From positions 1-32,489 of the forward strand of contig JAHLWH010000230.1 in the NCBI GenBank assembly GCA_019058015.1: a DNA stretch of 32,489 nt, read 5' to 3'. Positions 1 to 32,489 of this stretch are shown here, piece after piece (the stretch's first letter is position 1; every line of letters starts with the position of its first letter). The stretch is from Promethearchaeota archaeon (lineage in GTDB: Archaea; Asgardarchaeota; Lokiarchaeia; Sigyniarchaeales; SOKP01). The translations under genes were made by a program, and so were the position numbers. Below the pieces are notes generated by a model. That model worked only from the letters and a program-made list of their open reading frames with translations. It was not told where the DNA came from and made no database searches.

Positions 1-490
1 GGCTTTAACAGTGGGTTTATATGAAATAATAAAAGAACCATATTTAAATGGAAGAATTGGTCAAGTAAGGGACTTTGCAAAAAAATTAGCTCAGAATGGA
101 ATTCCGGTTATTCTTCCTCCGGGAGGTCATGCAGTTTATATTGACATGGAAAAGTTTTTTCAGGGAACAAATATGAAAATTGATGATTTTGGGGGTGTAG
201 GTTTTACTATAGAGCTTTTAAAACATTACGGTATAAGAGCCTGTGAATTAGGGCCTTTTGCATTTGAATGGGATAAAAAACCTCCAGAACAGAGAAAAGA
301 TATTTTTAATTTGGTTCGATTTGCAGTGCCTCGGAATGTTTATAATGAATCTCATATTGCATATGCAGTTGCAGCAATAACTGAGTTATATCATGACAGG
401 CAAAAAATTCCGAAAGTAAAAATCTCACGTGGGGCTGATCTTAGATTACGACATTTTCAAACTGGACTTCAACCTATTTATGATGGATAA
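1..490 (+). CDS. Tryptophanase / tyrosine phenol-lyase family beta-eliminating lyase, C-terminal part (5' truncated by window edge)
   Basis: Motifs PPGGHAVYID, GIRACELG, LVRFAVPRNVY and LRHF match the C-terminus of TnaA/Tpl. The frame is open from position 2, so the true start lies upstream. Confidence 0.85.
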   Translation, partial: ALTVGLYEIIKEPYLNGRIGQVRDFAKKLAQNGIPVILPPGGHAVYIDMEKFFQGTNMKIDDFGGVGFTIELLKHYGIRACELGPFAFEWDKKPPEQRKDIFNLVRFAVPRNVYNESHIAYAVAAITELYHDRQKIPKVKISRGADLRLRHFQTGLQPIYDG

Positions 491-524
491 AAAAATCTTT
501 TCTAATCACTAAATCAATATAGAA

Positions 525-1067
525 TTATAATATAAAAATCGCTGCTGCAATTACTGTTGTCCATTTTTTTTCTACTCCAACGGTTGCGGTTACCGTTATA
601 CTTTTTGTTTTAATTGCTTTTCCTTTTTCTATAAAAATTTTGATTTTTTCATTATAATCTAAATCTTGATTAAATCTGATACCCCAAGTTGTTCCTAACA
701 TAGATGCGGCTAAATCTTCAGCAATCATACCAGCTTTTCTACTTTCGATACCAAAAGCTTGATACTCACTAAGATATCCATAAGAATTATTATTCACTAA
801 TCTTGCAACACCAATTGAAGCTGAGAGCAGTTTATCTAATTCATTAGAATTAGATCTACTTATCACTGTATAGATAATTTGCCCAGGTTTTAGGAGTCTT
901 AAGGCATCTGATAAAGAAATCTCCTCACATTCAGGAGGTATAATGGATGATACTTTTACTAAATTAAATTTTTCAATACCTGCATCTCTAAGTGCTAGCT
1001 CAAATGATTGTAATTTATCAAAATGATTTCCAACACCTTTAGTAAAAAAGATTTTTTTGGGGATCAT
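525..1067 (-). CDS. pdaD: Pyruvoyl-dependent arginine decarboxylase
   Basis: N-terminal IPKKIFFTKGVG and SFELALRDAGIEKFNLVKVSSIIP with the Ser-Ser autocleavage site; GYLSEY; C-terminal WTTVIAAAIF. Confidence 0.92.
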   Translation of the reverse strand: MIPKKIFFTKGVGNHFDKLQSFELALRDAGIEKFNLVKVSSIIPPECEEISLSDALRLLKPGQIIYTVISRSNSNELDKLLSASIGVARLVNNNSYGYLSEYQAFGIESRKAGMIAEDLAASMLGTTWGIRFNQDLDYNEKIKIFIEKGKAIKTKSITVTATVGVEKKWTTVIAAAIFIL

Positions 1068-1138
1068 ATAATTTTACCTTTAATAATATTGCACAACTGC
1101 TATAGGTAAATAAAAAGATATTGAGTAAAGAAAATTTT

Positions 1139-1618
1139 TTAATTTTTTTTATCGAAAGTTTTTTCTAATACAATTATTATAGGTTTGAAACCTCCACCTT
1201 TACAGATTACATCAATTACTTTTTTATCACCATCATATGCAAAATTAATTCTTATTCTATCAACGCCCCAGGATCTTAAGAGTTTCATCGCTCTATCAGC
1301 CAATATCTTCCCTATACCTTTTCCAAGATATTCTTTCTTGGTTGCCCAACTTTCAAGATAACCAATATATTCACCAAGTGAAGTTTTTTTAGCTTCTAAT
1401 ACTCCTAGAGCTACAACTTTACCTTCAACTTCAGCAACTAATGTCATTCTTTTTAAATTGGGTTTAAATTGCCGTAATCCGGAAGATTCTCTCCATTTAT
1501 CTTCATTAAATCCCATATCATATAATTCTGATAATTCTTTTAAAATTTCAAGAGTTTCTTTATAATCAGATTTTCGGTAATTTCGAATTATAATTTTATC
1601 TTCATCCATAATCAACAC
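1139..1618 (-). CDS. GNAT family N-acetyltransferase
   Basis: IIIRNYRKSD start, LVAEVEGKVVA, and acetyl-CoA binding motif YLGKGIGKIL. Start may be the ATG at 1609. Confidence 0.85.
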   Translation of the reverse strand: MLIMDEDKIIIRNYRKSDYKETLEILKELSELYDMGFNEDKWRESSGLRQFKPNLKRMTLVAEVEGKVVALGVLEAKKTSLGEYIGYLESWATKKEYLGKGIGKILADRAMKLLRSWGVDRIRINFAYDGDKKVIDVICKGGGFKPIIIVLEKTFDKKN

Positions 1619-1634
1619 TATATTTATCTAAATT

Positions 1635-2660
1635 TTACATATATTTTTGTATTTCAATTAGTTGTGTAAAAATTTTTAATTTTTTATCTTTTTGAGATAT
1701 ATTCAAAATATAAGAATCTATATGGGGGTATAATGGGGCTACAAAGAGCAATTCCTCATGTGGATACCATTCATCAACGATTTCATTCAATATTTCTTTT
1801 TCAAAAAAATCTCTAATATGAGAAATTGTTACTTGCATAGAATTCATATTGCTTTCAGAATTGTTTTCAATAACAACTTCTAATTCTTGACTGTTTTTTG
1901 AAAAATTTATTTCTGAAATTTTAAAAGGATTAAAAGTTCCTTGTAACATTTTGGAAGAAGCTGCTTTTTCAAATAGATTTATATCATCATATGGTGCCCC
2001 TTTAAATCCTTTTAATGAAGAAATATAGAATCCCTTTAGTGTTAAAAAAGACATAGCTTTCTGTTTCTTAATTGAATCAGATTTACTGTCCATTACCACA
2101 TCTCCAAAATATTTCAATATGGTATTATGAATATCAAAATTGATATTTCGTTTAATATCATAACTTTTTTTTATATTATCTAACATCGATTTCGTTTTAA
2201 TGACTGCGCTTTTAGCAATTTCTCCCTCAATTAATTCCCATAGAACATCATTATATTTTTGTTGTATTATTTTTGAAAGCTTTTTGATAAGGGAACTTCC
2301 AAAAATTTCAATTTCATTAGGTACGGCGACAATAATAATAATAGTTTCTGGAGTGTCTTTTTTTAATCCTGCCCTCTCTTTTTTTCGTTCAGATTTCACT
2401 AAAAACTTTTTTGCAAAATATACTTTCTTTTTATATTCCAGATCCACATGATCCAATATTTCTTGTTCTTCAAAATCTAAAAACCAAATAGAATGAATGT
2501 TTATTGGTCGCATTACTTTAGGATCATATATTAATTTTTCATCTGGATAAGATAATAAAGGCATATGACCCCTCATTTCATCGAAATAAAGTAAAAAAAC
2601 TTCACACAGATCTAACCTTGAAGAATCTCTTATGCTTTTATCATCAAATATGTTAGCCAT
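1635..2660 (-). CDS. uDENN/longin-like N-terminal domain protein with a shared C-terminal beta-sandwich-like domain
   Basis: N-terminal FLLYFDEMRGHMPLLSYP resembles the hhxFDxxxGxxhxxxYP start of uDENN/longin domains. The C-terminal ~95 aa align with the C-termini of 13692..15185 and 16203..17399. ATG at 2660 is preferred over the 2705 start in the ORF track. Confidence 0.55.
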   Translation of the reverse strand: MANIFDDKSIRDSSRLDLCEVFLLYFDEMRGHMPLLSYPDEKLIYDPKVMRPINIHSIWFLDFEEQEILDHVDLEYKKKVYFAKKFLVKSERKKERAGLKKDTPETIIIIVAVPNEIEIFGSSLIKKLSKIIQQKYNDVLWELIEGEIAKSAVIKTKSMLDNIKKSYDIKRNINFDIHNTILKYFGDVVMDSKSDSIKKQKAMSFLTLKGFYISSLKGFKGAPYDDINLFEKAASSKMLQGTFNPFKISEINFSKNSQELEVVIENNSESNMNSMQVTISHIRDFFEKEILNEIVDEWYPHEELLFVAPLYPHIDSYILNISQKDKKLKIFTQLIEIQKYM

Positions 2661-2804
2661 AATATTATCAAAAAGATGAAATATTAAAAAAACAATATAT
2701 CTCAAATAAACAAATATTAAAATTAAGATAAAATTTTTTGTATTGGTAAAGAATATATTGAATTTTTAACATCTTTATTTTATTTTTTTTTATCTTTTTT
2801 TTTT

Positions 2805-2960
2805 CAGCCAATCTTCTCTTAGCATATAATATCTCAAATCATCAAAATATTTTCCATCAATATATATCTCTTCTTTTAATGTCTCTTTTAATATGAATCC
2901 ATGCTTCTCAGCAATATATGATGAAGGTTTGTTTGGAGCAATTACCAAGTATAAATTTTA
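2805..2960 (-). pseudogene. C-terminal remnant of a RimJ/RimL-type GNAT acetyltransferase
   Basis: Reads VIAPNKPSSYIAEKHGFILKETLKEEIYIDGKYFDDLRYYMLK, matching the N.aS..vaEK.GF..EG.l....idGky.D...Y.l C-terminus. The N-terminal part is missing, and the expected terminal EDW lies in another frame. Confidence 0.65.
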
Positions 2961-2980
2961 ATTCTATGGTCTAAATCTTT

Positions 2981-3418
2981 CTAAATATTGTTTAATGGTC
3001 CTAATTTCTTAATTTGATTTGTAAAAGTAGTTATTAATTCAGCAAATTTTTTCCCTTCACTTGCGGATATCCATTCAAGCCGAAATCTATCTTCTAACCC
3101 CAAGAATTTTAAGATTTTTGTTAATTGTTCAAATCTATCTTTTGTAAATTCATTCCCGCTAATATAATGACAATCTCCTATATGACACCCAGTGACTAAC
3201 ACACCATCTATATTATCCTTAAAAGATTTTAAAATAAAAGCTGGTTCAACTCGACCCGAACACATTACTCGAATTATCCTAATAGAGGCAGGATATTGAA
3301 AACGAGATACTCCAGCCAAATCTGCTCCAGCATAGCTACACCAATTACAACAAAAACATACTATATTAGGTTTAAATTCTATATCTTGTTTTTTACTTGA
3401 TTTTTCTACGATTTTCAT
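2981..3418 (-). CDS. mvhD: MvhD-type [2Fe-2S] subunit (cysteine form)
   Basis: FCCNWCSYAGADLAG, IRVMCSGRV, GVLVTGCHIGDCHYISGN, WISASEG. Confidence 0.93.
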   Translation of the reverse strand: MKIVEKSSKKQDIEFKPNIVCFCCNWCSYAGADLAGVSRFQYPASIRIIRVMCSGRVEPAFILKSFKDNIDGVLVTGCHIGDCHYISGNEFTKDRFEQLTKILKFLGLEDRFRLEWISASEGKKFAELITTFTNQIKKLGPLNNI

Positions 3419-3437
3419 ATTTTTTCATTCATTCTCT

Positions 3438-6400
3438 TTAATTTTTTAAATATGCCTCAATCATCGCATTTATTTGTTTAAAACTAAAATGCTTAATAAT
3501 AATTGCCGAATTAGGGCATTGAACACCACAGGTACCACATCCTTTGCATAACGCAGAATTAACATTGGATTTTTTTAAACGAAGTGTATAATCTTCAAAT
3601 GTTTTTTCAACCTCAATTAATTCTATTGCGTTATATGGACAAACATCAGCACATTTCCCGCAGCCGATACAATAATCTTCTATTACTTCAGCAACAAGAC
3701 CAGAAGTTTTCATTTCTTTAGCACCTAAAATTCTGATGGCTCTTCCAGCTGCACCATTTGCTTGAGCTATTGATTCTTGAATATTCTTAGGCCAATGAGC
3801 ACAACCACATAAAAATACTCCATCTGTTGCAAAATCAATTGGTCTTAGTTTAACGTGAGCTTCTAGAAAAAAACCGCTTTGATCTTGCGGAACTTTCAGC
3901 ATTTTTGATAATTCTTTAAAATTTTCAGGTGCAATCATAGGTGTAGCTAAAATTATAAGATCGCTATAAAATTCTACATCTCCTTTTAAATTGTGTTCGA
4001 ATAGGGTAATTTTATAATTAAATTTTCTATTTTGAGTTTTTGAAATTATAGGAAGTTTATCCAATGAATATCTTAAGAATAAAGCGTTTTTTCTTGAATC
4101 CCTATAAAATTCTTCATTCCCTTTTTTGGACATTTGAAGATCTCGATAAATTAAAATTAATGCCAAATCAGGTTTTAATTTTTTTAGGATATTAATATTC
4201 TTTAATGCATTTGTACAACATATATTAGAACAATATGTTATACCCTTTTTTTGTCTGGAGTTCACACATAAAATAAAGGTAATACTTTTAATATTATCTA
4301 GCCATTCTATATTTTCTTTCCTTAATTTTTGCTCTAATTCAAGTTGTGTAATAACATTTTTTTCTTTTTTGTAATTGTATATTGTTTCCGGTATCAACTC
4401 TTTCGATCCAGTTGCAACAATTATTATTCCAACTTTTATATTATTAACTTTATTTCCTTTAGTAGTTATTATAACATCATAATTTCCAATATATCCCCTA
4501 ATTTCCGTGATATTTGAATTTAAATAAATATTAATGTTTGAATGTGATTTTACTTTATTTACAAAAGGTTCTAAAAATTCTGAGGCTTTTTGATATCCTG
4601 GGAAAATTTGATATAAATTATTTAAATTTCCACCAAGTTGAGATTCCTTTTCTACAAGATGGGTTGTAAACCCTTGTTTTGCAATATTTAATGTGGCGCT
4701 TAAACCAGAGATGCCACCACCGATTATTAATGCCTCTGAAGTAATTGGTAATTTTGATTCTTTTTGTGGTTTTAATAATCTCGATTTTGCAACAGCCATT
4801 TCTATGAGGTCTTTGGCTTTCTTAGTACCATCCACTTTTTGTTCCATATGTACCCAAGAACATTGATCTCGAATATTAACCATTTCAAAAAGATATTTAT
4901 TCAAACCCGCTTCTTCACATGTTTCTTGAAATAATTTTTCATGAGTTCTAGGCGTACACGACGCAACAATAAATCTATTTAAATCATATTCAGCAATCAA
5001 TTCCTTAATACTAGTTTGGGAATCACTAGAACATGAATATAAATTATCTACTGTAATATTCACATTGGGTAATGTTTTGATATATTCTACAACCTGGGGA
5101 ACATCTACATATTTTCCAATATTTATTCCACAATGGCAAATCATAACACCTATGCAAGGTTCATCTTCTAAGTTTATCTTTTTTTCAGGTACAGATACTA
5201 CCTTTTCTTTTAACAGAGTATTTCTCACTGGATATAGTAATGTTGAAACCTTATTTGCTACTCCACTTGCATCAGCAACTGTTTCAGGGATATCTAATGG
5301 TCCTTGACAAAAACCACATAGAAAAATTCCCTCTCGTACAGATGATAATTTATCGTATAATGTCTTTTCCTTAAAAAATTTATATTTATCAATATTTATT
5401 CCTAATATTTTGGCAACTTTCTCAGAATCCTCAGATGGAACCAATGGTGTTGCCAAGATTACTAAATTTGCCCTTAAATCGTTAAACTTTCCATCATTGA
5501 GATCTTCATAATGTATAATTAAATCTTTGGTTTCAGGATCTTCTACTATTTTGCTAATTTTTGAATTAAAATATTTGACCCCATACTCATCTTGTGCTCT
5601 TTGAGTATATTCATAAAAATTTTTTCCATATGCCCTCAAATCATGCCTAAAAATATAACATTCTGAAGAATTCGAATGTTCTTTAGTAATTATTGCTTCC
5701 TTTGCTATATACATACAACAGACACTAGAACAATAAGGAATTCCAATATGAAAATCTCTAGAACCAGCACATTGTATAAAAGCAATTTTTTGGGGTTCCT
5801 TTTCATCTGATAATCTTAAAACGTGCCCCTCGAATGGACCAGAAGCACATAAAATCCTTTCATACTCTAAAGAGGTAATAACATTTTCATATTTATAACC
5901 CCAATTATCTGGAAGTTTAGAAGCTAACATATCAAAACCAATAGCAACTATAATTGCCCCAACTTCTATTTGGACTTCTTCTGGTTTCTGCTCAAAATTA
6001 ATCGCTTGTGCCTCACAGATTCTTTCACAAACTTTACATACTCCTTTATTTAAAAATAAACACATGTCTGAGTCAATTAGATAGACTGGAGGAACAGCTT
6101 GTGGAAATGGGATATAAATAGATTTTCTTTTTCCCAAGTTCATATCAAAAATATTTGGAGCCTCAATCTTAGGACATTTCGAGGCACAATCGCCACAACC
6201 CGTACATTTATTCTCATCCACATATCTTGGTTTTTTTAAAATTTTTATATAAAAATGACCTACATGACCTGATACTTCAATGACTTCTGAATAAGTCATT
6301 AATTCAATATTTGGATTTCTAAAAATCTCAACCATTTTTGGAGCAAGGATACATAAAGAACAATCATTAGTAGGAAATGTTTTGTCTAATTGAGCCATAC

Positions 6401-6563
6401 GCCCTCCAATTGAAGGAGTCTTTTCTACTAGAAATACTTTAAATCCCATTTCAGTTAAATCTAAGGAGGCTTGAATTCCTGCAATACCTCCACCAATTAC
6501 TAAGACTGCTCCGATTAAATCATCAGTTTGACTTTTTTGTGATGATTTTTTACTTTTACTCAT
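3438..6563 (-). CDS. hdrA: Large (1041 aa) heterodisulfide reductase subunit A-like flavoprotein with two HdrA FAD modules (cysteine form)
   Basis: GGGIAGIQASLDL, GGRMAQLDKTFPTNDCSLCILAPKM, inserted ferredoxin, QCAGSRD..YCSSVCCM; then an internal CHCGINI / SCTPRTHE / IRDQCSW domain, a second GGGISG module and a C-terminal 2x[4Fe-4S] domain. Confidence 0.93.
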   Translation of the reverse strand: MSKSKKSSQKSQTDDLIGAVLVIGGGIAGIQASLDLTEMGFKVFLVEKTPSIGGRMAQLDKTFPTNDCSLCILAPKMVEIFRNPNIELMTYSEVIEVSGHVGHFYIKILKKPRYVDENKCTGCGDCASKCPKIEAPNIFDMNLGKRKSIYIPFPQAVPPVYLIDSDMCLFLNKGVCKVCERICEAQAINFEQKPEEVQIEVGAIIVAIGFDMLASKLPDNWGYKYENVITSLEYERILCASGPFEGHVLRLSDEKEPQKIAFIQCAGSRDFHIGIPYCSSVCCMYIAKEAIITKEHSNSSECYIFRHDLRAYGKNFYEYTQRAQDEYGVKYFNSKISKIVEDPETKDLIIHYEDLNDGKFNDLRANLVILATPLVPSEDSEKVAKILGINIDKYKFFKEKTLYDKLSSVREGIFLCGFCQGPLDIPETVADASGVANKVSTLLYPVRNTLLKEKVVSVPEKKINLEDEPCIGVMICHCGINIGKYVDVPQVVEYIKTLPNVNITVDNLYSCSSDSQTSIKELIAEYDLNRFIVASCTPRTHEKLFQETCEEAGLNKYLFEMVNIRDQCSWVHMEQKVDGTKKAKDLIEMAVAKSRLLKPQKESKLPITSEALIIGGGISGLSATLNIAKQGFTTHLVEKESQLGGNLNNLYQIFPGYQKASEFLEPFVNKVKSHSNINIYLNSNITEIRGYIGNYDVIITTKGNKVNNIKVGIIIVATGSKELIPETIYNYKKEKNVITQLELEQKLRKENIEWLDNIKSITFILCVNSRQKKGITYCSNICCTNALKNINILKKLKPDLALILIYRDLQMSKKGNEEFYRDSRKNALFLRYSLDKLPIISKTQNRKFNYKITLFEHNLKGDVEFYSDLIILATPMIAPENFKELSKMLKVPQDQSGFFLEAHVKLRPIDFATDGVFLCGCAHWPKNIQESIAQANGAAGRAIRILGAKEMKTSGLVAEVIEDYCIGCGKCADVCPYNAIELIEVEKTFEDYTLRLKKSNVNSALCKGCGTCGVQCPNSAIIIKHFSFKQINAMIEAYLKN

Positions 6564-6574
6564 TTTGTAGATAC

Positions 6575-7750
6575 CTACTTATTTTGTTTTGAGGGTATAA
6601 CTTCAATAACGTTTTCCAAGAGATTTGATAAATCTATTACATTAATATCTTGGACAGTTTCTGTATCATTTTGAAGGCATCTAAAGTGAATTTCACATTT
6701 TGGACAAGTAGTAATTAAATTATCAGCAACATCTTTAGCTTCCAACATTCTATGATATCGAAGTGCTTTTGCTTGTTCAGAGCAATTTAGCCAACAACTT
6801 ACTCCGCAACATAAAGAATTGGATTTATTGTGAACCATTTCATTATATACATAACCTACTTTTTCCAATTCTTTAAAAATATATCTTATTTTTTCATATA
6901 TATTAAAAGATTTTGGTAAAAATCTACTTAATCTACATGGATCATGATAAGTTAATTTGAGTATTTTTGTGTTTTTCTTTTCCTTTTTAAATTTAATTTT
7001 ATTTTCCTTCAATTTCTCATAAAGATATTCAACAAGGTGTTTAACCTCAATATTAAAATTCTCAAACATCGAAGGATAATCAATTTTAAGAGTCCTATAC
7101 CCTTCTGCACAAGAAGTTACTATTAAAGAAGCTCCACTTCTTTCAAAAGCTTTTATATTATGGATTGCTAATTTTTTAAAAGCTTCGATTTTACCTTGCC
7201 ACAATAAATCATGACCACAACATTTTTCATCTTTCAATAAAACTATTGGTTCATTTTCAATTTTGCATAATATTTTTAAAGTATCTACAGCATTATTCAT
7301 TGACTCATCGAATTCATAATAAAAAAGGGGAGCACATCCTACAAAATATAAGATATTTCCCTCTTCTGATACCTTACACCCAGAAGGAACCCACTCAAAA
7401 GTCTTTTCCGGAGTAATATTTTCTTTACTCATAATTTCCGAAAGAAGTGTATAGAATCCCTTATGAGCAATTTTAGGCATAATTCCGGCATCCAACATTT
7501 TATTTCTTGCATCACGTACTATTTCAGCAAAATTAACTTCATGTGGACATTTTTCAAGGCAAGAATTGCAAGTTAAGCAATCCCAAAGCATTCCACTTTC
7601 AACAATTCGATCTTCAAAACCTTCAATGATCAGTTGTATTATCCTACTAGGAGTGTATTTTTGGATTCTTCCCATTTGGCAAATGCCACTACACATAGCA
7701 CATTGATAGCAATTATTAAGATATTCTCTTAATTTTCCTTTTATAACCAT
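6575..7750 (-). CDS. HdrD-like (HdrC-HdrB type) Fe-S / CCG-domain oxidoreductase
   Basis: CYQCAMCSGIC and WDCLTCNSCLEKCP ferredoxin motifs; two CCG domains (KCCGH..VTSCAEG; YHDPCRL..LCCG..TTCPKC). Confidence 0.88.
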   Translation of the reverse strand: MVIKGKLREYLNNCYQCAMCSGICQMGRIQKYTPSRIIQLIIEGFEDRIVESGMLWDCLTCNSCLEKCPHEVNFAEIVRDARNKMLDAGIMPKIAHKGFYTLLSEIMSKENITPEKTFEWVPSGCKVSEEGNILYFVGCAPLFYYEFDESMNNAVDTLKILCKIENEPIVLLKDEKCCGHDLLWQGKIEAFKKLAIHNIKAFERSGASLIVTSCAEGYRTLKIDYPSMFENFNIEVKHLVEYLYEKLKENKIKFKKEKKNTKILKLTYHDPCRLSRFLPKSFNIYEKIRYIFKELEKVGYVYNEMVHNKSNSLCCGVSCWLNCSEQAKALRYHRMLEAKDVADNLITTCPKCEIHFRCLQNDTETVQDINVIDLSNLLENVIEVIPSKQNK

Positions 7751-7775
7751 AGAATTGTTAGAAATTTGAGTAATT

Positions 7776-8888
7776 TTAAAATTTAACTCCTAAATTTTTT
7801 TGCGATAAATTATATCTATCTTCTTTATATTTTGAAAACTGAATTAATTTTTCTAACATTTTTTCTCTTTTTCCTTCTAAATCCTCTAAAACTTTTATAT
7901 ATCCCTCATTTATAGCGGATTTAACAATATTTGTTCCAAGTTTGGTTCTAGGTATAGTTGTTGTATATTTTTCAGGTGATGATAACCCACCAAATGAAAT
8001 ATCTGCATAAATATTAGTAAAATCATTACATGCATTACAAGCGGAACGTATATAATCTGATAATTCACTAAACGATATATGCTGAATAATTTCACTTCCT
8101 TTTAATTTTATTAACATATCTTCCTTAATATTTAATTTCTCAATCTCTTCAATTTTTAAATTAAATTGAGTTTCAAATTTCTCTTTTTTATCTTTACCCA
8201 TTGTAAAATTTCCATAACAAAATAATCCAAGAAGATATTTTATATTTTGAGAGGGGGTAACCCCCATTTCATGCATACATCTTATCGTATAAATTTGACA
8301 AGGCGTTCCTATAACAGCTAACTTTTTAAATTTATATCTATTTAATGCCATAATTGTAGGACTATAAGTACTAAAATTAGCAATTTCTGTTACTTGTGAA
8401 GAAATATCAAAATGAGAACCTGCAGCTAAAATTAAATCATTTTTAGATTTTGCAATCATTGAATCTCTCGAAAATGGTCCCAACTTTTTTGAAACGATTG
8501 CTCCATCAATTAAATTATGTTCCAATAAATACAATAATATAGCAGATACTACTCCACCATCAGTTCCATTTTTTAAGAGATCTTTATCTAATGCTTGAAA
8601 TGAATATATCTCTTTATAATTACCAAGTGGTTTGATATAATTATATTGATTATTTAAATTATTTTCTAATACTTTAGTTTGTGGACAAATATGATAACAT
8701 ATTCCGCACTCTAAGCATTCTTTTTCATTTATAAATTGTGGTGGCAAATCTGGTTTAATAAAATCAATAATCCTATAATCAGCAGAACTACAAAAACTTA
8801 CACACCCACCACATAATTGACAAATGCCTTTATCATGAACTTCTTTAATTAAATCTTTAAAATTTTTTATTCGTTTATCTTGACTCAT
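7776..8888 (-). CDS. Coenzyme F420 hydrogenase/dehydrogenase beta subunit (FrhB/FdhB family)
   Basis: CQLCGGCVSFC and CLECGICYHICP; DGGVVSA, VIGTPCQ, LGLFC, ACNACNDFT..ADISFGG. Confidence 0.9.
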   Translation of the reverse strand: MSQDKRIKNFKDLIKEVHDKGICQLCGGCVSFCSSADYRIIDFIKPDLPPQFINEKECLECGICYHICPQTKVLENNLNNQYNYIKPLGNYKEIYSFQALDKDLLKNGTDGGVVSAILLYLLEHNLIDGAIVSKKLGPFSRDSMIAKSKNDLILAAGSHFDISSQVTEIANFSTYSPTIMALNRYKFKKLAVIGTPCQIYTIRCMHEMGVTPSQNIKYLLGLFCYGNFTMGKDKKEKFETQFNLKIEEIEKLNIKEDMLIKLKGSEIIQHISFSELSDYIRSACNACNDFTNIYADISFGGLSSPEKYTTTIPRTKLGTNIVKSAINEGYIKVLEDLEGKREKMLEKLIQFSKYKEDRYNLSQKNLGVKF

Positions 8889-8905
8889 TTTTCAACAAAA
8901 TTTTA

Positions 8906-10387
8906 TTATTTTTTTACATTGAATTCAATTTTTTTGCATTTTGAATTTTTAATTCTTGAAATTTTCTTAACCAAACCGAATCCAGGTTTTACTTCAGCTA
9001 AATCCTTAACTTCTACTAAATTGCCATTTATCAATTTATTAAATAAATCATTTCCAACTTTTGTTCTTGTAATAACTGAAGACCAACCTGCACTTGAGCC
9101 TATTGAACCTACTGAAATATCTGCAAATTCGGATGTTAAATCACTACAATAATGGCATACATCTCTTGCTAAGGAAGTTAATTCTTTTAATGGAACTTTG
9201 GCTTCTTCTCCATTTTTATCTTTGACAATAAATTTTCCTCCACTAATGTCCATTTTTAAAATGTTCTCTAATTTCTTATTAAAAATTTCAGTGCTTATAT
9301 TGATAACATTATCATAGCTGAATGATTCCATGCAGAATAAACCAATAGTATATTTAATATTATTAAAAATAGATGTTCCAATTGGATAAATACTTCCTTT
9401 TTTGAGTGCTAACATCATACATGGAGTTCCAACGACTGCAATTTTATCAAATTTTTGTGCTTCATTCAAAATTGTTAAACTTGGAGAATTAGCATATTTT
9501 GTACCAGCGGTTTTATAAAGACCATCAACATTTTCAATTATAATAGGTTTTGGTCTCCAAATATCTTCAGAATGGGTTACTGCTATCGCAGCATCAATTT
9601 CTTTTTCTTTCAGTAAATAATATAATAATGTTGTTACTATACCACCATCTTGGCATACTTCTTTAATTTCATCACTTTTTGTACTTGCAGTATATGCATT
9701 TATATAATAATTACTTGCGGCACCATCCTTCAAATTAGGATTTAATTTATTTAAAACTGTAAAAATATGCTCAGATGGAAATGACCTCGGGCAAACAGAA
9801 AAACAAAGTCCGCATTTAATGCAAGTCTCAGAATCAATTTTAAGATCATCTGCAAATACTGTTATTGAGCCAACTGGGCATATTGATGAACAATAACCGC
9901 AATTACAACAAAAATTATTCTCAAATACTAAAGAAACTGGCTCAAAATAATTTTCTCGAAAAGAATTATCAAGGGATTTGGCTTGATATCGAACAATTTC
10001 AATCTTTATTTCTTTATCTATCAAATTTCCCTCTTTATTTTTTACTTTTTTGATTTCTGTCTTTATTTCAATTAATTTTTCAACATAACCTTGTTGGGTT
10101 AAATATTCAACTGTTGGTACTAATTTTTTCTTATCATATTCCACTTTCTCCACTATTTCTTCAAGAGTAAGCGGAGGAAGCCCCATTAATTTTTTTAATA
10201 TTAAATTTCTTTCTGTCTCAGCATCGAGAAGTGAATCTAAAATAAAATTAAAATCTTCCTCACTAAATCTTCCAAATTTTAAAATATCATCTTTTCCTTC
10301 ATATAACGCACGAATTTGAAAATTACTTATAGCGTTATATGTAGATTCCATTAAATTTTTTAGATCAATATTTTCTATAAGATCCAC
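8906..10387 (-). CDS. FrhB/FdhB family protein with an N-terminal winged-helix-like extension
   Basis: Two CxxCxxCxxxCP motifs, QDGGIVT, VGTPCM, IGLFCMESF, CHYCSDLTSEFADISVGSIGS. The first ~150 aa contain LTLEEIVEKVEYDKKKLVPTVEYLTQQGYV. GTG start preceded by AGGAAG. Confidence 0.88.
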   Translation of the reverse strand: MDLIENIDLKNLMESTYNAISNFQIRALYEGKDDILKFGRFSEEDFNFILDSLLDAETERNLILKKLMGLPPLTLEEIVEKVEYDKKKLVPTVEYLTQQGYVEKLIEIKTEIKKVKNKEGNLIDKEIKIEIVRYQAKSLDNSFRENYFEPVSLVFENNFCCNCGYCSSICPVGSITVFADDLKIDSETCIKCGLCFSVCPRSFPSEHIFTVLNKLNPNLKDGAASNYYINAYTASTKSDEIKEVCQDGGIVTTLLYYLLKEKEIDAAIAVTHSEDIWRPKPIIIENVDGLYKTAGTKYANSPSLTILNEAQKFDKIAVVGTPCMMLALKKGSIYPIGTSIFNNIKYTIGLFCMESFSYDNVINISTEIFNKKLENILKMDISGGKFIVKDKNGEEAKVPLKELTSLARDVCHYCSDLTSEFADISVGSIGSSAGWSSVITRTKVGNDLFNKLINGNLVEVKDLAEVKPGFGLVKKISRIKNSKCKKIEFNVKK

Positions 10388-10410
10388 CTTCCTAATTAAA
10401 TTTTTTTAAG

Positions 10411-10489
10411 CCCCCATATCCCTTGCAGGGATGTCCCAATAAAATTTCTTAATTTTAAGCTTTCATTTTAAAGATCATTCAAATGGGGG
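10411..10489 (-). promoter_or_regulatory. Eukaryote-like SECIS element (type II-like)
   Basis: mRNA reads CCCCCAU UUGA AUGA UCUUUAAAAU GAAAG CUUAA AA UUAAG AA AUUUUAUUGG GAC AUCCCU GCA AGGGAU AUGGGGG. This gives helix I CCCCCAU/AUGGGGG, an AUGA/GA core, a 10-position helix II (two U.U mismatches), AAA 11 nt after the core, and a CUUAA/UUAAG ministem. It lies directly 3' of two UGA-containing genes. Confidence 0.82.
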
Positions 10490-10946
10490 TTTTGGTTATT
10501 AATTTTTTATCTACTTCTTTTATTTCTGCCTTAATAACTGCTTGATCTGTTTTTAATGGATTCAATCCCAATTTTTCTACTTTATTTACCATATCTTCGA
10601 CCGATTTTACAAATTTTACAGCTTCAGCTCCAGAGCAGTTATACATGTTTACTCGGTCTCCTCCCAGACCACGCCTATCTAGAATTCTCTTAACAAATTT
10701 GACATGCTTTGCGGCAATAAAGTTTCCAGTTTTAAATTCACATTGATTTTCTTGTCATCCTACAACCATTACTCCATCGGCACCATTATTAATTGCATAA
10801 ATTAGGTGTTTTATATCGACTCTACCTGTACATCGCAGACGAATAATTTTTACATTGGGAGTATATTTCAATCTTGAAACACCAGCTAAATCTGCAGCAC
10901 TATAACCTCATTTATTACAAGCAAACGTAATGATATTCATTTTCAT
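10479..10946 (-). CDS. vhuD: Selenocysteine-containing MvhD/VhuD (155 aa; U13, U64), absent from the ORF track
   Basis: Manual translation: MKMNIITFACNK-UGA-GYSAADLAGVSRLKYTPNVKIIRLRCTGRVD...GADGVMVVG-UGA-QENQCEFKTGN...LGLNPLK...TKTPI-stop. The UGAs at 10908-10910 and 10755-10757 align with Cys in the paralog at 2981..3418. AGGTGA ribosome-binding motif lies upstream. Confidence 0.92.
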
Positions 10947-10969
10947 ATATCTCACCTGAATTTTTCGGT

Positions 10970-12913
10970 TTATACATTTACTTCCATTATTAATGCTAGA
11001 ACTTGATTAAATATTTGATCATCTGTATAATATCTAATTTGTATTGCTTGAGTTGGACAACATGTTGCACAGATTCCACACCCGTCACAATTGATCTCAT
11101 CGACCTCAGCAATTTTTCCTTCAGGTACAATAATAGTATTCTTTGGACAAATTTTTTCGCAGCGATAACAAGAAATACAATTTTTTTCATTAACAATCGC
11201 ACATATTAATTCAAGCTCCGCTTCTCCCTTGGATGTCAATTCTGCAACCTTACTTGCGGCTGCTCTCGCTTGAGAAACCGAGTATGATATATTTTTTGGT
11301 CCTTGCGCAAACCCACAAATATAAATCCCTAGATATTTAGTTTCCTGAGGGCTTAAGCCAAAATGATGTTCAGTCAGGTATCCATTTGTATCATAATCAA
11401 TTCCAAGAACATCTGCTATTTGTCTCGTTCCTTTAGATGGTAATACTGCAGTTGATAAAACAACTAAGTCTGCATCAATTTTTATTATCTCATCTGTTAA
11501 TGAAGAATATACTCTTACCTTGAGATTTTTGGTTTCAGAATCCTCTATTAGTTCTGGAACTTTACCCCGAATAAAGTCAATACCTTTATCACGAGTTCTC
11601 ATATAGTATTCTTCAAAGTTCTTTTCAAATGCTCTTATATCAATGTAGCAGATGGTTATATGGCAATCAGGGATTTCTTCTTTAAGTAATTTAGCATTTT
11701 TTAAAGCGATCATGCAACACACACCAGAACAATACGCATTTTCTGTATCTCTCGAGCCAACACATTGAATAAATAATATTTCTTTAGGTGTTTTTCCATC
11801 TGATGGTCTTTTTACATGGCCCATTGTTGGACCATTTGGTGCTAATATCCTTTCAAGCTGGATTTCGTTTATAACATTTTGATATTCTCCATATCCATAT
11901 TCTGTAGGATTATATAAGTCCCAACCCGTTGCAACTATTATTGTACCCACTTCAATTTCGATACATTCAGGTTCTTGACTCAAATCAATTGCATGTGGCT
12001 CGCAAGCATCTACACAAGCATATCATTCAACGCAAGATTCTTTTTCAAGATCATAAACAAAAGGAATAGCTTGCCCAAAAGATATATCGATACATTTTCT
12101 TGAACCTAAATTTTCTTGCCAATAATTTGGTATGTAAATTGGACATACTGGCGTACAATCTCCACAACCATTGCACAAATCTTCTATAACATATCTAGGT
12201 TTTTTCTTTATCGTAACTTCATAATTTCCAACATATCCTTCAACTTTATCAACTTCACTACAACTAATAATTTCAATATTCTCATTTCGATTAGCTTCAA
12301 GCATTTTTGGACCAAGAATTCATATAGAACAATCATCAGTTGGAAATGTTCGATCTAACTGAGCCATTCTGCCCCCAATTGTAGTTTTACTCTCTATTAC
12401 ATACACCCTTATTCCTTGATTTGCCAGATCTAATGCCGCATTTAATCCAGCGATTCCTCCACCAACTACTAAAGTAGATTTTTTTATAGGGATAATTTTT
12501 GTCGGTACTATTTCCAATCTTTTAGCCCTTTCATAACCTGCTCTGCTTAAAATCTTTGCTTTATCGGTTGCTGAAACTTCGTCTTCAGTAATCCAAGAAC
12601 ATTGTTCTCTAATATTTACCATTTGAAAATAAAATTTACTAAGTCCTGCCCGTTCTAAAGACTCTCTATAAATCGGTTCATGAGTTCTAGGAGTTCAAGC
12701 TGCAACTACAACCCGATTAATCTTTTTTTCTTTGATATCGTCCATTATTAATTTCTGTCCTTGTTCAGTACATAAAAAACTAAAGATGCGACTTGTTTCA
12801 ACATTATCAAATTGTTTCATATACTCTGCAACTTCAGAACAATCAACTTTCGCAGAAATATTCAAGCCTCATTGACATGCATAATATCCAATGCGTAAAA
12901 TTTCTTTACTCAA
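10970..12913 (-). CDS. hdrA: Selenocysteine-containing heterodisulfide reductase subunit A (647 aa; U15, U73, U198, U297)
   Basis: ORF-track pieces 12320..12622, 12023..12304 and 10970..11983 are one frame. It extends to TTG at 12913 and is interrupted only by TGA at 12869-71 (ACQ-U-GLNI), 12695-97 (VAA-U-TPRTHE), 12320-22 (DDCSI-U-ILGPKM) and 12023-25 (SCVE-U-YACVDAC). Ends at TAA. Confidence 0.93.
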
Positions 12914-13089
12914 TTTTTTTTCACATCAACTCGTTTTATGATTTTTATTTAAAAATTTATACTATTAGATTAAAAAATTTAAAATGCTCCAAATTAAAAA
13001 AATTTTTTATATTAATTTTCAGATTCAATAATTTTACATTTAGAAATTACCTTATTTAATAACTTTTATCTTAATGATTATATAAATTA

Positions 13090-13256
13090 TTCGATACTGA
13101 CAGAAATGGAAAATAGAATAATTATTCGTTTCGAGAAACCATAAGAAATTATTTTAAGTTATACGGTTTCGGTTATTATTTCCGATTCTCCAAATATTTG
13201 TATGAGATTACTTTCGAGACTGATAACTTTGTTAATAATAATTTCGAAAACTAATA
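13090..13256. promoter_or_regulatory. Repeated TTCGA-N-ACT-like motifs in the divergent promoter region (putative regulator binding sites)
   Basis: TTCGATACTGACA (13090), TTCGAGAAACCATA (13130), TTCGAGACTGATA (13213) and TTCGAAAACTAATA (13243) in an otherwise very AT-rich background. Confidence 0.35.
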
Positions 13257-13320
13257 AAAAATAAAAAAAGAATTTTCAAATCCAAAAATATATTTAATAA
13301 AATTCATTAAATTCCTATAG

Positions 13321-13560
13321 AAATTTAATAACAAGAACAAGATTTGCAAAAGACAGACAATAGAACTATTAAGTAAATATTTCAATTCAAGTAATAGAGC
13401 AAACATTAAAAGAGATGCGGTTAAACATTTGGGAGAAATTGGTGATGAAAAAATTCTTAAGCATCTTTTATAATGTGTAGGAAATTATCATTGAAAAGTT
13501 CGGCTCTTAACTACTAAAATGATAAAAAAATTGAAGCAAGATCGACAAAATAATCAATAA
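13321..13560 (+). pseudogene. Degraded HEAT-repeat (PBS lyase-like) protein remnant
   Basis: IELLSKYFNSSNRANIKRDAVKHLGEIGDEKILKHLL*CVGNYH*KVRLLTTKMIKKL fits the HEAT consensus but has an in-frame TAA (13471) and TGA (13492) and no start codon. Confidence 0.6.
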
Positions 13561-13691
13561 CTTATCTGTTTTTACTTGATGTCTTTTTTTAAAAATTAAA
13601 TTACTATTTAATTTTAATAATTTTTTTTAAGGATAAAGTTTTTTATAAAGTAATTATAACCAAATCTCTGTGTAAATAGAGGTTTTATAGA

Positions 13692-15185
13692 GTGAGTGAA
13701 GAAGTAAATAAAGTAAGATCTGAATCTAAATATGAACATTCTTTTGAATATATAAAAAAGAAATTAGAAGGGAAAAAAGATTCATTTGGAAAATTAGTAA
13801 AGGAAGTTATAAGAACAGGTGTTTGCACTCATTGTGGCACTTGTGCAGCGATTTGCAGTGCTCTTGAATGGGATCCAATTTTAGAAGAACCACGATTAGT
13901 CGGTCAATGTTCTGGGTGTGGAATTTGTTATAATCAATGTCCGAGGACTATTACTAATCCCGAACAACTTGTTGGTCATTTTAAAACAGGTTATGTTACG
14001 AAAAGTGGAATTCCTGAAGTTATTAGTGGTCAGGACGGAGGAACCGTTACGAGCTTATTATGTTATTTATTTGATGAAAATTTGATTGATGGAGCAGTTG
14101 TTACTAAAAAAAATCCAAATAAACCATGGGTTCCGTTGCCTCAACTTATTACTACTAAAGAAGAAGCTATCGAAGCTTCTGGTTCTATTTATAGCCATTC
14201 ACAAACAGTTGATTCTTTAATGGACGGGATTAGAAATGACATGGGCTCTATCGCATTTGTAGGAACTCCTTGCAACATAGATGCTGTGTTTAAAATGGAA
14301 AGTAGTCCACTTGGAATGTTAAAATATTTTATGAGAGCACATGTTTTTAAAATTGGATTATTTTGTATGGATTCATTTTCACATGAAGCATTATTACCAT
14401 TTTTTGAGAAGGAGGGAATTAATTTAGCGGAAATAACAAAAATGGATATCAATAAAGGAAGATTTTATCTTTATAAAGGAGATACAGAAGTAAAATCCTA
14501 TAAAATAAAGGAATTAGATAAATTTAAATCATCAAGTTGCAATTTTTGCACAGATTTAGCTGCTGAAAATGCTGATATCTCGGTGGGTTCTGTTGGAAGT
14601 GGACCGATGAAAAACACAGTTTTAGCACGATCAGGTATAGGAGTAGAAATTATGGAGGACGCTATAAAAAAGGGATATTTTCTTTCTGAACCATTTTCAG
14701 TGGAAAATTTAAATTCTGTCTTGTTCCTAGCAAGATTAAAGAAAGTATCTCAATATACGGTTCTTAAAAGGAAGGTTTTTATAGTTAAAGATATAGATAG
14801 AGAAGAACCATTTAGACCAAGACCAGAATTGAAAGAGCAAGCTGAGGTCGCAACGCCGTTTGGAACAAGAAAAATATTAAGGATTACTCAAAAACTGAAT
14901 GAAAGTCAAACGGCTACTACAATTACAATAGAAAATGTTATTGGATATCTTCTTGAAAATTTACAAATTAGGGTTGCTGTTGTGGAAGAACTATTCGAAA
15001 AACGACCTTGGAGTACAACAATAAAAGAAATTTTTCCTTTTGAATCTATTCAGATTAGTTATCCATTAGAAATTAAAGATGGAAAACATGTTCTTGGAGA
15101 AATAATTATAGATATTTCTGATTCACATAGAAAACTCTTTTTTAAGAAATACTCTCTGAAACCAAAAGAAAAAAAATCAAAATAA
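13692..15185 (+). CDS. FrhB/FdhB family F420-interacting Fe-S flavoprotein with a C-terminal ~100 aa beta-sandwich-like extension
   Basis: CTHCGTCAAIC, CSGCGICYNQCP, QDGGTVT, FVGTPCN, IGLFCMDSF, CNFCTDLAAENADISVGSVGS. Extra C-terminal domain from ~14870. Confidence 0.88.
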   Translation: MSEEVNKVRSESKYEHSFEYIKKKLEGKKDSFGKLVKEVIRTGVCTHCGTCAAICSALEWDPILEEPRLVGQCSGCGICYNQCPRTITNPEQLVGHFKTGYVTKSGIPEVISGQDGGTVTSLLCYLFDENLIDGAVVTKKNPNKPWVPLPQLITTKEEAIEASGSIYSHSQTVDSLMDGIRNDMGSIAFVGTPCNIDAVFKMESSPLGMLKYFMRAHVFKIGLFCMDSFSHEALLPFFEKEGINLAEITKMDINKGRFYLYKGDTEVKSYKIKELDKFKSSSCNFCTDLAAENADISVGSVGSGPMKNTVLARSGIGVEIMEDAIKKGYFLSEPFSVENLNSVLFLARLKKVSQYTVLKRKVFIVKDIDREEPFRPRPELKEQAEVATPFGTRKILRITQKLNESQTATTITIENVIGYLLENLQIRVAVVEELFEKRPWSTTIKEIFPFESIQISYPLEIKDGKHVLGEIIIDISDSHRKLFFKKYSLKPKEKKSK

Positions 15186-15263
15186 TAGATAAAACAATTT
15201 TTCAACAAAATTTTTATAAAATCAAATTAAAAATTTAAATAAGAATAAACGAGATATAAAAAA

Positions 15264-16175
15264 ATGAAAATTAGTTTAATAGGATTGTCTGGTTGTGGCA
15301 AAACCTCTTTATATTCGGTAATATTCGCGGAAAAAACACCTGAAGAAACAAAGAGATTATCTCCAACGATACTCTATGAAACAAGAAGGCATCCTTTTTT
15401 AGGATTAGAAATATCAATTTTTGACTTTGGAGGCCAAGACCAATACATCAAAGAATATCTTGATAAGCCGAAAATATTCATGGGTACGGATGTTTTGATT
15501 CCCGTGGTTGATTTGCACGATCCAAATTCTTTTGATAAATCAAAAAAGTATTTTGAAGATGTTATAAAACTTTATAAAGAGAATTATCAGAAACCAAAAA
15601 TTTGTATGTTTTATCATAAATATGATACTGAAGATTATCAAAAGGAACTTTTAGATACAAATATAATAAAAGCTCGAGAGATTTTTTCGGACATATTCAA
15701 AGATTATAAGCCACAAACTTTTCTAACGAGTATCTATGATCAACAAAATTTAACAAAGATCTTCAGAGATATATTAATGGGATCTTATTCAGAATTAAAG
15801 GGTCATATAGAAAAAGCGGAAAAGCACTTACAGGAGATAAATGCGAGAATTATTATTTCCGATATATCAGGAAATGTATTAGTTCATAATGTTCAAGGAG
15901 TTTCAAGCGGACTATCATTAAGGGCAGATTTAAGAGATTTTATTAGTTCCTGTAATGTAATTAGAGAGAATGTTTTTTTATCTGATTCTGCAGAGTTTAA
16001 AGGAAATTCAGAAGAAGGTAAAGAACTTCAACTGTATATTTTTAAATATATATTAGCTGTTTTAATAATGAAATCGGAAGGGGAATTGGATCCTGAATCT
16101 TCTGAGAAGATTCGTGTATTGTTAAAAGATATGAAATTATTTTCTGACATAATTGTTTCTATTCATTCTGAATAA
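15264..16175 (+). CDS. Rag/Gtr1-like small GTPase with a C-terminal roadblock-like domain
   Basis: G1 GLSGCGKTS followed by SVIF, G2 LSPT, G3 FDFGGQ, G4 HKYD and G5 TSIYD; HKxD and TSIxD are typical of the Rag family. C-terminal IIISDISGNVLV is roadblock-like. Confidence 0.85.
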   Translation: MKISLIGLSGCGKTSLYSVIFAEKTPEETKRLSPTILYETRRHPFLGLEISIFDFGGQDQYIKEYLDKPKIFMGTDVLIPVVDLHDPNSFDKSKKYFEDVIKLYKENYQKPKICMFYHKYDTEDYQKELLDTNIIKAREIFSDIFKDYKPQTFLTSIYDQQNLTKIFRDILMGSYSELKGHIEKAEKHLQEINARIIISDISGNVLVHNVQGVSSGLSLRADLRDFISSCNVIRENVFLSDSAEFKGNSEEGKELQLYIFKYILAVLIMKSEGELDPESSEKIRVLLKDMKLFSDIIVSIHSE

Positions 16176-16202
16176 TATTTTTAAAACGATCAAACGATAA
16201 AA

Positions 16203-17399
16203 ATGAAATTAAGTCTTGATAATGATGATAGTATCATTTTGGGAGATTATCTTAATGTAATTACTAAAACTACATTTGAAGAAACAACTGAGATCTTGTG
16301 GGGAGGTTTAAAATTAATTTCTAAAAACCCATGTAAAAGAGACTTAATTATAACCAAATCTGAAATATTCAATCAAGGTACTTTTGAGGCTGGAGAATAT
16401 ATAAGAAAAAGATCACAACTTATTAATCCCAACGTAGTTCCAACAATTCCAGCAAGAAATATTCACTACTTAGTTAAAATGACTTTAAGAATTAAAAGTC
16501 CTCTTAATTCTCAAAAAGAAATAGAAATTTTTAAAGAAAATCCCATTAAAATTTTTCCAAAAGAGAATATATATCATAATAGAATTCCCACTCCAATTAA
16601 ATTAATTATGTCTGGGATAGATCTTGAAATTTCTAAAGATATTTTTAAACCAGGCGAGGCTATTAAGATTGATTATAAAACAAGCAATTTAGCATTATTT
16701 CAAATAAGATTAAAACAAAAGGCTAATTTAATATGTATTTGTGAACCTTTTGGTGAACAATGTGGAAGTACTGAGGAATTACCACCAGTGATTGCTGGTG
16801 GAGCAAAAACATCCAAAACAGATCACGGTTTTCTATTGATAAAAATTCCAAATCACGCTGAACCAAGTCATGAATATCTTTGGGAACCTCAAGAAAAAGA
16901 ACAGTGGGGAGTTAAATTTGGGGATTATTCTAAATGGTTTCTGGAGATAATAGGAAATAGGAAAAGAGAAGTCGGGGGAGATATAATCTCTTTTGAAATC
17001 CCAATTACTATTAAACCTCAAAAACAACAAAATATAATCGAAACTGGTTTATTTAGAGAAAGAGAAGAGGGTTTAGAATTATTTGAAGCCCCTCCTGCAA
17101 TAAAAAAAGGTATGAATATAATTTCTATTGATACTGATAAAGATACTTCTATAAGTACATTTATTTATAAATTGCGAATAAAAAATAATCTCAAAGATAT
17201 TCTTAATGGTGTTACAATAGAAAACTCAGGTATTCAACGAGGTCTATTCGAGACCTATAAGCATATGACAGGTTTTAATTCATGGCTACCAGGAGAAGAA
17301 AAAATAATTGAATATAAAACAAGGCAAGAAATCGATACTTTAATTTCTACTATCAAAACAAATTCTCAAAAACAAACTAGAATTCAAACAATTCTATGA
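16203..17399 (+). CDS. Arrestin/Vps26/SpoOM-fold protein with a shared C-terminal beta-sandwich-like domain
   Basis: Arrestin-N-like FEAGEY..INPNVVPTI...IHYLVKMTL; arrestin-C-like SKDIFKPGEAIKIDY..IKIPNHAEPS..FEIPITI; third domain from ~17110. Confidence 0.62.
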   Translation: MKLSLDNDDSIILGDYLNVITKTTFEETTEILWGGLKLISKNPCKRDLIITKSEIFNQGTFEAGEYIRKRSQLINPNVVPTIPARNIHYLVKMTLRIKSPLNSQKEIEIFKENPIKIFPKENIYHNRIPTPIKLIMSGIDLEISKDIFKPGEAIKIDYKTSNLALFQIRLKQKANLICICEPFGEQCGSTEELPPVIAGGAKTSKTDHGFLLIKIPNHAEPSHEYLWEPQEKEQWGVKFGDYSKWFLEIIGNRKREVGGDIISFEIPITIKPQKQQNIIETGLFREREEGLELFEAPPAIKKGMNIISIDTDKDTSISTFIYKLRIKNNLKDILNGVTIENSGIQRGLFETYKHMTGFNSWLPGEEKIIEYKTRQEIDTLISTIKTNSQKQTRIQTIL

Positions 17400-17452
17400 G
17401 ATAATTTAATTCGTAAGACTATTAAAATGAATAAAATTGTATTCAAATTATT

Positions 17453-17551
17453 TCAAATAATATTATCAAACAGATTTTGACAAACTACTTGTGGCGTTAG
17501 TCCGAACGCCTCTATCCCATCCACTACAAGAGTATATGGGAATTCTTTTCC
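17453..17551 (-). mobile_element. Remnant 3' end of a tnpB gene (IS200/IS605/IS607 family)
   Basis: Reads GKEFPYTLVVDGIEAFGLTPQVVCQNLFDNII*, similar to the TnpB tail KKVVPNAVSADGIEGVGLHP at 32257..32340, and carries a 6-bp hairpin in the same register. Confidence 0.6.
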
Positions 17552-17973
17552 ACAATTGAGGGATACCCTCGGAGCTGATCCGATGCAAAATTAATTCTTT
17601 CTTGTAATAAACAAGCAAAATAAGCATTTAAATTTAAAAAGACAACAGATTTTCTATAAAGTGAAAAACTCTAAAGAATTCAATGATATTATCAAATGAT
17701 ATTAATCTTTATGGAATTTATTATTTTTGGTAACTATATAATTTTCAAAATATTTTTTGAATATCTTAATTTTTTAAAAGAAATATTTTATTTTAAATGC
17801 AAATTTTGTTTATATTCTTATGAAATCTTTATGTTATTTGATTTAGAATCATCTAAGATTTAATTCTAAGTAAGAATCAAGTGAAATATTTATGTTAAAA
17901 AGGCATAATATATTATATATAAAAGAAAAAAATAATTCAAATTCCTTAAGAAAAAATAGATTGATACATTAAG

Positions 17974-19179
17974 ATGAGAAGTATATTTCCGAACTTAACA
18001 GAACAAGAAATGGCGTGGAAAAATGAGGTTGATGAAACGTTAAAAAATGAGCTCGCTCCTTTTATTGACAACATTGAAAATGGAATAAAGGAAATGTGGG
18101 ATATTATAAAATCTCTTGGTAAAAAAGGATATTGTGGTGTTACATTTCCCAAACGCTTTGGAGGGTTAGGACTTCCCACGAAATATGAATTAATATTATC
18201 TGAAGCTATTTCTGGTTATAGTTTATCTGTTGATATGGCAAGATTATCAGGATCTTATCCAGCTTTTTTAATTCGAATGTTTGGTAAAACAAAACAACTA
18301 AGAAATTATGTTGAAGATTTAGTAAAAGGAGAAAAAATTGGAGCTTTTTGTTTTACTGAGCCTGATGCAGGGAGTGATTTATCACGAATGAAAACAATTG
18401 CTGAGAAAGATGAAAATGCCGATGAATATATCTTAACAGGTGAAAAGCGGTTTATTGTAAATGGTAGTATTGCAGATTATCTTGTTGTATATGCTCGTAA
18501 TGGAGCTTTTATAATAGAATCTGCGTGGGATGGTTTTGAAGTTATTGAAGAATATCAAATGATGGGACTTCACGGACTACATCTTGGGCATTTAAAACTT
18601 AATCAAATAAGAATCCCATTTGAAAATGCGTTATTTTTCAAAGAATTAAAAAAAGATTCACCCAAACGCTCATCCGGCAAGACATCAGCCATTGCAAGTT
18701 TGCAAAATATGCTTGTTCCTGAACGAGTTGCATTGTCAGTTCAAGCTCTAGGAGTCGCAAAGACGGCATTATATATTGCTATAAAATACTCTCAAGAAAG
18801 GGTTCAATTCAAAAGACCTATCTCTGCATTTGAGGGAATTAGCTTTAAAATTGCAAAAATGGCTACTAAATTTGAAGCAGCAAAATCTTTATTAAATCGG
18901 ATGGTTAATACGATGGAAAGTGGAACATTAGCAGCCATGACAAAATTATTTTGTTGCCAAGTAGCATTTGAAATTTGCGATGATGCACTTCAAATTTTAG
19001 GCGGAATCGGATATACTAATAAATATTCTATTGAAAGATGTCTAAGAGATGTTCGCTTATTACGGATTGGGGGAGGAACTGATGAGATAATGATGTATGT
19101 AATTCAAAAGGGCATATATAAAGGGGAACTAGAAAAAGAAACAATTTCTGAAAAGGAAAAAATAAAATCTTTTTGGTGA
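17974..19179 (+). CDS. Acyl-CoA dehydrogenase
   Basis: FPKRFGGLG, GAFCFTEPDAGSDL, LTGEKRFIVNG, ERVQFKRPI, ALQILGGIGY, RDVRLLRIGGGTDEIM. Confidence 0.93.
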   Translation: MRSIFPNLTEQEMAWKNEVDETLKNELAPFIDNIENGIKEMWDIIKSLGKKGYCGVTFPKRFGGLGLPTKYELILSEAISGYSLSVDMARLSGSYPAFLIRMFGKTKQLRNYVEDLVKGEKIGAFCFTEPDAGSDLSRMKTIAEKDENADEYILTGEKRFIVNGSIADYLVVYARNGAFIIESAWDGFEVIEEYQMMGLHGLHLGHLKLNQIRIPFENALFFKELKKDSPKRSSGKTSAIASLQNMLVPERVALSVQALGVAKTALYIAIKYSQERVQFKRPISAFEGISFKIAKMATKFEAAKSLLNRMVNTMESGTLAAMTKLFCCQVAFEICDDALQILGGIGYTNKYSIERCLRDVRLLRIGGGTDEIMMYVIQKGIYKGELEKETISEKEKIKSFW

Positions 19180-19207
19180 GTTTAAAATATCAAAACAAAG
19201 TAAAATT

Positions 19208-20023
19208 TTGTCAAAAAAAGAGATGCAAGATTTTTTTTTTGATGATCCAGTTTCTGGTAAATTAAAAAAGAATCTTGGAGATACATCTGTAGAATATTTC
19301 TATTTTGATGAAAATTTTATCATTGAGACTAAAAATAAACAAGTTGCAAATGCCGCGTTATTAAAAGGTAAATCTCAATTAACTTTAAAAGATAGAAAAT
19401 ATGAATTAAAACAGTTTGATATGTTCTTCCTACCTCCGAATACTTCTGTTCAAATATTTCCCAAAGAAAAAGATTTAATAAATAATAAAATTTGTATCGT
19501 AAAAACGGCTATTATTAGTACAGATATAAATCCAGCTTGTAAATTTGATTTACAAAGATTTGAATTTAATAACTTTTTACCTCGAGGTGAATTGAGCGAC
19601 AATAAAAAAATGGGAACATTTAGAACCGTTTGGACTGCATTTAAAAATGGTTATTTTATGTCAGGATTAACCGATATTCCATCCATATCTTTAAGGCAAG
19701 GGGTTGTAACTAGCGTTAATATTGAAAAATCTACAAATGGAGATTTAGAAATTTATCCTCATATACACTATGGTTTTCCAGAAGTTTATATTTTTTGCAT
19801 ACCTGATAAAACTACTGCTGTAACACAGTATTTAATAAATAATAGTGGTGAATCCATTGTTAGGGAGCGATATAATGGTGAGGGATTATTATTTCCGGGA
19901 CATCTTGGGCATATGAATTTTGCTAAACCCAATTATAAAAATCTTAAATATTGTATTTATATGTGGATAATTGGAACCTATGGAAAAGTGGCAAATATTG
20001 AACCTATTACACTAAAAATTTAA
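19208..20023 (+). CDS. Cupin-fold protein (KduI/IolB-like), function unknown
   Basis: LKQFDMFFLPPN, and a metal-binding-like PHIH..PEVYIF..H arrangement typical of double-stranded beta-helix proteins. Confidence 0.5.
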   Translation: MSKKEMQDFFFDDPVSGKLKKNLGDTSVEYFYFDENFIIETKNKQVANAALLKGKSQLTLKDRKYELKQFDMFFLPPNTSVQIFPKEKDLINNKICIVKTAIISTDINPACKFDLQRFEFNNFLPRGELSDNKKMGTFRTVWTAFKNGYFMSGLTDIPSISLRQGVVTSVNIEKSTNGDLEIYPHIHYGFPEVYIFCIPDKTTAVTQYLINNSGESIVRERYNGEGLLFPGHLGHMNFAKPNYKNLKYCIYMWIIGTYGKVANIEPITLKI

Positions 20024-20031
20024 ATTCATTT

Positions 20032-20439
20032 TTACTTTACGAAAAACATTATATTATTATTAGATTTCCAAGATACTATACCCTTCAAAATTAAAAGCTC
20101 TATTTCTCTTTTAATTGTATCAATATCTAAATTGATATTTTTATCTTTTAAATATTCAAAAATTTCTTTATAGGATGCTTTTTCCTTTATTTTTGAGAGC
20201 GATAATAAATTCTGATTCATATTTTTACCTCGAACAATGGATTGTGTATTAGAATAAAGCATGAAAAAATTATGAGCAAGGGCATCATCAAAAACATCAT
20301 CATCATAATTTTTCATTTTTTCAAGTAAATTTAATGCTTGTTCAAACTTCTCTTCCTGGATTAATTTTTCAGCTATGGATAATTCCTCTTTAAAATTGTT
20401 TGTATTTACTTTTTCATTTTTTGAATTCATATCATTCAC
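20032..20439 (-). CDS. Hypothetical protein: helical hairpin plus C-terminal winged helix (PCI-like)
   Basis: AEKLIQEEKFEQALNLLEK is TPR-like; SYKEIFEYL..IDTIKREIELLILKGIVSW is wHTH/PCI-like. Confidence 0.45.
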   Translation of the reverse strand: MNDMNSKNEKVNTNNFKEELSIAEKLIQEEKFEQALNLLEKMKNYDDDVFDDALAHNFFMLYSNTQSIVRGKNMNQNLLSLSKIKEKASYKEIFEYLKDKNINLDIDTIKREIELLILKGIVSWKSNNNIMFFVK

Positions 20440-20629
20440 TTTTTATAATCTTGATAATGGTGTTATCATTATAATCCATATTAAGAAAAATTTCAGAGAA
20501 CTTTTCTGTACATTTATTTAATTCGAAAATATTAAAGGAAACATATATATATATTTAAAAATCTTTTTTAAAATCATAAAGATTTAGCATCTTTTAATTA
20601 TAGTTTTTAATTATTTTGATATTAAAATA

Positions 20630-22702
20630 TTGATTGATTATAAACCACAAATATTTTTGGAAAACATTGATGTTTTGATTAGCATTGTTAATCCAAATAA
20701 TAAATTTGAATTTGAATTTGTTAACGAACATATTTATTTAGATTTATTGGGATATTTAAGCAAAGAATTAATTGGAAAATCATTTTTGGATTTATTACAT
20801 CGTGATGATTTGCTTATTGTAAAAAAAATATTAAAAAGAAAAACTGAATCTAAAGAATATTTAAACGAAATAAGACTTAAACATAAAAATAATAAATATA
20901 TTTGGTTTGAAATTAAAAAAAAAAGATTTAAAGATGATAGCAATAAAAAAAAAATATTAATTATTTTAAAAAATATTTCAAGCCGTAAGAAACTAGAGGA
21001 AAAGTTAAGAGAAAATGAGGATAGATTTAAAAAATTAACTATAACTCTGCCAGAAATTCGTTTTTGGAAACTATTTAACCCAAAAAAATATGAAGTGGCA
21101 TTACAAAAATCATATGAGATGCTTCATACTGTCATGGAAAGCATTCCTCAATATATATTTTGGAAAGATATTAATTCTACATATTTAGGATGTAATCACA
21201 GCTATACTAAACTTATAGGCATAGAATATCCTGAGGAAATAATAGGTAAAACAGATAATGATTTTTTAACTAATAAAGAAAAGATAAAGCATCTCAAAGA
21301 ACATGAAACCAAGGTTATGATAACAAAAAAACCTGAATTTCATATAGTTGAATCATGGGTATTAAAAAAGGGCACCATAGTATGGTTGGATATAAATAGA
21401 ATACCTCTCTTCGATTCGGAAGAAAATGTAGCAGGAATTCTTGTCACTCTTGAAGATATTACTGAAAAAAAAATCTATGAGGAACTAATATTTGAATTAA
21501 ATAATAATTTTTTAAATTTTACAACTGATGTCAAAAAGAATTTAAAATTATTATTAGATTCTTGTTTTAAATTAATAAACGGAGATATTATTTTATATAT
21601 TCATAAGAGTTCAATTAATGAAAAAGAACAGTATCAAATAATCACATCCGATAATCAGGTATTTAATTACAATTCTGAATATTTTTTGGAGAATATTTTT
21701 GTTAATCAATTATTTTTAGCAGAACATGATTTACCTCAAACCATTTTTGATTTAAATGAAACTAAATATGCTAAGACCGATCAATTTATCATTGATAATA
21801 AGATAAAAGCATGTTATGGAAAATTGATTCAATCTCAAAATGAATTTAACAATGCTTTATGTGTCTTTTATAAACATAACCCAATTATAACTAACCGAGA
21901 CAGTATGGTTTTATATTTAATTGGAGATGCGATTGAAATTGAACAAAAACGCTGGCAAATGCAACAAGATTTAGAAGCACAAAATATAATGTTAAATGAA
22001 ATTAATAAAGTAAAAACAGAGTTGTTATCTAGAACTTCACATGAATTAAAGACCCCTCTTGTTTCAATAAAAGGATTTACTGAACTTTTGTTAGCACGTT
22101 ATAAATCTGAATTAGATGACAATGTTATTTCGATTTTAAAAGAAATTATGAAAGGGAGTCAACGTCTTGAAAATATTATTAATATGCTTTTACAAAGTTC
22201 AAAATTGGATAAAGATAAAATAGAATTAAAAATTTCTAAGGGAGATTTGACATCCTTGATTAATGAGTGTATAAAAGAGTTGCAAGGATTAGCAGAATTA
22301 AGGAAACAATCAATATCATTTAAAATTCAGGATTCTTTAAATACTGATTTCGATAAAGAAATGATTCATGATGTAATATCAAATTTATTATCAAATGCTA
22401 TTAAATATACTCCTCCAGAGGGAAATATTATTATTCAATCTAAAATAAAAGATGACTTCTACATAATTTCCGTAAAAGATAATGGAATTGGATTCACTGA
22501 AAAAGAAAAAAACCAATTATTTAAACATTTTGGCAAAATTGAAAGATATGGTAAAGGATGGGATGTAAATATAGAGGGTACTGGGCTTGGATTATATATT
22601 TCAAAAAAAATTGTAGAATTGCACGGTGGAAAGATTTGGGTTGAATCGGAGGGAAGAAATAAAGGGAGTACTTTTTATTTCTCCATTCCAAGAATAAATT
22701 AA
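20630..22702 (+). CDS. PAS-PAS sensor histidine kinase (cytoplasmic)
   Basis: Two PAS/PAC domains (LLGYLSKELIGKSFLDLLH; IFWKDINSTYLGCN); H-box SHELKTPL; N-box NLLSNAIKYT; G1 DNGIG; G2 GTGLGL. Confidence 0.93.
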   Translation: MIDYKPQIFLENIDVLISIVNPNNKFEFEFVNEHIYLDLLGYLSKELIGKSFLDLLHRDDLLIVKKILKRKTESKEYLNEIRLKHKNNKYIWFEIKKKRFKDDSNKKKILIILKNISSRKKLEEKLRENEDRFKKLTITLPEIRFWKLFNPKKYEVALQKSYEMLHTVMESIPQYIFWKDINSTYLGCNHSYTKLIGIEYPEEIIGKTDNDFLTNKEKIKHLKEHETKVMITKKPEFHIVESWVLKKGTIVWLDINRIPLFDSEENVAGILVTLEDITEKKIYEELIFELNNNFLNFTTDVKKNLKLLLDSCFKLINGDIILYIHKSSINEKEQYQIITSDNQVFNYNSEYFLENIFVNQLFLAEHDLPQTIFDLNETKYAKTDQFIIDNKIKACYGKLIQSQNEFNNALCVFYKHNPIITNRDSMVLYLIGDAIEIEQKRWQMQQDLEAQNIMLNEINKVKTELLSRTSHELKTPLVSIKGFTELLLARYKSELDDNVISILKEIMKGSQRLENIINMLLQSSKLDKDKIELKISKGDLTSLINECIKELQGLAELRKQSISFKIQDSLNTDFDKEMIHDVISNLLSNAIKYTPPEGNIIIQSKIKDDFYIISVKDNGIGFTEKEKNQLFKHFGKIERYGKGWDVNIEGTGLGLYISKKIVELHGGKIWVESEGRNKGSTFYFSIPRIN

Positions 22703-22913
22703 TAAATAAAAAATCCTCGTAAATGGAAAAAAAAAATCCTACTAAAAATTCTCTTTTTAATTATATTATTTTGAAAAATATTAGTTAAAATAGGTTTTTA
22801 AATGCAAACTCTATTATCTATGAGAGAGTATAAATTTTTTCAAAGGGGTTTTTGAGGAGATTTATAAATATATTTAGGGTTAGAGTTTTTAAAAGAAAGC
22901 ATTTTCACGCAAA

Positions 22914-23297
22914 ATGAAAGATATTTCTAAAAAAAAATCAGAAATGACTCGCAATAAAATTAAAACACTTTTAAACCTAATTGAAAAATGTAATAATATA
23001 TTTTTAGAGGATATCAAGAATAATGAAAATGAATTTAAAATAATATTAAGAGAAAAAAAACCATATTCAAAAAGAAAATATTCTCGTCGAATAATAATTT
23101 CTAATTCATATAAAATAAAAACATACTCTATTTCTACTTATGAAATTCATAAAAATAAAAATGATGATGAAAAATATTTAGAGATATATAATGCAAAAGT
23201 AGAAGGTAATTATGATATAAAGACAATAGCGAAGGATTTAAAAGAAATTATTCATGGGAAAGATGAAATTAAAATTCGCCCAAATTTTCCATTTTAA
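22914..23297 (+). CDS. Hypothetical protein
   Basis: 127-aa ATG-initiated ORF filling an otherwise empty gap; no recognisable motif. Confidence 0.55.
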   Translation: MKDISKKKSEMTRNKIKTLLNLIEKCNNIFLEDIKNNENEFKIILREKKPYSKRKYSRRIIISNSYKIKTYSISTYEIHKNKNDDEKYLEIYNAKVEGNYDIKTIAKDLKEIIHGKDEIKIRPNFPF

Positions 23298-23617
23298 ATA
23301 ATCGATCTTAAAAACAGTTATTTTAATTATACTAAAATATGATTAAAGATGTGTTAAACTTCATTACCTCTTTTTCAAATTATTTAATCCAATCTATTGA
23401 TATTTATTTTAATTAAAAAATATTTTTTTTTAAAAATCCTTTTTTTCCCAATACTTTCGTGAAAATCTGTTGCTAAAAATAAGTATTTAAGCACTAATTT
23501 TTTTATTTTATATTAGTTCAGCAATTTTTTTATTATTGTCGTTATCACCATCTGAGGGGATGTAGGATTCTAGATTTTAATTATTACAAAATCTCAAAAA
23601 GTGAGTTTCGAAAGGAA

Positions 23618-23812
23618 TTGTTTTGGTTTGAAGAGGAATTCGATTTATTGTTCAATAATAAATCTAATCTTTCTGAACAAGATAAAACGATTGCGAATCA
23701 AATTTTAGATATTTTAAGTGAAACGATAAATAAACATCCTAATGAAAAATTACTTACTGATTTAGTTTTTACATTAAATAATATCGAAAAAAAGCACTCT
23801 CAATTATTTTAG
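23618..23812 (+). CDS. Small hypothetical helical protein
   Basis: 64-aa ORF, TTG start preceded by AAAGGAA, amphipathic helical pattern. Confidence 0.55.
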   Translation: MFWFEEEFDLLFNNKSNLSEQDKTIANQILDILSETINKHPNEKLLTDLVFTLNNIEKKHSQLF

Positions 23813-24060
23813 GCGAATTATATTATTCATTGAAAAACACTTTTACTACTTAGAAAGACATTTAAAATTCTTTCTGAATTGAATAAAGAAACTTTTTATG
23901 AAAATTCTCAAAATCTAAAAGAATAATTTATTTTCTATTGTTATTAATTACAAAATCCTTATATAAAAAATGGACTTAATCAAGATTAGTTACCCGATAA
24001 TAAATAGATATAAATATATGATTGAGATAAAATTAAATTAAAAAATAGAATTTCATAGAA

Positions 24061-24465
24061 TTGGACAGTATTATGCAACAAAATAAATCATTATTAGAAA
24101 AACAAATCAGTAAGGCAACTGAATACTTAGACGAAAAAAAAAATGTTAAAGCAGAAAAATACCTAAACAAAATAATAAAAAAAGATCCCTCAAATGATGA
24201 GGCTTGGCTTCTGCTTGGTATTGCAAAACGCCGTTTAGGTAAAGGAGAAGAATCTATAGAATGTTTTACTGCAGCAACTGAACTTAACGTATCAAAAGAA
24301 GAAGCTTGGGGATTGCTTACGATTACTTTGATTGATCAAGGGAATATCGATACGGCAAAAAAAACTATTGAAAAGGCAGGACGATTAAATCCCAATAATT
24401 CTAGGATACAATTTTTGCGCCACACATTAATAGAAACCTATATCAAACATGGCCCATTTTTTTAA
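24061..24465 (+). CDS. TPR-repeat protein
   Basis: DPSNDEAWLLLGIAKRRLGKGEESIECF and EAWGLLTITLIDQGNIDTAKKTIEKAGRLNPNN. Start may be the ATG at 24073. Confidence 0.85.
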   Translation: MDSIMQQNKSLLEKQISKATEYLDEKKNVKAEKYLNKIIKKDPSNDEAWLLLGIAKRRLGKGEESIECFTAATELNVSKEEAWGLLTITLIDQGNIDTAKKTIEKAGRLNPNNSRIQFLRHTLIETYIKHGPFF

Positions 24466-24513
24466 GCTTTTTTAGATTTATAAATTTTTATTAAAAAAAA
24501 AAAGTGAATTGAT

Positions 24514-25728
24514 ATGCTCTCAAGTAAATTAGCTGTAAAGAAAATTAAAACAATTGATGAATTTTTAGAATTATATAAAGAAAATATAAGCCCTGATTTC
24601 CAAAACATATTAAAGCTTAATTTTCAAATAAAAATTGGAAAACCTTCTCAAAAGATAAATCCAATCATTCATTTAGCAAAACCAGAAGACTCAAAGGAAA
24701 TCATTCAAATTTTTAGAGATATCTATAAAGGAACTTACCCTTACAAGCAAATGGAAGAGGATCAAGGAGTAAAAAAAATGATTATTGATCCAAATTATCA
24801 ATGGTTCTTATTCAAAATCAATTCAATAGAGACTGTTGGATGCTTTGGTGCTCATTTAGAATTAGAGAAAAAAAGAGGCTTTCTTTATGGATTTATAATA
24901 AAAGAAAAGTATCAAAAAACTATAGATATTTTTAAAGCATTCATTGGTTGTGTGATTTTTTTATGGAAAACCTATAAGAGTAAAATATTATTATGGTATG
25001 GCGAGATGCGTACAAATGAGAGTTCTTCTCAATTTTTTACTTCATTAATTGGATTAAAACCGATAGGTTTTTTTCCAAATAAAGATATTTTTTTTAATCA
25101 AATTGAATCAGATGTTCTACATGTTATTTATGATGAAAAAGCTTTGTATAAATATCGACGTAAGAAAAATCCAAAAATTATCCGTCAAGTTTTAAATTGT
25201 TATGTATATTCCAATAAGAGATATCATTTAGGTACTCCTATTATCAAAAATCCAAATATTAAATTAAATTCTAAAAAATTAAAGGAAATTAAAGGAAAAA
25301 TGGTTAATCGAAAGGAAAAAGACGAATTTGGCAACGAAGCGATAACATTTTCCATCAAAAATTCTAATTCTTATTTTAAATTTATATATAATCCATTAAG
25401 TAAAAATTTTGAAAAAACATTATATAAAATTAATCTTTTAGAAGAATTATTTACTTTCATACAAAAATTGAAAGAACTGATACAAAATATGGAAATTAAT
25501 TATTTCGAATGTTTTGTTTCTTCCTATGAACCGAAGCATCAAAAAATTTTTCTCGATGCGGGTTTCAACCCAAGAGGCTATATTCCTTGCTGGAAATATA
25601 ATAAAGAAAAAAACCATTTTGAAGATCAAATAGTTTTTAATTATTATAAAGGAAAAATTGATGATAATATAAAATTAATTCCTGAAGCTGTAGAACTCCT
25701 TCAAGCTTTAAGATTTTTGGAAGAATAA
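24514..25728 (+). CDS. Tandem GNAT-fold protein
   Basis: IHLAKPEDSKEIIQIFRDIYKGTYPY, GFIIKEKYQK, GLKPIGFFP, and a second FLDAGFNPRGYIP motif. Confidence 0.7.
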   Translation: MLSSKLAVKKIKTIDEFLELYKENISPDFQNILKLNFQIKIGKPSQKINPIIHLAKPEDSKEIIQIFRDIYKGTYPYKQMEEDQGVKKMIIDPNYQWFLFKINSIETVGCFGAHLELEKKRGFLYGFIIKEKYQKTIDIFKAFIGCVIFLWKTYKSKILLWYGEMRTNESSSQFFTSLIGLKPIGFFPNKDIFFNQIESDVLHVIYDEKALYKYRRKKNPKIIRQVLNCYVYSNKRYHLGTPIIKNPNIKLNSKKLKEIKGKMVNRKEKDEFGNEAITFSIKNSNSYFKFIYNPLSKNFEKTLYKINLLEELFTFIQKLKELIQNMEINYFECFVSSYEPKHQKIFLDAGFNPRGYIPCWKYNKEKNHFEDQIVFNYYKGKIDDNIKLIPEAVELLQALRFLEE

Positions 25729-25817
25729 TTAATTTCAGAAACTGTGGAACTGCTCCATAACTAAAAATAGATTTAAAAAAATATTTATAATGTAAGTTAG
25801 ATATATGAATATATTTT

Positions 25818-26687
25818 TTGAGTAATATTAATATGTATGACAAAAAAAGACTCAAAAATTGGTCAGCTTCTTATTGGAATCAAATAAAAAGAAATATTGG
25901 ACTTATAAAAATCGTAGAACAGGAAAAATTAAGGAATACTCTTATTGCCGTTCTTGGCGTTGGTGGGCTTGGTGGGCCGTTAGCAGTTCAACTTGTTAGA
26001 GCAGGCTGCGAAAAACTTATAATATGTGACGATGAGAGATTCGAAGAAGCAAACCTGAATCGACAGCTATGTACTAGGGAGGATCTTGGAAGGTATAAAG
26101 TCGATGTTACCGAAAAGCTATTAAAAAAAATTAATCCGGAAATTGAACTTCAAAAATATTATAAAATAACAAAAAAATTTGTATCAAATATATTAAATAG
26201 TACATCGATTGTCGTTTTAACTTTAGACGATCCAATAGCATCAATTTTGATTTCGCGAGAATGTTCAAAAAAAAAAATTCCTATATTAGAATCTTGGGGA
26301 ATTCCTTATCTCTGTGCATGGTGGTTTACATCAGGGAGTATCGATTATGAAACATGTTATGGGTTTAAAACTCAGAAAATGACGATCGATGAGATTCAAA
26401 AATCTGAAAAAATACTTCTTAAGCTTAAAAAAGCATTTTTAAATAAATTAATTAAATTTCCTGAAATAGAAGAAATATTTAATAGAGAACAAGGCGCGCT
26501 AGAAGGACTGTTTTCAGGAAACCTTCCTTCAATATCTCTTGCACCTATCGTCGAGATGACTGCATCTTATCTTGCTTTCGAAGTCATTTTTTCAGGAATC
26601 TTAAAGATCAAAAGCAAGAATTTAGCCCCAAATGTTGTTGGGTATGATTATTTCCGAATGAAACCGATCCACTTTAACTTTTTATAA
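25818..26687 (+). CDS. ThiF/MoeB/E1-like adenylyltransferase
   Basis: RNIGLI..EQEKLRN, VLGVGGLGG, DDERFEEANLNRQ, DLGRYKVDV..INPEI. No paired CxxC zinc motif. Confidence 0.9.
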   Translation: MSNINMYDKKRLKNWSASYWNQIKRNIGLIKIVEQEKLRNTLIAVLGVGGLGGPLAVQLVRAGCEKLIICDDERFEEANLNRQLCTREDLGRYKVDVTEKLLKKINPEIELQKYYKITKKFVSNILNSTSIVVLTLDDPIASILISRECSKKKIPILESWGIPYLCAWWFTSGSIDYETCYGFKTQKMTIDEIQKSEKILLKLKKAFLNKLIKFPEIEEIFNREQGALEGLFSGNLPSISLAPIVEMTASYLAFEVIFSGILKIKSKNLAPNVVGYDYFRMKPIHFNFL

Positions 26688-26848
26688 GTAAAAAAAATAA
26701 GGCATAAATGTTGCAATGAAAAAATTATAAGTAAAAATTGAATACTTATATATAAATCCTTGGAGTATATAGTTATTATTAACAATAGGAGTAAAGTTGA
26801 ATAATATTTCTTTAATGATTTAGTATCTTACTAAAATTTAGTGATTTT

Positions 26849-27547
26849 TTGATATTACAAGCCGTTGATCTTGCTAGACTTTTATTGGTTTATTTTATGC
26901 ACTCTTTTATTTTAATTATTTTATTTTATTTGGCATTTAAAATTCTCAAAAGAAATTATAATCGTTCATCTTTAATTTTAAGTGCTTATTACATTTTTCC
27001 TGGATTATCTTTTCTATTAAATCTAATATATTTACCACTCAGTACAACCATTGCAGGATATATAATATATTTTATATTGGCTTTTTTAATGTTATTTGGA
27101 CAAATTTTTATCGTAATTTTCATTATAAATCTTCTTTATATAGACATAAATTTCTGGTTAAAAAGACAGAATTTAATTATATCAGCCTACGCAATAATTA
27201 ATCTTTTAGTGTTAATTATTCCTGGATCAATAACTTTCAATGAAGGAGTTCCCGCTTATAGTTGGGTTTTTCTTACTTTCATTTACATAATTTTCACTCT
27301 TGGTACAATTATACCAACTATAACATTTTCAATAAAATTATTCAATACATTTGAAGATAAAACACTAAAAAGAAAGCTTAAATACTTCTTTATTGGCGTT
27401 TTTGGAATGTGTTTTGCCTTTTATGGTTTGATGCTCTATAATACTTGGTCTGATTCAATTTTTAGAACTATCTGGTCTTTTTTAGTCTTTTTTATAGTAA
27501 TTCCTTCAATATTATTAATATATTATGGAATAGGGCAGAATTTATAA
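26849..27547 (+). CDS. Multi-pass (about 7 TM) membrane protein, possible stand-alone sensor domain
   Basis: About seven hydrophobic segments with short basic loops (KILKRNYNRS, EDKTLKRKLK); no soluble output domain. Confidence 0.75.
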   Translation: MILQAVDLARLLLVYFMHSFILIILFYLAFKILKRNYNRSSLILSAYYIFPGLSFLLNLIYLPLSTTIAGYIIYFILAFLMLFGQIFIVIFIINLLYIDINFWLKRQNLIISAYAIINLLVLIIPGSITFNEGVPAYSWVFLTFIYIIFTLGTIIPTITFSIKLFNTFEDKTLKRKLKYFFIGVFGMCFAFYGLMLYNTWSDSIFRTIWSFLVFFIVIPSILLIYYGIGQNL

Positions 27548-27669
27548 ATAATTATAAATTTTTTCAATTTAATCTTTTCAATATTGCGTTGTTATATTTT
27601 AAGGCTAATTCTTAATTCGATATTTAAAAATTTTAAATAGAAATCTAAGACTAAGTAGGGTAAAAAAAA

Positions 27670-28788
27670 ATGGCAAACCTAGAAATAAAAGAACATTCTG
27701 AATTATATATAGAAATTTTAACAAATCCTGACGAAATTTTGAAATATTTGCACCTTGGTATAAGCATTCCAATTTTACTGGAATTTAAAAAATATATTTT
27801 AGGAGATATAAAAGCATATAATGCTAAAGCTATTGTTCTCGAAAAGAATATTAATAGAAAAAATTTTGGAAATATAACTGATACTACAATTGGAAATGTC
27901 TTAATTTACGATGATGGCGGTGAAATTTTGTTTTTCGGTTTTTTTGGAGTTTATGATCATGATTCTAAAAAAATTAAATATTTAATTGATAAATTAATTG
28001 AATATGCTAAAGTTCAAAACTATAAAAAAATTAGGGGGCCAATAAATATCCCTACAGTTATTTTTGGCTGGGGTTTTATGGTTGAAGGCAGTAAAAAAGA
28101 TTTATTTATCTGTTCACCAATTAACCCACCAATTTATCAAAAGATATTTTTTGAAAAAGGATTTAAAGTTTTATTTCAAGAAGATCGGTATGAAGTGCCA
28201 GCACTAAAAATGGATCCTCATAAAAATAAGAGATTAATAAGTATGGGTATTAATACTGGTAACTATAAAAATGATATCTTTGATACTGGTGATTATCCAT
28301 ACAAGTATATCAACCCAGGAAAAGAAGAATTGCTTAAAATTAAAAAAGAAATCGCTGAAATGTACTTCAAATATATGCCCCCATCCGCTCAAATAACACC
28401 AAGAAAACTTCACAATGCAGAGAATATTATTAATTTTATAGATGAATTTGGAGCAAAATGGATGATGTGGATAGTAAGACATAAAAAAACCAATCAAATG
28501 GTTGCAAATGGATACGTTATTCCCAATATTTTTCATAAAAATAATAAGGGAGAACTTGATTCTTTAAGCTTTCACTCATGGGTAGTTCATCGAGATCACA
28601 GACGAAAATATTTAACCATGCTTATGTATGGACTAACAGTCTTGCAAGCAATGGATAAAAAAACACCTCACTTTATAAGAGGAGGATCATGGCCTGTTGG
28701 TTCTGAAAATATAGCAAATGCGAGCGCAGCAAGAAAAATGGGAGGTAAAAAGGATAGAAGTCATTTAATTTTAGAATATAGTTTTTAA
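27670..28788 (+). CDS. GNAT-fold protein (YghO-like tandem acetyltransferase)
   Basis: FFGFFGVYD..LIEYAK..KIRGPIN..GFMVEG..NPPIYQKIFFEKGF; VVHRDHRRKYL; ENIANASAARKMGG. Confidence 0.7.
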   Translation: MANLEIKEHSELYIEILTNPDEILKYLHLGISIPILLEFKKYILGDIKAYNAKAIVLEKNINRKNFGNITDTTIGNVLIYDDGGEILFFGFFGVYDHDSKKIKYLIDKLIEYAKVQNYKKIRGPINIPTVIFGWGFMVEGSKKDLFICSPINPPIYQKIFFEKGFKVLFQEDRYEVPALKMDPHKNKRLISMGINTGNYKNDIFDTGDYPYKYINPGKEELLKIKKEIAEMYFKYMPPSAQITPRKLHNAENIINFIDEFGAKWMMWIVRHKKTNQMVANGYVIPNIFHKNNKGELDSLSFHSWVVHRDHRRKYLTMLMYGLTVLQAMDKKTPHFIRGGSWPVGSENIANASAARKMGGKKDRSHLILEYSF

Positions 28789-29170
28789 TTATTATTTTAT
28801 TAATATTAGGATAAAAATAACCATTGAATCTTCAATGAAATTAGATTAAATTTGTAAAGAAGAAAATTTAATCATTTAAAATTTTATATATATTCCCCTA
28901 ATCTAAAAAGCGATTCTTTACACCGAACTTTTTTTTTTCTTTCTTTTTGAGAACTTATCTTTAATTTCTTGAAATAAATTTTTCGATTTCAATATTTCAT
29001 TCAAGAAATTTCGTCGGCTTTAATTTTTATAAGTAAAACTAGAATCATAAGAAATTTTTAAATTTAATTAAGATCCACATTTTATATTTTATAATGAAAA
29101 CTGATAATAATGAAATTTTATTAAATCTAGATAAAAATATCAACAATTAAATTAATTTGAGGTAACTAAA

Positions 29171-29395
29171 ATGAAAGAGAAAGTACTTGAAATAATTGAA
29201 AAAATAAGACCGCAGCTTCAAATGGATGGCGGTGATGTTGAACTTGTCGATGTAACAGATGATGGAATTGTAAAAGTAAGATTACAAGGGCATTGTCGTG
29301 GATGTGCTTATTCGCAAATGACTCTCAAACTCGGGATTGAAAGAGCATTAAAACAAGTAATTCCTGAAGTTAAATATGTAGAGTCTGTGCCTTAA
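29171..29395 (+). CDS. NifU-like (Nfu) Fe-S cluster carrier
   Basis: IRPQLQMDGGDVELV..VKVRLQGHCRGCAYSQMTLKLGIE; GAGGT ribosome-binding motif upstream. Confidence 0.92.
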   Translation: MKEKVLEIIEKIRPQLQMDGGDVELVDVTDDGIVKVRLQGHCRGCAYSQMTLKLGIERALKQVIPEVKYVESVP

Positions 29396-29504
29396 ATAAA
29401 TATAATTTAAATTTATTTAAGCACTCTTTTTATCAATTCTTCATTTGAGATTAATTCTCAATAGAATAAATTATATAAAGTCTCTATGCTTTATTGAATT
29501 AATT

Positions 29505-30752
29505 ATGAAAAGAGAAAAAGAAACTAATACTTCTGAAAACTCCGAACAAGAAGCAGAAAAGGAAGAGGAACCTATTAAGAAAACTCAAGGAGAATTAATT
29601 CAAGAAGCCTTAGGTTTAGATCAAGCAACTATCGGTAGAATTGAAAAACAACTCTTTGTTGCGAAATTTATAGATTCAATTTCTGAAGATATTTTTGATT
29701 ACATTTATCGAGATCGCATTTTAGCGAAATATATGGACATGTTAAAGAAGAATATGGGTGAATTAGATGAAACTACTGCAGCTTTTATGCAAGAAACTTT
29801 TGAGCAAAAACAAATAGAACCTACTATTTCAGACTTAAAATCTAAAGCAGAAGAAGTCGCTCAAGAAAACGATATAAACAGATCATTGAATTCAAAATTA
29901 AAAAGAAATGGTATGATTGGTATGTTACCGCTTTGTATTTTAGTAATACTTATTTATGTCGTACCTCCTGATTTTACTTTTTATCTTATGATACCACTTT
30001 GTTTTCTTTGTTTCCTCCCACAATTTTTACGCTCTCGAATAGTTCAAAAATGGAATGATTTTAAGGAGGAAAATAAAAAGATATTTTATCAAGAAAATAG
30101 AGAAAAAATAATTTTATTGAAAGAATTTGTTCAAATTACATTAGATAATATCCATAATATTCTACTTGACAAGAAAATACCTCTAGAATTAATCAAATTC
30201 TCATTAAGTTCCAGCGACTATAAGAATTTGAAGTTAATAAATGAGCAGGTATTAAGAGGTGGAATAACACAATATTTTTTCACATTTGAATATCCCCCTG
30301 GAGTAGAACCATTTCCTATTCCAGAAATAATTAAAAAAAAATATATGGAACCGGTTGTTTCTCAAAAGAAAACAACAGAAGATAATTTTTTAATTTTAAA
30401 AAATATTAAAGTTTCAAATGGAGAAATTGAAAAATTCGAAGTTGAATTAAAAGAAGACTTAAAAGATGACATTAATACTCTATTAAATTCCTGCAAGTTT
30501 GAAAAGACCAAAGATTTTAGTTTAATAATGCCAAATTATACACCTGAAACAGCAATACATTGTATTTGTGGAGAAATTGCCGAGTTTTCAAATGTGCAAA
30601 AATGTTCTTGGATTGAAACTGAATCAGAGGAAAAATTTGAATTTTATCTATTTGAGTCTGAAAAGTGTAAATGTGGCGAAAAGGTGTTTGTTCTTTCACT
30701 TATGGAAGAAGATGTAAAAATTCCAGATAAATGGAAAAGTATTTTTAGTTAA
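29505..30752 (+). CDS. Hypothetical membrane protein with a two-TM hairpin and a C-terminal Cys-rich (Zn-ribbon-like) domain
   Basis: Helical N-terminus; TMs MIGMLPLCILVILIYVV and FTFYLMIPLCFLCFLP; HCICGE...CKCGE. ATG at 29505 is preferred over 29445. Confidence 0.65.
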   Translation: MKREKETNTSENSEQEAEKEEEPIKKTQGELIQEALGLDQATIGRIEKQLFVAKFIDSISEDIFDYIYRDRILAKYMDMLKKNMGELDETTAAFMQETFEQKQIEPTISDLKSKAEEVAQENDINRSLNSKLKRNGMIGMLPLCILVILIYVVPPDFTFYLMIPLCFLCFLPQFLRSRIVQKWNDFKEENKKIFYQENREKIILLKEFVQITLDNIHNILLDKKIPLELIKFSLSSSDYKNLKLINEQVLRGGITQYFFTFEYPPGVEPFPIPEIIKKKYMEPVVSQKKTTEDNFLILKNIKVSNGEIEKFEVELKEDLKDDINTLLNSCKFEKTKDFSLIMPNYTPETAIHCICGEIAEFSNVQKCSWIETESEEKFEFYLFESEKCKCGEKVFVLSLMEEDVKIPDKWKSIFS

Positions 30753-30779
30753 TTTTTTTTTTAATTTTTTAATAAAAAA

Positions 30780-32135
30780 TTATTCTTTTTTTATATCTTT
30801 ATAATATTTTAATAACATTGCATAGCCCCGAACTGCTCGTTCAACTTCATTTTCAAAAACAGGGATCTTTAATTCAGTCGTAATGTCAACAACTCGTTTT
30901 GCACCTTCTTGTTCCGCTTGGATCAACAAAGTGATTATTGGTTTATTCGGGAATTTTTCTTTTATTTTAGAAAAAATATAGAAATCGAATTCAATTTCTT
31001 GAAAAAATTCTAGAGCTAAAATTAAACCATCAACATCATCATCATTTAATAAAATTTCACTTCCTAAATAATAAATTGTACAAATCTCAGTTCCTATAAA
31101 CTTCTTTGGGGGCCAATAATCCACTGGATTGCCATATTCACAAGTCGATCCACCAATTTTCATTGATATTAAATCTTGACTCGCTTGCGAAAGTTTTGCT
31201 AAGCTTAGACCTTGCTTTCTCATTTCTTTAACAATTAATAAGATTGCACCCGAAGATGGTCCTATAATTCCTAATTTATTTCCACCTGGTTTTGGAAGCC
31301 AGAGAAATAATTTTGAGAATTCAAAAAGTTCAATATAATTTTGAACTGCAAGACCACCAGCATTTTTCAATGATTCTTCAGCAATAGTATCTTTTCCAAC
31401 ATAGAAAAATAAAATCGGTTTAATTGGTGCAATTTTTGAAACTGTTTCAATTAATTTTTGATCGATTTGTCTTAAAAAAAGAGAAATAACTCTTGTTGTC
31501 TCATCATTTTCTAGATAAAATAACATATCTGAAACATCAATTTTATATCCTTTACCAAGATGTATTACTTTTGAAATAGGTAAATTTTGGGATGGACTCC
31601 ACCAACCAAATCCCCCTGCGAGCCCTCCTGATTCTGTAATTATGCTAACTCCATATTTTAATCCACGATTTTTTTGAAGAATATGACGTCTAACTGGAAT
31701 AATCGAAGTTGTAAAATTATCAATATAATTCATGACACCAATCATAGAGGGACCCATATATCCTATATCATATTTATTACACGTTTCTTCCAACTCTTGA
31801 AATACGATCCCATTTATGCTTTTTTCCCCTAATTCTGATTCAATCATTATATTTTTTATACCAAATTTTCCCAATTCTTCGAATAACTCTTTTAAATTTT
31901 TTCTTAGCATAATTATTGCTAATTCTGGAATTTCAGGCAGTGACGAGAGATCATTATAAGATCGGATACCCAAAAGCTCATCTGTATTTGGATTAATTAT
32001 GTAAATATTTCCCCTAAATCTGATATCTAATAAATTCCTTAAAACAGTTTGGTTAAATGTAAATTCTTTTCTTGAGGCGCCAATTATTACTAAAGATTTC
32101 GGATTAAAAAAAGGTTCTAAATTCATATCTCCCAA
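30780..32135 (-). CDS. ADP-forming acyl-CoA synthetase alpha-subunit homolog (CoA-binding), lacking the phospho-His loop
   Basis: LEPFFNPKSLVIIGAS, INPN, LPEIPELAII, GPSMIG, TESGGL, YLENDETTRVI, GNPVDY. No SHTG motif. Confidence 0.8.
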   Translation of the reverse strand: MGDMNLEPFFNPKSLVIIGASRKEFTFNQTVLRNLLDIRFRGNIYIINPNTDELLGIRSYNDLSSLPEIPELAIIMLRKNLKELFEELGKFGIKNIMIESELGEKSINGIVFQELEETCNKYDIGYMGPSMIGVMNYIDNFTTSIIPVRRHILQKNRGLKYGVSIITESGGLAGGFGWWSPSQNLPISKVIHLGKGYKIDVSDMLFYLENDETTRVISLFLRQIDQKLIETVSKIAPIKPILFFYVGKDTIAEESLKNAGGLAVQNYIELFEFSKLFLWLPKPGGNKLGIIGPSSGAILLIVKEMRKQGLSLAKLSQASQDLISMKIGGSTCEYGNPVDYWPPKKFIGTEICTIYYLGSEILLNDDDVDGLILALEFFQEIEFDFYIFSKIKEKFPNKPIITLLIQAEQEGAKRVVDITTELKIPVFENEVERAVRGYAMLLKYYKDIKKE

Positions 32136-32256
32136 ATTATTAAAATCAATCAGAAATTCAAATATTTTGTTTTTTTATTTTTAGGTAGAATTAATCATTA
32201 AGGTTATTTTTAATTTTCCTTGTTATCAATTAAAATTTAATTCTATTTAACTATTT

Positions 32257-32489
32257 TTACCATATAGCAATAGAATATGGGTGTAACCCCACACCCTCTA
32301 TTCCATCCGCAGAAACTGCATTTGGGACTACTTTTTTAATTATATTATACCCTGCATTCACATCAGCATTGATAAGAATCCCCTTTTGACTTTTAAAAAG
32401 ACCTCGATTTACTCGCTTTCCCATATATTTTTTATGCCTTTTGATGGGTTCCTTATCCAAAAAACTGCATTTGGAAGTAAAAGACTCCC
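32257..32489 (-). mobile_element. tnpB: TnpB (IS200/IS605/IS607 family RNA-guided nuclease), C-terminal part; runs off the window edge
   Basis: ESFTSKCSFLD...GKRVNRGLFKS..GILINADVNAGYNIIKK, containing the RuvC-III NADxNA motif. Confidence 0.88.

Follow-up and report, generated by a model that had tools for sequence, protein, structure and literature searches.

The eukaryotic Rag system is one of the closest described counterparts of the locus reported here and comprises Rag GTPases (RagA/C or Gtr1/2) together with GATOR1, which contains NPRL2-NPRL3, and FLCN-FNIP2. The GAP-type longins of this system carry a catalytic arginine finger (R164 in FLCN and R78 in NPRL2), and the FLCN/FNIP2 and NPRL2/NPRL3 pairs each combine an arginine-bearing longin with one that lacks it. 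In the prokaryotic MglA/MglB system, the gene of a Ras-superfamily switch lies near that of its roadblock/longin-superfamily GAP. Ig-like appendage ("ear", GAE) domains of adaptors and the BBSome serve as protein docking platforms, and the Ig-like domain of RhoGDI holds a lipid group.

NPRL2-like and FLCN/SMCR8-type longins have been described in Asgard archaea (10.1101/2020.10.19.343400; PMC12290439). The consulted part of PMC12290439 assigns the arginine to the subunits FLCN, NPRL2, and SMCR8, defines GAP longins by a GP motif at or just before the start of the second strand, and leaves open whether the GTPase partners of the Asgard GAP longins are Rag/Gtr or Arf-related. The consulted parts of both reports connect these longins neither with a Rag gene nor with FrhB or arrestin, and the words "arrestin" and "FrhB" do not occur in the Liu et al. 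2020 preprint (10.1101/2020.10.19.343400). The accessible text of the same preprint also describes a conserved Asgard operon with a LAMTOR1-like protein, a Rab-like GTPase, and a DENN protein, and states that this GTPase is not a Rag.

The window, i.e., the whole stretch of 32,489 nucleotides analyzed here, encodes three proteins (A, B, and C) that share a C-terminal domain, hereafter X (Table 1). Their position beside one RagA/Gtr1-type GTPase suggests that archaea have an equivalent of the Rag switch with which eukaryotes sense nutrients. The likeness lies in the linkage of a RagA/Gtr1-type GTPase to an FLCN/NPRL2-like longin, in a conserved loop arginine together with a pair of arginine-bearing and arginine-less paralogs in one Asgard lineage, and in the attachment of metabolic sensor domains. 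In contrast, the Asgard A protein lacks the C-terminal domains of DENN and NPRL proteins, the Asgard cluster showed no Ragulator-like genes, one Rag ortholog is usual instead of an A/C pair, and the partner genes encode an FrhB redox enzyme and an arrestin-like protein. No eukaryotic counterpart of X was found among PDB structures, in Pfam, or in a PDB profile search. Protein A resembles the published Asgard GAP longins, as far as the consulted parts of those reports describe them, but has G-H-x-P in place of a strict GP. The LAMTOR1-like/DENN operon, in the part of its description available, is comparable as a conserved operon of a small GTPase with longin/roadblock-type regulators, whereas our locus has a Rag-type GTPase, other partners, and the X domain. 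Our locus differs from MglA/MglB in having a Rag-type GTPase that bears a C-terminal extension of its own, an FLCN/NPRL2-like longin as candidate GAP, and additional partners with X. As in adaptor and BBSome GAE domains, a C-terminal beta-sandwich is attached to otherwise unrelated subunits, but GAE domains have no sequence relation to X and their structural score is tied with unrelated domains.

Table 1. Positions of the module genes, the X domains, and neighboring redox genes in the window
Feature	Position	Strand	Basis or remark
Protein A: longin, helical region, linker, X	1635..2660	-	341 aa from ATG at 2660
Protein A, listed ORF	1635-2705	-	runs on to TTG at 2705
X domain of A	1638..1925	-	hhalign; joint HMM E=7.7e-31; model pLDDT 92 with 7 strands
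Longin domain of A, candidate GAP-type	2253..2603	-	residues 20-136; structure matches
Other HdrA-like gene	3438-6563		
FrhB paralog without X	8906-10387	-	redox gene recurring beside the module
HdrA-like gene	10970-12622	-	two in-frame TGA codons treated as read-through
Protein B: FrhB/FdhB-family Fe-S flavoprotein ending in X	13692..15185	+	Pfam
X domain of B	14856..15167	+	profile match E=1.8e-32; joint HMM E=7e-20
RagA/Gtr1-type GTPase, 303 aa	15264..16175	+	Pfam Gtr1_RagA E=3.2e-27
Protein C: arrestin-like with C-terminal X	16203..17399	+	family Arrestin_C, PDB, and atlas matches
X domain of C	17100..17396	+	joint HMM E=6.6e-26

Homology of the three tails

The tails of A, B, and C, whose sequences as quoted in the earlier note are present in the three translations where it placed them, are one homologous domain, as that note had proposed. 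Comparison with hhalign of profiles for the three families (tails: 85 of A, 9 of B, and 120 of C) gave E=1.2e-7 for A-B (probability 94.1, score 44.2) and E=8.9e-8 for A-C (94.4, 44.4), and a weaker match for B-C (E=6e-4, 28.7, 25.7), for which the B profile is shallow. Reversed-target controls scored at most 13.4, and the maxima of 30 column shuffles per pair were 20.7 (A-B), 20.0 (A-C), and 16.1 (B-C); the real scores thus exceeded the best shuffle more than twofold for A-B and A-C and 1.6-fold for B-C. Each tail profile, when compared with the whole-length profile of another family, matched at the tail. Among all ORFs of the genome, the top two non-self matches of the tail-A HMM were the tails of B (E=3.1e-5) and C (E=0.011), and the confident matches of the joint HMM were limited to the three tails. 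A resemblance arising by chance or from compositional bias in an AT-rich genome (GC ~29%) would agree with the phmmer searches with single tails, which covered 10,228 six-frame ORFs of the genome and yielded one, non-significant cross-match (B to A, E=0.71). The profile comparison, the shuffles, and the joint HMM rule this explanation out, and its residual probability is negligible.

The cores of A and B align without gaps, as claimed earlier; for C, the claimed insertion was located (one residue, before the FE motif), but it is not the only one, as a short second insertion occurs earlier in the tail. Across the three X types, aligned in 17 rows, N26, E47, and E62 (A-tail numbering) are invariant and F46 occurs in no fewer than 90% of rows, and the B-type domain ends in a basic tail. 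The C-type domains form a single clade (support 98/99) in the X tree, and the branching inside each type mirrors the genome families, indicating that the X-bearing trio is old and vertically inherited.

Rarity and distribution of X

X is a rare, lineage-restricted domain confined to few architectures: it was matched in 88 of 1,835,955,588 representative proteins (E<=0.001). Classified by their non-X parts, these comprise 35 A-type proteins, one of which bears four CBS domains, 8 FrhB-type and 11 arrestin-type proteins, 29 fragments of at most 200 aa, one unclassified 267-aa protein, and four giant repeat proteins whose matches are weak and partial. With three copies in this genome and nearly all of the 88 matches coming from the same three architectures, X is not scattered over unlinked genes, an outcome that the earlier note had said would count against its proposal.

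Among 400 genomes of the phylum, X was detected in at least 179, typically with three matches per genome, and an ortholog of the GTPase (E<=1e-70) in at least 154, in a survey that scored the best 12 candidates per genome for X and the best five for Rag and in which some absences may be misses. The pattern is clade-wise; in our coding of families, X occurs in 129/134 genomes of f1, 22/22 of f16, 6/6 of f21, 5/5 of f20, 4/4 of f4, and 3/3 of f5, and no match was obtained in 20 listed families. Both X and Rag were present in 153 genomes, X only in 26, Rag only in one (G158), and neither in 220 among the matches listed, although related genomes are not independent and these counts overstate the support. 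In G130, counted as X only, a Rag gene with a frameshift lies between B and C. No C-type X was found in f16. In f9 (3 genomes), FrhB-X is present without a Rag ortholog, A, or C and adjoins a GFO/IDH/MocA oxidoreductase and a TrmB regulator, indicating that X is able to exist outside the module.

Fold of X

The earlier description of X as a beta-rich, Ig-like domain of ~95 aa agrees with the predicted model, a seven-strand Ig-like beta-sandwich (pLDDT 92.1, pTM 0.83) with strands spanning residues 6 to 96, and with the structure comparison. The 43 PDB representatives at Z>=8 were beta-sandwich domains throughout among the matches listed, and the top Z of ~10 is common to many unrelated beta-sandwich domains. 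No specific structural relative was found by Foldseek or PDB structure comparison, the Foldseek match to RhoGDI (E ~1e-3, TM 0.46) being no better than those to glycosidase accessory domains. The suggested adaptin-ear/TRAPP/CARDB-like character is retained as generic fold resemblance and nothing more specific: the BBSome GAE domain 6vbu_1 (Z 9.5, rmsd 3.0, 91 aligned) was tied within 1 Z with GH2 (glycosidase) domains, ASF1, and transglutaminase, and the CARDB clusters of the atlas (0.84) were graded a lead only. CARDB, adaptin-ear, and other named Ig-like Pfam families gave no significant profile match to X, no Pfam family was matched by more than one of 17 X sequences at E<=1, and the only match of the X profile to PDB sequences was visual arrestin at E=0.23.

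The GTPase and its gene neighborhood

The GTPase belongs to the Rag/Gtr family. Its Gtr1_RagA match (95.9 bits; cut-off, 22) is accompanied by an ortholog profile whose matches weaken from RagA and Gtr1 (E 1e-21 to 1e-19) through RagC/D (1e-12) to Arf/Arl (1e-9), and its closest solved relatives are RagA/Gtr1, ahead of RagC/D, Gtr2, and Arf/Arl. The P-loop, DFGGQ, and HKxD motifs are conserved in the orthologs, with H118, K119, and D121 invariant in 24 of them; histidine replacing asparagine in the G4 motif (HKxD) is a feature of the Rag/Gtr family. Members of this family dimerize through a C-terminal roadblock domain; in the GTPase of the module, about 110 conserved residues follow the G domain, and profile alignments to Gtr2 extend to residue 229.

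The Rag gene starts 78 bp past the end of B, and C starts 27 bp past the end of Rag. A conserved neighborhood, the absence of which the earlier note had named as counting against its proposal, was found and includes the Rag-like GTPase. In 27 Rag-centered neighborhoods from 10 coded families, picked for taxonomic spread and including the window, B immediately adjoins Rag in 22/27, C does so in 14/27 and lies within 7 kb in 18/27, and A lies within 12 kb in 16/27, with one more copy that is probably truncated. In f4, f5, f7, f20, and f21, the four genes lie nearly side by side. In f1, 63 genomes list both the X match of a ~500-aa frame and the Rag match, and in 57 of them the Rag match follows the end of the X match at a distance of 82-133 bp. 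In this family A, and often C, are far from the B-Rag pair; in G188, C is 80 kb and A ~790 kb away. The three proteins had been described as flanking the Hdr operon, which is true of this window, but elsewhere A adjoins B with no Hdr genes between. Homologs of the FrhB paralog or of either HdrA-like gene occur within the analyzed region in 12/27 neighborhoods, and the in-frame TGA codons of one HdrA-like gene in the window are at cysteine positions.

The X-bearing proteins

Protein A is a longin; FLCN and NPRL2 are its closest structural matches, and an arginine in one of its loops is conserved. Its homologs have 339-349 aa, and no Pfam family was matched. The model has a longin-type beta-beta-alpha-beta-beta-beta-alpha order at residues 20-136, the fold expected of a member of the FLCN/NPRL2/SMCR8 class, followed by helices (140-208), a disordered linker (215-243), and X (246-340). 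The best VIA matches of the longin were FLCN (6nzd_H; Z 11.2, 144 aligned, rmsd 3.4) and NPRL2 (8fw5_B; Z 10.8), followed by the yeast SEA complex (8adl_S; Z 9.9) and generic longins (9-10), so that the lead of FLCN/NPRL2 over ordinary longins, below 1.2 Z units, is nearly a tie. R92, in the loop flanked by strands 79-88 and 105-114 of the model, is present in 69/74 members and G31 in 73/74; the strict GP motif is absent from the family, in which G31-H-x-P34 (P34 in 64/74) keeps the glycine and not the dipeptide. In 4/4 genomes of f16, one A paralog has the arginine loop and a second does not. The longin half of the former label "uDENN/longin-like" fits A, together with the helical region, and the DENN half does not: no DENN family was found in Pfam at E<=0.01, and a DENN protein was rejected since the part after the longin lacks the central DENN/dDENN.

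For protein B, the FrhB oxidoreductase label was confirmed by FrhB_FdhB_C (E=1.2e-38, 132.8 bits; cut-off, 23.3) and FrhB_FdhB_N (E=1.8e-20, 73.3 bits; cut-off, 22), and the Fe-S cysteines are kept, with twelve cysteines invariant in 32 orthologs. A GltD/NfnB-type (GltD-like) flavoprotein carries X in the same cluster in G062 (f16), making it a fourth enzyme type; its redox operon also encodes molybdopterin and PyrK-like Fe-S proteins.

The arrestin-like label for protein C received moderate support. Its best PDB sequence match is an arrestin-domain protein (E=0.017), and its atlas neighbors are Arrestin/Vps26 clusters (0.85-0.87), but Arrestin_C reaches E<=0.1 in only 20/35 family members and at sub-threshold scores (best, 6.4e-6; 24.6 bits against a cut-off of 27.7 in one member), with no match in the window's own protein C.

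Proposed mechanism and alternative explanations

We favor, with a probability of about 0.55, the reading that a conserved signaling module is built around one RagA/Gtr1-type GTPase and that X is its shared domain for docking between proteins. X would bring A, B, and C to one partner, either the GTPase or each other. The FLCN/NPRL2-type longin of A may act as a GTPase-activating protein through R92 (candidate), and B, an apparently functional FrhB-type flavin/iron-sulfur enzyme, is predicted to couple the switch to the redox or F420/ferredoxin state, a role that the X-bearing GltD/NfnB-type flavoprotein could take over in one lineage. C would be an arrestin-like adaptor providing output or a scaffold, and CBS-domain proteins may add adenosyl-ligand (energy) sensing in some lineages. 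The homology, fold, rarity, and restricted architectures of X, its co-occurrence and gene linkage with the Rag ortholog, and the longin fold of A with its conserved arginine are observed; binding by X, its partner, the GAP activity of A, and the direction of information flow are inferred. The biology is likely to be Rag-type metabolic signaling, not vesicle trafficking.

An unlikely alternative, which would also leave X as a docking domain, is that the module is mainly metabolic, with FrhB-X or GltD-like-X working as a subunit in an electron-transfer complex of the Hdr/FrhB type whose assembly, placement, or turnover is controlled by the GTPase, longin, and arrestin-like protein; information would then run from switch to enzyme, not from enzyme to switch. 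The invariant Fe-S cysteines of B, the Hdr-like or FrhB paralog genes beside the module, the redox operon around GltD-like-X, and the f9 FrhB-X that adjoins another oxidoreductase without the switch are consistent with it, whereas the CBS fusions to A and the RAM variants of its longin look like switch inputs, and the association of B with Rag is closer than that with any redox gene. It is less probable still that X, in the manner of lipid-binding Ig-like or C2-like domains, binds a common non-protein target (a membrane lipid, glycan, or small molecule) and co-locates A, B, and C without direct protein contacts. The RhoGDI match, the polar nature of the invariant residues, and the basic tail of the B-type domain point that way; however, that match is not specific, no membrane anchor or lipid-binding motif was found, and the strict tie to one GTPase ortholog suits a protein partner better. 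Ig-like domains are often passive spacers, and X might accordingly be a structural cap without a common partner, its copies kept by descent and its linkage reflecting co-regulation only. We consider this marginally more doubtful again, as a rare domain whose invariant polar residues are kept by three protein families in at least nine coded families, and which is attached to a fourth enzyme type within the same cluster, is difficult to reconcile with a passive role.

Sensor-type domains recur around protein A. Fusions of the form A-X-CBS occur in both G128 (f7) and P0247, a CBS protein is encoded beside A in G281 (f4), and a stand-alone four-CBS protein lies between A and B in G125 (f5). RAM-domain variants of the longin part of A are found in P0090-P0093.

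A C-terminal domain shared by three proteins

The earlier note had proposed that a longin protein (A), an FrhB/FdhB-family protein (B) and an arrestin-like protein (C) encoded in the window end in one and the same domain of ~95 aa, here called X. The tail strings it quoted were found in the translations of A, B and C, and the common tail was confirmed by profile comparison with reversed and shuffled controls. Profiles were required because single-sequence phmmer searches with the tails in the window's own genome gave no significant cross-match (best E = 0.71); pairwise BLAST of the tails with composition correction off gave values that were suggestive at most. Homologs were gathered for the B tail (8), A (84) and C (125, of which 120 were used), and the excised tails were compared as profiles. 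The A-B and A-C pairs each reached a probability of 94% (E = 1.2e-7 and 8.9e-8, respectively) and the B-C pair 29% (E = 6e-4), with all three alignments agreeing in register. Reversed profiles gave at most 13, and the maxima over 30 column shuffles per pair were 21, 20 and 16, against 44, 44 and 26 for the real A-B, A-C and B-C comparisons. When a tail profile was set against the whole-length profile of another family, the match fell on the tail in every case, and N26, E47 and E62 (A-tail numbering) are invariant in all three types of X.

The model of the A tail, based on a 17-row alignment of all three types (pLDDT 92; pTM 0.83), is all-beta with seven strands. Foldseek and an exhaustive VIA search returned generic Ig-like sandwiches only (top Z 10.0, no standout family), including GH2/GH3 accessory domains, a DUF3244 protein, the BBSome GAE domain (Z 9.5), ASF1, transglutaminase C-terminal domains, FlaF/FlaG and RhoGDI. 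No Pfam family was matched by more than one of 17 X sequences, and the sole match in a PDB sequence search was visual arrestin (E = 0.23). The idea that X is a third arrestin lobe was dropped, as hhalign found no signal between X and either lobe (N or C) of family C (probability ≤3.3%). X combines a common fold with a sequence that defines a new, undescribed domain family fit for curation.

Distribution of X

Among 10,228 ORFs of the window's own genome, the confident matches to a joint HMM were A, B and C only; three candidates for a fourth copy, C21_17541 (E = 0.0088, partial), C42_3161 and C101_1629, were judged not credible. A search of 1.84 billion representative proteins by profile yielded 88 matches at E ≤ 0.001, comprising, by their non-X part, 35 A-type proteins (one with four CBS domains), 8 FrhB-type and 11 C-type proteins, together with 29 fragments of ≤200 aa, one unclassified 267-aa protein and four giant repeat proteins (P0263, P0268, P0288 and P0299), whose weak, partial, multi-stretch matches were treated as generic Ig/repeat similarity. 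With 12 candidates scored per genome, X was present in 179 of the 400 genomes of the phylum, usually as three matches in frames of ~350, ~500 and ~400 aa. Its occurrence is clade-wise (129/134 genomes in family f1, 22/22 in f16, 6/6 in f21, 5/5 in f20, none in 20 listed families). A tree of 66 X domains places the C-type sequences in one clade (98/99); its backbone between types is unresolved, and branching inside each type tracks genome families. The X-bearing trio is old and vertically inherited.

Gene neighbourhood and the Rag ortholog

The window is AT-rich (GC ~29%) and belongs to an assembly of 3.84 Mb in 283 contigs; close homologs of its proteins carry the source names Promethearchaeota or Lokiarchaeota. 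The 20 sequencing runs listed as containing it are all metagenomes of sediment DNA, with no RNA run among them. B, a gene for a RagA/Gtr1-type GTPase (the Rag ortholog) and C lie on a single strand throughout, spaced by 78 and 27 bp, and an Hdr-like redox cluster identified by Pfam separates A from B.

Features of the window and of loci in related genomes (window positions unless a locus is named)
Feature	Location	Strand	Remarks
Protein A	1635-2705	minus	start at ATG 2660 according to homologs, giving 341 aa; no Pfam family
Protein B	13692-15185	plus	497 aa; FrhB/FdhB family
Rag ortholog	15264-16175	plus	303 aa; Pfam Gtr1_RagA, E = 3.2e-27
Protein C	16203-17399	plus	398 aa; no Pfam family
Hdr-like cluster members	between A and B	minus	FlpD, two HdrA-like genes, CCG-domain protein, two tail-less FrhB paralogs
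HdrA-like gene	10970-12622	minus	three ORFs (100, 93 and 337 aa) joined via two in-frame TGA codons
GNAT acetyltransferase	1139-1618	minus	adjoins A
271-aa ORF	19208-20023		
135-aa ORF	20032-20439		
Further genes	20630-27547		PAS-PAS histidine kinase, TPR protein, ThiF/E1-like protein, several ORFs without Pfam family
Second Rag paralog	G000:C188:6579-7475		own genome, another contig; 55% identical to the window's Rag ortholog
GltD/NfnB-type protein with X	L047:12958-14691	plus	G062:C182; 577 aa; Fer4_20 + Pyr_redox_2
FrhB-X proteins of f9	L067:6259-7692; L068:6444-8030		
Peptidase_C25 proteins	L031:11059-13080; L032:9639-12188; L043:9530-12145		f20 and f21; gingipain-type, 673-871 aa; two with a DUF4350/GIFT-like region
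ORFs downstream of C in G117	L031:1569-6864	minus	four ORFs of 423-434 aa; one scanned, V4R domain

The profile of the Rag ortholog matched human RagA and the Gtr1 proteins of yeast and S. pombe at E values of 1e-21 to 1e-19, with weaker matches to RagC/D (1e-12), Gtr2 (1e-10) and Arf/Arl (1e-9), and its P-loop, DFGGQ and HKxD motifs are invariant. At E ≤ 1e-70, the ortholog was found in 154 of the 400 genomes, which belong to families that also have X. Comparison of the two genome lists gave 153 genomes with both, 26 with X only, one with Rag only and 220 with neither, counts in which relatives are not independent; one 'X only' genome (G130, family f2) has a frameshifted Rag gene between B and C. 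Of the 10 listed families with X, 8 have the ortholog, or 9 if the frameshifted copy is included; the 20 listed families without X all lack it. The three families pooled in these tallies contain a single positive genome (G397, f32), which has both X and the Rag ortholog.

Linkage was evaluated in 27 neighbourhoods, consisting of the window and 26 Rag-centred regions from 10 coded families picked for spread. B directly adjoins Rag in 22 of them and C in 14 (within 7 kb in 18), A lies within 12 kb of Rag in 16 (genome G126 adds a copy that is probably truncated), and Hdr-like or FrhB paralog genes were inside the fetched region in 12. A, B, Rag and C are near-contiguous in five families (f4, f5, f7, f20 and f21), in the order A-B-Rag-C, but B-Rag-C-A in f4. 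In f1, 63 genomes have both a B-type X match and Rag listed. The X match precedes Rag by 82-133 bp in 57 of them; in the other six the gap is 1.4-4.8 kb (five genomes) or the two lie on different contigs (one genome). Of the outcomes that the earlier note had set against its own claim, neither was found: the tails are alike at profile level, and the domain is not a generic Ig fold scattered without a conserved neighbourhood.

Features of the X-bearing proteins and their partners

In the model of A, a longin domain spans residues 20-136 and is followed by helices, a disordered linker and X. In structure comparison the longin scored best against FLCN in the lysosomal folliculin complex (Z 11.2 over 144 residues) and NPRL2 in GATOR1 (Z 10.8), followed by the yeast SEA complex (Z 9.9); because ordinary longins also score 9-10, fold alone does not decide the subtype, and a PDB profile search with family A gave no matches at E ≤ 10. 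G31, located before strand 2, is kept in 73 of 74 members and R92, on the long loop that joins strands 4 and 5, in 69 of 74. Family f16 lacks C and has two paralogs of A, of which one carries the arginine loop and the other does not (4/4 genomes). The FLCN/FNIP2 and NPRL2/NPRL3 pairs show the same arginine asymmetry. The strict GP dipeptide, as defined in PMC12290439, is absent in A, where the sequence reads G-H-x-P. In some A homologs, an Lrp/AsnC ligand-binding domain replaces X.

B keeps twelve invariant cysteines, from which it looks like a working redox protein. Moderate evidence marks C as arrestin-like, and four near-invariant cysteines of this arrestin-like part (C44, C178, C180 and C187) may constitute either a metal site or one that senses redox state. 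The f16 genome G062 encodes a GltD/NfnB-type flavoprotein that ends in X, adjoins two A paralogs and lies within 7 kb of a Rag-type gene, with no FrhB-X among the three X matches of this genome. Pfam scans of selected cluster genes also identified CBS domains. In G125 (f5), a protein of four CBS domains stands by itself between A and B; equivalent ORFs of 285-286 aa exist in G123 and G124, the Pfam scan covering the G125 copy only. G128 (f7) encodes an A-X-CBS fusion, and in G281 (f4) a CBS protein adjoins A. An N-terminal 'X-CBS' protein in G126 was rejected as a new architecture; its frame continues to no more than 72 bases from where the contig stops, its X falls with those of the A-X-CBS fusions in the tree, and it is probably a truncated A-X-CBS protein. 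In G117, G115 and G116, the interval from A to B encodes Peptidase_C25 proteins according to Pfam, which are possible effectors of the module, and in G173 a HEAT-repeat protein lies upstream of B.

A probable Rag-centred module

Our findings define a new domain family that marks a conserved Rag-centred gene cluster, and we consider it probable (roughly 0.85) that X denotes a functional module with the Rag ortholog. In such a module, X would be the shared docking domain, A the GAP, B (or the GltD-like X protein) a redox-linked component, C an adaptor and the CBS proteins energy sensors. What the analysis demonstrates is the homology of the X domains, their fold, distribution and gene linkage, and the longin features of A; that the parts bind, that A acts as a GAP and which way signals flow are what we infer. 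The interpretation in the earlier note, a docking module, was supported in part and sharpened, docking itself being carried forward as conjecture.

We lean slightly towards X physically assembling the Rag module. Against this docking reading, the matches of the X fold are generic, A and often C are unlinked from B-Rag in f1, and f9 has FrhB-X but lacks the Rag ortholog, A and C, the neighbours of FrhB-X there being a GFO/IDH/MocA oxidoreductase and a TrmB-type regulator. A complex prediction with Rag and the X domains of A and C as chains and X of B as scored partner returned a score of 0.00 in a run without controls and with the partner's fold uncertain, a result that weighs neither for nor against docking. 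In G126, FrhB-X is unlinked and again adjoins a GFO/IDH/MocA gene.

A broader reading of the docking module, which we advance tentatively and at less than even odds, is that many Asgard archaea possess a proto-Rag pathway sensing nutrients, energy and redox state, in which a RagA/Gtr1-type GTPase, a folliculin/NPRL2-type longin GAP (an arginine-bearing/arginine-less heterodimer in one lineage), inputs from CBS proteins and redox enzymes and an arrestin-like output would be joined by a private Ig-like domain, as a prokaryotic forerunner of eukaryotic Rag-GATOR1/FLCN. The X-marked cluster is best regarded as a variant of Rag-plus-longin-GAP systems. Tran et al. 2024 (PMC10933270) describe what Rag-like GTPases do in Asgard archaea as unknown, and note that pairing GTPases with GAPs or GEFs is hard because GTPase genes of the cultured Lokiarchaeon MK-D1 generally lie outside operons with their regulators. 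Asgard GAP-type longins (15) are reported in PMC12290439, which poses the question of which GTPase they serve; the proto-Rag reading, if true, would give them a partner. The preprint by Liu et al. 2020 (10.1101/2020.10.19.343400) describes NPRL2-like longins in Asgard archaea and a LAMTOR1-Rab-DENN operon with a non-Rag GTPase, whereas the GTPase here is Rag-type; the words 'Arrestin' and 'FrhB' are absent from its main text. A non-exhaustive literature search found no description of the cluster or domain. The cluster offers a concrete, testable pairing of one Rag ortholog with one longin family. Both are marked by one rare domain, which is found on a redox enzyme and an arrestin-like protein as well. 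If the inferred complex is real, a eukaryote-type GTPase switch would be tied to archaeal energy metabolism, providing a handle on the origin of Rag-based nutrient sensing.

Additional observations

The top solved relative of the Rag ortholog profile was PDB 8yl2_A, a 'GTP-binding protein' of 342 aa (E = 5e-29), ranking above human RagA. The second Rag paralog of the own genome also occurs in the three other Rag-positive genomes of the genus. Both TGA codons of the split HdrA-like gene fall at cysteine-equivalent positions ('DCSI*IL' and a CxxCxxCxxxC-type motif), and its homologs elsewhere consist of a single 441-454-aa ORF plus an ORF of ~100 aa or ~170 aa; judged by this sequence context, the codons are likely read as selenocysteine. 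The GNAT acetyltransferase gene is also found beside or close to A in G281 and G130, and an ACAD-like gene adjoins B in the latter. Within 17974-20439 of the window, the 271-aa ORF has homologs downstream of C in three genomes (G173, G165 and G163), and the 135-aa ORF in two of these (G173 and G165).

Follow-up and report, generated by a model that had tools for sequence, protein, structure and literature searches.

HdrA proteins with up to four selenocysteine (Sec) residues, spread over five positions, were described from Lokiarchaeota in 2016, always encoded upstream of VhuD, and in these pairs one SECIS element serves up to six UGA codons over about 2 kb (Mariotti 2016, PMC4989117). In the accessible text of that work the Sec sites are not taken as cluster ligands, save one in the last motif, where a spare Cys adjoins it. 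An Asgard selenoproteome catalogue of 227 genomes describes type I and type II SECIS elements behind hdrA and frhD (Huang 2024, PMC11227280). A 2026 review (PMC13188914) counts a single Sec in HdrA and states that the case for Sec as a direct ligand of Fe-S clusters comes mostly from inference on Cys homologs. On the structural side, a crystal structure has the N-terminal cluster bound by N-terminal Cys and by Cys197 from the other subunit (PMC9012536), and cryo-EM maps have additional density at a pair that is either Cys-Cys or Cys-Sec (PMC13580544; Cys-Sec197 density in PMC13518236); a 2026 structure paper treats the role of the HdrA Cys-Sec pair as unsettled (PMC13518236). Clusters HA5/HA6 and the inserted ferredoxin constitute the exit path (PMC13580544, PMC12350162), the inserted ferredoxin domain being the low-potential exit (PMC12350162, PMC6019823). 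The literature searched yielded no explicit listing of the HA3 ligands.

Here we analyse a stretch of 32,489 nucleotides from a lokiarchaeal genome (assembly GCA_019058015.1, contig JAHLWH010000230.1), hereafter the window, in which an hdrA gene with four in-frame UGA codons had been predicted from the sequence.

An hdrA frame with four in-frame UGA codons

The original prediction gave a frame of 647 codons with TGA at codons 15, 73, 198 and 297 as its only breaks. This frame is confirmed and lies on the minus strand, which had not been specified (Table 1); the four codons are its sole interruptions, with no frameshift and no internal TAA or TAG, and the plus strand over the gene is closed. 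Standard calling does split the gene in three, as table 11 translation returns three ORFs of at least 80 aa. Read through, the product matches chain A of 5ODC (E 6.6e-193, residues 6-641), and both its full-length homology and its domains, in the order N-terminal cluster domain, FAD-binding thioredoxin-reductase fold, inserted and C-terminal 2[4Fe-4S] ferredoxins, identify it as an HdrA. Cys occupies all four TGA sites in 5ODC chain A, and the Cys paralog announced for the same operon is the fused HdrA, which has Cys in the named motifs. An AlphaFold2 single-sequence model was unusable (mean pLDDT 32.9).

Table 1. Coordinates of the features in the window
Feature	Position	Strand	Remarks
hdrA	10970..12913	minus	647 codons, TTG start, TAA stop, four in-frame TGA read as Sec
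Sec15 of hdrA	12869..12871	minus	HA3 (N-terminal cluster domain); aligned with Cys13 of 5ODC; Sec in 62/71 HdrA
Sec73 of hdrA	12695..12697	minus	HA3 (N-terminal cluster domain); aligned with Cys71 of 5ODC (own count); Sec in 40/71
Sec198 of hdrA	12320..12322	minus	canonical site (Cys/Sec197 of methanogens), Cys195 as partner; Sec in 70/71
Sec297 of hdrA	12023..12025	minus	second position of C294-x2-U297-x2-C300-x3-C304 in the inserted ferredoxin domain; Sec in 5/71, Cys in 66/71
mvhD/vhuD	10479..10946	minus	PF02662; Sec13 (10910-10908), Sec64 (10757-10755); stop TGA 10481-10479 directly before the SECIS core
SECIS, eukaryote-like	10400..10490	minus	lower stem 10489-10483/10417-10411, AUGA 10478-10475, GA 10435-10434
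SECIS apical mini-stem (type II-like) and side hairpin	side hairpin 10432-10418	minus	longer than the usual lokiSECIS
FrhB/FdhB-family Fe-S flavoprotein	8906..10387	minus	next gene of the cluster
Second FrhB/FdhB-family protein	7776..8888	minus	
HdrD-like protein	6575..7750	minus	4Fe-4S dicluster and two CCG domains; three genes downstream of mvhD
Fused double HdrA, 1041 aa	3438..6563	minus	all-Cys paralog, no in-frame TGA
Cys-type mvhD paralog	2981..3418	minus	

All four TGA codons had been placed at conserved Cys positions, and this is borne out. In a set of 54 HdrA (30 best matches, one per genome, 20 picked mostly for at least three TGA, and four from this genome), 26 columns are at least 90% Cys/Sec and hold all four codons, an arrangement that four random codons would reach with p = 2.6e-6. 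Across the set, 151 of 152 in-frame TGA lie on Cys/Sec columns. A pool of 71 HdrA, enriched for many TGA and including 17 genes picked for Sec in ferredoxin motifs, holds 70 Sec-HdrA, and 216 of their 217 in-frame TGA fall on invariant Cys columns. The sole exception is the fourth TGA of an HdrA elsewhere in this genome (C125:22423-24393), which stands on a Leu codon (Leu161) and is missing from its two orthologues.

The four TGA could in principle be nonsense changes in a pseudogene or errors of assembly, and this genome gives some grounds for the suspicion: that C125 codon and a TGA in SepSecS (see below) are private, and selD is absent from the assembly. It is the stray TGA in SepSecS that makes a check of hdrA across genomes matter. 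The same four TGA are present in three of the three same-genus genomes with an orthologue (96-97% identity), and contigs of an independent study (run X5; contigs rather than raw reads) keep TGA at codons 198 and 297. The dN/dS ratio, 0.11-0.32 for the whole gene and 0.12-0.36 past codon 297 (6/6 pairs), is well below 1, showing purifying selection on hdrA. Together with a frame free of frameshifts, TAA and TAG and with TGA on Cys columns throughout, this leaves decay or misassembly a negligible probability.

As a whole, the original interpretation holds in part. The tetra-Sec HdrA stands, whereas the statement that four Sec are unusually many goes too far, with up to four already in PMC4989117 and, in the 71 HdrA, four in-frame TGA in 12 genes and five in 7; the Sec pair of mvhD and the shared SECIS had been missed.

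The putatively shared SECIS element and the selenocysteine machinery

On the same strand, mvhD begins 23 bases after hdrA, which ends in TAA, and chain K of 9SFI (methanococcal VhuD) has X at the sites matching both mvhD Sec. Counted over both genes, six in-frame UGA stand at sites of conserved Cys. The locus displays the marks of the lokiarchaeal multi-Sec HdrA-VhuD pair, with a canonical Sec near 200, further Sec on conserved Cys, a two-Sec vhuD directly downstream and an hdrA stop of the UAA/UAG kind. Contigs of an RNA run (X17) cover 21 of 30 bins, one of them spanning the hdrA/mvhD junction, contigs being unable to prove transcription.

A covariance model built from the elements of 22 relatives, with that of this genus left out, ranks 10400-10490 first in the window (38.1 bits, E 4.7e-6; next best E 0.17), that is, one SECIS behind vhuD and none nearby. 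Genome-wide, the element scores lowest of the five matches, and strict lokiSECIS patterns (type I 9/11/9 geometry, loop ending in G) miss it in the window. Its AUGA-GA spacing is 39 bases, as compared to 29 in lokiSECIS (PMC4989117), and the ten extra bases can pair as an apical mini-stem; the stem has two U-U mismatches. A constrained fold fits a type II eSECIS-like shape (AUGA_GA core, upper stem, A bulge, mini-stem), with folding z-scores that are not significant (-0.84 and -1.08 for unconstrained folding, no better than shuffles) and no covariation, since the four copies are almost identical. An Rfam scan of the window returned no SECIS family, only six chance-level matches. In most SECIS elements of hdrA-mvhD pairs (L014-L059), the segment from GA to the lower stem holds a side hairpin whose loop contains UGC.

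The genome contains the machinery by which a Sec-utilising archaeon is recognised: tRNA-Sec with the UCA anticodon and Sec features, EFSec and SepSecS, all scoring above cut-offs, and a PSTK homolog (E 1.4e-44, below the curated cut-off). In these components the expectation of Sec machinery stands, with the exception of SelD, which was not found in this assembly. Its gene is present in four of four same-genus genomes and eight of eight relatives, and the gene next to selD lies at the end of contig C264 in this assembly; selD is apparently missing because it falls in a contig gap. The full-length SepSecS (C197:22045-20675, minus) has its private TGA on a Gly codon, the gene being open in four of four relatives, and a partial 5' copy beside tRNA-Sec (C156:20975-21092), 97% identical to it, has an open frame as well. 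This TGA probably stems from a mixture of strains or an error of the consensus. A genome-wide reassignment of TGA was considered and rejected, because TGA ends 226 of the 1696 long ORFs and is thus still a stop.

Cys insertion at Sec UGA codons through the Sec pathway is known from eukaryotic work under selenium shortage. Applied here, the UGA codons would be read through, with some of them, especially the recently gained 297, receiving Cys or a Sec/Cys mix and no selenium-ligated cluster being formed. The all-Cys paralogs of the same cluster and the rarity of Sec297 (5/71) are in keeping with such a scheme. UGA is however otherwise a stop in this genome, the UCA anticodon and other features of the tRNA are those of tRNA-Sec, and the solved methanococcal HdrA and VhuD are non-standard at equivalent sites, that of HdrA being named Sec197 (PMC13518236). 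We regard Cys insertion as very unlikely. From the frame, its relatives and the machinery, the gene very probably encodes an intact HdrA with four Sec, UGA being read as Sec, in a genome of the Lokiarchaeon type that uses Sec.

Other loci of this genome and class also carry UGA codons or SECIS-like elements. A 51-52-codon single-pass membrane ORF with a Pro-rich end (L170; C213:22675-22520, minus) closes with Gly-Gly-Gly-UGA-Gly-stop, presumably resembling the C-termini of eukaryotic SelK/SelS, and has a well-formed lokiSECIS 37 bases behind it (pattern match at 22483). Over 161 genomes this ending occurs at four places (C213, C101, G002, G009) in three genomes, versus six control matches, i.e. 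without enrichment over the control. A small ORF with Cys-UGA-UGA (C134:9040-8573, minus) has a SECIS behind it, and a nearly identical second SECIS lies 2.5 kb away (C134:6053, minus) with no obvious UGA gene upstream. An AIR-synthase-like gene (C61:15268-16728) holds a TGA within an apparent 30-base in-frame insertion, which may be either an intron of an archaeal mRNA or a duplication made in assembly.

Probable selenocysteine at position 297 and in other ferredoxin motifs

Sec297 aligns without gaps to the second Cys in the second CxxCxxCxxxC of the inserted ferredoxin. It sits in a ligand position with no spare Cys, the nearest, 294 and 300, being motif positions themselves. The proposal that Sec residues serve as Fe-S ligands is probably right for some of the sites, and 297 is the part of it that holds as new: replacement of a ferredoxin-motif ligand Cys by Sec seems to be unpublished. 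We found no paper on Sec in HdrA ferredoxin motifs in the literature searched, with subscription journals mostly outside its coverage, and five strings with Sec inside the motif gave no matches in Supplementary data 2 of PMC11227280.

In that same supplement, near-identical orthologues have Sec at 15, 73 and 198, as here, and end at codon 296 (six alignment rows); two sequences of another clade end before a TGA at codon 300. UGA297 could be a true stop, yielding a three-Sec, 296-aa N-terminal protein and a separate 337-aa protein from an in-frame TTG at codon 311. Across four genomes, codons 298-310 differ by two synonymous and no residue changes, which is weak evidence as the four genomes are close. 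However, the published cut is pipeline output that goes undiscussed in the accessible text of PMC11227280. A stop at 297 would also drop three of the eight ligand positions of the two-cluster ferredoxin and split the FAD-binding fold, and by eye there is no purine-rich GGUG/GGAG-like ribosome site before TTG311. Furthermore, equivalent TGA recur in otherwise intact frames at 247, 253, 257, 294, 300, 384, 399, 400, 589, 612 and 615, and 15 of the 17 genes found by pattern have a SECIS match; splits at every one of these sites are implausible. Termination at 297 is improbable.

Further genes came from a census in which 161 genomes of the class were searched with five DNA patterns; it gave several hundred raw matches, most in other frames. 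Forty matches were chosen by eye from at least several hundred; 17 are Sec-HdrA with the canonical Sec and a motif TGA, and 20 are not plausible genes. Three ferredoxin-type genes (L144, L152, L159) have a lone motif TGA with neither a SECIS match nor another Sec, and reveal that a background of errors or nonsense alleles exists.

In the 71-HdrA pool, Sec occupies 16 of the 26 invariant columns. Ferredoxin motifs account for 26 Sec, in 25 of the 71 genes and at nine positions, 17 of the genes having been picked for the trait. Positions 257, 294, 297 and 300 hold 19 of these 26, in genomes that are related and with patterns of uneven sensitivity, and a bias towards particular clusters is tentative. 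One HdrA (L123, G091) combines Sec257 with Sec294, which belong to the same ferredoxin cluster, and in another (L040, G020) two Sec stand side by side, at 399 and 400, within the thioredoxin-reductase domain's cluster. A five-Sec HdrA (L130, G052:C214:59000-64200) has no mvhD after it; its 3' hairpin has the lokiSECIS loop and the side hairpin and, by eye, apparently AGGA instead of AUGA.

The TGA at codon 300 makes the strongest case for read-through of a UGA at a ligand site. In seven genomes (88-96% identical) it is invariant and Cys304 is kept, with codons 301-316 displaying seven columns that vary synonymously versus four with a residue change. As for origins, starred branches force at least two each for Sec300 and Sec612 (one orthologous group, 23 rows). 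Sec297 also occurs in a genome of another genus (G053); the free tree needs two changes, but a single clade is not rejected (p-AU 0.21), which leaves independent origin a candidate reading. Sec matched none of 361 variable-position Cys, in a survey whose patterns could find motif sites only and with few independent gains in the first 53 genes (about seven, by eye), and given these limits we make no claim of selection for ligand over non-ligand Cys.

Predicted function and comparison with known systems

The account that we hold with considerable confidence is that one mRNA with one distal SECIS directs insertion of six Sec, yielding a bifurcating HdrA of full length in which selenolates ligate HA3 and one exit cluster. 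The hdrA and mvhD genes would share the transcript, and the single SECIS would recruit EFSec and Sec-tRNA to all six UGA codons, up to 2.4 kb away. The UGA stop of mvhD, adjoining the SECIS core, would be too close for recoding. Both read-through of the hdrA UGA codons and selenium-iron ligation are inferred, and the product is predicted to be electron-bifurcating.

For the individual residues, Sec198 may form a redox pair with Cys195 near the FAD, or act as a shared HA3 ligand. Four columns of the N-terminal domain, 13, 15, 48 and 73, are invariably Cys/Sec, and the HA3 cubane, with at most one ligand from outside, needs at least three of its own, which makes at least one of Sec15 and Sec73 a predicted ligand of this mobile cluster; the exact HA3 ligand set is likewise inferred. 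Sec297 would ligate a ferredoxin-type [4Fe-4S] cluster on the low-potential exit path.

The neighbouring genes hint at the physiological role. Going by their identity and order, F420H2-driven bifurcation is slightly favoured: electrons may pass from the FrhB-like subunits to the [2Fe-2S] cluster of MvhD and on to the FAD, and then be split between the HdrD-like CCG protein and ferredoxin. Gene order would make F420H2 the donor, and a disulfide and ferredoxin the acceptors. Neither hdrB nor hdrC was detected among the 20 window proteins scanned against Pfam. Divergent from hdrA, across a 780-base AT-rich gap, lies a third FrhB-family gene with a C-terminal extension (13692-15185, plus). A Rag/Gtr1-like small GTPase (15264-16175, plus) and a ThiF/E1-like gene (25818-26687, plus) are as expected of Asgard genomes, and the window segments 16203-17399, 24514-25728 and 26849-30752 have no Pfam match.

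As part of the favoured account, single TGY-to-TGA changes at ligand Cys would be tolerated, and would arise repeatedly, in a gene that has come under a long-range SECIS. A broader proposal is offered as a conjecture that we consider rather doubtful in its full form. Lokiarchaeial HdrA would be a natural selenium-for-sulfur ligand series along an electron-bifurcating wire, in which one long-range SECIS lets Sec repeatedly invade 16 of the 26 invariant Cys, true cubane ligands included, with a bias to the shuttle cluster HA3 and to one exit cluster of the inserted ferredoxin. The scattered, repeated origins of ligand-site Sec fit drift under a permissive SECIS, while the concentration on 257/294/297/300, as seen with uneven-sensitivity patterns and related genomes, fits tuning. 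Were the bias selected, the low-potential branch of bifurcation would be tuned by selenolate ligands in these archaea. If the proposal is true, catalogues undercount Sec, with five possible per HdrA and seven per SECIS, owing to genes being cut at these codons. In practice, standard callers and the specialist catalogue alike truncate such genes, and Asgard selenoproteomes therefore need correcting. Close orthologue pairs with Cys versus Sec at one cubane ligand are a ready test of the effect of selenium on cluster potential and electron gating.

With multi-Sec lokiarchaeal HdrA published in 2016 (PMC4989117), neither the count of four nor the arrangement is new. Congruent with the pairs described there, hdrA lies right upstream of a two-Sec vhuD and has a canonical Sec near 200 and up to four Sec, and one SECIS would serve six UGA, with UAA as the hdrA stop and UGA as that of vhuD. 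The full domain order and all 26 cysteine positions are shared with the Cys HdrA structures (5ODC, 7BKB, 8RVU) and with 9SFI. The methanococcal Sec-HdrA and VhuD (9SFI; PMC13518236) have in common with the present pair the Sec at the 197/198 site and two non-standard VhuD residues. The methanococcal HdrA however has one Sec versus four here, and its partners are HdrBC and a hydrogenase, in place of the FrhB-like, HdrD-like and fused HdrA genes of this locus. In contrast to the view taken in the accessible text of PMC4989117, later structures place the N-terminal sites on cluster HA3, and, unlike the pairs reported there, the present HdrA has a Sec, at 297, in a ligand position with no spare Cys.

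Follow-up and report, generated by a model that had tools for sequence, protein, structure and literature searches.

MglA-MglB and the actinobacterial conservon CvnA-D are systems in which a small GTPase is clustered with regulators of the roadblock/longin superfamily and with sensor components. Eukaryotic Rag GTPases work as A/C-type heterodimer pairs, with a C-terminal roadblock domain mediating the dimerisation and Ragulator/EGO as an associated complex, carry a G4 motif of the HKxD type that is specific to Rag GTPases, and are acted on by longin-type GTPase-activating proteins (FLCN, Nprl2) through a catalytic arginine finger. The known accessory GTPases of redox enzymes, in contrast, belong to the G3E/SIMIBI P-loop class and are not Rag/Arf-like. 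According to Tran et al. (2024, PMC10933270), it is unknown what the Rag-like GTPases of Asgard archaea do, and the genes generally lie outside operons with regulators, so that partners are difficult to predict.

Here we describe a gene cluster that suggests several candidate partners for one group of Rag orthologues, namely CBS proteins, a longin protein, an arrestin-fold protein and an enzyme. It also yields a testable hypothesis about the role of Rag GTPases in archaea. The literature we searched does not mention this cluster, although supplementary tables could list it. Like the MglA-MglB and conservon systems, the cluster combines a small GTPase with putative longin-superfamily regulators and sensor parts, but here the GTPase is of the Rag type, and FrhB, arrestin-fold and CBS proteins take the place of a histidine kinase. 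The archaeal G domain is also of the Gtr1/RagA type, with an HKxD-type G4 and a C-terminal extension, and, as for FLCN-FNIP and GATOR1 (Nprl2/3), a longin protein is linked to Rag, in this case genomically. Unlike the eukaryotic pair, however, the module contains one Rag gene, accompanied by genes for an Fe-S flavoenzyme and an arrestin-fold protein, and we saw nothing in it that resembles Ragulator or a TOR partner.

The window, that is, the whole stretch of 32,489 nucleotides that was analysed, carries three co-oriented genes on the plus strand: the FrhB-like FrhB_X (13692-15185, 497 aa, GTG start, from the ORF list and Pfam), a Rag/Gtr-type small GTPase (15264-16175, 303 aa, Pfam Gtr1_RagA), and ArrL (16203-17399, 398 aa), whose arrestin/Vps26/Spo0M fold is based on AF2, Foldseek and VIA. 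These ORF positions agree exactly with the gaps of 78 and 27 nt given in the first-pass annotation, and the trio is divergent from the Hdr operon, as that annotation had said, with the Hdr genes on the minus strand. The 78-nt spacer between FrhB_X and Rag (15186-15263, plus strand) has a TATA-like A/T element ∼45 nt before the Rag ATG, and in other genera of the same family (f1) this spacer is filled by a different but conserved promoter-like motif (30 spacers compared). Given the motif, FrhB_X and Rag may be separately transcribed. The sequencing runs that contain the stretch are 20 DNA runs, with no RNA run listed. Rfam and tRNA scans of the window gave no matches, and a sigma-70 promoter/terminator scan, a model not applicable to archaea, gave 25 sites compared to a shuffle mean of 30.6.

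FrhB_X matches both FrhB_FdhB_N (1.8e-20, 73.3 bits, cut-off 22) and FrhB_FdhB_C (1.2e-38, 132.8 bits, cut-off 23.3). Two [4Fe-4S] motifs (residues ∼38-90) precede the FrhB/FdhB core (residues ∼94-351), which is followed by a charged linker and by a C-terminal beta-sandwich domain that we call betaS (residues ∼398-493, nt 14883-15170, plus strand). FpoF/FqoF and FrhB likewise combine the two FrhB_FdhB domains with two N-terminal [4Fe-4S] clusters, and the NCBIfam FpoF models align to residues 36-334. The protein scores below every curated NCBIfam cut-off (frhB, 179.5 versus 331.5; PRK09325, 210.5 versus 269; FpoF, 126.6 versus 475), and it differs from FpoF and FrhB in having a unique C-terminal betaS and a constant Rag GTPase neighbour, with neither hydrogenase nor Fpo partner genes beside it. 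Judged by its sequence, FrhB_X is an FpoF-like iron-sulfur flavoprotein of the FrhB family. All 12 cluster-ligand cysteines are invariant among 17 orthologues, as expected of a working enzyme. CofD and CofE score above their cut-offs in the genome, which makes F420 use by the organism plausible; CofH had no match in this 94%-complete genome.

The assignment of the second gene to the Rag/Gtr type is borne out by Pfam (Gtr1_RagA, PF04670, 3.2e-27, 95.9 bits, cut-off 22, compared to 39.3 for Arf and 34.4 for Ras), and the best PDB matches are 8yl2, RagA and Gtr1. Motifs G1 to G5 are intact, with G4 formed by H118-K119-x-D121, where RagA has HKMD at the aligned position, and with T155-S156; across 18 sequences, the motifs GLSGCGKTS, T35, DFGGQ, HKYD and TSIY vary little or not at all. 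The first-pass annotation had also assigned a roadblock domain. The C-terminal domain of ∼120 aa may have this fold, but Pfam gave no match when the C-terminal 123 aa of four orthologues were searched, and eukaryotic Gtr1/RagA fragments that a language model returned as look-alikes of the C-terminus (0.84) are a weak lead, so that this part of the claim is unconfirmed. A 55%-identical Rag paralogue occurs elsewhere in this genus only; it has no FrhB, arrestin or longin neighbours and was ruled out as an independent replicate of the linkage.

The proposal that the third gene encodes an arrestin-like protein holds at the level of structure, despite the absence of any Pfam family (neither Arrestin_N nor Arrestin_C reached the gathering threshold). 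The AF2 model (pLDDT 83) has two beta-sandwich lobes from residue 1 to about 275-280, a disordered linker (275-296) and a third, C-terminal domain, which is betaS (residues ∼300-398, nt 17100-17396, plus strand), and it matches two-lobed arrestin-fold structures. In Foldseek, VPS26C, Rgp1 (part of a Rab6 GEF complex), Vps26, beta-arrestin and TXNIP are matched with E values from 2.6e-9 to 1e-7. VIA gave Z scores of 12.4-14.7 with up to 253 residues aligned, including Vps26 (Z 13.4-13.9, 238-242 residues aligned), beta-arrestin 1 (Z 13), the N lobe of ARRDC3 (Z 12.5) and, for the ArrL N lobe, bacterial Spo0M (Z 14.7). A sequence search against the PDB returned nothing (best E 1.4). Weak Arrestin_C matches are found in 28 of 38 ArrL relatives (E≤1, best 6.4e-6), and two database relatives carry a precomputed PF02752. 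ArrL differs from the arrestin clan in its third, betaS domain and in having the genes for a Rag-type GTPase and for a redox enzyme linked to its own. Alpha-arrestins (TXNIP/ARRDC) have C-terminal PPxY motifs and redox-active cysteines that bind thioredoxin; no PPxY was seen when the ArrL sequence was read by eye. In the first-pass annotation, TXNIP is the proposed analogue for the arrestin-like protein, and TORC1 signalling the one for Rag.

The fourth component, p356 (1635-2705, minus strand, probable start 2660), consists of a longin domain, a helical segment and a C-terminal betaS, and lies 11 kb from the trio in the window; in other families the corresponding gene lies inside the cluster, frequently alongside CBS-domain genes. 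It had no Pfam match, and the Foldseek list for its AF2 model (pLDDT 76) consists mostly of generic Ig-like matches to the C-terminal domain, with the longin domain found only by the VIA wide search. For residues 17-190, this search placed FLCN-FNIP2 and GATOR1 chains among the best matches (6nzd_H, Z 10.4; 8fw5_B, Z 10.3), tied within Z 1 with other longins such as Sec22 (Z 10.0) and the Loki longin 8yqg_B (Z 9.6). A loop of the p356 type contains five residues, S90, R92, K94, R96 and G98, that are invariant in 23 sequences. The archaeal longin protein carries betaS, which may set it apart from GATOR1 and FLCN. CBS genes adjoin the longin gene or FrhB_X at three loci (L154, L157 and L159), and one protein, P0184, is a fusion of longin, betaS and four CBS domains. 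The longin-type gene has paralogues and persists where FrhB_X, Rag and ArrL are gone, and thus is not exclusive to the module.

A single domain, betaS, is common to FrhB_X, ArrL and p356, and Rag is the only core member without it. In hhalign, the C-terminus of FrhB_X and domain 3 of ArrL are aligned with Prob 91% (E 1e-6, 74 columns), compared to Prob <1% for five control pairs drawn from ArrL lobes 1 and 2 and the Rag C-terminal domain, and an HMM of the FrhB_X betaS finds p356 among the 6315 ORFs of the genome (hmmsearch E 4.4e-6). The joint alignment (A5) has a common N...FE...PxEE signature. The A5 profile matches 125 of 1,835,955,588 cluster representatives at E≤1e-3; most of them belong to three length classes, and the others are fragments or make up a weak tail of long proteins with Ig repeats. 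Of 27 matches that were scanned, 7 are fused to FrhB. BetaS is a rare domain, new here as one common to FrhB_X, ArrL and the longin protein. The C-terminal extension of FrhB_X had been a candidate roadblock partner for the Rag C-terminal domain; this was rejected, with an hhalign Prob of 0.1% and with the extension being a beta-sandwich homologous to domain 3 of ArrL.

Synteny in relatives, the check that the first-pass annotation had suggested, is conserved at the levels of family, order, class and phylum. The compared genomes are related and are not independent samples, so that the counts that follow overstate the number of evolutionary events. FrhB_X and Rag are adjacent, with a gap of 70-170 nt, in 36 of the 36 family-level loci where both are seen. 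Where ArrL is missing, as in family f16 and genome G033, FrhB_X is still found with Rag, within ∼7 kb in 18 of 19 f16 genomes; the two genes lie apart in G012, G022 and G024. In 46 of 80 f1 loci (39 of the 53 with at least 8 kb upstream), Rag precedes ArrL in the same orientation, but the two are directly adjacent in only five of these 46. Throughout most of f1, ArrL lies 0.3-8 kb downstream of Rag, behind a divergently transcribed HAD gene, which in 62 of 80 loci lies upstream of ArrL at a distance of <350 nt. The tight string of FrhB_X, Rag and ArrL recurs in 7 of 11 mapped loci outside f1, some in other classes, and a Rag-sized spacing of 2.15-2.27 kb separates FrhB-type from ArrL-type betaS in families f20 (5/5), f21 (6/6) and f5 (3/3), with genome G163 assessed via locus L159. 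As a tight trio, the putative operon characterises this genus and more distant families, but not most of f1, where ArrL is separated.

The genes are also lost together. The orthologues of FrhB_X, Rag and ArrL are all missing from G005 and G023, and three further genomes (G181, G200 and G205) keep only a longin-type betaS gene, with no Rag orthologue; these genomes represent three genera in which relatives have all three genes. The linkage of FrhB_X, Rag and ArrL is not a chance neighbourhood.

From the folds, families, domain sharing, synteny, co-absence and fusion that we observed, we infer protein contacts, a direction of signalling and biochemical activities. The reading that we favour, tentatively and at a little short of an even chance, is a conserved Asgard module that works as a Rag-centred switch and connects redox enzyme, longin regulator, adenylate sensor and arrestin adaptor. 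FrhB_X and Rag would form the core, which ArrL, the p356-type longin protein and, in several lineages, CBS proteins join. BetaS would serve for docking, so that three different heads (the electron-transfer enzyme, the arrestin-type adaptor and the longin-type regulator) are recruited to one assembly that Rag organises. The longin protein, with its invariant basic loop, may act on the GTPase cycle as the eukaryotic longin GAPs and GEFs do, CBS domains may report adenylate state, and FrhB_X could couple this assembly to the F420 and ferredoxin electron carriers used by neighbouring Hdr-type complexes, either as a reporter or as a regulated target, with ArrL as output or scaffold. A predicted complex of full-length FrhB_X and Rag scored 0.31 against a mark of 0.32 and argues neither for nor against binding. 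As a common domain, betaS could be deleted or swapped in binding tests.

The more specific proposal is an energy- and redox-sensing complex in which a dedicated docking domain, betaS, brings an FpoF-like F420/ferredoxin oxidoreductase, a CBS adenylate sensor and a GAP-like longin regulator together on one Rag GTPase, with ArrL as the output; as a whole it seems to us rather unlikely. The first-pass annotation had suggested a redox- or energy-sensing module with FrhB possibly as the sensor, a suggestion that is supported in part. The longin protein with its common betaS and the CBS genes and fusions fit such a module. A sensor rather than a catalytic role for FrhB_X is pure conjecture, and its 12 invariant cysteines are those of a working enzyme. 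If sensing is correct, the module would be a prokaryotic counterpart in logic to nutrient sensing by Rag, GATOR, FLCN and AMPK-gamma, wired to anaerobic electron carriers. If the parts do cooperate, GTPase, longin and arrestin components of eukaryotic type would here serve core anaerobic energy metabolism instead of membranes, which bears on the role of such components before eukaryotes.

It is about equally unlikely that Rag, the longin protein and ArrL are assembly, targeting or quality-control factors for FrhB_X, so that the enzyme is regulated with no cell-wide sensing and Rag sets where or when it docks, with the membrane or an Hdr-type complex as possible sites. The retention of all FrhB_X cofactor ligands and the FrhB_X-Rag link, the tightest one we observed, are consistent with this explanation, as are Hdr/Mvh/FrhB clusters that adjoin the module in the window and at five other loci (L037, L068, L155, L156 and L159) and ArrL alone at three more (L029, L032 and L043). 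In the window, this cluster runs along the minus strand and comprises an HdrA-like first gene (10970-12913, 647 aa), an MvhD/VhuD-like gene with two in-frame TGA codons (10455-10955, from the TGA=U ORF list and Pfam) and, by Pfam, FrhB_b (8906-10387), FrhB_a (7776-8888), an HdrB/C-like gene (6575-7750), a double HdrA (3438-6563) and MvhD (2981-3418). With four in-frame TGA codons decoded as selenocysteine, the HdrA-like gene starts at 12913 rather than at 12622; these codons are at conserved Cys positions, and the same ORF splitting occurs in relatives. However, only 9 of 80 family loci have an Hdr cluster at a distance of up to 9 kb, CBS and longin partners suit signalling better than assembly, and the G3E/SIMIBI class of the known accessory GTPases is unlike the Rag/Arf-like type found here.

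Still less probable is a membrane-trafficking or cargo-adaptor set made up of Rag, ArrL and the longin protein, beside which FrhB_X is a functionally unconnected metabolic neighbour with a common Ig-like appendage. According to the titles of the structural matches, longin domains and the folds of arrestins, Vps26 and Rgp1 serve in eukaryotic trafficking, and at its weak end the betaS profile search picks up generic CARDB, DUF11 and ASH Ig repeats. The 53 strong betaS matches (E≤1e-10), on the other hand, fall mostly into the three length classes of the module, with fragments and a few long repeat proteins, and the most constant partner of Rag is FrhB_X, not ArrL, and is lost along with both. 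Gene order inherited without common function is quite improbable: many compared genomes are related, and ArrL keeps its downstream neighbours p271 (without a Pfam match) and p135 across the family, so that some order is simply inherited, but the core persists while flanks vary between families (HEAT, C25 peptidase, CBS, V4R, ACAD), the linkage survives rearrangement (convergent in f16 and f32, co-directional elsewhere), and domain sharing, fusion and joint loss are left unexplained.

One such flanking gene has decayed in the window. Upstream of FrhB_X, on the plus strand at 13324-13539, we found the remnant of a HEAT-repeat gene, with N- and C-terminal pieces joined and in-frame stops, which matches an intact protein of the same genus (tblastn E 2e-12 and 5e-11; Pfam HEAT_2). 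An intact HEAT gene of ∼540 aa precedes FrhB_X in other genomes and is seen in 20 of 80 loci.

The FrhB-like Fe-S flavoprotein gene FrhB_X (13692-15185, 497 aa), the Gtr1_RagA-type GTPase gene Rag (15264-16175, 303 aa) and ArrL, which encodes an arrestin-fold protein (16203-17399, 398 aa), all lie on the plus strand of the window, and their ORF positions bear out the three co-oriented genes of the first-pass annotation, with gaps of 78 nt between FrhB_X and Rag and 27 nt between Rag and ArrL. The divergent Hdr operon described beside them was also found: by Pfam, a minus-strand cluster of MvhD, a double HdrA, HdrB/C-like genes, two FrhB paralogues and a further HdrA points away from the trio. 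Three minus-strand ORFs at 10970-12913 become a single HdrA-like gene of 647 aa if four in-frame TGA codons encode selenocysteine; each of the four aligns with a Cys of the paralogous HdrA, and the corresponding gene of relatives shows the same ORF splitting. The VhuD-like MvhD gene (10455-10955, -) likewise has two in-frame TGA codons.

With all of its ligands kept, FrhB_X looks like a protein competent in electron transfer. It matches FrhB_FdhB_N and FrhB_FdhB_C in Pfam, with two 4Fe-4S motifs ahead of them, and twelve Cys are invariant in 17 orthologues, eight of them in the ferredoxin-like domain at the N-terminus and the other four (C194, C225, C283 and C286) in the FrhB core. The NCBIfam FrhB and FpoF models both align to it (FpoF over residues 36-334), but every score is under the curated cut-off, and we therefore regard FrhB_X as an FpoF-like family member rather than an equivalog. 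CofD and CofE are present in the window's genome, in which no CofH was found. Past residue ~351, FrhB_X continues into a charged linker and then a conserved C-terminal domain of ~95 residues.

The second gene encodes a Rag-type GTPase, with a Gtr1_RagA match of 95.9 bits, far above those to Arf and Ras (Pfam). The motifs GLSGCGKTS, T35, DFGGQ, HKYD and TSIY are fully or almost fully conserved across 18 sequences, and the closest solved structures are 8yl2, RagA and Gtr1. We infer a roadblock fold for the last ~120 residues, a cautious assignment since this region has no Pfam match and its language-model look-alikes, eukaryotic Gtr1/RagA fragments, score only 0.84.

ArrL matches no Pfam family and, by sequence, nothing in the PDB, and the Arrestin_C model, which matches 28 of 38 ArrL relatives weakly, does not match the window's own protein. 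A structural model built from the 38 relatives (pLDDT 83) contains three beta-sandwich domains, and residues 1 to ~280 of this predicted model match the two-lobed arrestin fold. Foldseek matched the model to VPS26C, Rgp1, Vps26, beta-arrestins, ARRD-6 and TXNIP with E values of 2.6e-9 to 1e-7, and VIA aligned it with Vps26 (Z 13.4-13.9, 238-242 residues aligned), beta-arrestin 1 (Z 13), the bacterial Spo0M (Z 14.7, N lobe) and the N lobe of ARRDC3 (Z 12.5). The label 'arrestin-like' is right at the level of the fold.

Profile alignment shows that the C-terminal domain of FrhB_X is homologous to domain three of ArrL: hhalign paired them over 74 columns with a probability of 91% (E 1e-6), but gave five control pairs less than 1%. 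When an HMM of the FrhB_X domain was run against all 6315 ORFs of at least 60 aa in the genome, one further protein was found, a 356-aa protein encoded at 1635-2705 (-) that matches over residues 267-353 (E 4.4e-6). A joint alignment of 33 domain sequences has a common N...FE...PxEE signature; we call this C-terminal beta-sandwich domain betaS. The 356-aa protein is modeled (pLDDT 76) as an N-terminal longin domain followed by helices and then betaS, and its alignment contains an invariant S-x-R-x-K-x-R-x-G loop. A wide VIA search matched this longin protein to chains of entries 6nzd (FLCN-FNIP2, Z 10.4) and 8fw5 (GATOR1, 10.3), to Sec22 (10.0) and to a Lokiarchaeal longin (9.6), four scores that are tied within Z 1.

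The betaS domain is rare. Among 1.84 billion cluster representatives, its profile matched 125 at E ≤1e-3 and 53 at E ≤1e-10, most of them in three length classes (FrhB-fused, ArrL-type and longin-type). The others are fragments or belong to a weak tail of Ig repeats of the CARDB/DUF11/ASH type. Seven of the 27 betaS representatives scanned with Pfam are FrhB-fused, and in another representative, P0184, a longin-betaS protein is fused to four CBS domains.

Within the order, we searched 41 related genomes and found ArrL in 24, an FrhB_X orthologue (E ≤1e-60) in 25, a Rag orthologue (best E ≤1e-60, read from the result table) in 27 and the longin protein in 27, while family f2 yielded none of them (0 of 11 genomes in each search). 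For a wider census within f1, the family of the window organism, we took species-level ArrL loci from the best 80 of 104 relatives. In all 36 loci of this census that show both FrhB_X and Rag, the two genes are neighbors, 70-170 nt apart. Ten loci have Rag without FrhB_X; nine of these have too little upstream sequence, and one (L138) has room for the gene but lacks it. The two genes are apart in three genomes, on different contigs in G012 and G024 and separated by 11 kb in G022. ArrL is less tightly placed: 46 of the 80 loci have Rag upstream of it and co-directional, as do 39 of the 53 that extend at least 8 kb upstream. Rag is directly adjacent (<300 nt) in only five of the 46; it lies 0.3-3 kb away in 13 of them and 3-9 kb away in 28.

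Among the FrhB_X-Rag spacers of L076-L153, those of many genera share an A/T-rich element of the type GTTAAATGAAATAAATTATTATAAAA at ~25-50 nt ahead of the Rag start codon, a candidate for an archaeal promoter; in the window's genus the spacer contains a TATA-like element that differs from it. In 62 of the 80 loci, a divergent HAD hydrolase gene is found <350 nt upstream of ArrL. Two further genes stay close to ArrL across much of the family, one for a 271-aa protein of no family (19208-20023, +), which is <300 nt downstream of ArrL in 26 of the 80 loci, and one for a 135-aa protein (20032-20439, -) with a weak winged-helix-like match (FokI_D3). A PAS-PAS-HisKA-HATPase sensor histidine kinase gene (20630-22702, +), 3 kb downstream of the trio, keeps its place only within the genus. 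Hdr clusters recur beside the module in the window and in L037, L068, L155, L156 and L159; of the 80 family loci, only 9 have such a cluster less than 9 kb from ArrL. Ahead of FrhB_X, the remnant of a HEAT-repeat pseudogene (13324-13539, +) consists of fused N- and C-terminal pieces with in-frame stops; the gene is intact (~511-540 aa) at this place in the same-genus locus L073 and in 20 of the 80 family loci. The window is low in G+C (about 0.20-0.35), and the A/T-rich 574-nt spacer between ArrL and an acyl-CoA dehydrogenase gene holds a G+C-rich island (17480-17590) with no Rfam or tRNA match.

The genes are also absent together. Two genomes, 91% (G005) and 99% (G023) complete, have no FrhB_X, Rag or ArrL orthologue and keep the longin gene. 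In three more (G181, 92%; G200, 97%; G205, 88%), there is no Rag orthologue at E ≤1e-30 and the sole betaS gene is of the longin type, from which search the absence of FrhB_X and ArrL is deduced. These five genomes belong to genera (g2, g11 and g6) whose other members carry all three genes. In two genomes of genus g4 (L066/G007 and L067/G019), a Rag orthologue was found without FrhB_X or ArrL, and it is in two frames, split at about residue 52, a state that may reflect decay; the orthologue of another genome (G237:C159) is split at about residue 125.

To follow the module beyond the order, we searched 400 genomes of the phylum with the betaS profile, and 179 gave a match: 129 of 134 in f1, all those sampled in f3-f7, and 3/3 in f9, 22/22 in f16, 5/5 in f20 and 6/6 in f21. 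No match was found in f2 (0/14), f13 (0/31), f15 (0/12), f18 (0/12), f19 (0/19) and several other families. Seven of the eleven loci mapped by BLAST outside f1 have a tight co-directional FrhB_X-Rag-ArrL string (L039 in f3, with Rag split into two ORFs; L040-L042 in f4; L154 in f21; L155 in f20; L159 in f5), and gene order is indeed conserved in relatives, here for the trio and in f1 for the pair. The remaining four differ: FrhB_X-Rag with no ArrL (L068, f4), Rag-ArrL convergent on FrhB_X (L156, f32), FrhB_X convergent on Rag with no ArrL (L157, f16) and FrhB_X only (L158, f9). FrhB-type and ArrL-type betaS domains are spaced 2.15-2.27 kb apart on one strand in all genomes of f20 (5/5), f21 (6/6) and f5 (3/3), in one of two in f7 and in neither of two in f6; outside the BLAST-mapped loci, this spacing alone suggests that Rag fills the Rag-sized slot. 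In f16, 19 of 22 genomes have an FrhB-type gene with one or two longin-type betaS genes, and 19 of 22 have a Rag orthologue, convergent with FrhB_X within ~100 nt in ten, on the same strand 5-7 kb off in eight and on another contig in one. The longin gene is within the cluster in f4, f5, f16, f20 (4/5), f21 and f32, and CBS-domain genes adjoin it or FrhB_X in L154, L157 and L159. In f6 and f7 there are 632-645-aa frames with betaS in the middle of the protein, which agree with the P0184 fusion type in size only. The flanks of the cluster differ: f1 has the HEAT-repeat protein, f20 and f21 have a C25 peptidase, and f21 also has V4R proteins.

Since linkage survives rearrangement and changing flanks, and since there are joint losses, a rare shared domain and a gene fusion, FrhB_X and Rag are likely to be functionally coupled. 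We regard ArrL, the longin protein and the CBS proteins as putative further members of the functional unit. This evidence for a unit is comparative. It confirms the gene arrangement of the first-pass annotation, whose reading as a redox- or energy-sensing module is supported in part and is extended here. The mechanism we tentatively favor, at somewhat less than even odds, is that betaS would act as a docking domain for FrhB_X, ArrL and the longin protein on an assembly centered on Rag, which itself has no betaS, and that this assembly would integrate redox and adenylate state, with FrhB_X as a possible sensor or as a regulated part.

Asgard Rag-like GTPases, longin/roadblock proteins and arrestin-domain proteins are known eukaryotic signature proteins (PMC10933270; 10.1101/2020.10.19.343400; 10.1101/2021.04.02.438162; 10.1101/2025.11.06.686947). 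Tran et al. (PMC10933270) state that Asgard Rab and Rag proteins are of unknown role and that small GTPase genes of the cultured strain are generally outside operons with roadblock, longin or TRAPPC3 genes. Liu et al. (bioRxiv 10.1101/2020.10.19.343400) describe another conserved operon, in which a LAMTOR1-like protein is encoded together with a Rab-like GTPase and a DENN protein. Full-text searches of the literature yielded no mention of the FrhB-Rag-arrestin cluster or of the shared domain. The parts are of known kinds; the way they are combined appears to be new, as does the shared docking-type domain.

A second Rag paralogue, 55% identical to the first, occurs in the window's genus (G000:C188:6579-7487 in the window's own genome, where it sits at a contig end; L064 and L065), adjoining an integrase-like gene and, read by eye, a putative Orc1/Cdc6-like gene. 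In the distant family f21, four tandem paralogues of ~423-434 aa directly follow ArrL in L154 (1569-6864, -), and the single one scanned (5593-6864) contains a V4R domain of the TRAPPC3/Bet3 superfamily.
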